Positions 1-57,147 of a stretch of 57,147 nt of DNA are shown one piece after another (within the stretch, counting starts at the first letter, position 1; each line of letters begins with the position of its first letter). The stretch lies in the NCBI GenBank assembly GCA_964516315.1, contig CAZEZI010000001.1, forward strand, positions 1 through 57,147, written 5' to 3'. The notes under the pieces were generated by a model that did no database searches, was not told the DNA's origin, and was given only the letters and a program-made list of their open reading frames with translations. Position numbers and translations under genes: made by a program. Source of the stretch: an uncultured Thioalkalispiraceae bacterium (GTDB lineage: Bacteria; Pseudomonadota; Gammaproteobacteria; UBA6429; Thiohalophilaceae).

Positions 1-8918: not shown

Positions 8919-10532
8919 ATGGAATTTCTCTTTTTGACGGTGCCCGCCCATCATGCTGCACAGAATGATGCGGTTGAATTAAATACTAAACGGCTGAAAC
9001 AATGGTTAGATGCCTTGCCTGTTATGGATGTTATAAAAACAGTGGAAAGTTTACATGCTGCTATCGAACCATTTAATGAACTCCAGATATCCGATGATGA
9101 GCGTTTAAAGCTGCTTGAGATATATTATGTGGTTATGGATGATATCCTGTTCTCGTATGATGATATGCGAATAACGATGTTACCCATATCGATTGAGGAG
9201 CGACGTAGTCTTAAAAATGATATTATGTGGTTATATCTATCATTGGCAAATGGATATAAGTCAATTGTAAAATCCGGTTTTGATAGTAAATTAAGTTCAG
9301 AGAAGAATACTACTTTACTCGTTAGTATCTATCGAGCAATGGAGCTGATTATTCAGGCGATGTTGTATGCTTTTCGTTCGCATGAAACACCGCCACCACT
9401 TTCTTATCTCGAAATAAACCAGCTTTATATGTATGCCGAGTTTTATCACGTTCTTGATACTAAAATAAAAAATATTAATTCAGGTCATCACTCAACGATT
9501 AATTCACTTTATAAACAAATACTACTTCTGGTTGCATCTGACCCATATAGGGTAAATTCCAATGAGTTAATTGAGATTTACTTTTTCCTTGAGAAATTTG
9601 CAACTTTGTGTGTTATTGAAAAGAGCGTTGATTGCAAAAGTGAAGAAGGCAAATACTTGATTGACCTTATGGAAGACAAGCCCCCACAGTTATATGAATA
9701 TGCAGAAAAGCCGGCAACTTTGTTGTCACATCGTACTATTGATGTATGGCCTGTTGTACAGGCATTTGGTGAAGAACTTTCGGGTGAATATAATCTGGAA
9801 AGCTTTGGAGTAGAAAAATCATCTTCAGGACAATATAGCCTGAGCAGTTCGACTATGGAAAAACGGTTTGTTGAAATTCTCACTCAGCAGTTAATGGGGA
9901 AAATGAGCAGAGAGCATGAACGCCAGCCAGCAATAAGTAAGTGCCATGTTGCTATTGGTTTGTCAGCCATTAATTTTTATTTAATAAATAAAAGCAGGAT
10001 AAAAGAACTAATAGAACCTGAAAAAACAGAGGGAATGACAGTTACCAGTATTGATTTTGAAGAACAGGCTGATTTTTCTCTGGATGTATGGCAGTTACGT
10101 GATAAGTCAGAATCCGGTTGCTCATTAACAATCAAAAAAAATATGCTAACGCAAGAGCTGGTAATTGGAGATGTTGCCGGTATTATTATTAATGATGCTA
10201 AAGGAAAAGCCCACATTCAGATTGTATTTGTGCGATGGGTTAGAGGCGATAATGATACGTTTAAAATGGGTGTGGAATTTATAAAGGGAAATGCAGCACC
10301 TGTAGTTTGCCACTGTGTTGGAGATAGCCAGTCTTACGATGGGCTCTATTTTTCATTTAACGAAGATAAGGGTTTGCAACCCCGTGTTCTTGTTGAAAAT
10401 GGGGTGTTACAACAATCATCAAAAATTAATATGACTTTGAACGGTAAAGTTATTACCATTGAGTGTTCTTCATGTGTAGTTGAAACATCATTGTACTCAC
10501 AATTTAACTACATAAGAGTACGAAACAAGTGA
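8919..10532 (+). CDS. Hypothetical protein with a C-terminal PilZ-like domain (putative c-di-GMP receptor)
   Basis: REHER (aa 331-335, RxxxR) and DKSESG (aa 395-400, DxSxxG) are followed by a beta-rich segment (…VFVRWVRGDNDTFKMGVEF). The spacing between the two motifs (59 aa) is longer than in canonical PilZ. The N-terminal about 320 aa are unassigned. Confidence 0.55.
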   Translation: MEFLFLTVPAHHAAQNDAVELNTKRLKQWLDALPVMDVIKTVESLHAAIEPFNELQISDDERLKLLEIYYVVMDDILFSYDDMRITMLPISIEERRSLKNDIMWLYLSLANGYKSIVKSGFDSKLSSEKNTTLLVSIYRAMELIIQAMLYAFRSHETPPPLSYLEINQLYMYAEFYHVLDTKIKNINSGHHSTINSLYKQILLLVASDPYRVNSNELIEIYFFLEKFATLCVIEKSVDCKSEEGKYLIDLMEDKPPQLYEYAEKPATLLSHRTIDVWPVVQAFGEELSGEYNLESFGVEKSSSGQYSLSSSTMEKRFVEILTQQLMGKMSREHERQPAISKCHVAIGLSAINFYLINKSRIKELIEPEKTEGMTVTSIDFEEQADFSLDVWQLRDKSESGCSLTIKKNMLTQELVIGDVAGIIINDAKGKAHIQIVFVRWVRGDNDTFKMGVEFIKGNAAPVVCHCVGDSQSYDGLYFSFNEDKGLQPRVLVENGVLQQSSKINMTLNGKVITIECSSCVVETSLYSQFNYIRVRNK

Positions 10533-12073
10533 GTGTAGAGAATGCAATAATTATTGATATTGTTAATGCATCAGAAAAATCGTGCTATACAGTTGATATT
10601 ATAGAAAACCTGTTAAAACAGCAGTGTGTATGCGCCAGTTATGGTAGTAAATTTACCGGTCGTCCAGTAACAGAATTAATCTGTAGTGACACTGATCTGA
10701 TTAAAATAAGAGCAGAGTATAGTTTTGCAGAACATGAGGCAAGGCTGTTTATTGAAAAGTCGGTTGAAAAAGAACAGGCATTAAAAATACACCACCCTTT
10801 AAAGACCTGGTTTTTAATCATCGAGAAAAAAGATGGCATGGATGCACGTGTGCGTATTGCTAATATTTCCCCATTATTACAGGCATTGCATCAATCTGAT
10901 GAAATATTAGAAATAAAAAGTAAGCAAGATTATCTTGAACTGGTTATATCAATATTAGATATTTATTTACGCATAGCCCATGAGCATGAGGCAGGGCTGG
11001 ATTTAAGCCTGTCAAATTTTGCAGTGGATAAAGAGAATAATTTATATTATGTCGATGATGAAATCTGCCAATGGGACAAGTTTTCATTCCTGCCTCATTT
11101 TCTGGCAAATTTTATTCGCACACAGGATTGGCTAACAGCAAACTTTGTCACCCTGTTGGGTGAAAGAACAAGAGTGTTGTTACTAAAATATTTTGAGGAT
11201 ACACATTGGTCAACTGTTATTGCAGAAGAACTGCGCGATCTTTTCGTGTCAGACGACAAGGTTCCTTTACGAAAAATATTAATTGATGCACTTTACCATG
11301 GTAGTGTTTTTAATTATCATCCCGCCCATACAGCTAAAATTATTGCATTACTGGCCGACCCTCATGCAAATATTGAAGCATTGGAAACATGCTTAAACTA
11401 TCTTGAAAAAAGAGGCATTGCCGATGCCATTGTTCTGGGTGATATTGTTGGTTATGGTCCACATCCCCATGAGTGTATTGATTTACTACGAGATCGGGAA
11501 CACTTTTCAATTATTCGGGGTAATCATGACCATGCGGTGGTAACTGGGAAAAAAGTTTCAGGTTCAAATTCGCTTGCTGGTTGGACGCTTAACTGGACAC
11601 AGAATAATGTAACTGATGAATACCGGGAATGGCTGGATGGTCTGCCTTCTTATTTGAAGATGGATAACTGGCTGGCAGTACATGGCTCGCCACGTGATAA
11701 AACCTTCTTTAATGGTTATGTGTACCAAATGACATACAAGGAAAACCTGGATGAGTTACAGAAACGGGATATTCCATTGTGTTTTCATGGGCACACTCAT
11801 ATTCAAAAAATATATTATCGTCATAAAGGCAATGATTTAATGACTGAAGATAATACAGAAGTAATTAAATTGTCACAGTATGCATTAATTTGCCCCGGTT
11901 CTATAGGCCAGCCAAGAAATGGTAAAGCCGGAGTGGAGTTTGCAATTATTAATACTGAAACGCTGGAACTTGAATTCCTGCGACTACCTTATAATATAGA
12001 TAAAACGATTGCTGCAATGAATGCACGGCATTTCCCTGCTGCATTAGCTGAGAGACTGTTGCAAGGCAAGTAA
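10529..12073 (+). CDS. Fusion protein: N-terminal protein-kinase-like domain (putative) and C-terminal metallophosphoesterase
   Basis: C-terminal calcineurin-like motifs LADPHAN, GDIVGYG, GNHDH and HGHTH. The N-terminal GLDLSLSNFAVDKENNLYYVDDE gives D158-x4-N163-x12-D176, the same spacing as the eukaryotic-like kinase catalytic loop and DFG Asp. The GTG start overlaps the upstream stop (GTGA). Confidence 0.7.
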   Translation: MSVENAIIIDIVNASEKSCYTVDIIENLLKQQCVCASYGSKFTGRPVTELICSDTDLIKIRAEYSFAEHEARLFIEKSVEKEQALKIHHPLKTWFLIIEKKDGMDARVRIANISPLLQALHQSDEILEIKSKQDYLELVISILDIYLRIAHEHEAGLDLSLSNFAVDKENNLYYVDDEICQWDKFSFLPHFLANFIRTQDWLTANFVTLLGERTRVLLLKYFEDTHWSTVIAEELRDLFVSDDKVPLRKILIDALYHGSVFNYHPAHTAKIIALLADPHANIEALETCLNYLEKRGIADAIVLGDIVGYGPHPHECIDLLRDREHFSIIRGNHDHAVVTGKKVSGSNSLAGWTLNWTQNNVTDEYREWLDGLPSYLKMDNWLAVHGSPRDKTFFNGYVYQMTYKENLDELQKRDIPLCFHGHTHIQKIYYRHKGNDLMTEDNTEVIKLSQYALICPGSIGQPRNGKAGVEFAIINTETLELEFLRLPYNIDKTIAAMNARHFPAALAERLLQGK

Positions 12074-12088
12074 CAGCATTAAATATAA

Positions 12089-12108
12089 AGGGGTAAAAGG
12101 TTACCCCT
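12089..12108. terminator. Bidirectional hairpin between convergent operons
   Basis: AGGGGTAA (12089-12096) pairs with TTACCCCT (12101-12108) around a 4-nt loop, with A/T-rich flanks on both sides. It lies between CDS ends at 12073 (+) and 12136 (-). Confidence 0.6.
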
Positions 12109-12135
12109 GTTCAGGTTGTTACTAAAAAAATAATC

Positions 12136-12543
12136 CTAAGGGCATAAAGGTGCCAAATCATTAATTGCTGCTCTTAAACCTGCCCAGCCCATGCCAAGGT
12201 TTGCGCCTTTGCCGGTTATCAGCACGGCAAGTGCATTGGGCTTGCCCGGAATAACCTGCATAAAATGAAATGTTTTAGGCGTTGTCATCTGAATTTCCAG
12301 CATGGTGTTTTTGACTTCTTCCCCCCTTGACTCTGATAATCTTTTTTCAACCCCGGTTACTCCTCGGCCACGGAACATTTCGACTGCTGCTGCTGCAACC
12401 GCATCAAGATAACTCTGGGTAAAGTAGGGCACGTTATGGTGCACACCTAATAACAGGCCGGTTGAAAGATCGACTACACCGGCTGCCATTGCATCATCGA
12501 CATTATTAATAATTGTTTTACACACTTCATTTATACTGGACAT
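12136..12543 (-). CDS. Roadblock/LC7-like protein (divergent)
   Basis: Size and pattern fit Roadblock (…AAGVVDLSTGLLLG…, C-terminal GKGANLGMGWAGLRAAINDL, parallel to PGANLGMPLAHAKKA of the neighbouring gene). AGGAG lies 7 nt upstream of the ATG. Confidence 0.55.
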   Translation of the reverse strand: MSSINEVCKTIINNVDDAMAAGVVDLSTGLLLGVHHNVPYFTQSYLDAVAAAAVEMFRGRGVTGVEKRLSESRGEEVKNTMLEIQMTTPKTFHFMQVIPGKPNALAVLITGKGANLGMGWAGLRAAINDLAPLCP

Positions 12544-12579
12544 TATATTTCTCCTGTTTAAAAAATTAATAGCACGTGG

Positions 12580-13026
12580 TTAGATAATACTTATGCTGAG
12601 TTTTTCAATTTCTTCTGATGCTTTTTTCGCATGAGCTAATGGCATCCCCAGGTTTGCGCCGGGTTTTGTAAATATAGTTAATAGCAAATTATTTCCGGCA
12701 TGCATCACAAATACATTTCCTTCCGAGCTTTCAATAATGACATTTTTTGTTTTGCCTTTATTTGTTTCGGTGATGAGGTTGTCACTTAATGCCAACAAAG
12801 CACTACTCATTGCAGCAAACCGATGTTGATCCAGTCCTTCATTTAAATACGATGCCCATGCTATGCCATCGCTGCTACTTATCATTGCGCTGGTTATTTC
12901 ATTGCAACCTGATATTAAGTTGCTTAGTATGTAAGTCAGCTTTTTTTGTATTACTCTTGATACATCATTACTGTGTGATGCACTCTCATCACTGACTTTG
13001 TCTATTATTTCACTAATGCTTTCCAT
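12580..13026 (-). CDS. Roadblock/LC7 domain protein (MglB/CvnB-like)
   Basis: ITSAMISSSDGIAWASY…AAMSSALLALSD…VIIESSEGNVFVMHAGNNLLLTIFTKPGANLG is the canonical Roadblock pattern. ATG at 13026 with an AAGGAA RBS. The longer ORF (to 13179) would overlap the GTPase gene. Confidence 0.75.
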   Translation of the reverse strand: MESISEIIDKVSDESASHSNDVSRVIQKKLTYILSNLISGCNEITSAMISSSDGIAWASYLNEGLDQHRFAAMSSALLALSDNLITETNKGKTKNVIIESSEGNVFVMHAGNNLLLTIFTKPGANLGMPLAHAKKASEEIEKLSISII

Positions 13027-13039
13027 TGTTTTTCCTTTT

Positions 13040-13573
13040 CTAGTTTGCAAGAATTGCAAGTAGAGCCTGAATAAGAACCTTGATATCATCTTCCGAACGA
13101 CTATCAATTTCGAAAACAGGAAAAATCTGATTGCGTTCAAAAAGCTTTGCCTGATAGTCTTCAATGCTTGCCTGGTCATTGATGCTGGTTCGGGTTACTC
13201 CGATAACAACACCTGTTTCATTTATAAAATCACTAAAAGAATCAAGGTAAAATTCCATTTGTTTGACTGGATCTGGATGGTCATTGTTAACCAGTAAAAC
13301 CAGTCCCAGTCCACCCCTGGTCAGAATTTTCCACATAAAGTCAAACCGTGTTTGCCCTGGTGTACCGTATAAATGAACTTTTGTACCATCATCCATTTCG
13401 ATGTAACTGTAGTCCATGGCAACGGTTGTTGAATCTTTCAGTTTTCGTTCTTCTCCTGATGTGTCTACATCAGTACTAACGGGTGGTGTGTCACTGATAG
13501 ATGAAATAGCCGTAGTTTTCCCTGCACCAACAGGTCCGGTGAAAATTATTTTATCTGTATTCAGTTGCAGCAT
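13040..13573 (-). CDS. Small Ras-like GTPase, CvnD/COG2229 (MglA-related) family
   Basis: P-loop GPVGAGKTT. Switch regions TTVAMDYSYI and LYGTPGQTRFDFMW closely follow the conservon CvnD pattern (TTVAMDFG…LFGTPGQ.RF.FMW). No clear NKxD; VTRTS occupies the expected place. Confidence 0.8.
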   Translation of the reverse strand: MLQLNTDKIIFTGPVGAGKTTAISSISDTPPVSTDVDTSGEERKLKDSTTVAMDYSYIEMDDGTKVHLYGTPGQTRFDFMWKILTRGGLGLVLLVNNDHPDPVKQMEFYLDSFSDFINETGVVIGVTRTSINDQASIEDYQAKLFERNQIFPVFEIDSRSEDDIKVLIQALLAILAN

Positions 13574-13578
13574 AGCCT

Positions 13579-14565
13579 TTAGCGTATCCCTAAACGTTGT
13601 GCGAGTTTTTTAAGAATAGATTTATGTGGGCTGTTTTTTATTACAGCTGGTTTTGCTGTATCTGGTTTATTCGTTATTGTTTGTATAATATCAACTGCAA
13701 AGGCAGCATTGTAAAAATCTGCAATTTCTTCAAACGGGATCTGGGTTTGTTTGTTAAGTTCGGCCAGGCTTATATATTGTTTTGCCATGATGGCGGCAAG
13801 TTTAAAGTAGTCCGGTTTAAAACCTTGCCTGGAAAAATTTGGCCATGAAGTGAGCTTTACTGGTGTATTTTCTGAATGGCCCGCTAACAGTTTTCCATTT
13901 GAGCATGCCAGGGCACATCGCCAGAGAACACCATTAAGCGCGGCAACAGGCATATTATTGCTACGTTCATTGATTTGTTCAGGGCTTATCTCTTTTATTT
14001 TGATAGTGTTAAAATTTACACCAAGATACTTTTCAATATCATTGGTATTTTTTTCTGTAACAAACAGGTTATTAATACCATCTATATAAATATCCGGTAA
14101 TCCTTCTGACGTTATCAGGCAACATTTATTGCTGAGTTTTGTTTGTAGTAATTGTTGAAAAATATTTTCAGTTTTCAGTGTGCTTAATGGGGGGGTAACT
14201 TTTTTTACTGGTCTCAAGTGACCTTTCTTACTGATTATATAGGCATAAAGTTGTTCACAGATTTTAATTAAAACATTCTTTAACGCAATTACACGTACCG
14301 GTGTTGGCATTGTAATAAGATTTTTTCCACTTTGGGTGGAAGATGAAAACACAATTTTTACCTGGTTCTCACTGGCATTATTGAGTATCTGTGAACCTTC
14401 GGCTGAATCGGCATTCAGAACCAGGATTTCACTGGCAGGATTATCATCAACGATTAAATAGCCCTCTCCTTTTTCATCGCATATAATAGTAACCGCAACA
14501 TCAAGCACCTTTTGCTCAACTTCCTGCAAGTTAACTGCTGAAATATGTAACGCCCCTACATGCAT
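13579..14565 (-). CDS. Hypothetical protein, first gene of the GTPase operon, no recognisable domain
   Basis: 328-aa ORF ending 5 nt upstream of the GTPase gene. Its composition matches the neighbours. I recognise no motif. Confidence 0.6.
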   Translation of the reverse strand: MHVGALHISAVNLQEVEQKVLDVAVTIICDEKGEGYLIVDDNPASEILVLNADSAEGSQILNNASENQVKIVFSSSTQSGKNLITMPTPVRVIALKNVLIKICEQLYAYIISKKGHLRPVKKVTPPLSTLKTENIFQQLLQTKLSNKCCLITSEGLPDIYIDGINNLFVTEKNTNDIEKYLGVNFNTIKIKEISPEQINERSNNMPVAALNGVLWRCALACSNGKLLAGHSENTPVKLTSWPNFSRQGFKPDYFKLAAIMAKQYISLAELNKQTQIPFEEIADFYNAAFAVDIIQTITNKPDTAKPAVIKNSPHKSILKKLAQRLGIR

Positions 14566-14763
14566 TATCTATCCTTAATAAACAGGTATACCTGAAAGGG
14601 TTATATCGGCATGTTGTGTAAGGATATGAATTTATTTTGTGAAGTAGTTCGCAAAATAAACCTGTAGTATTTCACTAAGTTATAGTTGGATTGTAATGCA
14701 CCAAAGAAGGGCGGTGCTTAATTTGAAGAAATTTGTAACATACTTTTTTAACTAGAAAACCTG

Positions 14764-15306
14764 CTACCAGATCAAGTCGTCTGGTATTTGGTAATCGGCG
14801 TACGGATCATTCTCATCGATTTCGGGCTCATTTTTGTCGAATAAAATAACGCGTTTTTCATTCCTCTGGCGGATTTTTTCCGCAACGGGTTTTGGTATGA
14901 GTTCATAGTGGTCATCAAGGTAAGCTATCCCTAATGTCCCGCACATAATTTTCTGCTTCATCTCATCATTGACATAAATACGCTTCACTTTGTTCATATG
15001 TTCAAAGTTGTAAGCAATTTCGCAATCTTGCTGTTGAGTGATGCAATTCCTGGTGATGAGTTGATCAATTTCTGCAGAAACGGCTTTTATTCGGGCAGCG
15101 TCTTCTTTTTTCTTATTTAGTTCCCGATCTCGTTGTGCTTTCTCAAGCGCTACTTGCTGAACTTTTAGTTTGGCTTCATCCGCTGCCACGTCTTTTTTTG
15201 AACGCTGCTGCTTGGTCTGTTTTGTTTTATCTTTTTTTGCATTATGAGCCTGTTGCCTGGAGACAATGCCAGTTTTTAATAGTTGATCTCGAAACGGGTT
15301 ACTCAT
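14764..15306 (-). CDS. DUF2058 (YaiL-like) protein
   Basis: N-terminus MSNPFRDQLLKTGIVSRQQA followed by a Lys/Gln-rich charged segment and a conserved C-terminal domain, as in E. coli YaiL-family proteins. Confidence 0.7.
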   Translation of the reverse strand: MSNPFRDQLLKTGIVSRQQAHNAKKDKTKQTKQQRSKKDVAADEAKLKVQQVALEKAQRDRELNKKKEDAARIKAVSAEIDQLITRNCITQQQDCEIAYNFEHMNKVKRIYVNDEMKQKIMCGTLGIAYLDDHYELIPKPVAEKIRQRNEKRVILFDKNEPEIDENDPYADYQIPDDLIW

Positions 15307-15693
15307 GGTTTTTTATCTCGGTTTATTCGAGGGATTTGGCCTGTGTGTCAGTAAGGAATGCACTGGTTTATATTATTTTTTCATAAAAAAGTCTTAAATT
15401 CTGCCGTGAATTCAAATATAAACAATCTGTTATCGATACATTGGCTTTTTACGTTCCATACATGCTTCAGGCTGATTCTATCGACTTAGTCTTAGCCTGT
15501 CATACAAAGTATATTTGAACTCCGGTTATATGTAAAAGACTTGTATTGTTATTGGTTAATATTCAAGGTGTTATTAAAGTCTGACTCCAGTCGCCGTCTG
15601 TTATGGCGTTGAAGGATGTAACAATCGGTATTGTTGTCTTTTAGCATCTGAATAGCGTACAACAATACAGATTAGCAAATATTTAGTTAGGCA

Positions 15694-16698
15694 TTATGAT
15701 GTCGGTCTTGATGGTGTGGTTGTCGTTACTAAACACTGCGCGGCTTCAGTAATATCCTTGAGCTGTGGAATACTGGTGGCTTCCAGCCCCACATTAAAGG
15801 GGGTTGGCATTTCCAGTCCGGCTATGCGTGTGGGCGGGGCGTCCAGATCATAGAAACAAAGTTCATTTAGTGTCGCGATGATCTCGGCACCAGCGCCTGC
15901 AAACCTGCAATCTTCTTCAATGACCAGTAAACGGTGTGTTTTGCGTAATGATGCAGCACAGGTATCCCAGTCGATGGGGCTGAGGCTGCGAAGATCAATC
16001 ACTTCAGCTGCTATGTTTTGTTCTGTCAGCTTGTTCGCAGCAGCGACAGCCAGATTTGCCATGCGTGAATAGCTAATCATAGTCAGGTCAGTTCCGCTGC
16101 GACGGATCAATGCCTGATGTATGGCGGGTGGCTCGGCCGTAAAGTTGACTTCAGCTTTTTCGAAATATAGTAATTCGTGCTCCAGTACAATGATCGGGTC
16201 GTCACTGGCAATGGCCTGGCGTAGTTGCCAGTACGCATCCTGCGATGTGGCAGGCACCACGATGCGCAGCCCGGGAACATTCATGAGGGTGTGCTCCAGA
16301 CGCTGTGAGTGCTGGGCGGCCAGCTGCTTCGCCACGCCGCCGGGCATGCGTATCACCAGTGGCATGGGGAACTGGCCGCCGGACATGAAGGGGATCTTGG
16401 CCGCCATATTGATGATGGCATCCAGTGCCAGTAAGGCAAAGTTTACAGTCATGATCTCAACTACCGGGCGCATACCGGTCAACGCGGCACCGACACCCAG
16501 CCCGGTAAAACCACCTTCCGAGATGGGTGTATCGCGGACGCGCCATTCCCCGTATTTCGCAAACAACCCTTCGGTGACCCGGTAGGCTCCACCATACAGA
16601 CCGACATCCTCGCCGAGTATAAACACGGATTCATCACGCGCCATTTCAATGTCGAGTGCTCGGTTTAATGCCTGCCAGAACAACAGTTTCTCAGTCAT
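15694..16698 (-). CDS. 2-oxoacid (pyruvate/acetoin-type) dehydrogenase E1 component, beta subunit
   Basis: Transketolase-like pyrimidine-binding and C-terminal domains (…ILGEDVGLYGGAYRVTEGL…DTPISEGGFTG…). The ATG overlaps the E1 alpha stop by 8 nt (ATGACTGA). Confidence 0.9.
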   Translation of the reverse strand: MTEKLLFWQALNRALDIEMARDESVFILGEDVGLYGGAYRVTEGLFAKYGEWRVRDTPISEGGFTGLGVGAALTGMRPVVEIMTVNFALLALDAIINMAAKIPFMSGGQFPMPLVIRMPGGVAKQLAAQHSQRLEHTLMNVPGLRIVVPATSQDAYWQLRQAIASDDPIIVLEHELLYFEKAEVNFTAEPPAIHQALIRRSGTDLTMISYSRMANLAVAAANKLTEQNIAAEVIDLRSLSPIDWDTCAASLRKTHRLLVIEEDCRFAGAGAEIIATLNELCFYDLDAPPTRIAGLEMPTPFNVGLEATSIPQLKDITEAAQCLVTTTTPSRPTS

Positions 16699-17761
16699 GG
16701 TCAGTCTCTCCGGTCAGGATTTCATGCCGGCGGTTACAGTACAGGCTGGACCAGGCATCCTCCATGGTGGGTTGTGGACTTAGCAGCGCAAATTGCACCG
16801 CATCCTCAACCACGTGCTCGACTTCCTGTCTGACACTTTCTACAGTTGGCTGGTCAAGGTGATCGATAGCTGATGGGTGGCCGACCAACTTGGCAACCAC
16901 ATCAGGGCCGGTCGCAGCAATCTCTGCCGGTGTTGGATAGCCAAACTCCACTTCGTTGACAACGGTTTTTACTGGGTCATATTCGACATGGGCATTTACT
17001 TCGGAGCGTGGCCGGTAACTGCCCGGATCCGCCATCGAATGGCCACGGAAACGGTAGGTTTCGAATTCCAGTAATTGCGGTCCGTTACCGGCACGGATCT
17101 GGGCGAGCGCATGCCGGGTTGCTTCATAGACGTTGATGACATCCATGCCATCGAGCTTTTCTGCCGGGATGTTGTAAGCACAGGCGCGTTTATAGATATC
17201 AACCACGGCAGAGTGACGATGAATCTCGGTACCGATCTGGTAGTGATTGTTCTCGCAGACAAACAGCACCGGTAGTTTCCATAGGGACGCCATATTGAGT
17301 GCTTCGTGGAAGGTGCCCTGGTTTACCGCGCCATCACCAAAAAAGCAGACAGCGACTTCAGGTAATCTTCGCAGCACAATGCTGTAGCCGATACCGGTGG
17401 CGATGGGAAAGGTCTCACCTACAATGGCATAGCCGCCCATAAAACGGTGTTCACGGTCGAACAGGTGCATTGAACCACCCATACCCTTACAGATACCGTC
17501 GCGTCGGCCAAATAGTTCGGCCATGACCTGATTGGGAGGTATGCCGCGCATCAGTGCATGCACATGTTCGCGGTAGGTGGTGACAAGGTAGTCGCCGGGC
17601 TCAGCGGCGTGGATAACGCCCACGGCAACGGCTTCCTCACCAGGGTATAGATGCAGGAAACCGGCAATATTGCGGTTGGTGTACTCCTGTGCAGCACGTT
17701 CCTCGAAGGCACGTGCCAGTAGCATGTCATATAAAAAACGGTGTAGTGTTTCCCTGTCCAT
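16691..17761 (-). CDS. 2-oxoacid dehydrogenase E1 component, alpha subunit (ThDP-binding)
   Basis: ThDP motif FFGDGAVNQG…ENN and YREH…GGSMH. ATG at 17761 (MDRETLHRF…) is preferred. It lies 1 nt after the upstream stop (TGA-T-ATG). Confidence 0.9.
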   Translation of the reverse strand: MDRETLHRFLYDMLLARAFEERAAQEYTNRNIAGFLHLYPGEEAVAVGVIHAAEPGDYLVTTYREHVHALMRGIPPNQVMAELFGRRDGICKGMGGSMHLFDREHRFMGGYAIVGETFPIATGIGYSIVLRRLPEVAVCFFGDGAVNQGTFHEALNMASLWKLPVLFVCENNHYQIGTEIHRHSAVVDIYKRACAYNIPAEKLDGMDVINVYEATRHALAQIRAGNGPQLLEFETYRFRGHSMADPGSYRPRSEVNAHVEYDPVKTVVNEVEFGYPTPAEIAATGPDVVAKLVGHPSAIDHLDQPTVESVRQEVEHVVEDAVQFALLSPQPTMEDAWSSLYCNRRHEILTGETDHD

Positions 17762-17762
17762 A

Positions 17763-18125
17763 TCAACTTTCTTCTGGCAGGAACTCGTCAAGCGCATTAA
17801 GCAGTGGTGTCATGTACATATAGGCCGGCCCACCGTGCATGATCACTGCCATAAAGCCGGCTTCCACAATTTCATCTCGGGTTGCATCACTCTTTACGGC
17901 CTGTTCAACGTGGAAGGCGATGCACCATTCACATTGTGCGGCCACGGCCAGGGCGATATTGATCAGTTCCTTTTTGTGAATGTCGAGTGCTTTGCCGGAC
18001 TCTGCTTTATTGAGAAAACCGAGAAAAGCATTGGTTTCGGTCGGGTAATTTTGGCGCAATGAGTTTGTCAGTACCATGATTTCGTCGAGTTTTTCCTGCA
18101 TTTTACCCATATGCCTTATCTCCAA
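17763..18125 (-). CDS. Carboxymuconolactone decarboxylase / AhpD-family protein
   Basis: AhpD-core pattern with CxxC (AAQCEWCIAFHVEQA), 120 aa. Confidence 0.75.
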   Translation of the reverse strand: MEIRHMGKMQEKLDEIMVLTNSLRQNYPTETNAFLGFLNKAESGKALDIHKKELINIALAVAAQCEWCIAFHVEQAVKSDATRDEIVEAGFMAVIMHGGPAYMYMTPLLNALDEFLPEES

Positions 18126-18192
18126 ATTAAAATTAAACGCGTGGCCAGTCGGTCTTCAAACCAGTATTAGATACTCCACTAATCGGTTGAGT

Positions 18193-18213
18193 CTGGATGC
18201 AACCTGGGTGACA
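18193..18213 (-). promoter_or_regulatory. Island cis-element copy A (gene-direction TGTCACCCAGGTTGCATCCAG)
   Basis: This 21-mer is identical to the one at 25274-25294. Its centre lies about 80 nt upstream of the ATG at 18125. Confidence 0.6.
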
Positions 18214-18327
18214 AAGGATGGGTTGATATAGCTGGATTTAACATCGACATACGTCGGTGTTTCTTTTATTCGCACAGGTGGCCACTCGTTCAAGACAGGC
18301 TCCGACCGTTTACCCTGTTGCCACCAG

Positions 18328-18648
18328 TTAATCGTGAATAATTAATCGGTGGTTACTAGAATCGACATCGATAACCATCCCCGCCATTTTCGCTGCTGAA
18401 CCGATATCATTCAGTGCAGGGATTGCATTCTGTTTTGCCAGTATTGACAGTGCGGTGTCTGGCGCACAACCGATCAGTAAGCTGGATTTTTCCTGATAAT
18501 CACAGACATCAGGATCCAGATCAAAATTAAAATTTTCCGGTATTAATAATATGACAGGCTCTTCATGCATAATCTGTGCTTTGATTCTGGACAGGGTGGC
18601 CTTGTCATCATTCCAGTCAATTTTGGGCATATTGCTATAGTCACGCAT
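18328..18648 (-). CDS. Hypothetical protein (106 aa)
   Basis: ORF co-directional with and 59 nt downstream of the aldolase gene. It is visibly more AT-rich than its neighbours. No motif recognised. Confidence 0.45.
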   Translation of the reverse strand: MRDYSNMPKIDWNDDKATLSRIKAQIMHEEPVILLIPENFNFDLDPDVCDYQEKSSLLIGCAPDTALSILAKQNAIPALNDIGSAAKMAGMVIDVDSSNHRLIIHD

Positions 18649-18707
18649 AGTATTCTCCGTCTCTGTTTAGTATGTGGTAACAATTCAAGGTTAATATATT
18701 ATTTGCA

Positions 18708-19769
18708 TCAATCATTAGATGCCTCCATGTCGGGGGTGTACTGACCGAGTTGGGCGAGGCTGTTCAATCTGGCACGTTTTAGCAGTGCCTGTTGTGCGGC
18801 AGTTATATTTTCTTTTTTCCCCATCCATGCATGCAGTGCGTTTTGTTGTAGCGCGCGCCCATAGGAAATACTTAATTGCCAGGGGGTGTGCTGACCCTGC
18901 TGATTGATGGCATTTAGATTGACGGTAGCTTCTTCAGGTTCCTGGCCGCCGGAAAGAAAATTGATGCTTGGCACTGCTGCCGGTACGGTATGGCGTAGTA
19001 CCTTCAGGGTGGCGGCGGCCACTTCACTCGATTCGGCATGCCGGCAGTCCTTGCCTGGCAGGATCATATTGGGTTTGAGGATCATTAGTTCCAGTGTGAC
19101 ATGGTGGCGGTGCAAGGCATGGAATACCGCATGTTGAACTGCCTCTGTGACCTCGGCATGGCGCTCGATGTCATGATCACCATCCATTAACACCTCTGGT
19201 TCCACAATCGGCACCAGGCCTTCTTCCTGACAAACAGCGGCATAGCGGGCCAGCATTTCGGCGTTGGCCTCTATGCCGTGTTGGCTGGGTAGATGTTTGT
19301 CAATGGCATAGACTTCACGCCATTTGGCGAAGCGTGCACCTTGTTGTTTATAGCCGCGTAGACGCTCAGCCAGGCCGTCCAGCCCCTGGGTGATCAGGTC
19401 GCCGGGCGATAAGGCCAGCGGGATCTTGCCCTTGTCGACCTTGATGCCGGGTACAATGTTCTGTGCCCAGGCCGCCTCTGGAATGGCTTTGCCCTCATCG
19501 GTTTTTTGCTCCAAGGTTTCCTCAAACAAAATAATACCACTGATGTACTGGCCGAGCCCCTTCGTGGTTACCAGCAGACTGCGCCATGCACGCCGGTTCT
19601 CTTTGGTGGATTCAGTATTGATAGCCCTGAAACGTTTGGCAATGGTCGGTGAGCTTTCGTCAGCGGCCAGTATGCCGTGCTCCTTTTGCACCATGTCAGC
19701 GATGGTGGTTTCAAGGTCTGTTATGTATTGCATTGTCTTTCTCATGATTGTGGATGTCCTGATACTCAT
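18708..19769 (-). CDS. fba: Class I fructose-bisphosphate aldolase
   Basis: GILAADESSPTIAKRF signature plus full-length class I pattern. The ATG at 19769 overlaps the lpd stop (ATGA). Internal ATGs at 19745 and 19733 are alternative starts. Confidence 0.9.
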   Translation of the reverse strand: MSIRTSTIMRKTMQYITDLETTIADMVQKEHGILAADESSPTIAKRFRAINTESTKENRRAWRSLLVTTKGLGQYISGIILFEETLEQKTDEGKAIPEAAWAQNIVPGIKVDKGKIPLALSPGDLITQGLDGLAERLRGYKQQGARFAKWREVYAIDKHLPSQHGIEANAEMLARYAAVCQEEGLVPIVEPEVLMDGDHDIERHAEVTEAVQHAVFHALHRHHVTLELMILKPNMILPGKDCRHAESSEVAAATLKVLRHTVPAAVPSINFLSGGQEPEEATVNLNAINQQGQHTPWQLSISYGRALQQNALHAWMGKKENITAAQQALLKRARLNSLAQLGQYTPDMEASND

Positions 19770-21178
19770 GTATTTGATTGATGTTTTGCCATGGTTGCCC
19801 GTACTGCCTGCACAAAAGATTCTGACAGAGTTGGGTGTGGGTGTATGGCGCCGGCAATAGCCTCCAGCGGCAGCCCCGATTTGATGAGTACGGCGGCTTC
19901 GCCCATAAGATCACTAGCACCTTCTACCAGGGCATGCATGCCAAGCACCTTGTGATTTGATTTATCAAAGATAATTTTTAGTGCCCCGGTATTTCGACCG
20001 GCAATCTGGGCGCGGGCATCCTGGTGGAAATCATAACGGGCAGTGCCGACATCGATACTGGCCTCTTGTGCCTGTGTTTCGGTCAGGCCTGCCATAGCCA
20101 GCTCCGGTTCACTAAAAATAACAGCCGTATTGGTGGATGGATCGGGAAACGAAACCGACTGACCAAGTAAATGGCGAGCCAGCATCAGGCCCTGAGCAGT
20201 TGCCCAATGAGCAAACATCGGTTGGCCGATAACATCGCCGGCGGCATATATACCGGCTGCAGTGGTTTGCAGTTTGGCGTCTACCTGGATGCCATACTTG
20301 TCATGCATAACCGTTGTATTTTCTAGCCCCAGGCCCTTGATATTGGGTCGGCGACCAGCCGCCACCAGTACAGTATCGGTAAAGCGGTGCTGTTTTTTCC
20401 CGCTGGTCGGGAGGTATTCTACATAGACGCTCTGACCCGAGTGGGTGATACTGTTCACTTGGCAGCTGGTGTGGATCTCGATGCCGTCCGCCTGCATGCG
20501 CTGTCGCAGCTGTCCGGCTAGCTCTTCGTCCACGTGTTTCAGGAGACGCGGCGCGGCCTCAAGTACCATGACCCGACTGCCAAAGGTTTGAAATACCTGC
20601 CCTAATTCTACCCCGATGGGGCCGCCACCGATGATGATCAGGTCTTTCGGTATGTGGTCGATAGCAAGGATTGCCCCACTGTCCAGTACCCGTGGATGAT
20701 CGATACCCCTGATGGGCGGACGGAAGGGCACCGAGCCGGTGGCGATCACCGCCTGTTCGAAATGGATGCGCTGGACGTTTCCCTCGGCCGTGTTGATCTC
20801 GGCTTCACGGGAATGAAGAAACTGCGCCATTCCCTGTACGTAGTCCAGTGTGGCGAGATCTTGCACTCGTGCCAGAGCCGCGTTGCTGCGGCGCTGGAGT
20901 ATGACACGCTTTCGTTCCTGGATGGCATACCAATCGACGCGAGCATCCTGGGTCGGCAAGCAAAGCCCGAAATCTGCGGCCTCGCGTAATTCGCGCAAGC
21001 GGCGCGCAGATTCGCGCAGGATCTTCGATGGGATACAACCTTCAAACAGACAGGTACCGCCAAGGCCAGCGCCAGATTCAACCAGCAATACCTGTTTACC
21101 TGCACTGGCTAATGCCATGGCAGTGGGTGTGCCGCCTGGTCCACCACCAATAATTAGAAAATCATAATGAGTTTTCAT
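19766..21178 (-). CDS. lpd: Dihydrolipoyl dehydrogenase-family flavoprotein disulfide reductase
   Basis: FAD motif IIGGGPGG, redox centre GGTCLFEGCIPSK, NAD motif IIGGGPIGVE, and C-terminal HPHPTLSE His-Glu pair. Confidence 0.85.
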   Translation of the reverse strand: MKTHYDFLIIGGGPGGTPTAMALASAGKQVLLVESGAGLGGTCLFEGCIPSKILRESARRLRELREAADFGLCLPTQDARVDWYAIQERKRVILQRRSNAALARVQDLATLDYVQGMAQFLHSREAEINTAEGNVQRIHFEQAVIATGSVPFRPPIRGIDHPRVLDSGAILAIDHIPKDLIIIGGGPIGVELGQVFQTFGSRVMVLEAAPRLLKHVDEELAGQLRQRMQADGIEIHTSCQVNSITHSGQSVYVEYLPTSGKKQHRFTDTVLVAAGRRPNIKGLGLENTTVMHDKYGIQVDAKLQTTAAGIYAAGDVIGQPMFAHWATAQGLMLARHLLGQSVSFPDPSTNTAVIFSEPELAMAGLTETQAQEASIDVGTARYDFHQDARAQIAGRNTGALKIIFDKSNHKVLGMHALVEGASDLMGEAAVLIKSGLPLEAIAGAIHPHPTLSESFVQAVRATMAKHQSNT

Positions 21179-21225
21179 GTCAGTTGTTCCTTGTCGATAT
21201 TTGTATTTTACATACTATTTTTCCA

Positions 21226-23610
21226 CTATTGCCCCCAGCTCCAGTCACGAATTTCCGGCATGTCTTCACCGTGCTCGGTGATGTACTGTTTGTGTTCAGT
21301 CAGCTTGTCGAGCATCTGCTGTTTCAGGTACGTGCTTCTGGAGCCTACTCCGTCTAGACGATCGATGACATCGCAGACCAGATGAAAACGATCCAGTTCA
21401 TTGAGTACGGTCATATCAAAGGGGGTGGTGGTGGTGCCTTCTTCCTTATAGCCACGCACATGCAGACCGTGGTGATTATGGCGGCGATAGGTCAGACGAT
21501 GAATCAGCCAGGGGTATCCGTGGAAAGCGAAAACAATCGGTTTACTGGTGGTAAACAGGGTATCGAAGTCCCGGTCACTCAAGCCGTTCGGGTGCTCCTC
21601 TTTGGGTTGCAGCGTCATCAGGTCGACGACATTAATCACGCGGATCTTTAATACTGGTAAGTGTTCACGCAGGATTTTGACGGCGGCCAGAGTTTCGATT
21701 GTTGGTACGTCGCCCGCGCAAGCCATAATGACATCTGGCTCATCGTCCTGATCGTTACTGGCCCATCCCCAGACACCAATTCCTTCATGACAGTGCTTGA
21801 TGGCGGCTTCAATATTCAGCCATTGCGGTTCAGGTTGCTTACCGGCGACGATTACGTTCACCCTGTTGCGACTGTTCAGGCAGCGTTCGGTGATGCAGAG
21901 GGTGGTATTGGCGTCAGGCGGCAGATAAACCCGCACAATACCCGCTTTTTTGTTGACAACATGATCAATGAAACCGGGATCCTGATGTGAAAAGCCGTTG
22001 TGATCCTGGCGCCAGACATGTGAGGTGAGCAAAATATTCAACGAGGCAATCGGGCGTCGCCAGGGTATTTCCTTGCTTACCTTAAGCCATTTGGCATGTT
22101 GGTTAAACATGGAATCGACGATATGGATGAAGGCCTCGTAACAGGAAAACCAGCCGTGCCGGCCGGTCAGCAGGTAGCCTTCCAGCCAGCCCTGGCAGGT
22201 GTGTTCTGAGAGGATCTCCATCACCCGACCGTCTGGAGCCAGATGGTCGTCATACGCATAGGTTTCAGCTTCCCAGGCTCTATTGGTGACTTCGAGCAAA
22301 GCTCCCAGCCGGTTGGAAACAGTTTCGTCCGGTCCCATCACGCGGAAGTTATGCTGCTCACTGTTCAGGGTCATGACATCGCGCAGGTATTTGCCCATGC
22401 TGCGTGTAGCCTCGCCAATGGCACCGCCGGGTGTGGCTAAATCAACAGCATAGTCACGGAAGTCTGGCAGTTTCAAATCGCGCAGTAGTAGTCCGCCGTT
22501 GGCGTGCGGGTTGCTGCCCATGCGTTGTGCACCCTCTGGCGCAAGTCTGGCCACCTCCGGCAGCAGTTGCCCCTTATTGGTGAACAAGGTGTCGGGCTGA
22601 TAGCTTTTCATCCATTGTTCCAGTACATGGATGTGCTCCGGTTTTTCCGCTAGTTGGGCAAATGGTACCTGATGGGCACGCCAGTAGTCTTCGAGTTTCA
22701 GGCCATCAAGTTCCTTCGGGCAGGTCCAGCCTTTAGGGGTGCGCAGGATGATCATCGGCCAGCGTGGACGATCGGTCTTGCCGGCATGACGTGCAGCTTC
22801 CTGAATTTCCTGAATATCATCTATAGCCTGATCCAGCGTTGCTGCCATGGCCTGATGAACAACAACCGGCTCCGATCCTTCAATCAGATACGGGCTATAG
22901 CCATAGCCCTTAAACAGGGCAACCAGTTCGTCACGACTGATGCGCGCCAGCACGGTCGGGTTGGCGATCTTGTAGCCATTGAGGTGCAGAATGGGCAGCA
23001 CAGCACCATCACGTTGTGGATCAAGAAACTTGTTGGAGTGCCATGCGGTAGCGGCGGGGCCGGTTTCTGCTTCACCATCACCGACCACGCAGGTGACGAT
23101 AAGATCCGGGTTATCGAAGGCGGCACCGTAAGCATGGCTGAGCGAGTAGCCCAGTTCTCCCCCTTCATGGATGGAGCCTGGGGTTTCCGGTGCAGTGTGG
23201 CTGGGAATACCACCGGGGAAGGAAAACTGGCGAAACAGTTTTCGCATGCCCTCTGCATCCCGGCTGATATTGGGATACAGGTCAGTGTAGCTGCCTTCAA
23301 GCCAGGTGTTGGCGACGATACCGGGTGCTCCATGGCCGGGGCCGGTGACATAAATCATGTTCAGGTTCTGTGCCTGGATAACCCGGTTGAGATGGGCGTA
23401 GATCAGGTTCAATCCCGGTGTTGTACCCCAGTGGCCTAGCAGCCGTGGTTTGATATGTTCGAGCGCCAGCGGTTGTTGCAGCAAAGGGTTATCGAGCAGA
23501 TAGATCTGACCAATAGACAGATAGTTTGCGGCCCGCCACCAGGCGTCAATGCCTTGTAGTTCGCTATCGGACAGCGGCGTTTCGGTAATGGTGGTGTGTG
23601 ATGCAATCAT
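21226..23610 (-). CDS. xfp: Phosphoketolase (xylulose-5-P/fructose-6-P)
   Basis: [18 protein letters not shown]…, [16 protein letters not shown] and other family signatures over about 790 aa. The ATG at 23610 overlaps the ackA stop (ATGA). The 57-codon upstream extension of the ORF lies inside ackA. Confidence 0.93.
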
Positions 23611-24812
23611 GACGTATTCCTTTGGTTGTGGCGTTCGAGTACACGCACAGTATGCCGGGCAATCATCGATTCCTCGTCGGTGGCGATCACCCAGGCCTGC
23701 ACCGGACTGTCTGGCCGGCTGATGCAGATCTGGCCCAGCTGGTTGGCCGCACTGTCCAGATACAGGCCGAGCCATTGACAACGTTTGACTATGGCGGCGC
23801 GGATTGGGGCAGCGTGTTCACCAATACCGGCAGTAAAAACCAGTGCATCGACACCACCCAGTGCGGCGGCCAGTGAACCGATGGCGCGCACCGTGTGATG
23901 GACAAACTGTTCAATGGCTCGTTGCGCCTGTATAGAAGAACTGGCAAGCAATTCGGCCATGTCATCCGTCTCGCCGGAGACACCCAGCAGGCCGGACTGG
24001 AAATACAGCAGATCGGAAATCTCGTCTGCCGTCATGCCCTGATCCTGCAGGTACAACACCACTGCCGGGTCGATGCTGCCACAGCGCGTGCCCATGGGAA
24101 TGCCATCCAGTGGCGTGAAGGTCATACTGGTGGCGACACTTTGGCGCTGGCTCATGGCACATAGGCTGGCACCGTGACCAAGGTGGGCAATGATGACTTT
24201 GCCATTGGCTAACTCTGCCAGGTGATCTGGCAGGACACTGGCAATGTATTCATAGGAAAGACCGTGAAAGCCGTAGCGACGAACATTATCCAGTTTCGGG
24301 TGTGAAGGTAGCGCAAAGTATTGTTCCACTGTCGGACGGTCGTGATGAAATGCCGTATCGAAACAAGCAACCTGGAGCAAGCGGGGTTGAATATCTTGAA
24401 ACGTTGTGATGCTCAGTAGACAAGCAGGTTGGTGATTCGGTGCCAGCGGGATCAGGGTTTTTAAGTAGGCGAGAGTATCATTGGTTACACGGACTGGCGT
24501 ATGGAAACGGCGTCCACCATGCACGACACGATGCCCCACGCAGGCCAGTTGTAATAATGGTATTTCTTTTGACAGCCACTCCAGCAGAATTTGCAAGGCG
24601 TGTTCGTGGCCGGAGATGGCCATATCCCGGGTATAAAACAGATCGTCACGGGCATTGTGAACATAAAACTGACCAGTGCTGCCGAACGAGGTGAACTCAC
24701 CCCGATACAAGCGTTGCGGTGTATCGGGCTCGTGGATGGTAAACAACGCAAACTTGAGGCTGGATGAACCACTGTTAATTGTTAGCAGGGATTGGGTCTG
24801 GTCGGAGTCCAT
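23607..24812 (-). CDS. ackA: Acetate kinase
   Basis: [14 protein letters not shown]-terminal signature, GHRVVHGG, and GFHGLS, over 401 aa. Confidence 0.93.
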
Positions 24813-24818
24813 GATGCA

Positions 24819-25223
24819 TCACATTCCAAAATAGGGGTGCACGGGATCGGTTTGCAGCCAGAACACGGTATCAAACAGGGACCACTGCAGAAAAATAAAA
24901 GCGACTATGGCTAGTAAAGCCATGATTACTGCGGCCAGCAGGGCATCGCCAAAGCTGTCAACGTCAAAGCCTGGAACCATAGCAGCGGTAATCTTTACCA
25001 TAAGCGCATTGATCAACAGCGCGAATAAACCAAACGTTAACACGGTCATTGGTAGTGTCAGCACCCATAACAGGGGGCGGATGAAGGCGTTAATGGTGCC
25101 CAGCACCAGGGCGGCCAGCAGTAAACCACCGGTGGATCGTGCTCGCACGCCTGGCACCAGAATAGTGACCAGCCACAACCCAGTCGCAGTGACCAACCAG
25201 ATAGCCAGCAATCCAATCAACAT
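24819..25223 (-). CDS. Phage-holin-family-4 / DUF360-type small membrane protein
   Basis: Four predicted TM helices, with NAFIRPLLWVLTLPMTVLTFGLFALLINAL typical of the YvlD/DUF360 family. It ends 6 nt upstream of ackA. Confidence 0.6.
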   Translation of the reverse strand: MLIGLLAIWLVTATGLWLVTILVPGVRARSTGGLLLAALVLGTINAFIRPLLWVLTLPMTVLTFGLFALLINALMVKITAAMVPGFDVDSFGDALLAAVIMALLAIVAFIFLQWSLFDTVFWLQTDPVHPYFGM

Positions 25224-25273
25224 GAGGAAACCTTTTGATTAACAGACCTGAAGTATGCGCAGATAAGGTGGTG

Positions 25274-25294
25274 CTGGATGCAACCTGGGTGACA
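25274..25294 (-). promoter_or_regulatory. Island cis-element copy B (identical 21-mer to copy A)
   Basis: The centre lies about 63 nt upstream of the ATG at 25223 and about 80 nt from the divergent ATG at 25367. Confidence 0.6.
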
Positions 25295-25366
25295 GTGATT
25301 TAACTTTGGTTTTGATGTACTACATTACATTAAGAAAATGAATTTCTCATAGAGATATAACAGGAG

Positions 25367-25753
25367 ATGATGATGACAATACAATTTAGCTGTATCGAAA
25401 TCGAGGAAAACAGTTGGGATAATATTTTGTTCGTACGTTTGTCTGGTAAGTTGACCAAAGAGGATTACGAACAATTCGTGCCTGAAATTGAACGTATGAT
25501 GAAGGCACATGACAAGGTTTATATCCTGGTGGAACTGGAGAATTTCCATGGCTGGACAGTTGCTGCAGCCTGGGAGGATACCAAATTTGGGATACGCCAT
25601 TTCAATGACATTGAACGCATCGCAATCGTTGGAGACGCGGCCTGGGAAAAAGGCATAGCGTTGCTGCTCAAACCCTTTACGAAAGCAAAAGTGAAGTATT
25701 TTGATAGCAGTCAAATGGTTGCTGCCAAAACGTGGATTATGGAAAGCCAGTAA
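25367..25753 (+). CDS. STAS/SEC14-like (SpoIIAA-like, DUF3478) protein
   Basis: The pattern …ILFVRLSGKLTKEDYEQFVPEIE…VYILVELENFHGWT…DIERIAIVGD… is typical of this family. Confidence 0.6.
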   Translation: MMMTIQFSCIEIEENSWDNILFVRLSGKLTKEDYEQFVPEIERMMKAHDKVYILVELENFHGWTVAAAWEDTKFGIRHFNDIERIAIVGDAAWEKGIALLLKPFTKAKVKYFDSSQMVAAKTWIMESQ

Positions 25754-25972
25754 AATATGCGGGTATCCAGCATATCGTTTAATAGCAAACCTATGGCTAT
25801 TATAGCGGCAATTTCTATGGGGAATGTAGATATCTGTGAACCCCCAGCTGGCCTTCAATAGCAGTGAGTATATTGCTGAAATTCGTGTGTAGGTGGAGGA
25901 TCGTGTTGACCTTGGCCGGTTAGCTGTTTCGGCATTGTATGTATTAATTTCAGCCAGGGGATGTTAACGGGG

Positions 25973-28027
25973 TTACGGCAAAATACGTATCAGGATGACG
26001 ATTGAGCGTGCCTTTACCTTATAACGCAGGCTTTGCAAAGCCTCTTCATTACCCGGCTCGGCAATATCATCGGGACTTTCCAGGCTTGTATCCACTACCC
26101 GACGCCATTCGGCAGAAGCACCTTCCTGAATGGTAAACACCCGATCCTGCCAGTAAGCATTGATCATGACATAAATATCCCGATCGTCCTGGGATATGCC
26201 ATGAAGGCAGTAAGCCAATGTATGTGAATGCTCGGCCCTGTCGACTTCAGAGTTAACACCATACCAATGGATATCGTCACGCCAGAACCGGCTGCGGCCG
26301 AGGGAAGGATGTGTCTTGCGAAAGGCGATCATGTTGCGAAAAAAACGGAACATATTCTGATTGGTCTCAAGCAGGTTCCAGTTCAGCCAGCTGATTTTAT
26401 TATCCTGATTGTAGGGGTTGTTATTGCCAGACTGGGTCTGCATGAATTCGTCACCGGCGCGAATCATCGGTGTGCCGTTGGCTAGCATTAACAGACAACA
26501 GAAATTTTTAATCTGGGTCTTGCGTAAATGCATCACTTCATCCGGTACTTCGGTATCGCCTTCCCAGCCACAGTTCCAGGAAAAATTATGATCGCTACCA
26601 TCGGTGTTGCCATGGCCATTTATTTCGTTGTGTTTATGATTATAGGAAACCAGGTCATAGAGTGTGAATCCATCATGTGCTGTAATAAAATTGACACTCT
26701 GGTAGGCATGATAAGCTTCCACCAATGAATCCGGGAACAGGTCATCGCTGCCGTAAAGCCGTTGTATCAATGAATTAACCAGTCCATTGTCCCCCCGGAC
26801 AAAGCGGCGAACATCATCGCGGAACTCCCCGTTCCATTGTTGCCAGCTAATGCCAGGAAAGGTACGCCCCAGTTGATAACTGGAAATGTCCCAGGCCTCG
26901 GCGATCAAGCGTACATTGGCAAGGTCGGGATCTGAACGAATCGCAGAGATAATCGGTGCATCTTTCAGGTTGACCGAGCCATCACTGCTGCGGGTAAAGA
27001 TCGAAGCCAGATCAAAACGAAAACCATCCACGCCCATTTCTTTTACCCAGTAGCGCAGGCTATCCAGCACCATGCTGCGTACATAGCGGTTGGCGGTATG
27101 TAACACATTGCCGGTGCCCGCATCGTTACGATAATAACGGCGGTTATTTTCAAGCAGGTAATAGGTCGTATTATCAATACCACGAAAACTGTAAGTAGGC
27201 CCATGTTCATTGCCTTCACCGCTATGGTTATAAACGACATCCAGAATGGTTTCGATATCCGCCTGGTGAAATGCATTAACCATACTCCTGAATTCATCCA
27301 GCAAGTCGGCTGGCGAATCAGAACTGCCATACAGGTGATGTGGTGCGAAAAAACTCAGTGGCATATACCCCCAGTAATCATTCTCCTGTGGATCAAACTG
27401 AAAAACCGGCATCAGCTCGACTGCAGTCACGCCGAGTGATTGCAAATAGGGAATTTTTTCAACCAGGCCTGAAAAAGTGCCGCGCCTGTCAGGGGCTACA
27501 CCGGAAGCCGCATGCCGGGTAAATCCTTTGACGTGCAATTCGTAGATAATCGTGTCGTGCGTGTGCCGGGGTTTTTGATCCTGTACCAGAGCATTAACGT
27601 CTGCATGAGATTGAATAACGCCCAGCGGTGCCTTGCCAATGTTCGATCCTGATCCTGTTGCGGCCTGACGGTTAAACGCCGGTGGGAAAAACACGGCCCG
27701 GCTATACGGGTCCAGCAGACTTTTCTGCCGATCAAAGCGATGACCTTTTTTCAGGTCAAATGGACCCTCAACCTGATAAGCATAGTAATGTGCATCATCC
27801 ACAATTGCTGCCGGCAAGCGGCAATGCCACACACGACCGGATTTATTCAACAAGGGGTTGAGCAGGTATGTGTATATCGGGGCTTGCAAATCGTTTTTAC
27901 GATATAGATGTAACGATACGGCAGATGCATGTTTGCTATACAGGGCGAAATTCCAGGCTTGCTGAGGCTCAACAAAGCTGACGCCCAGCGGTCGTGGTGA
28001 TCCTTCCAGTGCTTCCCAGTTATTCAT
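25973..28027 (-). CDS. glgX: Glycogen debranching enzyme (isoamylase type, GH13)
   Basis: VYNHSGEG, GFRFDLA, IAEAWD and FITAHDGFTL conserved regions. ATG at 28027 (MNNWEAL…) is preferred over the TTG at 28045. Confidence 0.9.
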   Translation of the reverse strand: MNNWEALEGSPRPLGVSFVEPQQAWNFALYSKHASAVSLHLYRKNDLQAPIYTYLLNPLLNKSGRVWHCRLPAAIVDDAHYYAYQVEGPFDLKKGHRFDRQKSLLDPYSRAVFFPPAFNRQAATGSGSNIGKAPLGVIQSHADVNALVQDQKPRHTHDTIIYELHVKGFTRHAASGVAPDRRGTFSGLVEKIPYLQSLGVTAVELMPVFQFDPQENDYWGYMPLSFFAPHHLYGSSDSPADLLDEFRSMVNAFHQADIETILDVVYNHSGEGNEHGPTYSFRGIDNTTYYLLENNRRYYRNDAGTGNVLHTANRYVRSMVLDSLRYWVKEMGVDGFRFDLASIFTRSSDGSVNLKDAPIISAIRSDPDLANVRLIAEAWDISSYQLGRTFPGISWQQWNGEFRDDVRRFVRGDNGLVNSLIQRLYGSDDLFPDSLVEAYHAYQSVNFITAHDGFTLYDLVSYNHKHNEINGHGNTDGSDHNFSWNCGWEGDTEVPDEVMHLRKTQIKNFCCLLMLANGTPMIRAGDEFMQTQSGNNNPYNQDNKISWLNWNLLETNQNMFRFFRNMIAFRKTHPSLGRSRFWRDDIHWYGVNSEVDRAEHSHTLAYCLHGISQDDRDIYVMINAYWQDRVFTIQEGASAEWRRVVDTSLESPDDIAEPGNEEALQSLRYKVKARSIVILIRILP

Positions 28028-28067
28028 AGGGTTGTCTCGATGCAAAGCTTTGGCGGTGGTGCAGGCC

Positions 28068-28085
28068 GGGATGACCTGGGTGGCA
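28068..28085 (-). promoter_or_regulatory. Degenerate copy of the island cis-element (TGCCACCCAGGTCATCCC in gene direction)
   Basis: It shares CAC-CCAGG-T…CATCC with copies A and B but is 2 nt shorter. It lies 40-60 nt upstream of the glgX ATG. Confidence 0.3.
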
Positions 28086-28151
28086 GATAAGCTTGCAGGA
28101 ATAGACTGTGTATACCGAAATGTTTAATCATGTGCGGTAGAGGATGAATGT

Positions 28152-30677
28152 TCATTGCGGCCATGCGATTAAGGCGGCTTCGGCCGGAACCTGTGCTTCG
28201 GCATGATACGGAATTACGCGCGGAGTAAAATCTGTGGCTGGCCGTGTCGTTTCAATGTTTGCCTGGTAGCTGTAGCCATGAATAGCACCGGTAATTTTTT
28301 CGCCACAGTCACATTCGTACACTTGAGGGTTGTTACGGTCGTTACTCTCGGCATACAGTTGGACGTGGATGTGTTCAGGCAGAATCTCGCCCAGGTAAAC
28401 CTGTATCTGGAAGCACCAGCCGTTATCCGTTTTTTTTACTTGAGTATTACCGAAGTGAACCTGGTCCCAGTGCAGTTTTAGTGTGTTGATCCAGTCATTA
28501 AGTTGTTTTGCCAACTGTCCCTGCTGTGCACGTCGCTTTTCATACGCAGCCGATGCCGGGTTGTAAAGTAGCTTGACGTAATCCAGCATCATGCGGTTAC
28601 TGCTGAATTGTGGCGCCAGTTGCGTCATACTGTTGCGAATACGAGTTAACCATTTTCGGGGTAAACCCTGTGTATCACGATGATAGAACATGGGAATAAT
28701 TTCATCTTCAAGTCGCCGGTAGAGCTGTTCGGCTTCTGTGGCATCCCAGGCCGGATCCGAATTATGCTCCTTGCCATCACCGAGTGACCAGCCGACATCG
28801 CAGGTACAGGCTTCTGCCCACCAACCATCCAGCTCGGAGAGATTGAGGCCGCCGTTGACCAGCACCTTCATGCCACTGGTGCCGCAGGCTTCCCAGGGTC
28901 GGCGGGGTGTGTTGATCCAGACGTCGACACCCTGCACCAGTTGTTGTGCCAGGGCGATGTCGTAATCTTCCAGAAAAACCACATGACTACGAATATAAGG
29001 CTGACGAATATAGTTGACCCACTCCTGTATCATGGCCTGGCCCTCAAGGTCATTCGGATGTGCCTTACCGGCAATAATCAGTTGTACTGGTTGCGTACTG
29101 TTTGTTAACAGGCTCGTTAAACGCTGGCGATTATGCAATAAAAGATTAGGGCGTTTATAGGATGCAAAACGCCGGGCAAACCCCAGGGTAAGGGCATTTG
29201 GATCCAGTATCTGTGCCACATTGTTTACCTGTTCCGGGCTGGCACCAGCTTGCCCCAGTTGCAGTGCCAGCCGCTTGCGAGCGTAGTACACCAGCCCCTC
29301 GCGTTCACTGGCACGCAATTTCCAAAGCGTTTCGTCTTTCAGTTCCTCTATAGAGCGGTGCAGGGCATCAATGTTGCCCAGCCAACGCTGTTTGCCACAG
29401 GCTTCGGTCCACAGACGGTCGGCCCAGGGCGAATCCCATGACGGTATATGTACACCGTTGGTGATGTATTTGACGGGCACTTCGGCCAGCGGCCAGCGAG
29501 GATAAAGAGCAGCAAACAACTGGCGGCTGACTTCACCGTGCAGGCGACTGACACCATTACTACGTGCGCAGCCGCGCATTGCCAGATACGCCATATTGAA
29601 TGCTTCCGTCTTGTCATTCGGGTTTTTGCGGCCCAGGGTCAGTAATTCCTGCAGCGAGAGTCCGGTGCGGGTCAAAAAATCGTGAAACATCGGGAAGTAC
29701 TTGTCTATGAATTGAGGTGGGAAGGTATCGAATCCGGCGGCTACGGGTGTATGTGTAGTAAACACATTACCTGCGCGTGTGGTCCACAAGGCTTCATCAA
29801 AGCAAACACCATGTTTATCCATAAAGCTGCGTGTACGTTCCAGAATGGCAAATGCCGCATGACCTTCATTTAAATGACATACTGAAATGTCTTCACCCAA
29901 CGCCATCAGTAAGCGCCAGCCACCGATACCGAGTACTAGTTCCTGAAGGAATCGCAGCTCTCGTCCGCTGTCATAAAGTTTATTGGTAATGCCTCGGTCG
30001 CGTGGGCTGTTCAGCGGGTCATTGCTGTCCAGCAAATACAGACGGACACGACCGACATTCACTTGCCAGACACGTAACTTTAATTGCCGACCAGGCAGAT
30101 TCAGGGGGACATGTAACCATTCTCCTGATGCTGTGTGTACCGGCTGAATGGGTAGAGTGGATGGTTCGTTATAGGGATACACTGCTAGCTGGCGGCCATT
30201 GGTATCGAGCATCTGACGGAAGTAACCTTCCTGGTAGAGTAAGCCAACACCGACAACGGGTAGCCCGAGATCACTGGCAGTCTTGAGATAATCCCCGGCC
30301 AGAATGCCCAGACCACCGGCGTAAATACGCAAGGCTTCGCCAAGACCAAATTCCATGCTGAAGTAGGCAATCTTGCCAAGTTCGATATGTGGCTGTGCCT
30401 GGCCGTACCAGCCGGGATCGGCCATGTGGTTTTCCCTTTCATCAGACAGGCGTTTCAGTTCTTGACAAAACGGTGTGTTATTTGCGAGTTGTTGCAGGCG
30501 CTGGTATGGCACATCTTGTAATAGTATCCATGGGTTTTCAGTACGCTCCCAGGCATCCTTATCAAGCATGCACCAGAGGGTGTCAGCGCTATGGCTCCAG
30601 GTCCAGCGCATGTCCAGAGCCAACTCGGTCAGTGCTTCCAGACCTTGGGGTAACGGGCGAGGTAAAAAGGCAGGCAT
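28152..30677 (-). CDS. glgP: Alpha-glucan (glycogen/maltodextrin) phosphorylase, DUF3417-containing GlgP family
   Basis: N-terminal LALDMRWTWSH…W pattern and a full-length GT35-like core (…FSMEFGL…AGGLGILAGD…TNGVH…), 841 aa. Confidence 0.9.
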   Translation of the reverse strand: MPAFLPRPLPQGLEALTELALDMRWTWSHSADTLWCMLDKDAWERTENPWILLQDVPYQRLQQLANNTPFCQELKRLSDERENHMADPGWYGQAQPHIELGKIAYFSMEFGLGEALRIYAGGLGILAGDYLKTASDLGLPVVGVGLLYQEGYFRQMLDTNGRQLAVYPYNEPSTLPIQPVHTASGEWLHVPLNLPGRQLKLRVWQVNVGRVRLYLLDSNDPLNSPRDRGITNKLYDSGRELRFLQELVLGIGGWRLLMALGEDISVCHLNEGHAAFAILERTRSFMDKHGVCFDEALWTTRAGNVFTTHTPVAAGFDTFPPQFIDKYFPMFHDFLTRTGLSLQELLTLGRKNPNDKTEAFNMAYLAMRGCARSNGVSRLHGEVSRQLFAALYPRWPLAEVPVKYITNGVHIPSWDSPWADRLWTEACGKQRWLGNIDALHRSIEELKDETLWKLRASEREGLVYYARKRLALQLGQAGASPEQVNNVAQILDPNALTLGFARRFASYKRPNLLLHNRQRLTSLLTNSTQPVQLIIAGKAHPNDLEGQAMIQEWVNYIRQPYIRSHVVFLEDYDIALAQQLVQGVDVWINTPRRPWEACGTSGMKVLVNGGLNLSELDGWWAEACTCDVGWSLGDGKEHNSDPAWDATEAEQLYRRLEDEIIPMFYHRDTQGLPRKWLTRIRNSMTQLAPQFSSNRMMLDYVKLLYNPASAAYEKRRAQQGQLAKQLNDWINTLKLHWDQVHFGNTQVKKTDNGWCFQIQVYLGEILPEHIHVQLYAESNDRNNPQVYECDCGEKITGAIHGYSYQANIETTRPATDFTPRVIPYHAEAQVPAEAALIAWPQ

Positions 30678-30760
30678 CGTATCAAGCTTTATTAATTGGG
30701 GTCATTTGTAGTAATCAATTTATTTAACTGTTTGCAAACTACCCTGAATGGGCACGACAG

Positions 30761-30779
30761 GGATGCAACTTAGGTGACA
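30761..30779 (-). promoter_or_regulatory. Island cis-element copy C (TGTCACCTAAGTTGCATCC in gene direction)
   Basis: 17/19 identical to copies A and B. The centre lies about 95 nt upstream of the glgP ATG. Confidence 0.55.
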
Positions 30780-30895
30780 GCAACAGACAAATAACAACCA
30801 GTATAATAATAATTACAGCATGCACAATTCAATATTGCACAGAACAAGATCATCAAAATCTTTTCTATCGCCGCAGGTCACGATTGAGCTGTCTG

Positions 30896-30911
30896 TGTCA
30901 CTTGAGTGACA
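30896..30911. promoter_or_regulatory. Palindromic variant of the cis-element (TGTCAC-TTGA-GTGACA)
   Basis: Perfect TGTCA-N6-TGACA dyad in the 480-nt glgP/hsp20 divergent intergenic region. Confidence 0.5.
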
Positions 30912-31158
30912 GACAAGCTATTTTTGTTTAAGCATTATTCAGATATTACCAATACGGTAATTTCTAATGGTGCGATTAGTTCATCAGAATAGAATGTTGT
31001 CTGGCGCTATTGCCTGATTCGTTTTGCCGGATGGTATTAATTGCAGTTAACCAGCAGGTTTAAGGCACACTCCATATGTGTATTGCGCAATAGCACATGT
31101 ATACAGATTGTATGGTGTAAATTCAGTTTTTTATAACTACTTTGAAGAGGTGTTAAAA

Positions 31159-31629
31159 ATGTCAGCGAATAAAAGCACGGGACTGCCCGTAATTCATAAA
31201 AATGGTGGTATCTTTACAACCTTTAACCATATCCAGGATATGATTCGAGAGCATGCTAGTCGTATTTTTCATGATCGCAACCCGCATGAAGGTGATGCCT
31301 TGTCAGACTGGTTGAAAGCTGAATCGGAAGTGTTAAGCGATATTGATCTGAGATTGGAAAATGATAAAAAACAAGTTGTTATTAAAGGTGATTTAGAAGG
31401 CTTTTTGCCCGAAGAAATTGAAATCAAGGTCGGGGATGGTATAGTCGAGATTGGTGGTATCCACAGTGAGAAAAGCAGCAGCAAGAAAAAAGGCACAACC
31501 AGGACAATATCGAAACAGGTAAACTTTTACAGATCCTTTCGTTTACCTGATTCAGTCGATACAGATAAAATGGACGTAAAACTGAAAAGTGGAAAATTTA
31601 CTGCAAGGATCCCAAAAACATCGCATTAG
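31159..31629 (+). CDS. Hsp20/alpha-crystallin family small heat-shock protein
   Basis: Alpha-crystallin domain (…IDLRLENDKKQVVIKGDLEGFLPEEIEIKV…FYRSFRLPDSVDTDKMDVKLKSGKFTARIPK). ATG at 31159 is preferred. Confidence 0.85.
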   Translation: MSANKSTGLPVIHKNGGIFTTFNHIQDMIREHASRIFHDRNPHEGDALSDWLKAESEVLSDIDLRLENDKKQVVIKGDLEGFLPEEIEIKVGDGIVEIGGIHSEKSSSKKKGTTRTISKQVNFYRSFRLPDSVDTDKMDVKLKSGKFTARIPKTSH

Positions 31630-31818
31630 TTGTGTGTTGAATAAGCATCCCTTCTATACTTTAAAGATCTCAATGGAGGGTAAAAAATTGTAGTTAGCGC
31701 GAGTTAAACGGTATCAGGCATGCATATGTGTTCTTAACGCAATGTGGCATGATTTCAGGATGAAGAGTGAGAACAATCTGTTCTTTAAATTAATGCAAGC
31801 CGATGGGAGATACTCATA

Positions 31819-32571
31819 ATGAAGAGGGATCCGGTTTATTACAATCATTGTAAAGAAGTATTATCCCGGTCGCCGCTGTTTACCGGACTTGCCGAGAACT
31901 TGCTTGATGACATGTTGTCGTTGTTCCGGCGTGACACCTGGCGCAGGGGCGTGCATCTGGATCCGGATATTTTTCAGGAACGCTTTTTTTTGTTGATCGA
32001 AGGTCGTCTTGATGTCATGCGCATCAACCCGCAAACAGGCAGAAGCATTACATTGTATATACTCGGCCCGGGTGATGGCATCGATATAGTGACGCTATTA
32101 AATACAAAGCCGCATGAAATGGTTTCAATGGCGCTGGATGACGTTGCCCTGATGTCCGTGCCGATAGGGGCAGCCCGTGACTGGATAGATCGGCATCCTG
32201 AATTCAACCGCAATTTCCTGCCTTACCTGGGTGAGCAGATGCGCCAGATGGAAGACCTGGCCACTGAGCTTGTCTTGCACGACACTATGACACGACTTGC
32301 TCGGCTGATACTGCGTCACATTGTACCGCACCACCCTCATGCCGATGATGGTATGTACGACCTCAAACTGATACACGATCTGCACGATGAGGGTCTGGCA
32401 CGCATGGTAGGTTCAGTGCGTCAGGTGGTAAACCGACATCTTCAACATTGGCGTAAGCAAGGCATACTACATAAGCAGAAATTTCACATGGAGGTCGCTG
32501 AACTTGAAGCACTGCAAGCCTGTGCCGATGATGCGAAACATCACGTGGAAAAGAAAATAAAGATAGCCTGA
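31819..32571 (+). CDS. Crp/Fnr-family transcriptional regulator
   Basis: It has a cNMP-binding-like beta-roll (…FFLLIEGRLDVMRINPQTGRSITLYILGPGD…). The C-terminal HTH GSVRQVVNRHLQHW aligns with CRP GCSRETVGRILKML. There is no FNR-type N-terminal Cys cluster. Confidence 0.85.
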   Translation: MKRDPVYYNHCKEVLSRSPLFTGLAENLLDDMLSLFRRDTWRRGVHLDPDIFQERFFLLIEGRLDVMRINPQTGRSITLYILGPGDGIDIVTLLNTKPHEMVSMALDDVALMSVPIGAARDWIDRHPEFNRNFLPYLGEQMRQMEDLATELVLHDTMTRLARLILRHIVPHHPHADDGMYDLKLIHDLHDEGLARMVGSVRQVVNRHLQHWRKQGILHKQKFHMEVAELEALQACADDAKHHVEKKIKIA

Positions 32572-32624
32572 ATTCTTTGCAGTTCCACATGATGTTTTCC
32601 ACCACATGTCACATGTGTGATCGT

Positions 32625-32646
32625 GGCTGTCACCCAGGTGACAGCC
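32625..32646. promoter_or_regulatory. Perfect 10+10 inverted repeat GGCTGTCACC-CA-GGTGACAGCC (cis-element variant and/or terminator)
   Basis: It contains TGTCAC-CCAG-GTGACA. It is followed by ATTTTTAT, so it could also terminate the regulator gene (stop at 32571). It lies about 95 nt upstream of the next CDS. Confidence 0.55.
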
Positions 32647-32734
32647 ATTTTTATATCCTTGTATCACACTGGCCTGAATGACTGAAACTGGCAAATTCCG
32701 CCTGGCGGGATTAGTTATTTAGAGGAAAGTGATA

Positions 32735-33244
32735 GTGACAAAAAATTGTTGTGTTGTGATTTACACAGACTCTGGTGCCGTTAAGCAAGCTCTTGGAGAA
32801 CTGCAAATGGTGGGCTGTGATCTTCAGCAAGTGTCGGTCATCGCCAGAGGTTGTCAAGGTAAAGAATGCCCGGTAGGCATTTATGGTATTGAAGATCGGA
32901 TATACTTTTTGGGTCAACAGGGTAGATTTTGGGATGATTTGTGGAGTCAGTTGGCCGGTTCAGCCTTTTTCTGGGAGCCTGATTTTGGACCATTGGTGGC
33001 AGCGGGCCAAATTGTCAATATGATGATACGTGGTCTGGACGACGTTGAGATTGGTGATAGTTTTAGTTTGCCCGGTGCTGCATTTTTTATTGTAGGTGTA
33101 CCAAGGGGCAGTATAAAAGAGTACGAACAGGCGATTAAGGCAGAAAAATTTTTGTTGCTTTTCCATGGTGAACGCCGGGATGTTGAACGCGCCTGTAGTG
33201 TTCTGCATGGCGAAACACAACAGGTGACCGTGCACCATGCCTGA
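32735..33244 (+). CDS. YflT/general-stress-protein-like protein (paralogue of 45461-46003)
   Basis: N-terminal VVIYTDSGAVKQALGELQMVGCDLQQVSVI and C-terminal GVPRGSIKEYEQAIKAEKFLLLFHG parallel the other copy. GTG at 32735 has AGAGGA 8 nt upstream. Confidence 0.5.
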   Translation: MTKNCCVVIYTDSGAVKQALGELQMVGCDLQQVSVIARGCQGKECPVGIYGIEDRIYFLGQQGRFWDDLWSQLAGSAFFWEPDFGPLVAAGQIVNMMIRGLDDVEIGDSFSLPGAAFFIVGVPRGSIKEYEQAIKAEKFLLLFHGERRDVERACSVLHGETQQVTVHHA

Positions 33245-33255
33245 AACCACGCCCT

Positions 33256-33271
33256 TGTCACCCAGGCTTGC
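33256..33271 (+). promoter_or_regulatory. Variant copy of the cis-element (TGTCACCCAGGCTTGC, one extra nt)
   Basis: Same orientation as the downstream ppsA, but about 280 nt upstream of its ATG and with altered spacing. Confidence 0.35.
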
Positions 33272-33542
33272 GGTGATTCTCCGCTGCCGGTAGCGGTGGT
33301 GGATGTGCAGGAAGCTGGATTGCCCTGCTGACCGTTTCCCCATTCTTTGAGGCGCCGGCTTTGGAAGCGGCCTTGGTCAAGGGCTGCATACAGACCGATG
33401 AGCTGATGCGGCCGGTGTTACGCGAATTGCGCACAGCGCGGCGCGTTTTCTGGAGGCGTTGCCCAGCTATCTTTGACTAATCCGGAATCCATTATTAAAG
33501 ATGCGGGTGACGACGCCTAACTCTATCTAAAAGGAAAAGTCC

Positions 33543-35969
33543 ATGACCGATTCACACAGTTTTATCCGCTGGTTCAATGAACTTAGCATTGACGATGTAC
33601 CCCTGGTTGGTGGCAAAAACGCCTCCCTTGGGGAGATGTACCAAAACCTCACGGTCGAGGGGGTACGCGTGCCGAACGGCTTTGCTGTCACTGCGACGGC
33701 CTACCGTGATGTGCTCGAACGCAATAATGCCTGGCAGTTACTGCATGAGGCACTGGATAGGCTTGATCCTGACAATATTAAAGATCTACAGGCGCGGGGT
33801 GAACAGGCACGGGCTATTGTTTACGGCTGTGAATTGCCTGATGGTTTGAAGGTGGATATTTTGCGTGCTTACACCCAGCTCAAGCAAGAATATGGTGAAA
33901 ATATCTCCTTGGCGGTTCGGTCTTCGGCGACTGCGGAGGATTCCCCTGAAGCCTCTTTTGCTGGCCAAAATGATACTTATCTCAATATCAGCAGTGAAGA
34001 TGCTTTGCTTGACGCTTACAAACGCTGTCTGGCTTCTAACTTTACCGACCGCTCTATTCATTACAAATACGACAATCATTTTGACCTATACAAGGTTGAT
34101 CTGTCTGTTGTGGTCATGAAAATGGTGCGCAGTGATATCGGTGCCAGTGGCGTGATGTTTTCGCTGGATACAGAAACAGGTTTTAAGGATGTGGTCTTTA
34201 TTAATGCGGCCCTGGGGCTAGGTGAAAATGTAGTTCAGGGCACTATTGACCCCGACAGCTTCTTTGTTCACAAACCGACCTTTAGCAAAGGCCATCGCGT
34301 TGTATTGAAAAGGCGTCTGGGTAAAAAAGGGAAAAAGATGGTTTTCACTAAGGCCCTCAATACAAACAATATCGCGGTGGAATACACCAAAAACATTGCC
34401 ACCAGCGCTGAGGAAAGCAGCCACTTTTGCATCACTGATGAGGATATCATGGTGTTGGCCGACTATGCCATCAAAGTAGAAAAGCACTATTCTGCTAAAG
34501 CCGGTTATTACAAGCCCATGGACATGGAGTGGGCCAAGGACGGTACTGATGGTCAGCTCTACATGGTGCAGGCGCGGCCGGAAACGGTCTCCTCGCAAAA
34601 GCGGGGAACCATGCTTGAAATCTATCATCTCAAAGAAAGATCGAACCTGCTTGTGCGGGGTCAGGCGGTCGGTACCCGAATCGGCGTTGGCAAGGTGCGT
34701 GTCATCGATGATGTCAAGCAGCTCAGTGATTTTCAGCCCGGTGACGTATTGGTGGCTGATACCACCACGCCGGATTGGGAGCCAGTGATGAAAATTGCCA
34801 CCGCGATTGTCACTAACCGGGGTGGGCGTACCTGTCACGCAGCCATCGTTTCAAGAGAGCTGGGCATCCCCGCCATTGTGGGTTCTGACAACGCCACCGA
34901 AGTACTGAAAAATAATCAGTTGGTCACTGTCAGTTGCGCCGACGGTGAGATCGGTAATATCTACGATGGTGCGCTGAACTTTGAGATTCAGCAGACCGAC
35001 CTCAGCGAGCTGGGGCACCCCAACACCGACATCATGATGAATCTGGGTAACCCCGATCAGGCCTTCAGCCTTGCCTCGCTGCCGGTGGATGGCATTGGTT
35101 TGGCGCGCATGGAGTTTATTATCAATGAATACATCAAGGTGCACCCGATGGCACTGCTGCATCCAGAGAAGGTGGATGAGGCAACGCGGGCAAAGATCGC
35201 TGCCCTCAGCTCGGCCTACGAGAGCCCGGAGGCATTTTTTGTCAACACACTTTCTGAAGGCGTCGCCACTATTGCGTCGGCGGTTTATCCGAAACCCTGC
35301 GTGGTGCGCATGAGCGATTTCAAGAGCAATGAATATGCCACGCTGCTGGGTGGGTCGTTTTTTGAGCCGGAGGAGGATAACCCCATGATTGGTTTTCGTG
35401 GTGCGTCTCGCTACACCCACCCGGCCTATGCCGAAGGCTTTGCCCTGGAGTGCGTGGCAATGAAGCGGGTACGCGATGAGATGGGAATGGGCAATGTGAT
35501 CTTGATGATCCCGTTTTGCCGCACGGTCAAAGAGGGCGAAAAGGTGCTGGCATCCATGGCAGCTCACGGTCTCCAACGCGGCGGGAATGGCCTGGAGGTC
35601 TATGTCATGTGCGAGATTCCTAATAACGTCATCCTGATAGACGAGTTTGCTGCGTTATTTGACGGTTTTTCCATCGGTTCTAATGACTTGACTCAGCTTA
35701 CCTTGGGTGTAGATCGGGACTCGGAAATCATTTCTTTTGATTTTGATGAGCGCGACCCCGGCGTAAAGAAGATGATTCGCCTGGCGGTGGAGGGAGCAAA
35801 ACGCAATGGTCGCCACTCGGGCATCTGCGGCCAGGCACCCTCCGACTATCCCGAGATGGCCGAGTATCTGGTGCAGATCGGTGTCGACTCCATGAGTCTT
35901 AACCCTGACACTGTGTTGATTACCACTAGCCACATTCTGGAAGTGGAGGCGCAGTTGGCGCGAAAATAA
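33543..35969 (+). CDS. ppsA: Phosphoenolpyruvate synthase (pyruvate, water dikinase)
   Basis: GGKNASLGEM, phospho-His loop GGRTCHAAIVSRELGIPA, and a C-terminal PEP-utilising TIM-barrel domain, 808 aa. Confidence 0.95.
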   Translation: MTDSHSFIRWFNELSIDDVPLVGGKNASLGEMYQNLTVEGVRVPNGFAVTATAYRDVLERNNAWQLLHEALDRLDPDNIKDLQARGEQARAIVYGCELPDGLKVDILRAYTQLKQEYGENISLAVRSSATAEDSPEASFAGQNDTYLNISSEDALLDAYKRCLASNFTDRSIHYKYDNHFDLYKVDLSVVVMKMVRSDIGASGVMFSLDTETGFKDVVFINAALGLGENVVQGTIDPDSFFVHKPTFSKGHRVVLKRRLGKKGKKMVFTKALNTNNIAVEYTKNIATSAEESSHFCITDEDIMVLADYAIKVEKHYSAKAGYYKPMDMEWAKDGTDGQLYMVQARPETVSSQKRGTMLEIYHLKERSNLLVRGQAVGTRIGVGKVRVIDDVKQLSDFQPGDVLVADTTTPDWEPVMKIATAIVTNRGGRTCHAAIVSRELGIPAIVGSDNATEVLKNNQLVTVSCADGEIGNIYDGALNFEIQQTDLSELGHPNTDIMMNLGNPDQAFSLASLPVDGIGLARMEFIINEYIKVHPMALLHPEKVDEATRAKIAALSSAYESPEAFFVNTLSEGVATIASAVYPKPCVVRMSDFKSNEYATLLGGSFFEPEEDNPMIGFRGASRYTHPAYAEGFALECVAMKRVRDEMGMGNVILMIPFCRTVKEGEKVLASMAAHGLQRGGNGLEVYVMCEIPNNVILIDEFAALFDGFSIGSNDLTQLTLGVDRDSEIISFDFDERDPGVKKMIRLAVEGAKRNGRHSGICGQAPSDYPEMAEYLVQIGVDSMSLNPDTVLITTSHILEVEAQLARK

Positions 35970-35972
35970 GAG

Positions 35973-36013
35973 CAGGCCCGCATGTGATGCGATCGGGGCT
36001 GCGGAATTTTGTT
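35973..36013 (+). terminator. Probable ppsA terminator
   Basis: GCAGGCCC (35973-35980) pairs with GGGGCTGC (35995-36002) with one mismatch, followed by GGAATTTTGTTT. Confidence 0.5.
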
Positions 36014-36292
36014 TAGTGATGGTCATTAATGGGCGAGACTGGTCTGGAAATGGCGCAGGAGTGGGTCAGACAGTTCTGACTGTAACCAGAGTTGCAGACA
36101 TCTTTTTCTCTCAGGACTATCGTGCAATGGAGAATGGTTTATGGAAACCCTGTTTCGATTCAGCATAACAGCCAATTTAAAACGGTAATTTGTGCTGCTG
36201 GACATCTGTTTGTTGAGGCAACCAGGCTCCAGTAGTACTTATATTTACTGATTATTATACAGTTATAATCAACACTGGATAGGAGAGCAGTT

Positions 36293-37630
36293 GTGCAAGA
36301 AGTATCTGAAGCAAAAGCATTTGGTCTCTGGAGTGCGGTCTTTTTGGGGATTGGCTCCATGGTTGGCGCGGGGATCTTCATCGTGATTGGTGAGGCAGGC
36401 GTGATTGCTGGCAACCTTGTCACGGTTTCGTTTTTGATTGGTGGCATCATTGCGTTTCTGTGTGGTTATTCCTTGAGCAAACTTGCTATACGTTATCCCA
36501 GTCGTGGAGGGATCATCGAATACCTGACGCAGAGTTATGGAGAAGGGTTCTTCTCCGGTTCGCTTGGGGTTCTGTTTTATTTCGCACAGCTGGTGGCGCT
36601 TGCTGCTGTGGCCAAGGCTTTTGGTACATATGCCACGACATATATGAGTGGCGGTGTAAGCTCTTTTTACACCAACGTTTTTGCGGTGGGTATCGTGCTC
36701 TTTTTTGTACTCATCAATCTTGCTGGTGCGGCAATGGTAGCTAAAGCAGAAAATATTATCGTTATTATCAAACTGGGTGCATTGATTAGTTTTACTGTGG
36801 CAGCACTATTTTTTATTGAGCCGTCTCACTTGGCGGTGGATAGGGCACCAGAGTTTATTCATGTTTTTTACGCATTAGGGCTGACGTTTTTTGCTTATCA
36901 AGGTTTCAGCGTGATTACTAACAGTGTTGAAGATATGCATGACCCAGGTCGTACCATGCTTCGATCAATGTTCTGGGCTATCGGACTGGTTGCGGTGCTT
37001 TATATTACCGTTTCCATTGCGGTGTTTGGTAACTTGTCATTGGATACGATTATCAAAGATAAGGACTTTGCCCTTGCTGAAGCAGTCCGGCCTGCCCTTG
37101 GATCATGGGGATTCAAGATTATGGCAGCGACCGCGCTACTGGCAACGGCATCTGCGATTAATGCTACGCTCTACGCTGTTACGCAGATTAGTTATACGCT
37201 GGCTAAAGAAGGTGATCTTCCTAAAGAGTATGACTACCATATTTTTCATAATACGGAAGGTCTTATTATTTCTGCATTGCTGATTGTGCCGATGATTTTG
37301 TTTTTTGATTTGGGGCAAATTGCCACCATCGCGGCAATTGCCGTGCTGCTGATTCAGGGGTTTACTCATACCGGGCATCTGTTTAAGCGCGAGGAGACGG
37401 GCGGTAATCTCTGGTTGATATTAATAGCTGTCATTGGGGCGTTCGGAGCAGCATGGTTTGCTATTGATTACACATTAAAGTTGATGCCCTATATCGTCTA
37501 CTATATTTTAGGTATTATTTTTGTGGCATTTATCTTTGAGGTATTGCTGCGTTTAGTTAATGACAGAGCGGTACGTAAACAGATTGTTTCAGGGCTTGAA
37601 AATGTGGAAAAGCGTTTTTTTAAAAGCTAA
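36293..37630 (+). CDS. APC-superfamily amino acid permease
   Basis: Twelve-TM pattern with an N-terminal GIGSMVGAGIF motif. GTG start with an AGGAG RBS. Confidence 0.85.
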   Translation: MQEVSEAKAFGLWSAVFLGIGSMVGAGIFIVIGEAGVIAGNLVTVSFLIGGIIAFLCGYSLSKLAIRYPSRGGIIEYLTQSYGEGFFSGSLGVLFYFAQLVALAAVAKAFGTYATTYMSGGVSSFYTNVFAVGIVLFFVLINLAGAAMVAKAENIIVIIKLGALISFTVAALFFIEPSHLAVDRAPEFIHVFYALGLTFFAYQGFSVITNSVEDMHDPGRTMLRSMFWAIGLVAVLYITVSIAVFGNLSLDTIIKDKDFALAEAVRPALGSWGFKIMAATALLATASAINATLYAVTQISYTLAKEGDLPKEYDYHIFHNTEGLIISALLIVPMILFFDLGQIATIAAIAVLLIQGFTHTGHLFKREETGGNLWLILIAVIGAFGAAWFAIDYTLKLMPYIVYYILGIIFVAFIFEVLLRLVNDRAVRKQIVSGLENVEKRFFKS

Positions 37631-37701
37631 TTTACGCATCGCCATTATCGTGAAAAAGAAAGCGTAACTGCTTTGAAGTAACTTATTTTGAGTCAAATAC
37701 T

Positions 37702-38070
37702 ATGAAGTTAGAAATACTCGAGACAGATAGAAATTCATTGGCACTGGATCGTACTGTTCTGGCAAACGAGCGGACATATCAAGCGTGGCTTCGAACCGGT
37801 TTGACAGCACTTGTTTCCGGGCTGGGAGTAGCTAAATTCCTGAAAGATGTGGTGCCGTTATGGATACTTCTGACAATATCAACCGTGCTCATCCTATTCG
37901 CTGCAGTGGCCTTTCTACAGGCAGCTTGGCGGTACAGTCATACCCATTTGCGCATGGCGCATCTCAATATCGAGGTAATGCCTATATGGGTAGCAAAAGT
38001 GGTCAGTGTGCTACTGGCGGGGTGTTCGATTCTCGCACTTGCTGGTTTATTAGTAACAGTCATACACTGA
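37702..38070 (+). CDS. DUF202 (YidH-like) membrane protein
   Basis: LALDRTVLANERTYQAWLRTGL signature and three TM helices. Confidence 0.7.
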   Translation: MKLEILETDRNSLALDRTVLANERTYQAWLRTGLTALVSGLGVAKFLKDVVPLWILLTISTVLILFAAVAFLQAAWRYSHTHLRMAHLNIEVMPIWVAKVVSVLLAGCSILALAGLLVTVIH

Positions 38071-38211
38071 AGCGGTGTGCACTATTAATGAGGTTGTATA
38101 ACTATGAAAAAATATCATAATCCAAGACTTGAAATGAAATCCGTTCAATCAAACAAGGGTGTGTTACTCAAACATCTTTCGGTTTGATGATATAGCTGAG
38201 GGGGAGTAAGT

Positions 38212-38772
38212 ATGAAAACTGATAAGAATGAGTCTCCTGTTCTAGCTGCTGGTGCAGGGCAGTTACCGGTGGAGAAAATTGCACTGGCTGTAGCATTTAT
38301 TCTATCCATACTGGGTGTCGGTATTACCGACTATGCACCGTTACAAAGTCACCGTTATTGGGGTGTAATGACGCTGGTTTTAGCGCTTTCAGGCTTGGCT
38401 ATTGGGTGGTCCAGAGCGCATTGTCTTGGTTTGCCTATTCTAAAGACGCTGGGCAAGCAGTTGATTCATTGGACGGCTACAGGGGTTGCAGTTGCTGGAA
38501 TATTTCTGTTGCTTAATGCAGGCCGACTGAACTATGAAAGCACAGGTCTTGTGCTGTTGGTTGTGCTGGGATTAGCGACATTCCTCGATGGTTATCGTCT
38601 CAACTGGCATTTCAGTCTGGTCGGTCTGTTGATATTCATCTCAGCCATTACTGCCGCCTACATCGAAGAGTACTTGTGGATTTTGTTAATCATAGTGATA
38701 GGCATAATAGTTACTATTTTTTTTCGGGAGAGACATAAAAGATCAGGGTATCATCAGGTACCGGTAGAATAG
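38212..38772 (+). CDS. Hypothetical integral membrane protein
   Basis: Five hydrophobic helices, with a GGGGAG RBS upstream. No family recognised. Confidence 0.5.
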   Translation: MKTDKNESPVLAAGAGQLPVEKIALAVAFILSILGVGITDYAPLQSHRYWGVMTLVLALSGLAIGWSRAHCLGLPILKTLGKQLIHWTATGVAVAGIFLLLNAGRLNYESTGLVLLVVLGLATFLDGYRLNWHFSLVGLLIFISAITAAYIEEYLWILLIIVIGIIVTIFFRERHKRSGYHQVPVE

Positions 38773-38777
38773 CCTTC

Positions 38778-39356
38778 ATGATTGATCTTTTTACGAATTT
38801 TCATTCGTTCCTCTCGCACTATGGTTTGATTATTGTCTTTGTTGGTGCAGTACTGGAGGGTGAAACTGTTATTCTTCTGGTGGGTGTGCTCTACCATCAA
38901 GGTACTTTATCTTTTGAATTGACTATCATGGTGGCTGCCCTGGGTGCCTTTACCGGAGACCAATTCTGGTTCTATCTCGGGCGTCGCTATGGGCAGGGTG
39001 TTTTATCGCGATTTCCGAAACTGGTGAAACAGGCAGACAAGGTGCGACCTTGGGTGAAACAAAAGTCTGACTGGATTGCTGTTGGCTCCCGCTTTGTCTA
39101 TGGCTCCCGTATCGCCGCCCCGATGTTACTGGGTATGAATGGCTATTCACCAATGCGTTTTGCGTTGTTCAATAGTCTCAGTGCAAGCGTATGGGCGATG
39201 GCAGTTGTGGGTGTAGGCTATCTTGTTGGTGCTAGCACCGAACAGCTCTTTGGTCGGATCAAACATATCGAGCAATTGTTGCTGGTCATTATTCTGGTGA
39301 TGTTGGTTCGATGGTGGTATCGATATAAAAAATTATCCCATGGTGCAGGCAAGTAA
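38778..39356 (+). CDS. DedA-family membrane protein
   Basis: The pattern VFVGAVLEGETVILLVG…GAFTGDQFWFYLGRRYG is typical of DedA/SNARE-associated proteins. Confidence 0.8.
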   Translation: MIDLFTNFHSFLSHYGLIIVFVGAVLEGETVILLVGVLYHQGTLSFELTIMVAALGAFTGDQFWFYLGRRYGQGVLSRFPKLVKQADKVRPWVKQKSDWIAVGSRFVYGSRIAAPMLLGMNGYSPMRFALFNSLSASVWAMAVVGVGYLVGASTEQLFGRIKHIEQLLLVIILVMLVRWWYRYKKLSHGAGK

Positions 39357-39357
39357 C

Positions 39358-40761
39358 ATGTTTGAAAGTATTGAACCATTTAGTCTTGTCTGGGTTGCCT
39401 TGCTGCATAGCGCTACTGTCATTGGTGTTTTGCTGACACTGCTACTGATTTCCCAGATTTTACGCAGTCGGCGCATACCATCGGCATCAATGGGCTGGCT
39501 TTTAGTTATTATTTTCTTACCTGTTATTGGTATTCCACTTTACCTTACCTTTGGAGAACGGAAGCTTAAAACCCGTATAAAGCAGAAAGGTCAACTGGAT
39601 CTGCCGGATACCCCCGACAATTATGGTCATTCAATGAACGCATTGCTGATCTCTCTTGGTATTCCTTCAGCCAGCGGTGGTAATTTTGTACGCTTTCATG
39701 AGGATGGGGTGGTGGCCTGGCAGGCATTACTTGAGTTGTTGGAGGGGGCACAGCAAAGCATCGATATTGCCATTTTCATACTGGCAGATGATCGAGCCGG
39801 AAGGAAGATACTCTCTCTGCTGGAAGATAAAGTAACTCAAGGCGTTAAGGTACGGCTGTTACTTGATGGGGTCGGCTCATTTTGGTTACCTAAAAAGAGC
39901 TTGCTACCGCTTGCAAGGCATGGTGGTCAGATCGCCTGGTTTATTCCGGTGTTTCATCGCCCGCTTCGTGGTAGAACGAATTTACGAAATCACAGAAAAA
40001 TGATTATTGTCGATCATGAAAAAGTCTGGTCCGGTGGACGCAATCTGGTGTCTGAATATTTTGCCCCTGACAGTGCAAACAATCGCTGGATAGATTTAAG
40101 CTTCACCCAGCAAGGCTCTGTTGTGTCTACTTATGGCGCAATTTTTGATGCAGACTGGCATTTCGCAACCCATACACCGATGGATAATGAAGCGGAGATC
40201 TCTCGAACACAACCTAAAGGAGAGAGCCGTGTTCAGATCATTCCGTCAGGCCCGGATGTTGCCGATGATCCAATCTATGCGGCGATATTGATGGCATGCT
40301 ATACGGCAAGTCAACGCATCATGATTGTTACGCCCTACTATGTGCCCGATACAGGACTGCAGGAAGCCCTAAAGCTGGCGGCTCTGCGCGGTGTTGTGGT
40401 TGATATGATGTTACCCGAGAAATCGAATCATGGCTTCGCCGACATTGCACGCAGTCGTTATTTGCGCGAGCTTGCCAAAGCGGGGGTACGAATCTGGTTT
40501 CTGCTCGATAGCATGGTTCACGCGAAGGCTTTGGTTATTGACCATTCGTTTGCTATGGCTGGCTCGGCTAATCTGGACATCCGTAGCCTGTTCTTTAATT
40601 GTGAAGTGATGAGCGGTTTCTATAGTGATGTTGACATCCAGTGGTTAGCAAACTGGCTTGAAGTATTACGTGACCGTTCTGTTCGTCATCACCCGCAGCC
40701 GGTGGGAGCGTTCAGGGAAATGCTTGAGGGGCTGACGTTGTTGGGAGCTTATCAGCTTTAA
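39358..40761 (+). CDS. cls: Cardiolipin synthase (PLD superfamily)
   Basis: Two HKD motifs (HRKMIIVDHEKVWSGGRN and HAKALVIDHSFAMAGSANLD) and two N-terminal TM helices. The ATG lies 1 nt after the DedA stop. Confidence 0.9.
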   Translation: MFESIEPFSLVWVALLHSATVIGVLLTLLLISQILRSRRIPSASMGWLLVIIFLPVIGIPLYLTFGERKLKTRIKQKGQLDLPDTPDNYGHSMNALLISLGIPSASGGNFVRFHEDGVVAWQALLELLEGAQQSIDIAIFILADDRAGRKILSLLEDKVTQGVKVRLLLDGVGSFWLPKKSLLPLARHGGQIAWFIPVFHRPLRGRTNLRNHRKMIIVDHEKVWSGGRNLVSEYFAPDSANNRWIDLSFTQQGSVVSTYGAIFDADWHFATHTPMDNEAEISRTQPKGESRVQIIPSGPDVADDPIYAAILMACYTASQRIMIVTPYYVPDTGLQEALKLAALRGVVVDMMLPEKSNHGFADIARSRYLRELAKAGVRIWFLLDSMVHAKALVIDHSFAMAGSANLDIRSLFFNCEVMSGFYSDVDIQWLANWLEVLRDRSVRHHPQPVGAFREMLEGLTLLGAYQL

Positions 40762-40931
40762 TGTAGGCGTCGAGCGAACCTCACCTACAGAAAAATCAGT
40801 CGCACTGCAAACTCAGTTTCCAATGTAATAAATCTCCCATCTTTGCCTCGCTCAATCTTTAACACAAAGTGTGCCCGAAAGCGACAGGACGCCCCGCCAC
40901 ACATGTCTGTGTGAAAAAGAATTTATCTGGC

Positions 40932-40947
40932 TGTAACTTGGGTTGCT
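40932..40947 (+). promoter_or_regulatory. Cis-element-like site (TGTAACTTGGGTTGCT) upstream of the BON…ATPase gene array
   Basis: It matches the TGTCAC-N5-TTGC frame at 9 of 10 defined positions (A for the C of the first half-site), in the same orientation as the downstream genes, about 140 nt before the ATG at 41079. A 7-bp hairpin CTGACAG/CTGTCAG (40946-40966) follows. Confidence 0.4.
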
Positions 40948-41078
40948 GACAGTCCTCCCCTGTCAGGATTATCGTGTAAACCAAGCACTCGATCTCTATT
41001 TTCAAATGAGATATCTCGATACACGCCCCATCAGAGAACGGCAAATTTGATTTCAGCTTAATTTAAGAGGAAAGACTT

Positions 41079-42608
41079 ATGATGATAAAACACAAAAAAG
41101 GAATGTCGATGGCGGTAGTGATCCTGTTGGTTTCTCTGGTCGCCGCCCCATCATTTGCTATCGATAAGGTAGCAGATTTCGATATCAGCTCCTGGGTGCA
41201 CGATTCTCTTCGCATTGACCCACGCGTGGATGCGAAGAAGATCAGAGTGAGTGCCAAACGGGGCATTGTTACACTATCTGGTGACGTGGACAATTTGGCA
41301 GCGAAGCAGTATGCCGACCTTGAGGCCAAGAAAATTAAGGGTGTTCTGGGAGTCATCAATAAGATTACTGTGAAACCTGTCTGGCGTTTGGATGCTGATA
41401 TCAGGCATGCAGTAAAACGTCGTATTCTAGCTAGTACTGTTATTACGACGGAAGGTATCAGGGTCACATCCTCGAATGGTCAGGTTACGCTATCTGGTGA
41501 AGTCTCTGACTGGGGGGGAGCACAGCAGGCCGTTCTACTGGCTAGTGAAGTGCTTGGTGTGAAGAAGGTTACGAATGATCTTGTTGCTGTCTGGCACTCC
41601 GAACGCAGTGATCAGGATATCAAAAATGACGCGATTGCCACACTGCAGCGTGATGTGTATCTGAGTGGCCTGCCGATCACGGTCGCCGTCAATGAAGGCA
41701 TCCTTACCTTGACGGGCCTGGTCGGCAGCGTTTTCGAAAGTGATCGCGCCATGCAGAAGTTGCTCTGGATCGCGAATGTCAAAGGTGTTGTGAGTGACCT
41801 CAATATAAAAAGCTGGGAGGATCGTGGTGCGCGCAAAAAAACAGCCTCGCCTTCGGATGACGCTCTGAAGCACGCCATCAAAGATGAGCTGGATCAGGAT
41901 CCACGCATTGTAGCCAGCAATATCAGCGTTCGCGCCTACCTGGGAAAGATCACACTGGATGGTACCGTCGATAGTTATTACCAGCTGCGCATCGCTGAAC
42001 AGGATGCCAAGGATGTGGTTGGGGTAGGCTGGGTGGTCAACAATTTATCGGTTGCTGTCGTGCCTCGTTCCGATTGGCAGATTCAGGGTGACATCACGTT
42101 CAATTTCGACGTGGATTATATGCTGGATGGCTTGCAACTCAAGAGCAAAGTCAAAGATGGTGTAGTTACGCTTACCGGAGAGGTGCATAACTGGTTTAAA
42201 AAATACCATGCTGGCGATCTGGCGGCTGGTGTTCTTGGTGTTAAGCGGGTCATCAACCGGATTGCTGTTCATCAAAATCAAGCTAGCCTGAAAAGTGATC
42301 AGGCTCTGGTAAAGGACATCACCAGTGCTCTCAAGTGGAACTGGACTACCTGGCCAGTGCACAAAGAGATCAAGGTCAGTGTAAGCAATGGCATTGCCAC
42401 CCTGAAAGGCGATGTTGATACCTGGTCTGAGCGCCGGGAAGCCAATCGTGTCACATTTCGTACCGTTGGCATCTGGGCGGTTGACAACCAACTAACGGTA
42501 AATGGTTACGATTATCAGTGGGATAAATGGCTTGATAGCAACATTCCCGAGCAGTATGACCTTTACTACTATCCAGACTATCCCTACTACTGGTGGGATA
42601 ACAACTGA
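41079..42608 (+). CDS. Secreted protein with six BON domains
   Basis: Signal peptide (…LVAAPSFA). Six repeats of the BON pattern (e.g. IRVSAKRGIVTLSGDVDN, IRVTSSNGQVTLSGEVSD, ITVAVNEGILTLTGLVGS, ISVRAYLGKITLDGTVDS, LKSKVKDGVVTLTGEVHN, IKVSVSNGIATLKGDVDT). Confidence 0.85.
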   Translation: MMIKHKKGMSMAVVILLVSLVAAPSFAIDKVADFDISSWVHDSLRIDPRVDAKKIRVSAKRGIVTLSGDVDNLAAKQYADLEAKKIKGVLGVINKITVKPVWRLDADIRHAVKRRILASTVITTEGIRVTSSNGQVTLSGEVSDWGGAQQAVLLASEVLGVKKVTNDLVAVWHSERSDQDIKNDAIATLQRDVYLSGLPITVAVNEGILTLTGLVGSVFESDRAMQKLLWIANVKGVVSDLNIKSWEDRGARKKTASPSDDALKHAIKDELDQDPRIVASNISVRAYLGKITLDGTVDSYYQLRIAEQDAKDVVGVGWVVNNLSVAVVPRSDWQIQGDITFNFDVDYMLDGLQLKSKVKDGVVTLTGEVHNWFKKYHAGDLAAGVLGVKRVINRIAVHQNQASLKSDQALVKDITSALKWNWTTWPVHKEIKVSVSNGIATLKGDVDTWSERREANRVTFRTVGIWAVDNQLTVNGYDYQWDKWLDSNIPEQYDLYYYPDYPYYWWDNN

Positions 42609-42672
42609 GTGATGCATGGGGCGGGGTCGGGCCTCTGAACTCGGCTCCGTCGGGTAATCAACGGGGGAATTT

Positions 42673-43107
42673 ATGAATAAACTACTTATCATCATCCTGG
42701 GTACGACGTTGCTTGTTCTTGGCGGGTGCGCCAGTAGCGGTGTCACCGAGGTCAGACCTGGTTCGACGGCTTATCTCATGCACTATGAGGATGGCAGAAT
42801 CACCGGCATTAAGCATGTTGTCATTCAGGATACCGGTATGGGTGGCTTTCTCGGCACCATTGCGGGTGCGGTACTTGGCTCAACCATGGGGCGTGGTCAC
42901 GGCAATGCGCTGGCGACACTAGGGGGTGGGTTGCTGGGTGCCTATGTCGGGAATGAGGCTGGCAAGGCGAACGCCCAGGAACTAATGGTCGATCTGAACA
43001 ATGGTGACTCGGTCGTCGTTATTGCCAAAGGTCAAAAATTTGTGGTGGGGCAGCATGTCAGAATCGTCCTTAAGGACGGCATAGTCGTGTCGGTGGAGCA
43101 CAATTGA
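42673..43107 (+). CDS. Outer-membrane lipoprotein, glycine-zipper (SlyB/Pcp-like)
   Basis: Lipobox LVLGGC and a glycine zipper GGFLGTIAGAVLGSTMG…GGGLLGAYVG. Confidence 0.75.
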   Translation: MNKLLIIILGTTLLVLGGCASSGVTEVRPGSTAYLMHYEDGRITGIKHVVIQDTGMGGFLGTIAGAVLGSTMGRGHGNALATLGGGLLGAYVGNEAGKANAQELMVDLNNGDSVVVIAKGQKFVVGQHVRIVLKDGIVVSVEHN

Positions 43108-43157
43108 TCGACGTAAAACCCATCCTGGAAAATAAGGCTAAAAACAGGAGAATAAAA

Positions 43158-43457
43158 GTGAGCACACCCCCCATTATCAATGAAAAAATTCTGGGTAAGT
43201 TTGGATCCTACACCTTTGTAACGGGGATTCTGCTGGTTGCGCTGGGTACCCTGGCTGTTTTCCTGCCCAGAGTGGTGTCGCTGGGTATCGCAATTTTTGC
43301 CGCCTGGCTGTTGCTTATTGGTGTCGGTTTGTTGATGTTGTTTTATCCAGTCATAGGCGTGGCGGCCGTAGGTATGTGTATCAGCATTAGCCTGTTGCTC
43401 GATGGCTGGGCGTTATTGGCCATCAGCTGGACGTTACAAAAAGGCGCAAAAGAATGA
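43158..43457 (+). CDS. Small membrane protein (possibly DUF308/HdeD-like)
   Basis: Three hydrophobic helices. The GTG at 43158 is preceded by AGGAG. The stop overlaps the eno ATG (ATGA). Confidence 0.45.
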   Translation: MSTPPIINEKILGKFGSYTFVTGILLVALGTLAVFLPRVVSLGIAIFAAWLLLIGVGLLMLFYPVIGVAAVGMCISISLLLDGWALLAISWTLQKGAKE

Positions 43458-44764
43458 ACCGTCGATTTGTCATTGAATCGGTTATGGCATGCCAGATCCT
43501 CGATTCCCGCGGCAACCCCACCGTGGAGGTGGAATGCGAACTCGCAGACGGCACTTGCGTCCGCGCCGCTGTGCCTTCCGGGGCCTCGACCGGCAGCCGT
43601 GAGGCGGTGGAGCTGCGCGACGGTGATGCCGAGCACTATCGTGGCAAGGGCGTCCTGCAGGCAGTGGCCAATGTTAATGAGATCATCGCGCCAGCACTTC
43701 AGGGCAGGGATGTGCGCCGGCAGGCTGAAATCGACCAGAGCATGATCGAACTGGATGGCACGCCGAACAAGGCGCGTCTGGGAGCCAACGCGATTCTCGG
43801 TGTCTCATTGGCCGTGGCGCGTGCCGGCGCGGTCGCCAGCGAATTGCCGTTATATCAGTACCTCGGTGGCCCAGGTGCGACGCGTCTGCCGGTACCCCAC
43901 ATGAATATCCTCAACGGTGGCGTGCACGCCCACTGGCAAGGGGCGGACTTTCAGGAATTCATGATTGCGCCCTTTGGCGCAGACAGTTTCAGTCAGGCGC
44001 TGGAGTGGGGCAGTGAGGTCTATCATGCTTTGCAGGCCTTGCTGGAAAAGAAGGGGCTCTCCATTGGTATTGGTGACGAGGGTGGTTTTGTACCGCAAGT
44101 CTCTTCCAACGAAGAGCCCTTTGAGCTAATTGTGAAGGCCATCCACAGTGCGGGCCTGCGGCCGGGACAGGATGTGGGTATCGCCTGCGATCCGGCCTCC
44201 AGTGAATTTTATGAAAACGGCGAGTATCACTTGCGCAGCGAGAACCGCCGCCTGGATTCCGCCGCGATGACCGCCTATTACGCCAGGTTGATCGACTGTT
44301 ACCCGCTGGTGCTGCTGGAAGATGGCATGGCTCAGGATGACTGGGCGGGCTGGAAAATTCATTTCGCGGAACTGGGTGCACGCATCGAGCTGGTGGGCGA
44401 TGATGTGTTCTGCACCAATCCAGAGATTATCGCCCGGGGTATCAAAGACAACATCGCCAACGCCGTGCTCATCAAGCTCAACCAGATCGGCACCCTGACG
44501 GAGACCATCGCCGCCACCCGCCTTGCCCGAAATCACGGTTGGGGCGCTTTTGTTTCGCACCGCTCGGGGGAAACAGTGGACAGCTTTATCGCCGATATGA
44601 CCGTCGCCCTGGACACCGGCCACCTTAAGACCGGGGCACCTGCGCGTGGTGAGCGGGTGGAGAAATACAATCAGTTGCTGCGTATCGAACAGCAACTGGG
44701 AAGGGCGGCCACCTACGCTGGTTCTGGTGCATACGTGCGCAACCCGCAGAGACAAACCCCGTGA
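43454..44764 (+). CDS. eno: Enolase
   Basis: ILDSRGNPTVEVE, GASTGSREA, and the C-terminal SHRSGETVDSFIADM signature. Confidence 0.95.
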   Translation: MNRRFVIESVMACQILDSRGNPTVEVECELADGTCVRAAVPSGASTGSREAVELRDGDAEHYRGKGVLQAVANVNEIIAPALQGRDVRRQAEIDQSMIELDGTPNKARLGANAILGVSLAVARAGAVASELPLYQYLGGPGATRLPVPHMNILNGGVHAHWQGADFQEFMIAPFGADSFSQALEWGSEVYHALQALLEKKGLSIGIGDEGGFVPQVSSNEEPFELIVKAIHSAGLRPGQDVGIACDPASSEFYENGEYHLRSENRRLDSAAMTAYYARLIDCYPLVLLEDGMAQDDWAGWKIHFAELGARIELVGDDVFCTNPEIIARGIKDNIANAVLIKLNQIGTLTETIAATRLARNHGWGAFVSHRSGETVDSFIADMTVALDTGHLKTGAPARGERVEKYNQLLRIEQQLGRAATYAGSGAYVRNPQRQTP

Positions 44765-45444
44765 GCCAGCTGTTTCTGGTCAGGCACGGCGAGTCGATCT
44801 GGAACCTGCAAAACAGGTTCACCGGCTGGGTGGATGTCTCTCTTAGTCCCAAGGGCGTGATTGAAGCTCAGCAGGCGGCGGTATTGCTGACTGAGGAACA
44901 TTTTGATGTCGCCTTTACCTCAATGTTGCTGCGGGCGCAGGATAGCCTGTACGAGATATTAAGGCAGAACCGTCACTGTGCGCAGTATGTGCGCGTGCAT
45001 GAACAGAGCAGTGAATGGTACGAACACTTTATTCCGGCTGAAGGTGATACGAATGAATTAAAAATTCATGTCTCGGAAAAACTCAACGAGCGTTACTACG
45101 GCGATCTGCAAGGTATCAATAAAGACTGGGCTGGCAAGCACTACGGAGCGGAACAGGTACACCTTTGGCGTCGCAGTTATGACGCTCCACCGCCCAACGG
45201 TGAGAGTCTGAAAATGACGGCGGCAAGAACCCTGCCTTATTATCACGAGTGCATTGTTCCGCATCTCCACAATGGTGAGAGCGTACTGATTTCCGCTCAC
45301 GGCAATTCTCTGCGAGCCATCATCATGCACATCGAGCAGATGACATCGCAGCAGATTATTGACTACGAGCTGGCAACAGGCGTGCCCCATTTGTACGTAT
45401 TTGATGATGACCTGCATCTCATCAAAAAACAGATTTTTTTCTAA
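44761..45444 (+). CDS. gpmA: 2,3-bisphosphoglycerate-dependent phosphoglycerate mutase
   Basis: LVRHGESIWNLQNRFTGWVDVSLSPKG and the histidine phosphatase core. The GTG start overlaps the eno stop (GTGA). Confidence 0.9.
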   Translation: MSQLFLVRHGESIWNLQNRFTGWVDVSLSPKGVIEAQQAAVLLTEEHFDVAFTSMLLRAQDSLYEILRQNRHCAQYVRVHEQSSEWYEHFIPAEGDTNELKIHVSEKLNERYYGDLQGINKDWAGKHYGAEQVHLWRRSYDAPPPNGESLKMTAARTLPYYHECIVPHLHNGESVLISAHGNSLRAIIMHIEQMTSQQIIDYELATGVPHLYVFDDDLHLIKKQIFF

Positions 45445-45460
45445 TTCCAAACGAGAGGAA

Positions 45461-46003
45461 ATGACAATGACTGAACAGAGCAATCATTTTGTGGGCGCCG
45501 TGTTTGATAGTTCCGATAATGCTCATGCTGTGGTCGAGGAGATGATTGAGCACGATTTTCCAATGGATCAGGTTTCCATCCTGCACAAAGCAGGCGGGCA
45601 GGGTGATGACTTTCTCGGCATTGCCTATACCAACGAAAAAGAGCGCTTCAAAGTCTGGGGCGTCGAGGGTGCGTTATGGGGTTCGTTGGGCGGGCTGTTG
45701 GCTGGCACCGCTGGACTGTTTTTATTGCCTGGTATTGGATCGGTGCTCATCGCCGGGCCGTTGGTCAATGCCCTCGCTGGTGGTGCTGTCGGTGCAGGTG
45801 TGATGACGACTGGCGCGGTGGCCACTCATCTGAGTATTGCATTGCGTCGCCTGGGGATTCCCGCAGACAAGCTGGAGATACTTCATCAGGCTATTATGGA
45901 TGGCAAGACAGTCCTGTTGATGCACTGTGGCAATGGTGCCCCCGAAGTCTGGCGTCAACGCCTGGCCTGGATCGGGGCGAATCCCGTTTTCACCATGCCA
46001 TGA
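45461..46003 (+). CDS. YflT/general-stress-protein-like protein with a central glycine-zipper segment
   Basis: VGAVFDSSDNAHAVVEEMIEHDFPMDQVSIL, then a Gly-rich hydrophobic region, then GIPADKLEILHQAIMDGKTVLLMH. ATG at 45461 with a GAGAGGA RBS. Confidence 0.6.
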   Translation: MTMTEQSNHFVGAVFDSSDNAHAVVEEMIEHDFPMDQVSILHKAGGQGDDFLGIAYTNEKERFKVWGVEGALWGSLGGLLAGTAGLFLLPGIGSVLIAGPLVNALAGGAVGAGVMTTGAVATHLSIALRRLGIPADKLEILHQAIMDGKTVLLMHCGNGAPEVWRQRLAWIGANPVFTMP

Positions 46004-46063
46004 GCGACCATGACGGTTGTCTTGCTAGTTAAAAACAGTTTCCATCAATAAAAGGAAAATAAA

Positions 46064-46741
46064 ATGAATCGAAAACTAACACACATTGGTAAATCCCTTT
46101 TACGAGTATGCATCCCTTTCCTGGCTCTGTCGTTTAGCTTGCCGGCTGTCGCCGCTGCACCTGTGGCTTCGCCAAAAGCAGGGGAATATTGTCCGGGGTC
46201 GGATATTCTACTGGTTGCTGCGGAAGAACTCTCCGCCAGCCTTGATCTGGTCATGCATTCCAGAGCTGCGGCATTACATAAAAATCAGGTGACGGCGATC
46301 AGTGAACTCACCGCTGTTGGCACGACCTTGCACCTGGTTGCCAGTCGTGGTGCGGCAGCCCGTACCAACCTGCTGATTGACGCCATCATACAGTCCAGGG
46401 TGGGCGAGGATTATGCGCAGATGTTGACATGGTTCCCCTTATTACACACCTCTATGTTGACGCTGTCGGATGATGTAACGGTGAGTGCTGCTGAAGATTG
46501 GGTTGGCGATGCCGAGGACATTTTGCAGGGTAACAAAGACGGGAACTTTGAAAAATCTCTCAAAGAGGCGCGCCATATGCTGGCATGTGACAGCCTTGAT
46601 ATTCCTCTGCAACAGGCGATAGCGGAGCAGGGCAAGCTGCTGGAACAGCTAGGAAAGGGCATAAAAAACGACAGCTACGATGCGCTTCTCGATTCGTTGC
46701 GCAGAGCCTTGGCCTATGTCCTGAAAAACAGCCAGAAGTGA
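46064..46741 (+). CDS. Hypothetical secreted protein
   Basis: Signal peptide (…LALSFSLPAVAAAP) and a predicted all-helical remainder. No family recognised. Confidence 0.55.
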   Translation: MNRKLTHIGKSLLRVCIPFLALSFSLPAVAAAPVASPKAGEYCPGSDILLVAAEELSASLDLVMHSRAAALHKNQVTAISELTAVGTTLHLVASRGAAARTNLLIDAIIQSRVGEDYAQMLTWFPLLHTSMLTLSDDVTVSAAEDWVGDAEDILQGNKDGNFEKSLKEARHMLACDSLDIPLQQAIAEQGKLLEQLGKGIKNDSYDALLDSLRRALAYVLKNSQK

Positions 46742-46842
46742 GCTTCGCTTCAACCTGACAAATTGTTTTAGACACCCATCATCATAGATAAATATGGGAT
46801 AGGTGCAGTTAATGAAATGCCTAAGTAGATAAGGAGTTCATC

Positions 46843-49302
46843 ATGACCGAGGCAACCACAGACACTGAAACGCCAATGCAGGGCCTTAGTTCGGCGCAGG
46901 CCGCGGAACGTCTGGAACAATATGGGCCCAATGCGCTACAGGAGAAAAAAACCTCACCATTGCTGCGCCTGCTAGGTTATTTCTGGGGCCCCATCCCGTG
47001 GATGATTGAGGTGGCGGCCATTCTTTCGGCTGTGGTGCAGCATTGGGCCGATTTCGCGATCATCCTTGCGCTGTTGATTTTTAACGCCGGGGTTGGTTTC
47101 TGGCAGGAGTTCACCGCTGGCAACGCCGTAGAGGCACTGAAAAAGCAATTGGCCCTGAGAGCGAGGGCACTACGCGACGATATATGGCAGGAGATCGACG
47201 CCAAGTTGCTGGTACCGGGGGATGTGATCCGCATTCGTTTGGGGGATGTGATCCCGGCGGATGTGACGTTGATTGTGGGGGGATATCTGAGCGTGGATCA
47301 GTCTGCCCTCACGGGTGAATCCTTGCCTGTCACCAAGCAAGTGGGGGATGAGGCGTACTCCGGTACCGTGGCGAAACAGGGTGAGGTGGTTGCCGAGGTG
47401 AGTGTCACCGGCGGGCAGACCCGATTCGGTAAAACCGCCAGTCTGGTGGAGCAGGCGAAGACCGTTTCCCACTTCCAAAAGGCCGTACTGACCATCGGTG
47501 ACTATCTGATCTATATCAGTCTGGCGCTGGTAGTGATTCTGGTGCTGTTTCAATTACATCGTGGCACAGCGTGGTTGGAGTTGGTGCAGTTTGCGCTGAT
47601 TTTGACCGTGGCCTCCATTCCGGTGGCCATGCCGGCGGTGCTCTCCATGACTATGGCGGTGGGGGCAATGGCGTTGTCCAAACGCAAGGCCATCGTCACC
47701 CGTCTGGAATCGATTGAGGAGATGGCCAGCATGGATGTCCTTTGTTCGGACAAAACCGGCACCCTGACCCAAAATCGCCTGACCCTGGGCCAGGTGGAGC
47801 TGTTTGATGCGGCTAATGAACAGGAGGTCTTGCTGGCAGCGGCGCTGGCCTCCAAAGCCGAAGACAATGATACCATTGACCAAGCGGTGCTGGAGGGACT
47901 AAAGCGCCAGGATCTGCTCAACGCTTACCGCCAGACCGGCTACGTGCCCTTTGACCCGGTGCACAAACGTACTGAAGCCACCATAGTCGATAACCAGGGC
48001 AAGACCTTTCAGGTCACCAAGGGGGCACCCCAGGTGATCATGCAGATGTCCGGCCTCATGGCGGCCGAAAGCCAGCGGGCGCAACAGGTCGTGAATGCTT
48101 TTGCTGAGCAGGGCTATCGTGCTCTGGGCGTGGCGCACAAGGCGCAGGATACGCATCAGTGGCAATTTCTCGGTATCCTCTCGCTGTTCGATCCGCCGCG
48201 GGAGGATTCGGCGCAGACTATTGCCAGTGCCCGGGAATATGGTGTCAACATGAAGATGGTTACCGGCGACAATCAGGCCATTGCCAAACAGATTTCCGCC
48301 AAGCTTGGTCTGGGAACGAATATCCTACCTGCTGATGTACTGGCTTTGGATCAGGATGGCTTCCGGGATGCCGCCGATGGCGAGCGTGTGGAGCAGACCG
48401 ACGGTTTTGCCGAGGTCTTCCCGGAGCACAAATTCGGTATCGTCAAGTTGCTTCAGGGGCGTAACCACATTACCGGCATGACGGGCGACGGCGTCAACGA
48501 CGCCCCCGCCCTGAAACAGGCCGATGTGGGCATCGCCGTTAGCGGTGCCACTGATGCGGCACGAGCAGCGGCGGATCTGGTGCTCACCGCTCCCGGCCTG
48601 TCGGTGATAATTAATGCCATTGAGGAGGCTCGACGTATTTTTGAACGCATGAACGCCTACGCCATTTATCGTATCAGCGAAACCATCCGCATCATGTTCT
48701 TTGTGGTGTTGACGATGATATTTTTTGACTTCTATCCCATCACGGCGATCATGATCATTTTGCTCGCCTTCTTCAACGACGTGCCGATCATGGCCATCGC
48801 CTATGACCACACCGAACTGGAGAAAAAACCGGTGCGCTGGAACATGCGTCAGGTCATCACCGTGGCCACCGCCATGGGCATTGTAGGCGTGGTGGGCAGT
48901 TTCGGCATGTTACTGATCGCTATGGACTGGCTGAAACTTGATGTGGCACATATCCAGACCTATGTCTTCCTGAAAATGGCCGTGGCCGGTCACCTGGTGC
49001 TGTTCGTGGCGCGCACCAAAGGGTACTTTTGGAAACAACCCCGCCCCGCCCCCATCATGGTCTGGTCGGCGTTGATTACCAAACTGGCAGCCACTGTGCT
49101 GGCGGCTTATGGTTTTGGTCTTATTACGCCTATCAGTTGGCCAGAAATCGCCCTTATCTGGGGCTATTCTATTACTTCGGCTCTGGTGACTGACCTGGTC
49201 AAGGTTCAGGTTTATCGCCATCTGCATCATCGCACAGTGAGGCATGAAGGATTTCTTGCCCGTGTGCATCAACCGCTGCATGACTTTGGCCAAAAAAAAT
49301 AG
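46843..49302 (+). CDS. P-type ATPase, type IIIA (plasma-membrane H+-ATPase-like)
   Basis: DKTGTLT, MVTGDN and GDGVNDAPALKQADVGIAV. The N-terminal half is collinear with plant and fungal H+-ATPases (…YGPNALQEKK…LVPGDVIRIRLGDVIPAD…VDQSALTGESLPVTK…VSHFQK…). AAGGAG RBS. Confidence 0.9.
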   Translation: MTEATTDTETPMQGLSSAQAAERLEQYGPNALQEKKTSPLLRLLGYFWGPIPWMIEVAAILSAVVQHWADFAIILALLIFNAGVGFWQEFTAGNAVEALKKQLALRARALRDDIWQEIDAKLLVPGDVIRIRLGDVIPADVTLIVGGYLSVDQSALTGESLPVTKQVGDEAYSGTVAKQGEVVAEVSVTGGQTRFGKTASLVEQAKTVSHFQKAVLTIGDYLIYISLALVVILVLFQLHRGTAWLELVQFALILTVASIPVAMPAVLSMTMAVGAMALSKRKAIVTRLESIEEMASMDVLCSDKTGTLTQNRLTLGQVELFDAANEQEVLLAAALASKAEDNDTIDQAVLEGLKRQDLLNAYRQTGYVPFDPVHKRTEATIVDNQGKTFQVTKGAPQVIMQMSGLMAAESQRAQQVVNAFAEQGYRALGVAHKAQDTHQWQFLGILSLFDPPREDSAQTIASAREYGVNMKMVTGDNQAIAKQISAKLGLGTNILPADVLALDQDGFRDAADGERVEQTDGFAEVFPEHKFGIVKLLQGRNHITGMTGDGVNDAPALKQADVGIAVSGATDAARAAADLVLTAPGLSVIINAIEEARRIFERMNAYAIYRISETIRIMFFVVLTMIFFDFYPITAIMIILLAFFNDVPIMAIAYDHTELEKKPVRWNMRQVITVATAMGIVGVVGSFGMLLIAMDWLKLDVAHIQTYVFLKMAVAGHLVLFVARTKGYFWKQPRPAPIMVWSALITKLAATVLAAYGFGLITPISWPEIALIWGYSITSALVTDLVKVQVYRHLHHRTVRHEGFLARVHQPLHDFGQKK

Positions 49303-49316
49303 TGGGAGGTATCGAC

Positions 49317-50297
49317 ATGTTCCGTAGTGTTGTTTTGCTATTGAAATTTCGCCAATGCTTGGCAGACCGGATATTGCTGCCAGCGTTACTATTGATGCTG
49401 TTCGGGATTTTCCTGGCACCGGGTCATACTGCACCGGTCTCTGAAACGATGTTACCGCCCACCGGGCGTGTGGTGGTGACAGGTTCCATTGCTCTGGCGA
49501 ATCTGACCAACCAGTGGGTGGATGACTTGACCAGCCGCAATCCGGCTATTTCTATCACCGTTGCTGATCCGGGTGGTGCGGTGGGCATCGAGGCGCTGCT
49601 CAATGGTAGTGCCGATGTGGTGCTTGCCAGCAGACTCCTGAGTCAGTTGCAGATGCAGCGATTTACAGATCGTTTTGGCTATGCACCTGCTGTTGTTCCT
49701 GTTGCCATGGATGGCGTGGCAGTGTATGTCAATATCCTTAACCCGCTACGGCAGATTACCCTTACCCAGCTCGATGCCATTTACTCCACAACGCTACGCT
49801 GTGGTGCCAGCCGGCCCCTACGCAATTGGGGAGAGTTGGGCGTAAAGGGTCAGCTGGGCAATGAATCCATTGCGGCACTGGGGCTGACGGCTGCCAGTGG
49901 TGCCTATCTGATGTTCAAACACGTCGTCCTGTGTGATGGTGACTTCCGCGCCGACTTTCAGGCGCTGGTCGGCCCTGCCGCTGTGGAGGCGGCTCTGGCC
50001 GACAATGTTGCCGCTATCGGTTTTTCCAGCAGCGCACTGCGTTCGGCGGACATCCTACCACTGGCAGTTGCCAAGCGAGAGGGGCAAAGGGCTATTGCGC
50101 CTGGCGTTGAATCAATCCAGGCTCGGCGATATCCCCTTACCCGTGTTCTTGCTGTTATTCTCAATATTCCTCCTGGTGGCAATGCCGCACCAGCTGTGCA
50201 GGCCTTTCTTAATTACGCCCGCTCGGCAGCGGGGCAAGAAGTGGCGGCGAAGGCTGGTTATGTCCCTTTGCCTATCGCCGCTGAAGGTTGGCCATGA
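49317..50297 (+). CDS. PstS-family (phosphate-binding-protein-like) periplasmic protein
   Basis: A signal/TM segment, then VVVTGSIALANLTNQWVDDL…VADPGGAVGIEALLNGSADVVLASR, typical of PBP_like_2. ATG at 49317 with GGGAGG 7 nt upstream, directly after the ATPase stop. Confidence 0.65.
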   Translation: MFRSVVLLLKFRQCLADRILLPALLLMLFGIFLAPGHTAPVSETMLPPTGRVVVTGSIALANLTNQWVDDLTSRNPAISITVADPGGAVGIEALLNGSADVVLASRLLSQLQMQRFTDRFGYAPAVVPVAMDGVAVYVNILNPLRQITLTQLDAIYSTTLRCGASRPLRNWGELGVKGQLGNESIAALGLTAASGAYLMFKHVVLCDGDFRADFQALVGPAAVEAALADNVAAIGFSSSALRSADILPLAVAKREGQRAIAPGVESIQARRYPLTRVLAVILNIPPGGNAAPAVQAFLNYARSAAGQEVAAKAGYVPLPIAAEGWP

Positions 50298-50349
50298 GTA
50301 AAAACAAAGACCGCTGGCAGTTTCTTAATTAAGCAGGAGTATCCCTCCT

Positions 50350-50618
50350 TTAAGGCTGTTTGCCCATCATCCTGCCGGGGGCAGGTTTGCTTTGACCAGC
50401 CCCTTCTCGCGAATCTTCCGCATCGGCTGTGATAAGGCTTGCACCCAGACAAGTTTGGTGAAACCTGTATAGCATCTCAATATGGCGTGCCTCTGCATCA
50501 TGAATGTTAATGAATGGGCGAACTGTATCAAAGTCTTCGATAACCTGATTGTAAGTTACTATTCATCATCTAATGCTTCATGCAAGGTATTAGACTCTGC
50601 TTCATTCAATATCGTCAT
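50350..50618 (-). pseudogene. Possible frameshifted remnant of a ferritin-like (DUF2202-like) gene
   Basis: ATG at 50618 gives MTILNEAESNTLHEALDDE followed by TAG TAA. The adjacent frame continues …TYNQVIEDFDTVRPFINIHDAEARHIEMLYRF…. The combined pattern L..ALDDEY…Y..VI.DF….PF.NI..AE.RHI resembles ferritin-like DUF2202 proteins from memory. Similarity is lost after about 60 aa. Confidence 0.3.
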
Positions 50619-50736
50619 GTTAGATCTCGGTTAGCCAGGAGGGGGAATCTACTTCATACACGAATGGTGAAAAAACGGATTTCAGCATTGCATGCCTGAT
50701 GGTTTTACGAAAATAGCACAGGGGGTGTTTGAGAAG

Positions 50737-50752
50737 TGTAACTTAGGTAGCA
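50737..50752 (+). promoter_or_regulatory. Orphan cis-element-like site (TGTAACTTAGGTAGCA)
   Basis: It shares AACTTAGGT with copy C and TGTAAC with the 40932 site. It lies in the non-coding stretch between the island and tRNA-Leu. Confidence 0.3.
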
Positions 50753-51112
50753 GTGAGGTGGATTGATTTATATTTAACTATGAAGGTTCGTCCTGAACGA
50801 TGGGGCACATAATTGAAGTCATGAAAAAGTGTTGTTTGCAGTTCAGTTGTGGTTTCTGCGACATTGATTTGTCATTGCTCTAAAGGGTGAAACTGGTGCA
50901 TAAGATTAGCATTTGTTTTGTTGCTTGAACAAGGGCGAAAAGTGGTGGTGTGTTTGAGATTTTAAAGGGTCTGGGGCATAGCTTCACGCTCCACAAACGG
51001 GACAATCGTGGACAACGTCAAACAATATTAAGAGTATGTCAGGGCTGGTTGAAAACTATTACAAATACAGTAGGGTGTGTGGTTTATAGTCGCTTGGGGG
51101 ATAGGGAAATGC

Positions 51113-51196
51113 TGCCGAGAAGAGGACTTGAACCTCCACGGGGTTGCCCCCACATGCACCTGAAGCATGCGTGTCTACCAATTCCACCACCTCGGC
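51113..51196 (-). tRNA. tRNA-Leu (anticodon CAG), type II with long variable arm, no encoded CCA
   Basis: The reverse complement is GCCGAGGTGGTGGAATTGGTAGACACGCATGCTTCAGGTGCATGTGGGGGCAACCCCGTGGAGGTTCAAGTCCTCTTCTCGGCA. It folds into a 7-bp acceptor stem, an anticodon stem CATGC/GCATG with loop TTCAGGT, a variable arm, and a T arm GGAGG-TTCAAGT-CCTCT. Confidence 0.93.
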
Positions 51197-51341
51197 GTTT
51201 AAGCGGGGTAGACTTTACTAACAAGTGAATTAACTGTCAATTTAATATGAGATCATTGTTTGGGTGCGAAATCAGCGCGCTTGAATGAAATTCAGGTTAA
51301 ACTACACTCCTTAATTATAAGGTAACCACATAGTTCAGAGA

Positions 51342-53909
51342 ATGTCTAAGAAAAAAAATATTGATCCACACGCGGAGCGTGAAGCCCGAAAATACGCACA
51401 ACCCATTGCCAGCCGTGAGCTTATTATGGAATATCTTGAGTCGGTGGGGGCTCCTTTAAACCGCGACCAGATTGCAGCACATTTTGACCTTGTCGATGAT
51501 GACAACTATTTTGCCTTAAAAAAACGTTTACGCGCGATGGAGCGAGATGGGCAGATTATCTACACCCGCAAAGGCGGCTATGGTCTGGCGCATAAGATGG
51601 ACCTGGTGTGTGGTCGGGTGCAAGGGCATCCCGATGGCTTTGGGTTCCTGATCCCAGACGATAATAGCGACGATCTGTTTTTAGCGCCACGTGATATGCG
51701 CGAAGTTTTTCATGGTGATCGGGTTATGGCGCGGGTTGCTGGCGAAGATCGGCGTGGCCGTCGTATGGGGCGTATTGTTGAAGTGCTTGAACGCGCACAC
51801 GAATGCATGGTTGGGCGCTTCTTTGTGGAGCACGGTATTGCGTTTGTTGTCGTGGATAATAAACGCATTACTCAGGATATTATGGTTGCGGCTGAAGATT
51901 TTAATGGTGCAACGCACGGGCAAATTGTTTCACTGGAAATTATTCAGCAGCCCACCAAACGCCATCAGGCGCTGGGTCGGGTTAAAGAAGTTCTGGGCGA
52001 ACATATGGCGCCAGGGCTGGAAATTGATATTGCGATCCGTTCACATGACTTACCTCATCACTGGAATAAAAAGGTTATCGCTGAAGCTGAAAATTTGCCC
52101 GATGAAGTATTACCTGGTGAAATAGAAGGTCGCGTTGATATTCGTGACTTACCTTTAGTCACCATCGATGGTGAAGACGCTCGTGATTTTGATGATGCGG
52201 TTTACTGCGAACCGAACTCAAATGGCTGGCGCTTAATTGTTGCTATCGCTGATGTGTCTAGCTATGTTCAACCGGATGCACCTCTTGATTTAGAAGCACA
52301 AAATCGCGCAACTTCCGTTTATTTTCCTGAACGTGTTATTCCGATGTTACCCGAAGCCTTATCCAATGGCTTATGCTCACTTAACCCTAAAGTGAATCGC
52401 TTGTGTATGGTTTGTGATATGCAAATCAGCAAACAAGGGACCTTAAAAGATTATAAGTTTTATCAATCTGTTATGTATTCGTATGCACGCTTAACATATA
52501 CCCAGGTAGGCGCAATGCTTGAACAACAGGACAAAGCATTACGAACTGAACATAGTAAACTGCTGCCGCATTTAGAAAACCTTTATGCTATGTATAAAGC
52601 CATGCGTGCGCAACGCACCAAACGTGGTGCCATTGACTTTGAAACAACCGAAGTCAGAATTGTGTTTGGCAGTGAACGTAAGATAGACAAAATTGTTCCC
52701 GTTTACCGTAATGACGCACATAAAATAATTGAAGAATGTATGATTACCGCAAACGTTGCGACAGCACGTTTTTTATTAAAAAATAATATACCTGCTTTAT
52801 ACCGGATTCATGAAGGCCCTACCATTGAAAAACTGGAAGACTTGCGTAAGTTTTTATCCGAGTTTGGCTTACAAGTGCCAGGTGGTGAAAAGCCAACCGC
52901 AAAAGATTATGCACATCTGGTTAATCAGATAAAAGAGCGCCCGGATTTTAATTTAATTCAAACTGTTTTACTACGTAGCCTGCGTCAGGCGGTGTACAGT
53001 CCCGATAATATAGGCCATTTTGGTTTAGCCTATGATGCCTATGCGCATTTTACTTCACCTATTCGCCGCTATCCTGATTTACTCGTACATCGCGCCATTA
53101 AGCATGTATTAAGCAAGCAATCCGTTGCAAGCTATAAGTATGACCACAAAGATATGGTGCACTTTGGTGATATCTGCTCGCAAAATGAACGCCGTGCAGA
53201 CGAGGCCACACGTGATGTTAACGACTGGCTTAAATGCGAGTTTATGCTGGATAAAGTCGGCAATGAATACCCCGGTAAAATTACAACCGTGACCGGCTTT
53301 GGTTTGTTTGTTGAACTGAATGATATTTTTGTGGAAGGGCTGGTACATGTGACCAGTCTGGATAATGATTATTATCATTTTGATCCGGTTAAACATCGGC
53401 TCGTTGGTGAAAACAGCCATAAAATATATGGTTTGGGCAATGATATTACCATTCGTGTTGCACGCGTGGATCTTGATGAACGTAAAATTGATTTTGATCT
53501 GGTTTTAAGTAATACAGACAGAAAAGCTGCAGGTAAGCCAAAATCAAAAAGTAACAAACGCAAAGAGAATAAGTCTGGTAATAAAAAATCCGGGCGTAAA
53601 AAACCACGTCGTATATCTGCTGGTAACCCCTCTTCTGGAAAAAGAAATAAGCAAGCTGTGGCTGACAAGGATATTTCAAAGTCAGGTAATCAATCTGCTG
53701 GCAATAAAAAATCAAACAACAAAAAAACGACTAAAAAGAAAGTTGTAAAAAAAGCAGCATCAAAGAAAAAATCATCTAAAAAGAAAGTTGCAAAAAAGAA
53801 AATTGTGAAGAAAAAAACAGCCAAAAAGAAAGTGGCCAAAAAATCCACGGTGAAGAAAAAAGTTGCATCCAGAAAAAAGGTGGCTTCTAAAAAGAAAGCA
53901 AAGAAATGA
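51342..53909 (+). CDS. rnr: Ribonuclease R with an extended Lys-rich C-terminal tail
   Basis: An N-terminal HTH/cold-shock-like region, an RNB catalytic domain (…TIDGEDARDFDDAV…HFGL…YAHFTSPIRRYPDL…), an S1 domain, and a basic tail of about 130 aa. Confidence 0.95.
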   Translation: MSKKKNIDPHAEREARKYAQPIASRELIMEYLESVGAPLNRDQIAAHFDLVDDDNYFALKKRLRAMERDGQIIYTRKGGYGLAHKMDLVCGRVQGHPDGFGFLIPDDNSDDLFLAPRDMREVFHGDRVMARVAGEDRRGRRMGRIVEVLERAHECMVGRFFVEHGIAFVVVDNKRITQDIMVAAEDFNGATHGQIVSLEIIQQPTKRHQALGRVKEVLGEHMAPGLEIDIAIRSHDLPHHWNKKVIAEAENLPDEVLPGEIEGRVDIRDLPLVTIDGEDARDFDDAVYCEPNSNGWRLIVAIADVSSYVQPDAPLDLEAQNRATSVYFPERVIPMLPEALSNGLCSLNPKVNRLCMVCDMQISKQGTLKDYKFYQSVMYSYARLTYTQVGAMLEQQDKALRTEHSKLLPHLENLYAMYKAMRAQRTKRGAIDFETTEVRIVFGSERKIDKIVPVYRNDAHKIIEECMITANVATARFLLKNNIPALYRIHEGPTIEKLEDLRKFLSEFGLQVPGGEKPTAKDYAHLVNQIKERPDFNLIQTVLLRSLRQAVYSPDNIGHFGLAYDAYAHFTSPIRRYPDLLVHRAIKHVLSKQSVASYKYDHKDMVHFGDICSQNERRADEATRDVNDWLKCEFMLDKVGNEYPGKITTVTGFGLFVELNDIFVEGLVHVTSLDNDYYHFDPVKHRLVGENSHKIYGLGNDITIRVARVDLDERKIDFDLVLSNTDRKAAGKPKSKSNKRKENKSGNKKSGRKKPRRISAGNPSSGKRNKQAVADKDISKSGNQSAGNKKSNNKKTTKKKVVKKAASKKKSSKKKVAKKKIVKKKTAKKKVAKKSTVKKKVASRKKVASKKKAKK

Positions 53910-54643
53910 AAACGGATGATTTGATTTACGGCCTTCATGCTGTTCAGGCGGCACTGGAAAGTGACACAAATATTATAGAGTTATGGGTTGAACAGAAGCG
54001 CCACGATAAGCGTGTGGAAGATATTCTTGAACTGGCTAAACGAAAAGCAGTTCCTTGTGAACGGGTGACAGGTCATTTATTAAAAGAGTGGTTACCGGAT
54101 GCCCGTCATCAGGGTGTGGTTGCAAAACTGGCCAGTCTATCCATTAAAAATGAATCTGATTTAAATCGTTTGCTGGACTCACTCGAAGAGCCGCCTTTTA
54201 TTTTGCTATTAGATGGCGTAACCGATCCACACAACCTCGGGGCATGTATTCGTACTGCAGAAGCCGCAGGCGTTCACGCGATTATCGTGCCCAAAGACAA
54301 ATCCTGCGGAATGACGGCCACTGTGCGTAAGGTGGCATCGGGTGCTGCTGAGGTGCTACCTTTTGTTCAGGTGACTAATCTGAGCCGTTGCATCAAAGCT
54401 TTGCAAGAACGCGGTATCTGGTTTATTGGTACTGATTTGGCAACCGACACCAATTTGTACCAGCAAGATTTAACTGGCTCGCTGGCCATTGTGATGGGGG
54501 CGGAAGGCAAAGGTTTAAGGCGGCTAACCAAAGAACATTGCGATACGTTAGTGAAGTTACCTATGAACGGCACAGTAGAGAGTCTTAACGTGTCTGTTGC
54601 AACCGGTGTGGTGTTGTTTGAGGCGCTACGGCAGCGGTTGTAA
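53906..54643 (+). CDS. rlmB: 23S rRNA (guanosine-2'-O)-methyltransferase RlmB (SpoU/TrmH family)
   Basis: IYGLHAVQAALE N-terminus and SpoU motifs (LDGVTDPHNLGACIRTAEAAG, IVMGAEGKGLR, ESLNVSVATG). The ATG overlaps the rnr stop (ATGA). Confidence 0.9.
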   Translation: MKTDDLIYGLHAVQAALESDTNIIELWVEQKRHDKRVEDILELAKRKAVPCERVTGHLLKEWLPDARHQGVVAKLASLSIKNESDLNRLLDSLEEPPFILLLDGVTDPHNLGACIRTAEAAGVHAIIVPKDKSCGMTATVRKVASGAAEVLPFVQVTNLSRCIKALQERGIWFIGTDLATDTNLYQQDLTGSLAIVMGAEGKGLRRLTKEHCDTLVKLPMNGTVESLNVSVATGVVLFEALRQRL

Positions 54644-54931
54644 AGTGGCAACGATTCTGACACAAGGAAGCAATACAATCATAAATAGTGCGAAAGCCAC
54701 AAAGAAAAAATGTTGTGTTCTTCGTGTCCTTGGTGGTTAACATCTTAATCCATTGATTTATAAGCTTTTTATTTATAAGAGTAAACCCCACGATTCCCCC
54801 CTTTCGCATTGCAATTACCCTCTAATTTAAGTAAAATTCGCCGCCTTAAATATTTTTTTAAGTTCCTTGCTTCACCGACATGTCTTTGATTGGCACTGGG
54901 CGGGAAGCTACTTTAACCATGAGGAGCATTT

Positions 54932-55348
54932 ATGCGTCATTATGAAATCGTTTTTCTCGTTCACCCTGATCAGAGTGAACAAGTCCCTGCCATGGTCGAC
55001 AAATACAAGTCGGGCATTGAATCCAAGGGTGGTAAAATCCATCGTTATGAAGACTGGGGACGTCGTCTTTTAGCTTACCCTATTCAAAAGATTCACAAAG
55101 CACATTATATTCTTATGAATGTTGAATGTGATCAGGAATCGCTGGATGAATTAACAAATACATTCCGTTTTAATGATGCGGTTATTCGCCACATGGTTAT
55201 TCGCCGTAAAAAGGCCATTACTGAGCCTTCACTGATGGCAAAAAGAGATGAGCGTGATGATTCAGCTGCAAACAGAAAACCTGCGCCTGAAAAAGCACCT
55301 GAATCTGAACCCGCTTCAGATCAACCAAGTCCAGAAGCTGCCGCTTAA
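54932..55348 (+). CDS. rpsF: 30S ribosomal protein S6
   Basis: [22 protein letters not shown]…[12 protein letters not shown], the canonical S6 sequence. Confidence 0.95.
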
Positions 55349-55372
55349 TTATTAAAGAGAAGGAATAAAATT

Positions 55373-55603
55373 ATGTCACGTTATTTTCGTCGTCGTAAAT
55401 TTTGTCGTTTTACTGCAGACAAAGTAGAAGAAATTGATTACAAAGACATTGCTACGTTAAAAGCCAATGTCACTGAAAGTGGGAAAATTGTACCCAGCCG
55501 TATTACCGGTACAAAAGCACGTTATCAGCGTCAGCTTTCAACTGCGGTTAAGCGTGCGCGTTATCTGGCACTTATCCCGTATACAGATTCGCATAGCCAG
55601 TAA
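55373..55603 (+). CDS. rpsR: 30S ribosomal protein S18
   Basis: [11 protein letters not shown]…IDYKD…LK…[22 protein letters not shown], the canonical S18 sequence. Confidence 0.95.
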
Positions 55604-55619
55604 CCATTAAGGTTTTTTT

Positions 55620-56528
55620 ATGCAGGCGATTGCAGCCTTTGTATTGCGTGGACGCAATCAAGCTATTTTAAGTACCGTTGGCTTTGCCGCGTTGGCGTTA
55701 ATGTTTACGCCACTGGGGCTATTCAGTGCAGCATCCATTGGTCTGGTTACCCTGGTGCACGGTGCAAAGCAGGGCTTCACGATTGTGGTTATTGCCTCTA
55801 TTTTTATGCTGGCGATTTCCAGTTTTACCGGCCAGGTGGCATTAGGCATTGAGTACGTTGTTTTTTACTGGTTACCTGTGTGGTTTCTGGCGCTATTACT
55901 GGCTCGTCAGGTTTCACTGTCACTGGTTGTGCTTTTTGCAGCGTTAATTGGACTGGTTGCGGCTGTCGTAATGGCAACACTTTATGTTACCTACGAAGCA
56001 CAGTGGAACAAGATTATTCTGGACAATTTATTGCCTGCTTTTAAAGACGCAAAAATGGATTTGTCTGAAGAAGAGCTGAAGACCTTTATACTTAACATCG
56101 GCAAGATGGTGGTTAATTATGGTGCAGCTTACTGGGTGTTAAGTATGTCTGCCAGTTTGTTTCTGGCGCGTTGGTGGCAAGCACTGCTTTTTCATCCCGG
56201 TGGGTTTGGAGAAGAGTTCAGAGAATTACGCTTTGGTGTGAGTGCGGCTATCGGTGCGATGTTGATAATTGCTGTTGCTATTGTTGTCAGTGATGGATTG
56301 CTTAACCAGATTCTTATGGGCAGTGTTGGCGTTGTAGTGCTGCTTTTTGTGTTACAGGGTTTGGCTATTGCACACACTGTTGCTGTTGCACGTAAGCTAA
56401 AAACAGTGTGGTTGTACCTGTTGTATTTATTAATGATAGTGTTAATGCCATATGAATTGTTTTTAATCGCCTTTATTGGTCTAAGTGACAATTGGGCAAA
56501 TTACCGGGCACGTATAAAGCCGGTGTAA
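55620..56528 (+). CDS. Polytopic membrane protein (DUF2232/YybS-like) between rpsR and rplI
   Basis: Eight or more hydrophobic helices. This position is conserved in several gammaproteobacteria, which carry a membrane protein here. Confidence 0.6.
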   Translation: MQAIAAFVLRGRNQAILSTVGFAALALMFTPLGLFSAASIGLVTLVHGAKQGFTIVVIASIFMLAISSFTGQVALGIEYVVFYWLPVWFLALLLARQVSLSLVVLFAALIGLVAAVVMATLYVTYEAQWNKIILDNLLPAFKDAKMDLSEEELKTFILNIGKMVVNYGAAYWVLSMSASLFLARWWQALLFHPGGFGEEFRELRFGVSAAIGAMLIIAVAIVVSDGLLNQILMGSVGVVVLLFVLQGLAIAHTVAVARKLKTVWLYLLYLLMIVLMPYELFLIAFIGLSDNWANYRARIKPV

Positions 56529-56582
56529 AATGAGTTTAAATGAGGCCATTGAAGTGGCTGTATTGATTAGAGGTAAACAAAG

Positions 56583-57032
56583 ATGGAAGTAATTTTATTA
56601 GAAAAAGTGGCTAACCTGGGTAACCTGGGTGACAAAGTGAATGTTCGTCCTGGTTATGGTCGTAATTTCCTGGTGCCTAAGAAAAAAGCCGTTCCGGCAA
56701 CCAAAGAAAACCTCGCTATGTTTGAAGAACGTCGTGCAGAGTTAGAAAAAGCCGCAGCAGAAGCATTAGCTACAGCTCAGGCGCGTGCAGAACAAATCGC
56801 AGTACTGACTTCAATTACAATTACAGCCAATGCCAGTGACGAAGGCAAGTTATTTGGTTCGGTTGCAGTGAGCGATATTGCTAAAGCGGTAACCGATGCA
56901 GGTGTTGAAATCTTTAAACAGGAAGTAAACATGCCAGAAGGCCCTATTCATGCAATTGGTGAATACGAGATTGCTATTCGTGTGCATTCTGACGTTGCAC
57001 AAAATGTAACGATTGTTGTTGAAGCAGAATAA
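56583..57032 (+). CDS. rplI: 50S ribosomal protein L9
   Basis: [37 protein letters not shown], the canonical L9 N-terminus. Confidence 0.95.
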
Positions 57033-57093
57033 ATCAACACCTTAACAAATAAAGCTGATTTGCTATCTAAAAGTTCTTTCTAAACCTACTTTA

Positions 57094-57130
57094 TAACCCG
57101 GCATATTCCGTGCCGGGTTATGTTTGTTTA
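57094..57130 (+). terminator. Rho-independent terminator of the rpsF-rplI operon
   Basis: TAACCCGGCA (57094-57103) pairs perfectly with TGCCGGGTTA (57111-57120) around a 7-nt loop, followed by TGTTTGTTT. Confidence 0.8.
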
Positions 57131-57147
57131 TCACCAAGTACTAATTC

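What the first reader, a model, noticed from the sequence alone, without database searches (positions are those of the whole stretch)
8919..14565. Convergent signalling locus: PilZ-like protein and kinase-like/phosphoesterase fusion facing an orphan protein / CvnD-type GTPase / two Roadblock proteins (candidate undescribed system)
Seen in sequence: two tightly packed operons converge on one shared hairpin at 12089-12108. The plus-strand pair has a GTGA start/stop overlap at 10529-10532. The minus-strand four genes are separated by gaps of only 5, 13 and 36 nt. The six genes combine four kinds of switch parts. These are a possible c-di-GMP receptor (RxxxR…DxSxxG), a kinase-like domain fused to a metallophosphoesterase, a P-loop small GTPase, and two Roadblock/LC7 proteins. 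About 650 aa have no recognisable domain (the whole 328-aa protein and the first about 320 aa of the 537-aa protein).

Established knowledge: Roadblock/LC7 proteins are the GAP/GEF-type partners of MglA-like GTPases, and they are the CvnB component of actinobacterial conservons. From memory (to be verified), a PilZ-like protein has been linked to MglA-dependent polarity in Myxococcus.

Inference: the locus could be one integrated second-messenger / phosphorylation / GTPase switch, of a composition I do not recognise as described.
Basis: partly seen in the sequence, partly recalled or inferred. Interest (0 to 1): 0.7.

Follow-up and report, generated by a model that had tools for sequence, protein, structure and literature searches.

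The report
MglA-type GTPase module with kinase-phosphatase partner
Six neighbouring genes form a conserved bacterial switch: a small Ras-like GTPase with its Roadblock regulators, joined to a kinase-like/phosphatase fusion enzyme and a FimW-type c-di-GMP sensor; the GTPase core was already catalogued, but its link to the other two genes appears undescribed and points to control of type IV pili or cell polarity.

Summary
All six ORFs, the GTGA overlap, the 5/13/36-nt gaps and the 12089-12108 hairpin are as described.

- The minus-strand operon is not new. It matches the "Group 3 MglA system" of Wuichet & Søgaard-Andersen 2014 (DUF>MglA>MglB>MglB). The "orphan" is that system's DUF. The GTPase has G3 GTPGQ, no Arg finger, a G4 without Lys and a DSR G5.
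- The 135-aa protein is a divergent but very conserved Roadblock-like protein.
- The 537-aa protein belongs to the FimW family (Pfam FimW_N) and keeps RxxxR/DxSxxG.
- The 514-aa protein is a protein-kinase-like fold fused to a PPP/ApaH-like metallophosphoesterase. The N-domain family has only 225 representative clusters, and nearly all full-length members are this same fusion.

What appears new is the linkage. The fusion gene lies next to the 135-aa gene in 44 of 60 metagenomic loci, in either orientation, across Gamma- and Zetaproteobacteria, Nitrospira and Polyangiaceae. FimW-like genes also join the GTPase operon without the fusion, three times beside a pilGHIJ/chpA-like cluster. In other loci a tandem globin takes FimW's place.

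Best reading: one sensor–kinase/phosphatase–GTPase switch, probably for type IV pili or polarity. Function is untested.

The parts
8919..10532 (+). FimW-family protein (537 aa). It has an N-terminal FimW_N domain (about residues 1-260) and a C-terminal PilZ-like region carrying RxxxR (R331-R335) and DxSxxG (D395-G400). It is a putative c-di-GMP sensor.
   Evidence: Precomputed Pfam PF27104 FimW_N hit. PilZ E 0.0098, below the gathering score. Motifs seen in alignment A6 and by regex; both motifs occur in 8 of 19 family members.
10529..11314 (+). N-terminal protein-kinase-like (PKL) domain of the 514-aa fusion protein (residues 1-262). Invariant residues are K59, E82, D158-x4-N163 and D176-D177.
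   Evidence: Alignments A1 and A5. AF2 model with pLDDT 90.2. BFVD Foldseek gives hits to viral Ser/Thr, APH-like and RIO-like kinases (E 1.6e-4 to 6e-3). No Pfam or PDB sequence hit. The family has only 225 representative clusters, and nearly all full-length members carry the same MPE fusion.
11315..12073 (+). C-terminal metallophosphoesterase domain of the same protein. It is of the PPP/ApaH/SapH-like type, with all metal-binding motifs conserved (D277xH279, GD305, GNH333D334, H385, GH422xH424).
   Evidence: Pfam Metallophos_2 3e-14. PDB profile hit to 3rqz at 1e-50, and to SapH, Ap4A hydrolase and lambda phosphatase. Foldseek PDB hits to 3rqz at 4e-20 and to PP1/PP2A/calcineurin at 1e-7.
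12089..12108 (.). G+C-rich hairpin between the two convergent stop codons. It is a candidate bidirectional terminator.
12136..12543 (-). p135: a divergent, very highly conserved Roadblock-like protein (second 'MglB', MglC-like). It is the gene most constantly adjacent to the kinase-like/phosphoesterase fusion (Kin-MPE), and it ends in an invariant Cys-Pro.
   Evidence: 52-85% identity across Gamma- and Zetaproteobacteria. Hit by a Roadblock HMM built without p135 sequences, E 1e-9 to 1e-15. hhalign against the Roadblock profile: E 3.5e-4, probability 37%. Best PDB hit is MglC 7ct3 at E 0.04. No Pfam hit.
12580..13026 (-). Roadblock/LC7 protein (148 aa), an MglB/CvnB-like regulator with the conserved D53-G54 pair.
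   Evidence: Pfam Robl_LC7 3.6e-12. PDB profile hits to 9jue at 9e-19, CvnB5 3leq at 2e-11, LAMTOR2 at 3e-6 and MglB at 5e-4. Alignment A4.
13040..13573 (-). MglA-family small GTPase (177 aa) of Group 2/3 type. Motifs: G1 GPVGAGKT, G2 TT, G3 GTPGQ, G4 NNDH (no Lys), G5 DSR.
   Evidence: Pfam ATP_bind_1 5.6e-10 and Ras 2.3e-5; NCBIfam small_GTP 5e-9. Motifs read from the sequence and compared with PMC4316618. 4770 homologues.
13579..14565 (-). The 'DUF' protein of Group 3 MglA systems (328 aa). It has a conserved N-terminal region, a variable linker (about residues 112-133), a confidently modelled middle/C-terminal domain (130-298), a disordered basic stretch, and a conserved C-terminal cationic amphipathic helix (KSILKKLAQRLGI).
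   Evidence: No Pfam, NCBIfam or PDB hit. Only 18 word-sharing homologues. Alignment A2. AF2 model with no Foldseek match. Tail motif conserved in 56 divergent homologues, with median hydrophobic moment 0.59 and net charge +4. Architecture matches the DUF described in PMC4316618.

Best explanation
The locus is one functional signalling cluster built around a Group 3 MglA-type small-GTPase module. That module consists of a DUF scaffold protein, an MglA-like GTPase, an MglB-like Roadblock protein and a second, highly conserved Roadblock-like protein (p135).

Two further genes are genomically coupled to it. One is a dedicated two-domain enzyme: a protein-kinase-like domain fused to a PPP/ApaH-like metallophosphoesterase (called Kin-MPE here). 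The other, present in this lineage, is a FimW-family PilZ-type protein translationally coupled to Kin-MPE.

Proposed working, all inferred:
- The GTPase cycles between GTP and GDP states under control of the Roadblock pair, which act as GAP and scaffold as MglB/MglC do.
- The DUF protein recruits or tethers the module through its C-terminal cationic amphipathic helix. That helix binds either the membrane or a Roadblock dimer.
- Kin-MPE adds and removes a phosphate on a module component. p135 is the best candidate, because it is Kin-MPE's most constant neighbour.
- The sensor encoded just upstream of Kin-MPE sets that enzyme's kinase/phosphatase balance. Here the sensor is FimW-like (c-di-GMP); in other genomes it is a tandem globin.
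- The most likely output is polar or surface behaviour, with type IV pilus assembly or localisation the best guess.

Shown: gene content, domain identities and conserved linkage. Inferred: every interaction, the substrate and the output.
For: Identity of the GTPase operon:
- The order DUF>MglA>MglB>MglB and a 177-aa GTPase match the Group 3 entries for Neisseria, Acidithiobacillus, Methylomicrobium and Methylomonas.
- The GTPase motifs GTPGQ, TT, a G4 without Lys and a DSR G5 match the description.
- The Roadblock D-G pair is present.

Linkage:
- Kin-MPE sits beside the module in L004, L008, L010-L013, L015-L018, L021, L024-L025 and L027-L030. These come from Chromatiales, Methylomicrobium lacus, Thiohalorhabdus, Woeseiaceae, Thiotrichaceae, Nitrospira, Marinobacterium, Pseudomonadales, Zetaproteobacteria and Polyangiaceae.
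- In a p135-centred metagenome sample, Kin-MPE is the next gene in 44 of 60 loci with at least 700 nt downstream, and in 29 of 38 loci with at least 2.5 kb. Of the 44, 31 are convergent and 13 co-directional, mostly with gaps of 17-215 nt.
- Seventeen contig lengths are shared between the top-120 lists for Kin-MPE and the GTPase.
- FimW-like genes join the GTPase operon with Kin-MPE in 10 of 16 convergent loci. They also do so without Kin-MPE in L093, L094 and L175.
- A tandem globin occupies FimW's slot in L177 and lies adjacent in 7 other loci.

Enzyme:
- AF2 model pLDDT is 90.2.
- The MPE domain resembles 3rqz, SapH and PPP phosphatases.
- The N-domain matches viral protein kinases in BFVD, and the K/E/DxxxxN/DD residues are invariant.
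- The N-domain is almost never found without the MPE domain.

Type IV pilus hint:
- L093, L094 and L175 place the module divergently next to a REC-REC-CheW-MCP-ChpA-like cluster. L175 adds a 109-aa PilZ gene.
- FimW is a c-di-GMP-dependent polar pilus regulator of unknown mechanism in P. aeruginosa.
- MglA controls type IV pili in Myxococcus.

Tail: a conserved cationic amphipathic C-terminus is present in the DUF protein and its homologues.
Against: - There is no experimental evidence for any component.
- The PKL assignment rests on a predicted structure and on Foldseek E-values of only 1e-4 to 1e-2. No sequence profile links the domain to any kinase family.
- The MPE domain's nearest solved relatives include Ap4A and other nucleotide hydrolases, so the substrate may be a small molecule.
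- The PilZ hit is below Pfam's threshold. Only 8 of 19 family members keep both c-di-GMP motifs, and the spacing here (about 60 aa) is unusually long.
- The pil-chp adjacency is seen in only 3 loci, none of which carries Kin-MPE. No pilus gene is in this window.
- Sixteen of 60 p135 loci lack Kin-MPE next door. Some Thiomargarita Kin-MPE loci show no GTPase partner within 10 kb (L019, L022).
- The p135-centred sample is biased towards relatives of loci that already carried Kin-MPE.
- The REC-like fold reported for the DUF N-terminus was not reproduced (hhalign probability 1.5%; low pLDDT).
Confidence: 0.55

Rival explanations
1. Second-messenger metabolism rather than protein phosphorylation. 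In this reading Kin-MPE is a nucleotide enzyme: the MPE domain hydrolyses Ap4A, a cyclic or linear dinucleotide, or a guanine nucleotide, and the PKL domain is a small-molecule kinase or a nucleotide-binding sensor. It would tune the nucleotide pool seen by the FimW-like receptor and/or the GTPase.
For: - Among solved structures, the nearest relative with an assigned activity is SapH, an Ap4A hydrolase/phosphodiesterase. A trypanosome Ap4A hydrolase and YfcE-type phosphodiesterases also match; closer matches (3rqz, 1nnw, 2gju) have no assigned function.
- NCBIfam gives weak phosphodiesterase hits.
- The best kinase-fold hits include APH-like (small-molecule kinase-like) proteins.
- Kin-MPE is translationally coupled to a putative c-di-GMP receptor.
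Against: - The same fold searches give PP1, PP2A, calcineurin and lambda phosphatase at probability 1.00.
- The tight and near-exclusive adjacency to the Roadblock-like p135, even where FimW is absent, fits a protein partner better.
- A tandem globin can replace FimW, so c-di-GMP is not a constant of the system.
Confidence: 0.25
2. Transcriptional output, as proposed in 2014 for Group 3 systems. The DUF protein would be a receiver-like / winged-helix DNA-binding regulator whose activity is gated by the GTPase. Kin-MPE and FimW would then be upstream inputs to gene regulation rather than to a polar machine.
For: - The Phyre2-based proposal in PMC4316618.
- The AF2 secondary structure of residues 251-296 (three helices followed by a strand) is compatible with a winged helix.
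Against: - No Pfam, PDB or Foldseek support for either fold.
- hhalign against receiver domains gives probability 1.5%.
- A conserved C-terminal cationic amphipathic helix after a disordered linker is more typical of membrane or partner tethering than of DNA binding.
Confidence: 0.12
3. The two operons are functionally independent, and their adjacency reflects only inherited synteny in one lineage.
For: - In the window they are on opposite strands and separated by a terminator-like hairpin.
- Some loci carry one half without the other (L019, L022, L093, L094).
Against: - The linkage persists where the DUF protein is only 37-40% identical.
- It persists across classes and phyla, and in both convergent and co-directional arrangements with operon-like gaps.
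Confidence: 0.04
4. An anti-phage defence or other mobile accessory system.
For: - A very weak NCBIfam hit to an anti-phage phosphoesterase (E 0.063).
- The flanking genes vary between loci.
Against: - No PADLOC hit for any of the six proteins.
- No mobile-element genes nearby.
- The composition matches the local 37-40% GC backbone.
- The pattern looks vertical within Gammaproteobacteria, with housekeeping neighbours.
Confidence: 0.02

Closest known systems
Group 3 MglA/MglB systems (Wuichet & Søgaard-Andersen 2014, PMC4316618; Snodgrassella mgl operon, PMC11112851)
   Same: - Same gene order DUF>MglA>MglB>MglB and a GTPase of about 178 aa.
- Same GTPase motifs: GTPGQ in G3, TT in G2, G4 lacking Lys and a DAR-like G5.
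- Same Roadblock D-G pair.
- Same DUF layout, with conserved ends and a variable linker.
- Same beta/gammaproteobacterial range.
- Methylococcales loci of the same type as L010 are listed in the paper's table.
   Different: Neither paper's text as searched, nor the held supplement of the first, mentions a metallophosphoesterase, a kinase-like protein, PilZ or FimW in the neighbourhood. Here those two genes are conserved partners. Placement of this GTPase inside the Group 3 clade by phylogeny was not done.
Myxococcus xanthus polarity module (MglA, MglB, MglC, RomR/RomX, RomY)
   Same: - A small GTPase with two Roadblock proteins; the second is best matched by MglC.
- A scaffold protein built as N-domain, disordered linker and charged C-terminal helix, like RomR.
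- An output that includes type IV pili.
   Different: - MglA of Myxococcus is Group 1, with an intrinsic Arg finger and TVPGQ; this GTPase is not.
- The DUF protein shows no detectable homology to RomR, and its tail is basic rather than acidic.
- There are no RomX or RomY homologues here, and no Kin-MPE in the Myxococcus module.
- The MasK tyrosine kinase-MglA link is recalled from memory only.
Actinobacterial conservon (CvnA-CvnB-CvnC-CvnD)
   Same: - A GTPase that hits Pfam ATP_bind_1, as CvnD does.
- A Roadblock protein that matches CvnB5 (3leq, 2e-11).
- A four-gene operon coupled to an ATP-using signalling enzyme.
   Different: - No CvnA-type membrane histidine kinase and no DUF742 (CvnC) in the operon.
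- Different gene order.
- Found in Proteobacteria, not Actinobacteria.
- The ATP-using partner is a PKL-MPE fusion.
Pseudomonas aeruginosa FimW (PA4958)
   Same: - FimW_N domain (precomputed Pfam).
- A C-terminal PilZ-like region with c-di-GMP motifs.
- Association with type IV pilus regulatory genes in some relatives.
   Different: - In P. aeruginosa fimW is encoded with fimX, and no GTPase partner is reported.
- Here it is translationally coupled to Kin-MPE and converges on an MglA module.
- Direct sequence comparison with PA4958 was not possible.
- c-di-GMP binding is untested.
Eukaryotic Roadblock scaffolds (MP1-p14 / LAMTOR2-3 of Ragulator)
   Same: Roadblock heterodimers that both regulate small GTPases (Rag) and scaffold protein kinases (MEK1/ERK). 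The 148-aa protein matches LAMTOR2 at 3e-6 and hits Pfam MAPKK1_Int weakly.
   Different: The resemblance is by analogy only. Partners differ, the setting is not lysosomal, and there is no evidence that the bacterial pair forms a heterodimer.
Stand-alone bacterial MPE phosphatases/hydrolases (3rqz, SapH, PrpE/ApaH, lambda PP)
   Same: Same catalytic domain and the full set of metal ligands.
   Different: None of these carries the N-terminal PKL domain. That domain is essentially restricted to this fusion.

Membership tests
Group 3 MglA system | MglA-family GTPase with GTPGQ in G3 and Thr instead of the intrinsic Arg finger in G2 | tested here: met
   The sequence shows ...KDSTTVAMDY... and ...LYGTPGQTRF..., which meet the criteria quoted.
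Group 3 MglA system | G4 deviating from [NT]KxD (no Lys) and a DAR-type G5 | tested here: met
   G4 reads LLVNNDHPD (no Lys). G5 reads EIDSRS (DSR for DAR). Both read from the translation.
Group 3 MglA system | Gene order DUF > MglA > one or two MglB (Roadblock) genes | tested here: met
   Searches give the gene order and domains. The second Roadblock is shown. The same order is listed in Table S2.
Group 3 MglA system | DUF protein with conserved N- and C-terminal regions separated by a variable linker and with no Pfam match | tested here: met
   Alignment A2 and no Pfam or NCBIfam hit. The reported REC-like and wHTH-like folds were not reproduced.
Group 3 MglA system | Placement of the GTPase in the Group 3 clade of an MglA phylogeny | not tested
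Actinobacterial conservon | CvnA sensor histidine kinase and CvnC (DUF742) in the operon | tested here: not met
   Neither HATPase nor DUF742 hits any of the four minus-strand proteins. The hybrid kinase at 5571-8705 lies upstream of the plus-strand gene pair and is conserved only in close relatives.
FimW family | FimW_N domain | tested here: met
   Unmarked precomputed Pfam PF27104 hit (E <= 1e-5) on this protein and its homologues. The model is absent from the local Pfam copy.
FimW family / PilZ domain | PilZ domain passing Pfam's threshold, with RxxxR and D/NxSxxG | tested here: inconclusive
   PilZ scores 16.7 bits against a gathering score of 22.5. Both motifs are present but about 60 aa apart. 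One homologue hits FimW_C weakly.
FimW family / PilZ domain | c-di-GMP binding and c-di-GMP-dependent polar localisation | not testable with these tools
   Requires biochemistry and microscopy.
Protein-kinase-like (PKL) superfamily | Bilobal PKL fold | tested here: met
   The AF2 model (pLDDT 90.2) matches viral Ser/Thr, APH-like and RIO-like kinases in BFVD at probability 0.9-1.0 and E 1.6e-4 to 6e-3. The order of secondary-structure elements fits.
Protein-kinase-like (PKL) superfamily | Catalytic Lys, alphaC Glu, DxxxxN catalytic loop and a DFG-equivalent Asp | tested here: inconclusive
   K59, E82, D158-x4-N163 and D176-D177 are invariant in 20 sequences. Their equivalence to kinase catalytic residues is inferred from position, not from a structural superposition.
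Protein-kinase-like (PKL) superfamily | Sequence-profile membership in a described kinase family | tested here: not met
   No Pfam hit among 15 members at E <= 10. No PDB kinase at E <= 10.
Calcineurin-like metallophosphoesterases (PPP/ApaH branch) | Pfam Metallophos match and the complete metal-ligand motifs | tested here: met
Roadblock/LC7 (for the 135-aa protein) | Pfam Robl_LC7 match | tested here: not met
   There is no Pfam hit. Homology is supported only by a family-specific HMM (1e-9 to 1e-15), hhalign (E 3.5e-4, probability 37%) and MglC at E 0.04. The protein therefore works like, and is probably derived from, a Roadblock protein, but direct membership is unproven.

The most novel reading that the evidence does not exclude
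A widespread, so far unrecognised bacterial signalling device in which a dedicated protein-kinase-like/PPP-phosphatase fusion enzyme reversibly phosphorylates a Roadblock-type regulator (p135) of an MglA-family GTPase. A swappable sensor subunit would control the enzyme: FimW-type for c-di-GMP, or tandem globin for O2/NO. This would give a prokaryotic counterpart of kinase-scaffolding Roadblock/Ragulator complexes. It would also supply the missing downstream pathway through which FimW-type c-di-GMP receptors position or activate type IV pili.
Probability: 0.25. Interest if true: 0.8.

Novelty: new variant of a known kind. Interest (0 to 1): 0.6.

Why it matters
Group 3 MglA systems occur in many Beta- and Gammaproteobacteria, including Neisseria, Xanthomonas, Stenotrophomonas, Acinetobacter and methanotrophs. 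Their function is still unknown.

FimW is a c-di-GMP receptor needed for normal type IV piliation in Pseudomonas aeruginosa, and its mechanism is explicitly described as unknown.

The conserved linkage found here ties these two open problems together and adds a new enzyme: a kinase-like domain found essentially only in fusion with a phosphatase domain. This turns a vague question about what these GTPases do into concrete tests. Does Kin-MPE phosphorylate the conserved Roadblock-like protein? Does c-di-GMP-bound FimW switch it? Does the module place or activate pili?

It also extends the parallel between bacterial and eukaryotic Roadblock/GTPase/kinase scaffolds.

Tried and rejected
- Conservon (CvnA-D) label: rejected, because there is no CvnA or CvnC.
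- Defence system: rejected, with no PADLOC hits.
- Riboswitch or other RNA element in the 213-nt leader or elsewhere in 8400-15800: none found.
- Fold assignment of the DUF protein: AF2 gave pLDDT 68.9 with a poor N-terminus, and Foldseek against PDB found nothing below E 0.1. A PDB profile search was empty.
- REC-likeness of the DUF N-terminus: hhalign against receiver domains gave probability 1.5%, so the published Phyre2 call was not reproduced.
- Sequence-level kinase assignment of the N-domain: Pfam and PDB profile searches were empty. In the PDB Foldseek output the top 50 hits were all MPE-domain matches. Only the BFVD search exposed the kinase hits.
- Hanks-kinase motif scan of the loci, to build a comparison profile: only two kinases found, so it was abandoned.
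- Type IV pilus link through Marinobacterium: the shared MCP lies 7 kb away among unrelated genes, so it was rejected as evidence.
- Neighbourhood clustering: three apparently frequent 'families' were antisense shadow ORFs of p135 and GTPase genes and were discarded.
- Locus-tag literature search for Group 3 genes found nothing functional. A 'Group 3' literature search after 2015 was empty.
- The PlpA/PilZ/MglA literature check failed twice through time-outs.

Full report
**1. The observation**

All six ORFs are present at the stated coordinates. The FimW-like gene's stop codon and the next gene's GTG start share GTGA at 10529-10532.

On the minus strand, the gaps between the genes are 5, 13 and 36 nt. 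The last two contain AAGGA and AGGAG ribosome-binding sites. The mechanical ORF 12580-13179 overlaps the GTPase gene. The real Roadblock gene starts at the ATG at 13026, giving 148 aa as in all homologues.

Between the two convergent stop codons lies an 8-bp stem, 4-nt loop hairpin at 12089-12108. The terminator scan is only slightly enriched overall (9 found against 5.3 expected). The hairpin's position, not the statistic, makes it a plausible bidirectional terminator. No Rfam element occurs in 8400-15800.

**2. What the six proteins are**

*GTPase (13040-13573, minus strand).*
- It hits Pfam ATP_bind_1 and Ras, and NCBIfam small_GTP.
- Its motifs are G1 GPVGAGKT, G2 TT, G3 GTPGQ, G4 NNDH (no Lys) and G5 DSR.
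- Wuichet & Søgaard-Andersen give the G2 and G3 features for MglA Groups 2-5 and the G4 and G5 deviations for Groups 2 and 3.

*Roadblock protein (148 aa).*
- It is a clear Roadblock/LC7 protein (Pfam 3.6e-12).
- Its profile hits PDB entries 9jue at 9e-19, CvnB5 at 2e-11, LAMTOR2 at 3e-6 and MglB at 5e-4.
- It carries the conserved D-G pair.

*p135 (135 aa).*
- It has no Pfam hit.
- A Roadblock HMM built only from 148-aa-type sequences finds it at E 1e-9 to 1e-15.
- hhalign aligns 115 columns at E 3.5e-4, though with probability only 37%.
- Its best PDB hit is MglC at E 0.04.
- I therefore treat it as a divergent Roadblock-like protein.
- It is strikingly conserved (52-85% identity from Gamma- to Zetaproteobacteria) and ends in an invariant Cys-Pro.

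*The 328-aa 'orphan'.*
- It has no Pfam, NCBIfam or PDB match and only 18 word-sharing homologues.
- Its conserved ends and variable linker match the 'DUF' that the 2014 paper describes as the first gene of Group 3 MglA systems.
- That paper's supplementary table lists DUF>MglA>MglB>MglB with a 178-aa MglA for Neisseria, Acidithiobacillus, Teredinibacter, Methylomicrobium alcaliphilum and Methylomonas methanica.
- The minus-strand operon is therefore a member of an already catalogued, functionally uncharacterised class.
- A 2024 Snodgrassella study adds only indirect evidence for a role in colonisation.

New details on the DUF protein:
- AF2 models residues 130-298 confidently but the N-terminus poorly.
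- Foldseek finds no PDB relative.
- The published receiver-like assignment was not reproduced.
- Fifty-six divergent homologues share a C-terminal cationic amphipathic helix after a disordered stretch. Examples are KSILKKLAQRLGI, RRGLLARLAQRLGL and SGLFGRIRARLG. The median hydrophobic moment is 0.59, at the 96th percentile within each protein, and the net charge is +4.
- From memory, this tail resembles the MinD membrane-targeting helix.
- By analogy with RomR's C-terminal helix, which docks on MglC, it could instead bind a Roadblock dimer.

*FimW-like protein (537 aa).*
- It carries Pfam FimW_N in the precomputed annotation.
- It has a sub-threshold PilZ hit.
- It has RxxxR (R331-R335) and DxSxxG (D395-G400), about 60 aa apart.
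- Only 8 of 19 non-redundant family members keep both motifs.
- FimW of P. aeruginosa binds c-di-GMP, moves to the poles and promotes type IV piliation by an unknown mechanism.

*Kin-MPE (514 aa).*
- AF2 models it with pLDDT 90.2.
- Residues from about 265 to 514 form a metallophosphoesterase with all metal ligands conserved.
- This domain is closest to 3rqz, then to SapH and Ap4A hydrolases, then to PPP Ser/Thr phosphatases.
- Residues 1-262 have no Pfam or PDB sequence match.
- In the viral structure library, however, the model matches many protein kinases. These include two Marseillevirus kinases (1.6e-4 and 4.8e-4), an APH-like kinase (6.7e-4) and a RIO-like kinase (5.5e-3).
- Residues K59, E82, D158-x4-N163 and D176-D177 are invariant and lie where a kinase's catalytic residues would lie.
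- An exhaustive profile search finds only 225 representative clusters in 1.84 billion proteins. Nearly all are 500-540 aa, and the longer ones tested carry the same MPE domain.
- This is a small, self-contained kinase-like/phosphatase fusion family.

**3. Are the genes linked?**

Yes. Starting from the DUF protein, the GTPase and Kin-MPE, look-ups recovered the full six-gene set in three kinds of locus: relatives whose DUF is 81% identical (L004), relatives whose DUF is only 38% identical (L008), and further MAGs (L012, L013, L176).

Kin-MPE sits beside the module without FimW in these loci:
- Thiohalorhabdus (convergent).
- Methylomicrobium lacus (all on one strand).
- Woeseiaceae, Thiotrichaceae, Pseudomonadales, Nitrospira, Zetaproteobacteria and Polyangiaceae.

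A p135-centred metagenome scan gave these counts:
- Kin-MPE is the next gene in 44 of 60 loci with at least 700 nt downstream, and in 29 of 38 loci with at least 2.5 kb.
- Of those 44, 31 are convergent and 13 co-directional.
- A Roadblock gene lies upstream in 43 of 55 loci, the GTPase in 42 of 55, and the DUF in 34 of 45.
- A FimW-like gene follows convergent Kin-MPE in 10 of 16 loci.

Seventeen contig lengths are shared between the top-120 lists for Kin-MPE and the GTPase.

Caveat: the p135 query alignment was built from loci that already carried Kin-MPE, so the 73% figure is an upper-biased estimate. Sixteen loci lack Kin-MPE. Two Thiomargarita Kin-MPE loci show no partner within 10 kb.

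Two further patterns are informative:
- FimW-like genes converge on the GTPase operon without Kin-MPE in L093, L094 and L175. In all three, the operon is divergently adjacent to a REC-REC-CheW-MCP-ChpA-like cluster of pilGHIJ/chpA type. L175 also has a 109-aa PilZ gene.
- In L177 a tandem-globin protein sits exactly where FimW sits here. The same globin family is adjacent in seven other loci. The gene upstream of Kin-MPE thus looks like a swappable sensor.

**4. Mechanism**

Shown: the domain identities and the conserved linkage.

Inferred:
- The Roadblock pair regulates the GTPase cycle.
- The DUF protein tethers the module through its tail.
- Kin-MPE writes and erases a phosphate on a module protein. 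p135 is the best candidate because it is the constant neighbour, even in Marinobacterium loci that lack the GTPase.
- The FimW-like protein conveys c-di-GMP.
- The output is polar or surface behaviour, most likely type IV pili.

The main rival is that Kin-MPE acts on nucleotides rather than proteins, given its SapH/Ap4A-hydrolase relatives. The 2014 proposal of a transcriptional output is not excluded. Chance adjacency and a defence role are effectively excluded.

**5. Comparison and novelty**

The GTPase core is a known kind, a Group 3 MglA system. The conservon label fails because there is no CvnA or CvnC.

I found no mention of a phosphoesterase, kinase-like protein, PilZ or FimW as partners of these systems. 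This covers the main text and held supplement of the 2014 paper, the 2024 paper as searched, and targeted literature searches. The library searched is incomplete, so absence is not proof.

I rate the finding a new variant of a known kind: a Group 3 MglA module extended by a family-specific kinase-like/phosphatase enzyme and a FimW-type or globin sensor.

**6. Context**

The cluster lies in a 37-40% GC stretch. At about 15.6-15.7 kb the contig jumps to 50-56% GC for about 35 kb of central-carbon genes, then returns to about 40%. No pilus genes are in the window.

The nearest relatives are uncultured Gammaproteobacteria from hydrothermal-vent and other, largely unnamed, metagenome samples. The closest genome in the species-level collection scanned is a Chromatiales MAG whose Kin-MPE is 64% identical; closer uncultured assemblies exist (L004, about 83%).

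Noticed in passing
window 15600-51000: There is a sharp compositional boundary at about 15.6-15.7 kb. The contig goes from 37-40% GC to 50-56% GC for about 35 kb, then returns to about 40% at the RNase R gene (51342-53909). The high-GC block encodes central-carbon enzymes: PDH E1 alpha/beta, class I aldolase, dihydrolipoamide dehydrogenase, phosphoketolase, acetate kinase, isoamylase, glycogen phosphorylase, PEP synthase/PPDK and enolase. It could be a horizontally acquired metabolic island or an assembly chimera.
   Followed up: partly
L177:12064-13104; L017:11565-12479; L128:8990-9901; L021/L127:9880-10869; L115, L130, L148: A tandem-globin protein (about 300-346 aa; Pfam Globin plus Bac_globin) is repeatedly adjacent to Kin-MPE or p135. 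In L177 it occupies exactly the slot held by the FimW-like gene in the window. This suggests interchangeable sensor subunits.
   Followed up: partly
L016:5812-9908; also L021/L127, L030, L120, L139, L155: Some loci hold a second, paralogous set next to Kin-MPE. It comprises an extra p135-like protein, a GTPase of about 550 aa (Pfam Arf/SRPRB/Ras hits) and an ABC-type ATPase fused to a dual-specificity (CX5R) protein phosphatase. This is another GTPase/Roadblock/phosphatase combination.
   Followed up: partly
L064:9992-11913: In a Cytophagia MAG, a stand-alone 242-aa metallophosphoesterase is followed directly by a Roadblock protein and a small GTPase. The MPE-Roadblock-GTPase association therefore also exists without the kinase-like domain, and outside Proteobacteria.
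   Followed up: no
L024:8288-11644; L025:8357-11653: The Marinobacterium loci have DUF, p135 and Kin-MPE in one direction, but no MglA-like GTPase and no 148-aa Roadblock gene in between. p135 and the DUF protein may therefore work with Kin-MPE independently of the GTPase.
   Followed up: no
window 12136-12543 (C-terminus at 12139-12144): p135 ends in an invariant ...L-C-P in 11 of 12 diverse homologues and has an invariant HNVPYFTxSY stretch. The terminal Cys-Pro is unexplained.
   Followed up: no
window 5012-8705: A MerR-HTH/receiver protein (190 aa) and a 1044-aa hybrid histidine kinase (SBP_bac_3-PAS-GAF-HisKA-HATPase-REC) lie directly upstream of the FimW-like gene. They are conserved there only in the closest relatives (L001-L004, L095, L096), not in more distant six-gene loci.
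   Followed up: partly
window 1879-4154 and 55620-56528: ORFs of 581 aa, 183 aa and 302 aa have no Pfam match at E <= 1e-4.
   Followed up: no
L019, L022 (Thiomargarita MAGs): Full-length Kin-MPE genes with 10-kb flanks show none of the other five families nearby. The partner genes may lie elsewhere in these large, rearranged genomes, or Kin-MPE may have another role there.
   Followed up: no

Follow-up and report, generated by a model that had tools for sequence, protein, structure and literature searches.

Throughout the GC-rich island of the window (by which we mean the whole 57,147-nucleotide stretch of DNA analysed), a 16-bp dyad recurs ahead of transcription units, and we consider it probable, judging from sequence, that this dyad serves as operator for the Crp/Fnr-family activator encoded in the island itself. 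A dimer of this regulator (encoded at 31819-32571) would bind TGTCAC-N4-GTGACA centred at about −41.5 of sigma-70-type promoters that have a −10 hexamer and lack a −35, and the bound factor would most likely activate by contacting RNA polymerase directly, as CRP and FNR do by the class II mechanism. Nine transcription units of the island would be served by eight promoters of this kind. The putative targets comprise genes of carbon metabolism (glycogen phosphorylase, debranching enzyme, phosphoketolase, acetate kinase and aldolase), an AhpD-like gene with the E1 dehydrogenase, enolase, a phosphoglycerate-mutase-like gene and a P-type ATPase, stress proteins (hsp20, BON, YflT-like and STAS-like), and a permease together with cardiolipin synthase. 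The activator would in this way switch on stress genes jointly with glycogen breakdown and acetate fermentation, and the regulon looks like a programme for survival on stored glycogen during energy or oxygen limitation. We infer binding, transcription starts and activation at the dyads from sequence features; the proposed regulon is most likely new yet conventional, with a promoter type that is already known.

Sites and transcription units of the island

A recurrent TGTCAC element had been described in the GC-rich block, including three copies (A, B and C), a 21-mer identical between A and B, and two perfect dyads, all of which were reproduced by an exact scan. In the window, TGTCACNNNNNTTGCA occurs three times, always on the minus strand (18198, 25279 and 30764; 0.09 expected), perfect TGTCAC-N4-GTGACA occurs twice (30896 and 32628; 0.14 expected), and sites A and B have the 21-mer TGTCACCCAGGTTGCATCCAG in common. 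Using a symmetrised weight matrix trained on 28 sites, all from other genomes and none from the window, we obtained nine matches of 14.1-31.7 bits (18198, 25279, 30764, 30896, 32628, 36081, 40932, 50737 and 56619), the next best scoring 7.4 bits. Markov shuffles of the window give an expectation of 0.34 matches of at least 12 bits against the nine observed at 14 bits or more, and the recurrent element is therefore real. The first eight matches are all intergenic and all within the island, where the intergenic share is 10.7% and the chance of eight out of eight is 1.8e-8. The match at 56619 was rejected as a genuine site: it falls within the rplI coding sequence, where the codons for LGNLGD produce it by coincidence. 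Since this chance match is the only one that the matrix scan of the window returned in the AT-rich arms, the arms hold no genuine site, as had been thought. The extended consensus of the dyad is gcTGTCAC-YYRR-GTGACAgc, with the relaxed arms GTTGCA, GTTACA and ATGACA.

The sites, their −10 hexamers (with the offset past the dyad), the proposed targets and the regulator gene are as follows.

18198..18213, minus strand: site A, TGTCACCCAGGTTGCA, 22.1 bits with the matrix; candidate −10 GAGTAT (18171-18176, minus; offset +21); target the AhpD-like/E1alpha/E1beta operon (15694-18125, minus), 72 nt from site to ATG.
25279..25294, no strand assigned: site B, 25.9 bits, one site for two divergent promoters; leftward, −10 CATACT (25252-25257, minus; offset +21) and the DUF360-ackA-xfp-PyrRedox-aldolase-hyp106 operon (18328-25223, minus); rightward, candidate −10 TGTACT (25316-25321, plus; offset +21) and a SpoIIAA/STAS-like gene (25367-25753, plus).
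30764..30779, minus strand: site C, TGTCACCTAAGTTGCA, 24.4 bits with the matrix; candidate −10 TAGTTT (30736-30741, minus; offset 22); target glgP(-glgX) (25973-30677, minus).
30896..30911, plus strand: perfect dyad TGTCACTTGAGTGACA, 22.1 bits; −10 CATTAT (30933-30938, plus); target hsp20 (31160-31629, plus), with an implied 5' leader of ~215 nt.
31819..32571, plus strand: gene for the 250-aa Crp/Fnr-family regulator (assigned from Pfam and structure alignments), the proposed binder of the motif.
32628..32643, plus strand: perfect dyad TGTCACCCAGGTGACA, 31.7 bits, the best of the window, between the regulator gene and its target, the 171-aa YflT-like gene (32729-33244, plus); −10 CACACT (32665-32670, plus).
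33256..33271, plus strand: probable relic site, TGTCACCCAGG-C-TTGC, 272 nt before ppsA, excluded from the functional count.
36081..36096, plus strand: site TGTAACCAGAGTTGCA, 16.4 bits; −10 TATCGT (36118-36123, plus; offset +21); target the permease-DUF202-hyp186-VTT-cardiolipin synthase operon (36293-40761, plus).
40932..40947, plus strand: site TGTAACTTGGGTTGCT, 16.5 bits with the matrix; −10 TATCGT (40970-40975, plus; offset 22); target the operon of BON, Gly-zipper, DUF308, enolase, His_Phos and P-type ATPase genes on to a PBP-like gene (41079-50297, plus).
50737..50752, minus strand: site TGCTACCTAAGTTACA (minus-strand reading), 16.5 bits with the matrix; −10 TATTTT (50710-50715, minus; offset +21), leading leftward into a frameshifted small gene at ~50419-50640 (minus).

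The gene identifications of the preliminary description agree with Pfam, and the start-codon distances that it quoted exceeded the true ones by about 10 nt and were otherwise correct. It had listed the sites at 40932 and 50737, both of which hold at 16.5 bits, but not the one at 36081; the −10 context of the 40932 promoter, caggatTATCGTG, is similar to that of the 36081 promoter. Several arrangements recur in related loci. The divergent arrangement at site B is found again in L001 and L006, and L008 has a site orthologous to site C ahead of glgP. The hsp20 dyad is identical in L008 and lies at an equal distance of 248 nt, with ~71% of the leader conserved in L008 and L013. A dyad is present at the position equivalent to 32628 in L001-L006, L008 and L010. 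Downstream of site 50737, the DNA has 74% identity to a 69-aa gene of L008, with stops and a frameshift in the window.

Two weaker variants previously included did not hold up. The one before ppsA corresponds to the A/B sequence with a 1-bp insertion that breaks the site, has no −10 hexamer at +21 and would be at best a relic; intact ppsA sites exist in L002, L003 and L008. The one before glgX (28068-28085) scores 4.8 bits and stands only ~24 nt before the start codon, with no −10 hexamer at the required distance; glgX is probably co-transcribed with glgP. The idea of a single regulon is supported, and kept in relatives, except that glgX and ppsA find no support as direct targets in the window. 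The 189-bp spacer upstream of the regulator gene itself contains no site in the window, which counts against the model.

Promoter geometry

Of 312 site-directions, 46% have an xAxxxT hexamer exactly 21 nt past the dyad, compared to 4-13% for adjacent offsets, and the mean −10 log-odds at offset 21 over the same set has a z of 8.1, as a single sharp peak. The window taken together with L001-L009 peaks at offset 21 too. The −10 consensus of the dyad promoters is [T/C]AnAnT. With spacers of 16-18, a −35 hexamer is poorly represented, TTGACA being matched at only 1-3 of six positions in 135 of 143 promoters and at four of six in the other 8. A −10 hexamer 21 nt downstream places the site centre at −41.5, and according to a review (PMC10187061), only class II promoters have 22 bp between the site and the second base of the −10. 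By both its spacing and its poor −35, this is the class II CRP/FNR geometry, as read from start sites predicted by the −10-like hexamer. The promoters of the dyads, with their predicted starts, resemble those of Escherichia coli class II CRP and FNR systems in having a 16-bp TGT...ACA dyad at −41.5 that is 21 nt from the −10 and 22 nt from its second base, in lacking a −35, and in having a dimeric Crp/Fnr-family protein encoded nearby.

Repression from a site over the −35 region would be possible in principle, which speaks against the activator reading. The dyad, extending from about −49 to −34, would overlap the position of sigma region 4, and repression by Crp/Fnr proteins is known (PMC545781, PMC10187061); a repressor operator, at which the Crp/Fnr protein or another dimer blocks RNA polymerase at the −35 until a signal arrives, nevertheless seems unlikely to us. 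With no recognisable −35 and many weak −10s that start with C, these promoters should be poor without an activator. Moreover, the distance from site to −10 is constant to 1 bp. Activators that have to contact polymerase typically show this, while repressor sites differ in position, and site 25279 serves two divergent promoters at equal distance.

The asymmetric copies had also been compared with sigma-54 promoters (−24/−12) carrying GT for GG, TGTCAC-N5-TTGCA being one base off TGGCAC-N5-TTGCW. The GT is indeed found in every copy, and the asymmetric copies do point to the genes, a tendency with statistical support, the relaxed half lying on the promoter side in 23 cases and away from it in 6. 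This orientation bias arises because the promoter-proximal half-site is the relaxed one. Against a sigma-54 promoter, TGGCAC occurs in none of the 312 half-sites tabulated from related loci, the commonest form is the perfect dyad, in which the proximal arm GTGACA has no GC for a −12 element, and sites with GTTACA or GTGACA as proximal arm have a geometry identical to that of the others. A sigma-70-type −10 exactly 21 nt downstream would be needless at a −24/−12 promoter, and Pfam finds no Sigma54_activat protein in the island, in keeping with the earlier remark that no enhancer-binding protein is encoded. We therefore reject this reading as extremely improbable.

The preference of the relaxed arms GTTGCA and GTTACA for the promoter side is strong, and lies outside what the activator model explains.

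We also considered whether the perfect dyads could be RNA hairpins, for example the intrinsic terminator of the regulator gene, or a dispersed repeat. Just past the regulator stop codon, positions 32623-32648 of the window make up an 11-bp stem with TTTTT after it, and symmetry is perfect in 61% of regulator-downstream dyads compared to 29% of other sites (p = 0.015). However, stems at 46 regulator-downstream sites mostly measure only 6-7 bp and reach at least 9 bp in 4%, and the next 8 nt show no T enrichment (2.3 versus 2.1 T, p = 0.55). The majority of sites are asymmetric and precede genes at places where no gene ends close by, and the constant −10 spacing would be left without explanation. 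Hairpins or a repeat are thus very unlikely, but the copy at 32628 may have an added role as terminator.

The regulator and known Crp/Fnr-family systems

The C-terminal helix-turn-helix of the regulator matches PF13545 HTH_Crp_2 at 38.7 bits (cutoff 27). PF00027 cNMP_binding scores 25.7 bits in the window protein, just under the cutoff of 27.5, and precomputed annotations list it for nearly all homologues. Residues 7-224 align to the structures of Mycobacterium tuberculosis CRP and Corynebacterium glutamicum GlxR (E 2e-17 to 8e-15), a full-length match. By both predicted domains, the helix-turn-helix and an N-terminal cNMP-binding-like beta-barrel, the protein is a member of the Crp/Fnr superfamily.

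Its recognition helix, VGSVRQVVNRHLQ, is nearly invariant among 17 homologues of 66-88% identity: V204 is conserved in at least 90%, H210 (H/Q/Y) is not listed as conserved, and the rest is invariant. Via the alignment with M. tuberculosis CRP (RETVNK), R180-E181-T-V-G-R185 of CRP corresponds to R201-Q202-V-V-N-R206 of the regulator. E181 of CRP recognises the C opposite the second G of TGTGA (PMC10187061). A half-site of TGTCA in place of TGTGA fits the helix R-Q-V-V-N-R, since the residue that differs is the one that reads the differing base. Among 312 tabulated half-sites, position four is C or A except in 3, and G never occurs there.

Three well-known members of the family were rejected as identities for the regulator. 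CRP holds the phosphate of cAMP through Gly-Glu and Arg-Ser/Thr of its binding cassette. The cAMP-contacting residues are not conserved in the regulator, FGEL...PRTS of M. tuberculosis CRP being replaced by IDIV...PHEM; furthermore, the helix is R-Q-x-x-N-R and not R-E-x-x-G-R, and the half-site TGTCA(C) and not TGTGA. FNR of E. coli has four cysteine ligands for its [4Fe-4S] cluster, an E-x-x-S-R helix and a TTGAT-N4-ATCAA site. The regulator has a single conserved cysteine (C11) in place of the cluster, and it differs from FNR in both helix and half-site (TTGAT in FNR). CooA of Rhodospirillum rubrum binds haem through Cys75 and His77. These align with Asp89 and Val91, and the same sensor is therefore unsupported. 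CooA (R. rubrum, Desulfovibrio) is a CO-sensing activator of a dedicated gene set that also binds TGTC...GACA dyads (PMC545781). Its helix, GSSRQTTST (checked against PDB 1ft9), has the R-Q dipeptide in common with GSVRQVVNR of the regulator, its inner arm is TGTCGGC compared to TGTCACC here, and overall identity is ~21%.

Similar dyads are used by other family members. M. tuberculosis Cmr (Rv1675c) has an experimentally defined 16-bp palindrome, TGTCA-N6-(C/T)GACA, and a regulon that overlaps the dormancy programme (PMC4705688). The likeness is one of family and of a TGTC...GACA dyad; Cmr is actinobacterial with other targets, its helix GAQRPSINK has R-P where the regulator has R-Q, and its sites come in clusters of hundreds with no fixed −41.5 geometry reported. 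Clr of Sinorhizobium meliloti, which binds cAMP and cGMP, recognises the 6-4-6 dyad HGTYHC-N4-GRWACA with conserved C6 and G11, and TGTCAC fits its left arm (PMC10187061); in its helix, R-P-K-V-N-R, K197 reads C6, whereas the regulator has Val there.

For the regulon, a parallel is the lxa locus of Burkholderia cenocepacia, with about 50 stress and survival genes, including hsp20-type and universal stress proteins, that are induced as a block and have one Fnr-like inverted repeat at 17 intergenic points (PMC3721108). The lxa motif is of the TGA-N6-TCA (Anr/Fnr) type, its regulator lineage and host differ from those of the island, and its induction was measured whereas that of the island is predicted; phosphoketolase has no occurrence in the text of the lxa paper (PMC3721108).

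The motif and its targets in relatives

The dyad was found in four of four genome loci and in six more contigs, all with regulators of 66-90% identity. In 80 independent metagenome loci (0.8 Mb), we counted 162 sites at 14 bits or more, where shuffles gave 0-4; of the 80 loci, all with a regulator homologue, 68 had at least one site. Motif and homologue co-occur in ~90 loci altogether, each locus having been picked because a regulator homologue is present.

That selection favours another explanation, namely that a different transcription factor encoded elsewhere binds the motif and the association with the Crp/Fnr gene is one of synteny only. We think this quite improbable. Hallmarks of the Crp/Fnr family are present (6-4-6 dyad, TGT..ACA frame, −41.5 position), and the E-to-Q change in the helix corresponds to the G-to-C change in the motif. 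The motif is also kept by several ~50% identical regulators in unrelated gene neighbourhoods: L079, L084, L087 and L088 encode regulators of 47-52% identity whose helix is RQV[VI]N, and the TGTCA[CT]-N4-[GA]TGACA sites in these loci score 19-26 bits, the other loci of this identity group having weaker matches only, of up to about 12 bits. A 16-bp inverted repeat with 5-6-bp arms in the TGT/ACA frame, kept beside the regulator gene, is what a Crp/Fnr operator looks like. Co-occurrence, spacing and helix therefore support the earlier suggestion of a Crp/Fnr-type dimer at class-II-like promoters with one half-site relaxed; overall, the preliminary description is confirmed in its observation and partly supported in its interpretation.

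For the promoter-side sites of relatives that have a downstream ORF, the first gene is most often the 171-aa YflT-like gene (46 of 129). In the metagenome loci it is otherwise dnaJ-like (12), ppsA (10) or a P-type ATPase (9), and more rarely aldolase (5), glgP (3), ackA (2) or xfp (1).

Dyad sites and promoter geometry

Exact pattern scans of the window reproduced the core sites of the preliminary description. The sequence TGTCACNNNNNTTGCA occurs three times on the minus strand, at 18198, 25279 and 30764 (sites A, B and C; 0.09 expected), and the perfect dyad TGTCAC-N4-GTGACA is present at 30896 and 32628 (0.14 expected). The 21-mer said to be common to sites A and B is indeed identical. TGTCAC-N4-GTTGCA and TGTCAC-N4-GTGACA differ at two positions in one arm only; the asymmetric copies, when read as a dyad, are the same 16-bp element with one relaxed arm (a weakened half-site such as GTTGCA or GTTACA) facing the strong arm TGTCAC.

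A symmetrised weight matrix, trained on 28 sites from relatives' loci and none from the window, was then run on the window. It gave nine matches of 14.1–31.7 bits with the next-best at 7.4 bits, and shuffles of the window gave 0.34 matches of at least 12 bits compared to the nine observed at 14 bits or more. Eight of the nine are intergenic and lie within the island, the GC-rich block of the window, of which 10.7% is intergenic (P = 1.8e-8). The match at 56619 falls inside the rplI coding sequence (LGNLGD codons) and is a chance match. Sites previously noticed at 40932 and 50737 score 16.5 bits each, and one at 36081, upstream of a permease operon, had been overlooked and was found by the matrix scan. 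Two proposed variants did not survive: the one before glgX (28068) scores 4.8 bits and has neither space for a promoter nor a −10 hexamer, and the one before ppsA (33256), a good site broken by a 1-bp insertion and also lacking a −10 hexamer, is treated as a relic. With the eight intergenic sites kept and these two copies dropped, sites are assigned to nine of about eleven island transcription units.

We scored −10-like hexamers at every offset from all sites in both directions. For the window and nine related loci carrying regulator homologues (L001–L009) a single −10 peak was observed, 21 nt after the dyad. The same offset-21 peak was obtained with 156 independent metagenome sites (z = 8.1), where xAxxxT is found at this offset in 46% of site directions compared to 4–13% at neighbouring offsets. 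The hexamer consensus is [T/C]A-n-A-n-T, and no −35 hexamer was found at spacers of 16–18 in the promoters at dyad sites. Taking the TTG of GTTGCA as a −35 would leave a spacer of about 20 bp to the −10, and this option was rejected.

Predicted −10 hexamers of the window sites
18171–18176, GAGTAT, site 18198
25252–25257, CATACT, site 25279, leftward
25316–25321, TGTACT, site 25279, rightward
30736–30741, TAGTTT, site 30764
30933–30938, CATTAT, site 30896
32665–32670, CACACT, site 32628
36118–36123, TATCGT, site 36081
40970–40975, TATCGT, site 40932
50710–50715, TATTTT, site 50737

If the hexamer occupies −12 to −7, the start being inferred, the dyad would span −49 to −34. A centre at −41.5, as predicted here, matches the class II sites of CRP and FNR, and a distance of 22 bp from the site to the second −10 base is exclusive to class II promoters (review, PMC10187061). 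It is possible that the dyad is instead bound by a repressor occupying the −35 region, but the lack of a −35, the weakness of the −10 and a site-to-−10 distance fixed to the base argue against it.

The impression that the asymmetric copies face genes was upheld. Where one arm is GTTGCA or GTTACA, 23 sites have a −10 next to the relaxed arm alone and 6 next to the strong arm alone (p = 0.002); when just the GTTGCA-arm sites are counted, the numbers are 14 and 2. Of 55 symmetric sites, 50 carry a −10 hexamer on one side alone. The orientation bias is consistent with a relaxed half-site nearest the promoter rather than with a directional promoter element. This model does not account for the recurrence of these particular relaxed arms. 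The sigma-54 promoter suggested earlier for these copies is ruled out by the dyad symmetry, the −10 hexamer and the half-site census of the metagenome loci (TGTCAC 192, TGTCAT 39, TGTAAC 30, TGCAAC 25, TGGCAC 0).

The dyad downstream of the regulator gene (the Crp/Fnr-family gene at 31819–32571, +) could be read as a terminator hairpin: in the window the dyad and its flanks (32623–32648, +) form an 11-bp hairpin followed by TTTTT. This fits the window copy, but the feature is not conserved in relatives, and we suggest that here the dyad may double as the regulator-gene terminator. A weak dyad at 32607 (7.4 bits), located 21 bp upstream of the main dyad, was ruled out as a tandem or class III partner, and across 143 promoters no secondary site recurred at a preferred spacing.

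The −10 contexts of the permease and BON operon promoters (36110–36130 and 40960–40980) are nearly alike, caggacTATCGTGcaa and caggatTATCGTGtaa, suggesting a promoter duplication. A perfect TATAAT (30802–30807, +) is located 22 nt rightward of site C (30764–30779), from which a further transcript may run rightward into the stretch between glgP and the hsp20 dyad, where no ORF is evident.

The regulator and its proposed motif in related genomes

The regulator is a Crp/Fnr family member over its full length. NCBIfam offers no equivalog, the best model being NtcA (28 bits compared to a cutoff of 245). In 17 homologues the recognition helix, GSVRQVVNRHLQ, varies only at V204, which is at least 90% conserved. 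Via M. tuberculosis CRP (RETVNK), R201-Q202-V-V-N-R206 aligns with R180-E181-T-V-G-R185 of CRP, whose E181 makes contact with the cytosine opposite the second G in TGTGA (PMC10187061). The sole base in which TGTCA differs from TGTGA is the one read by E181 in CRP; with Gln at that position, the regulator offers a naturally occurring case of this residue changing along with a G-to-C change in the half-site.

In the alignment with M. tuberculosis CRP the cAMP-contacting residues are replaced; the FNR cysteine cluster is absent from the regulator, and the CooA haem ligands are not conserved in the aligned regulator. Given that Cys11, His99, His126 and His167 are invariant in homologues of 66–88% identity, the regulator could respond to a redox, haem or metabolite signal.

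Homologues number 273 at E ≤ 1e-5, nearly all from uncultured vent or sediment Gammaproteobacteria. The motif is present in all four genome loci obtained via the regulator protein and in all six further contigs obtained via exact-sequence look-ups, which include Thiogranum longum (SMFX01000001.1), the only cultured carrier. In its locus (L005), sites at 763, 9914 and 10822 belong to the SpoIIAA-Usp gene, the dnaJ-ppsA-glgP operon and the 171-aa gene, respectively. A scan of metagenome contigs added 80 regulator loci (0.8 Mb in total), with 162 sites of at least 14 bits compared to 0–4 in shuffles and at least one site in 68 of the 80. Several regulators retain an RQV[VI]N helix at only 47–52% identity, and their loci contain TGTCA[CT]-N4-[GA]TGACA sites of 19–26 bits; other loci of this group have weaker matches only.

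It is unlikely, though conceivable, that a binding protein other than the regulator recognises the dyad. In two loci with divergent regulators of about 50% identity (L090 and L091), R-V replaces R-Q in the recognition helix, and the only strong site nearby, TGTAACCTGGGTTGCA in L091, has A rather than C as its fourth base. This hints that helix and motif covary, with too few cases to judge.

The dyad would operate like class II CRP/FNR sites and reveals nothing new about the mechanism of transcription. Closest in sequence are the operators of M. tuberculosis Cmr, which binds TGTCA-N6-(C/T)GACA (PMC4705688), and of CooA, which binds TGTC...GACA dyads (PMC545781) and has the R-Q pair in common with the regulator's helix (CooA sequence checked against PDB 1ft9 and aligned). 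The Clr operator has a similar 6-4-6 form. The whole island locus is paralleled by the lxa locus of Burkholderia, a block induced by low oxygen in which an Fnr-like repeat recurs at 17 intergenic points (PMC3721108). Literature searches found neither the motif, as TGTCA-N6-TGACA or TGTCACNNNNGTGACA, nor a description of this regulator lineage or regulon, and a search by gene set gave nothing relevant. Computationally, the predicted regulator–dyad regulon is well supported, giving a concrete testable model of protein, 16-bp site, promoter geometry and target list.

Origin of the island

The GC-rich block (~15.7–50.3 kb) and its gene content are as first described. Its GC content is 45–57%, compared to 34–41% in the left arm and 39–48% in the right; its edges lie near 15.4–15.7 kb and 50.3–51.1 kb. 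The 3' end of tRNA-Leu(CAG) (51113–51196, −) faces the right edge, and the genes of the island have their closest relatives in contigs of ~50% GC throughout. Together, the tRNA and these contigs suggest that an AT-rich host acquired the block horizontally. No integrase was found at the island and no att-type direct repeat of the tRNA-Leu 3' end of at least 12 nt at its left edge; the block may instead reflect a chimeric assembly.

The whole regulon, regulator and cis-sites alike, is located on this compositionally foreign island. Our broadest reading, which we hold to be rather doubtful, is that the 35-kb block was transferred horizontally as a self-contained survival module, in which a regulator whose ligand pocket cannot bind cAMP and eight class II promoters tuned to it moved together into an AT-rich host, beside tRNA-Leu. 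If so, the recipient would gain a ready-wired programme for fermenting glycogen to acetate and for protection from stress when oxygen is absent or energy runs short. The model may describe a switch to stored-glycogen fermentation and stress protection in uncultured vent and sediment sulfur-oxidising Gammaproteobacteria and in the cultured Thiogranum longum.

Predicted target genes

We recorded the first gene downstream of promoter-side sites in loci other than the window.

First downstream genes of promoter-side sites
171-aa gene adjoining the regulator gene, 46
dnaJ-like gene, 12
ppsA, 10
P-type ATPase, 9
aldolase, 5
glgP, 3
214-aa gene, 3
ackA, 2
SpoIIAA-like, 2
glgX, 2
DUF308, 2
xfp, 1
enolase, 1
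BON, 1

The recurrence of these genes indicates that diverged genomes have the same functions placed under the same motif. Their content (glycogen degradation, phosphoketolase and acetate kinase, lower glycolysis, chaperones, envelope and stress proteins) suggests survival on stored glycogen, a physiology that we infer. The most conserved target, the 171-aa gene (32729–33244, +), has no match in Pfam or PDB. It is a distant paralogue (28% identity, E = 1e-7) of the island's 214-aa gene (45359–46003, +), whose match to the YflT stress-protein domain is weak (E = 0.01), and both are targets in relatives.

The site at 50737 points left into a frameshifted, stop-interrupted homologue (~50419–50640, −) of a 69-aa gene, of which the related locus L008 has an intact copy (5476–5685). 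Lying downstream of this site and its leftward −10 hexamer, the interrupted homologue looks like a decaying regulon member.

Between the dyad and the hsp20 ATG lie 248 nt (30912–31159), exactly as many as in L008, and ~215 nt of these would form the 5' leader. This leader shows ~71% conservation in L008 and L013 and might have a regulatory role, for example as an RNA thermometer; the only Rfam match in the window is the tRNA, with no thermometer or riboswitch family in the leader. The longest xfp ORF (21226–23781, −) overlaps ackA (23607–24812, −) by 175 nt and its XFP_N domain begins only at residue 70; translation of xfp probably begins at a start codon further along.
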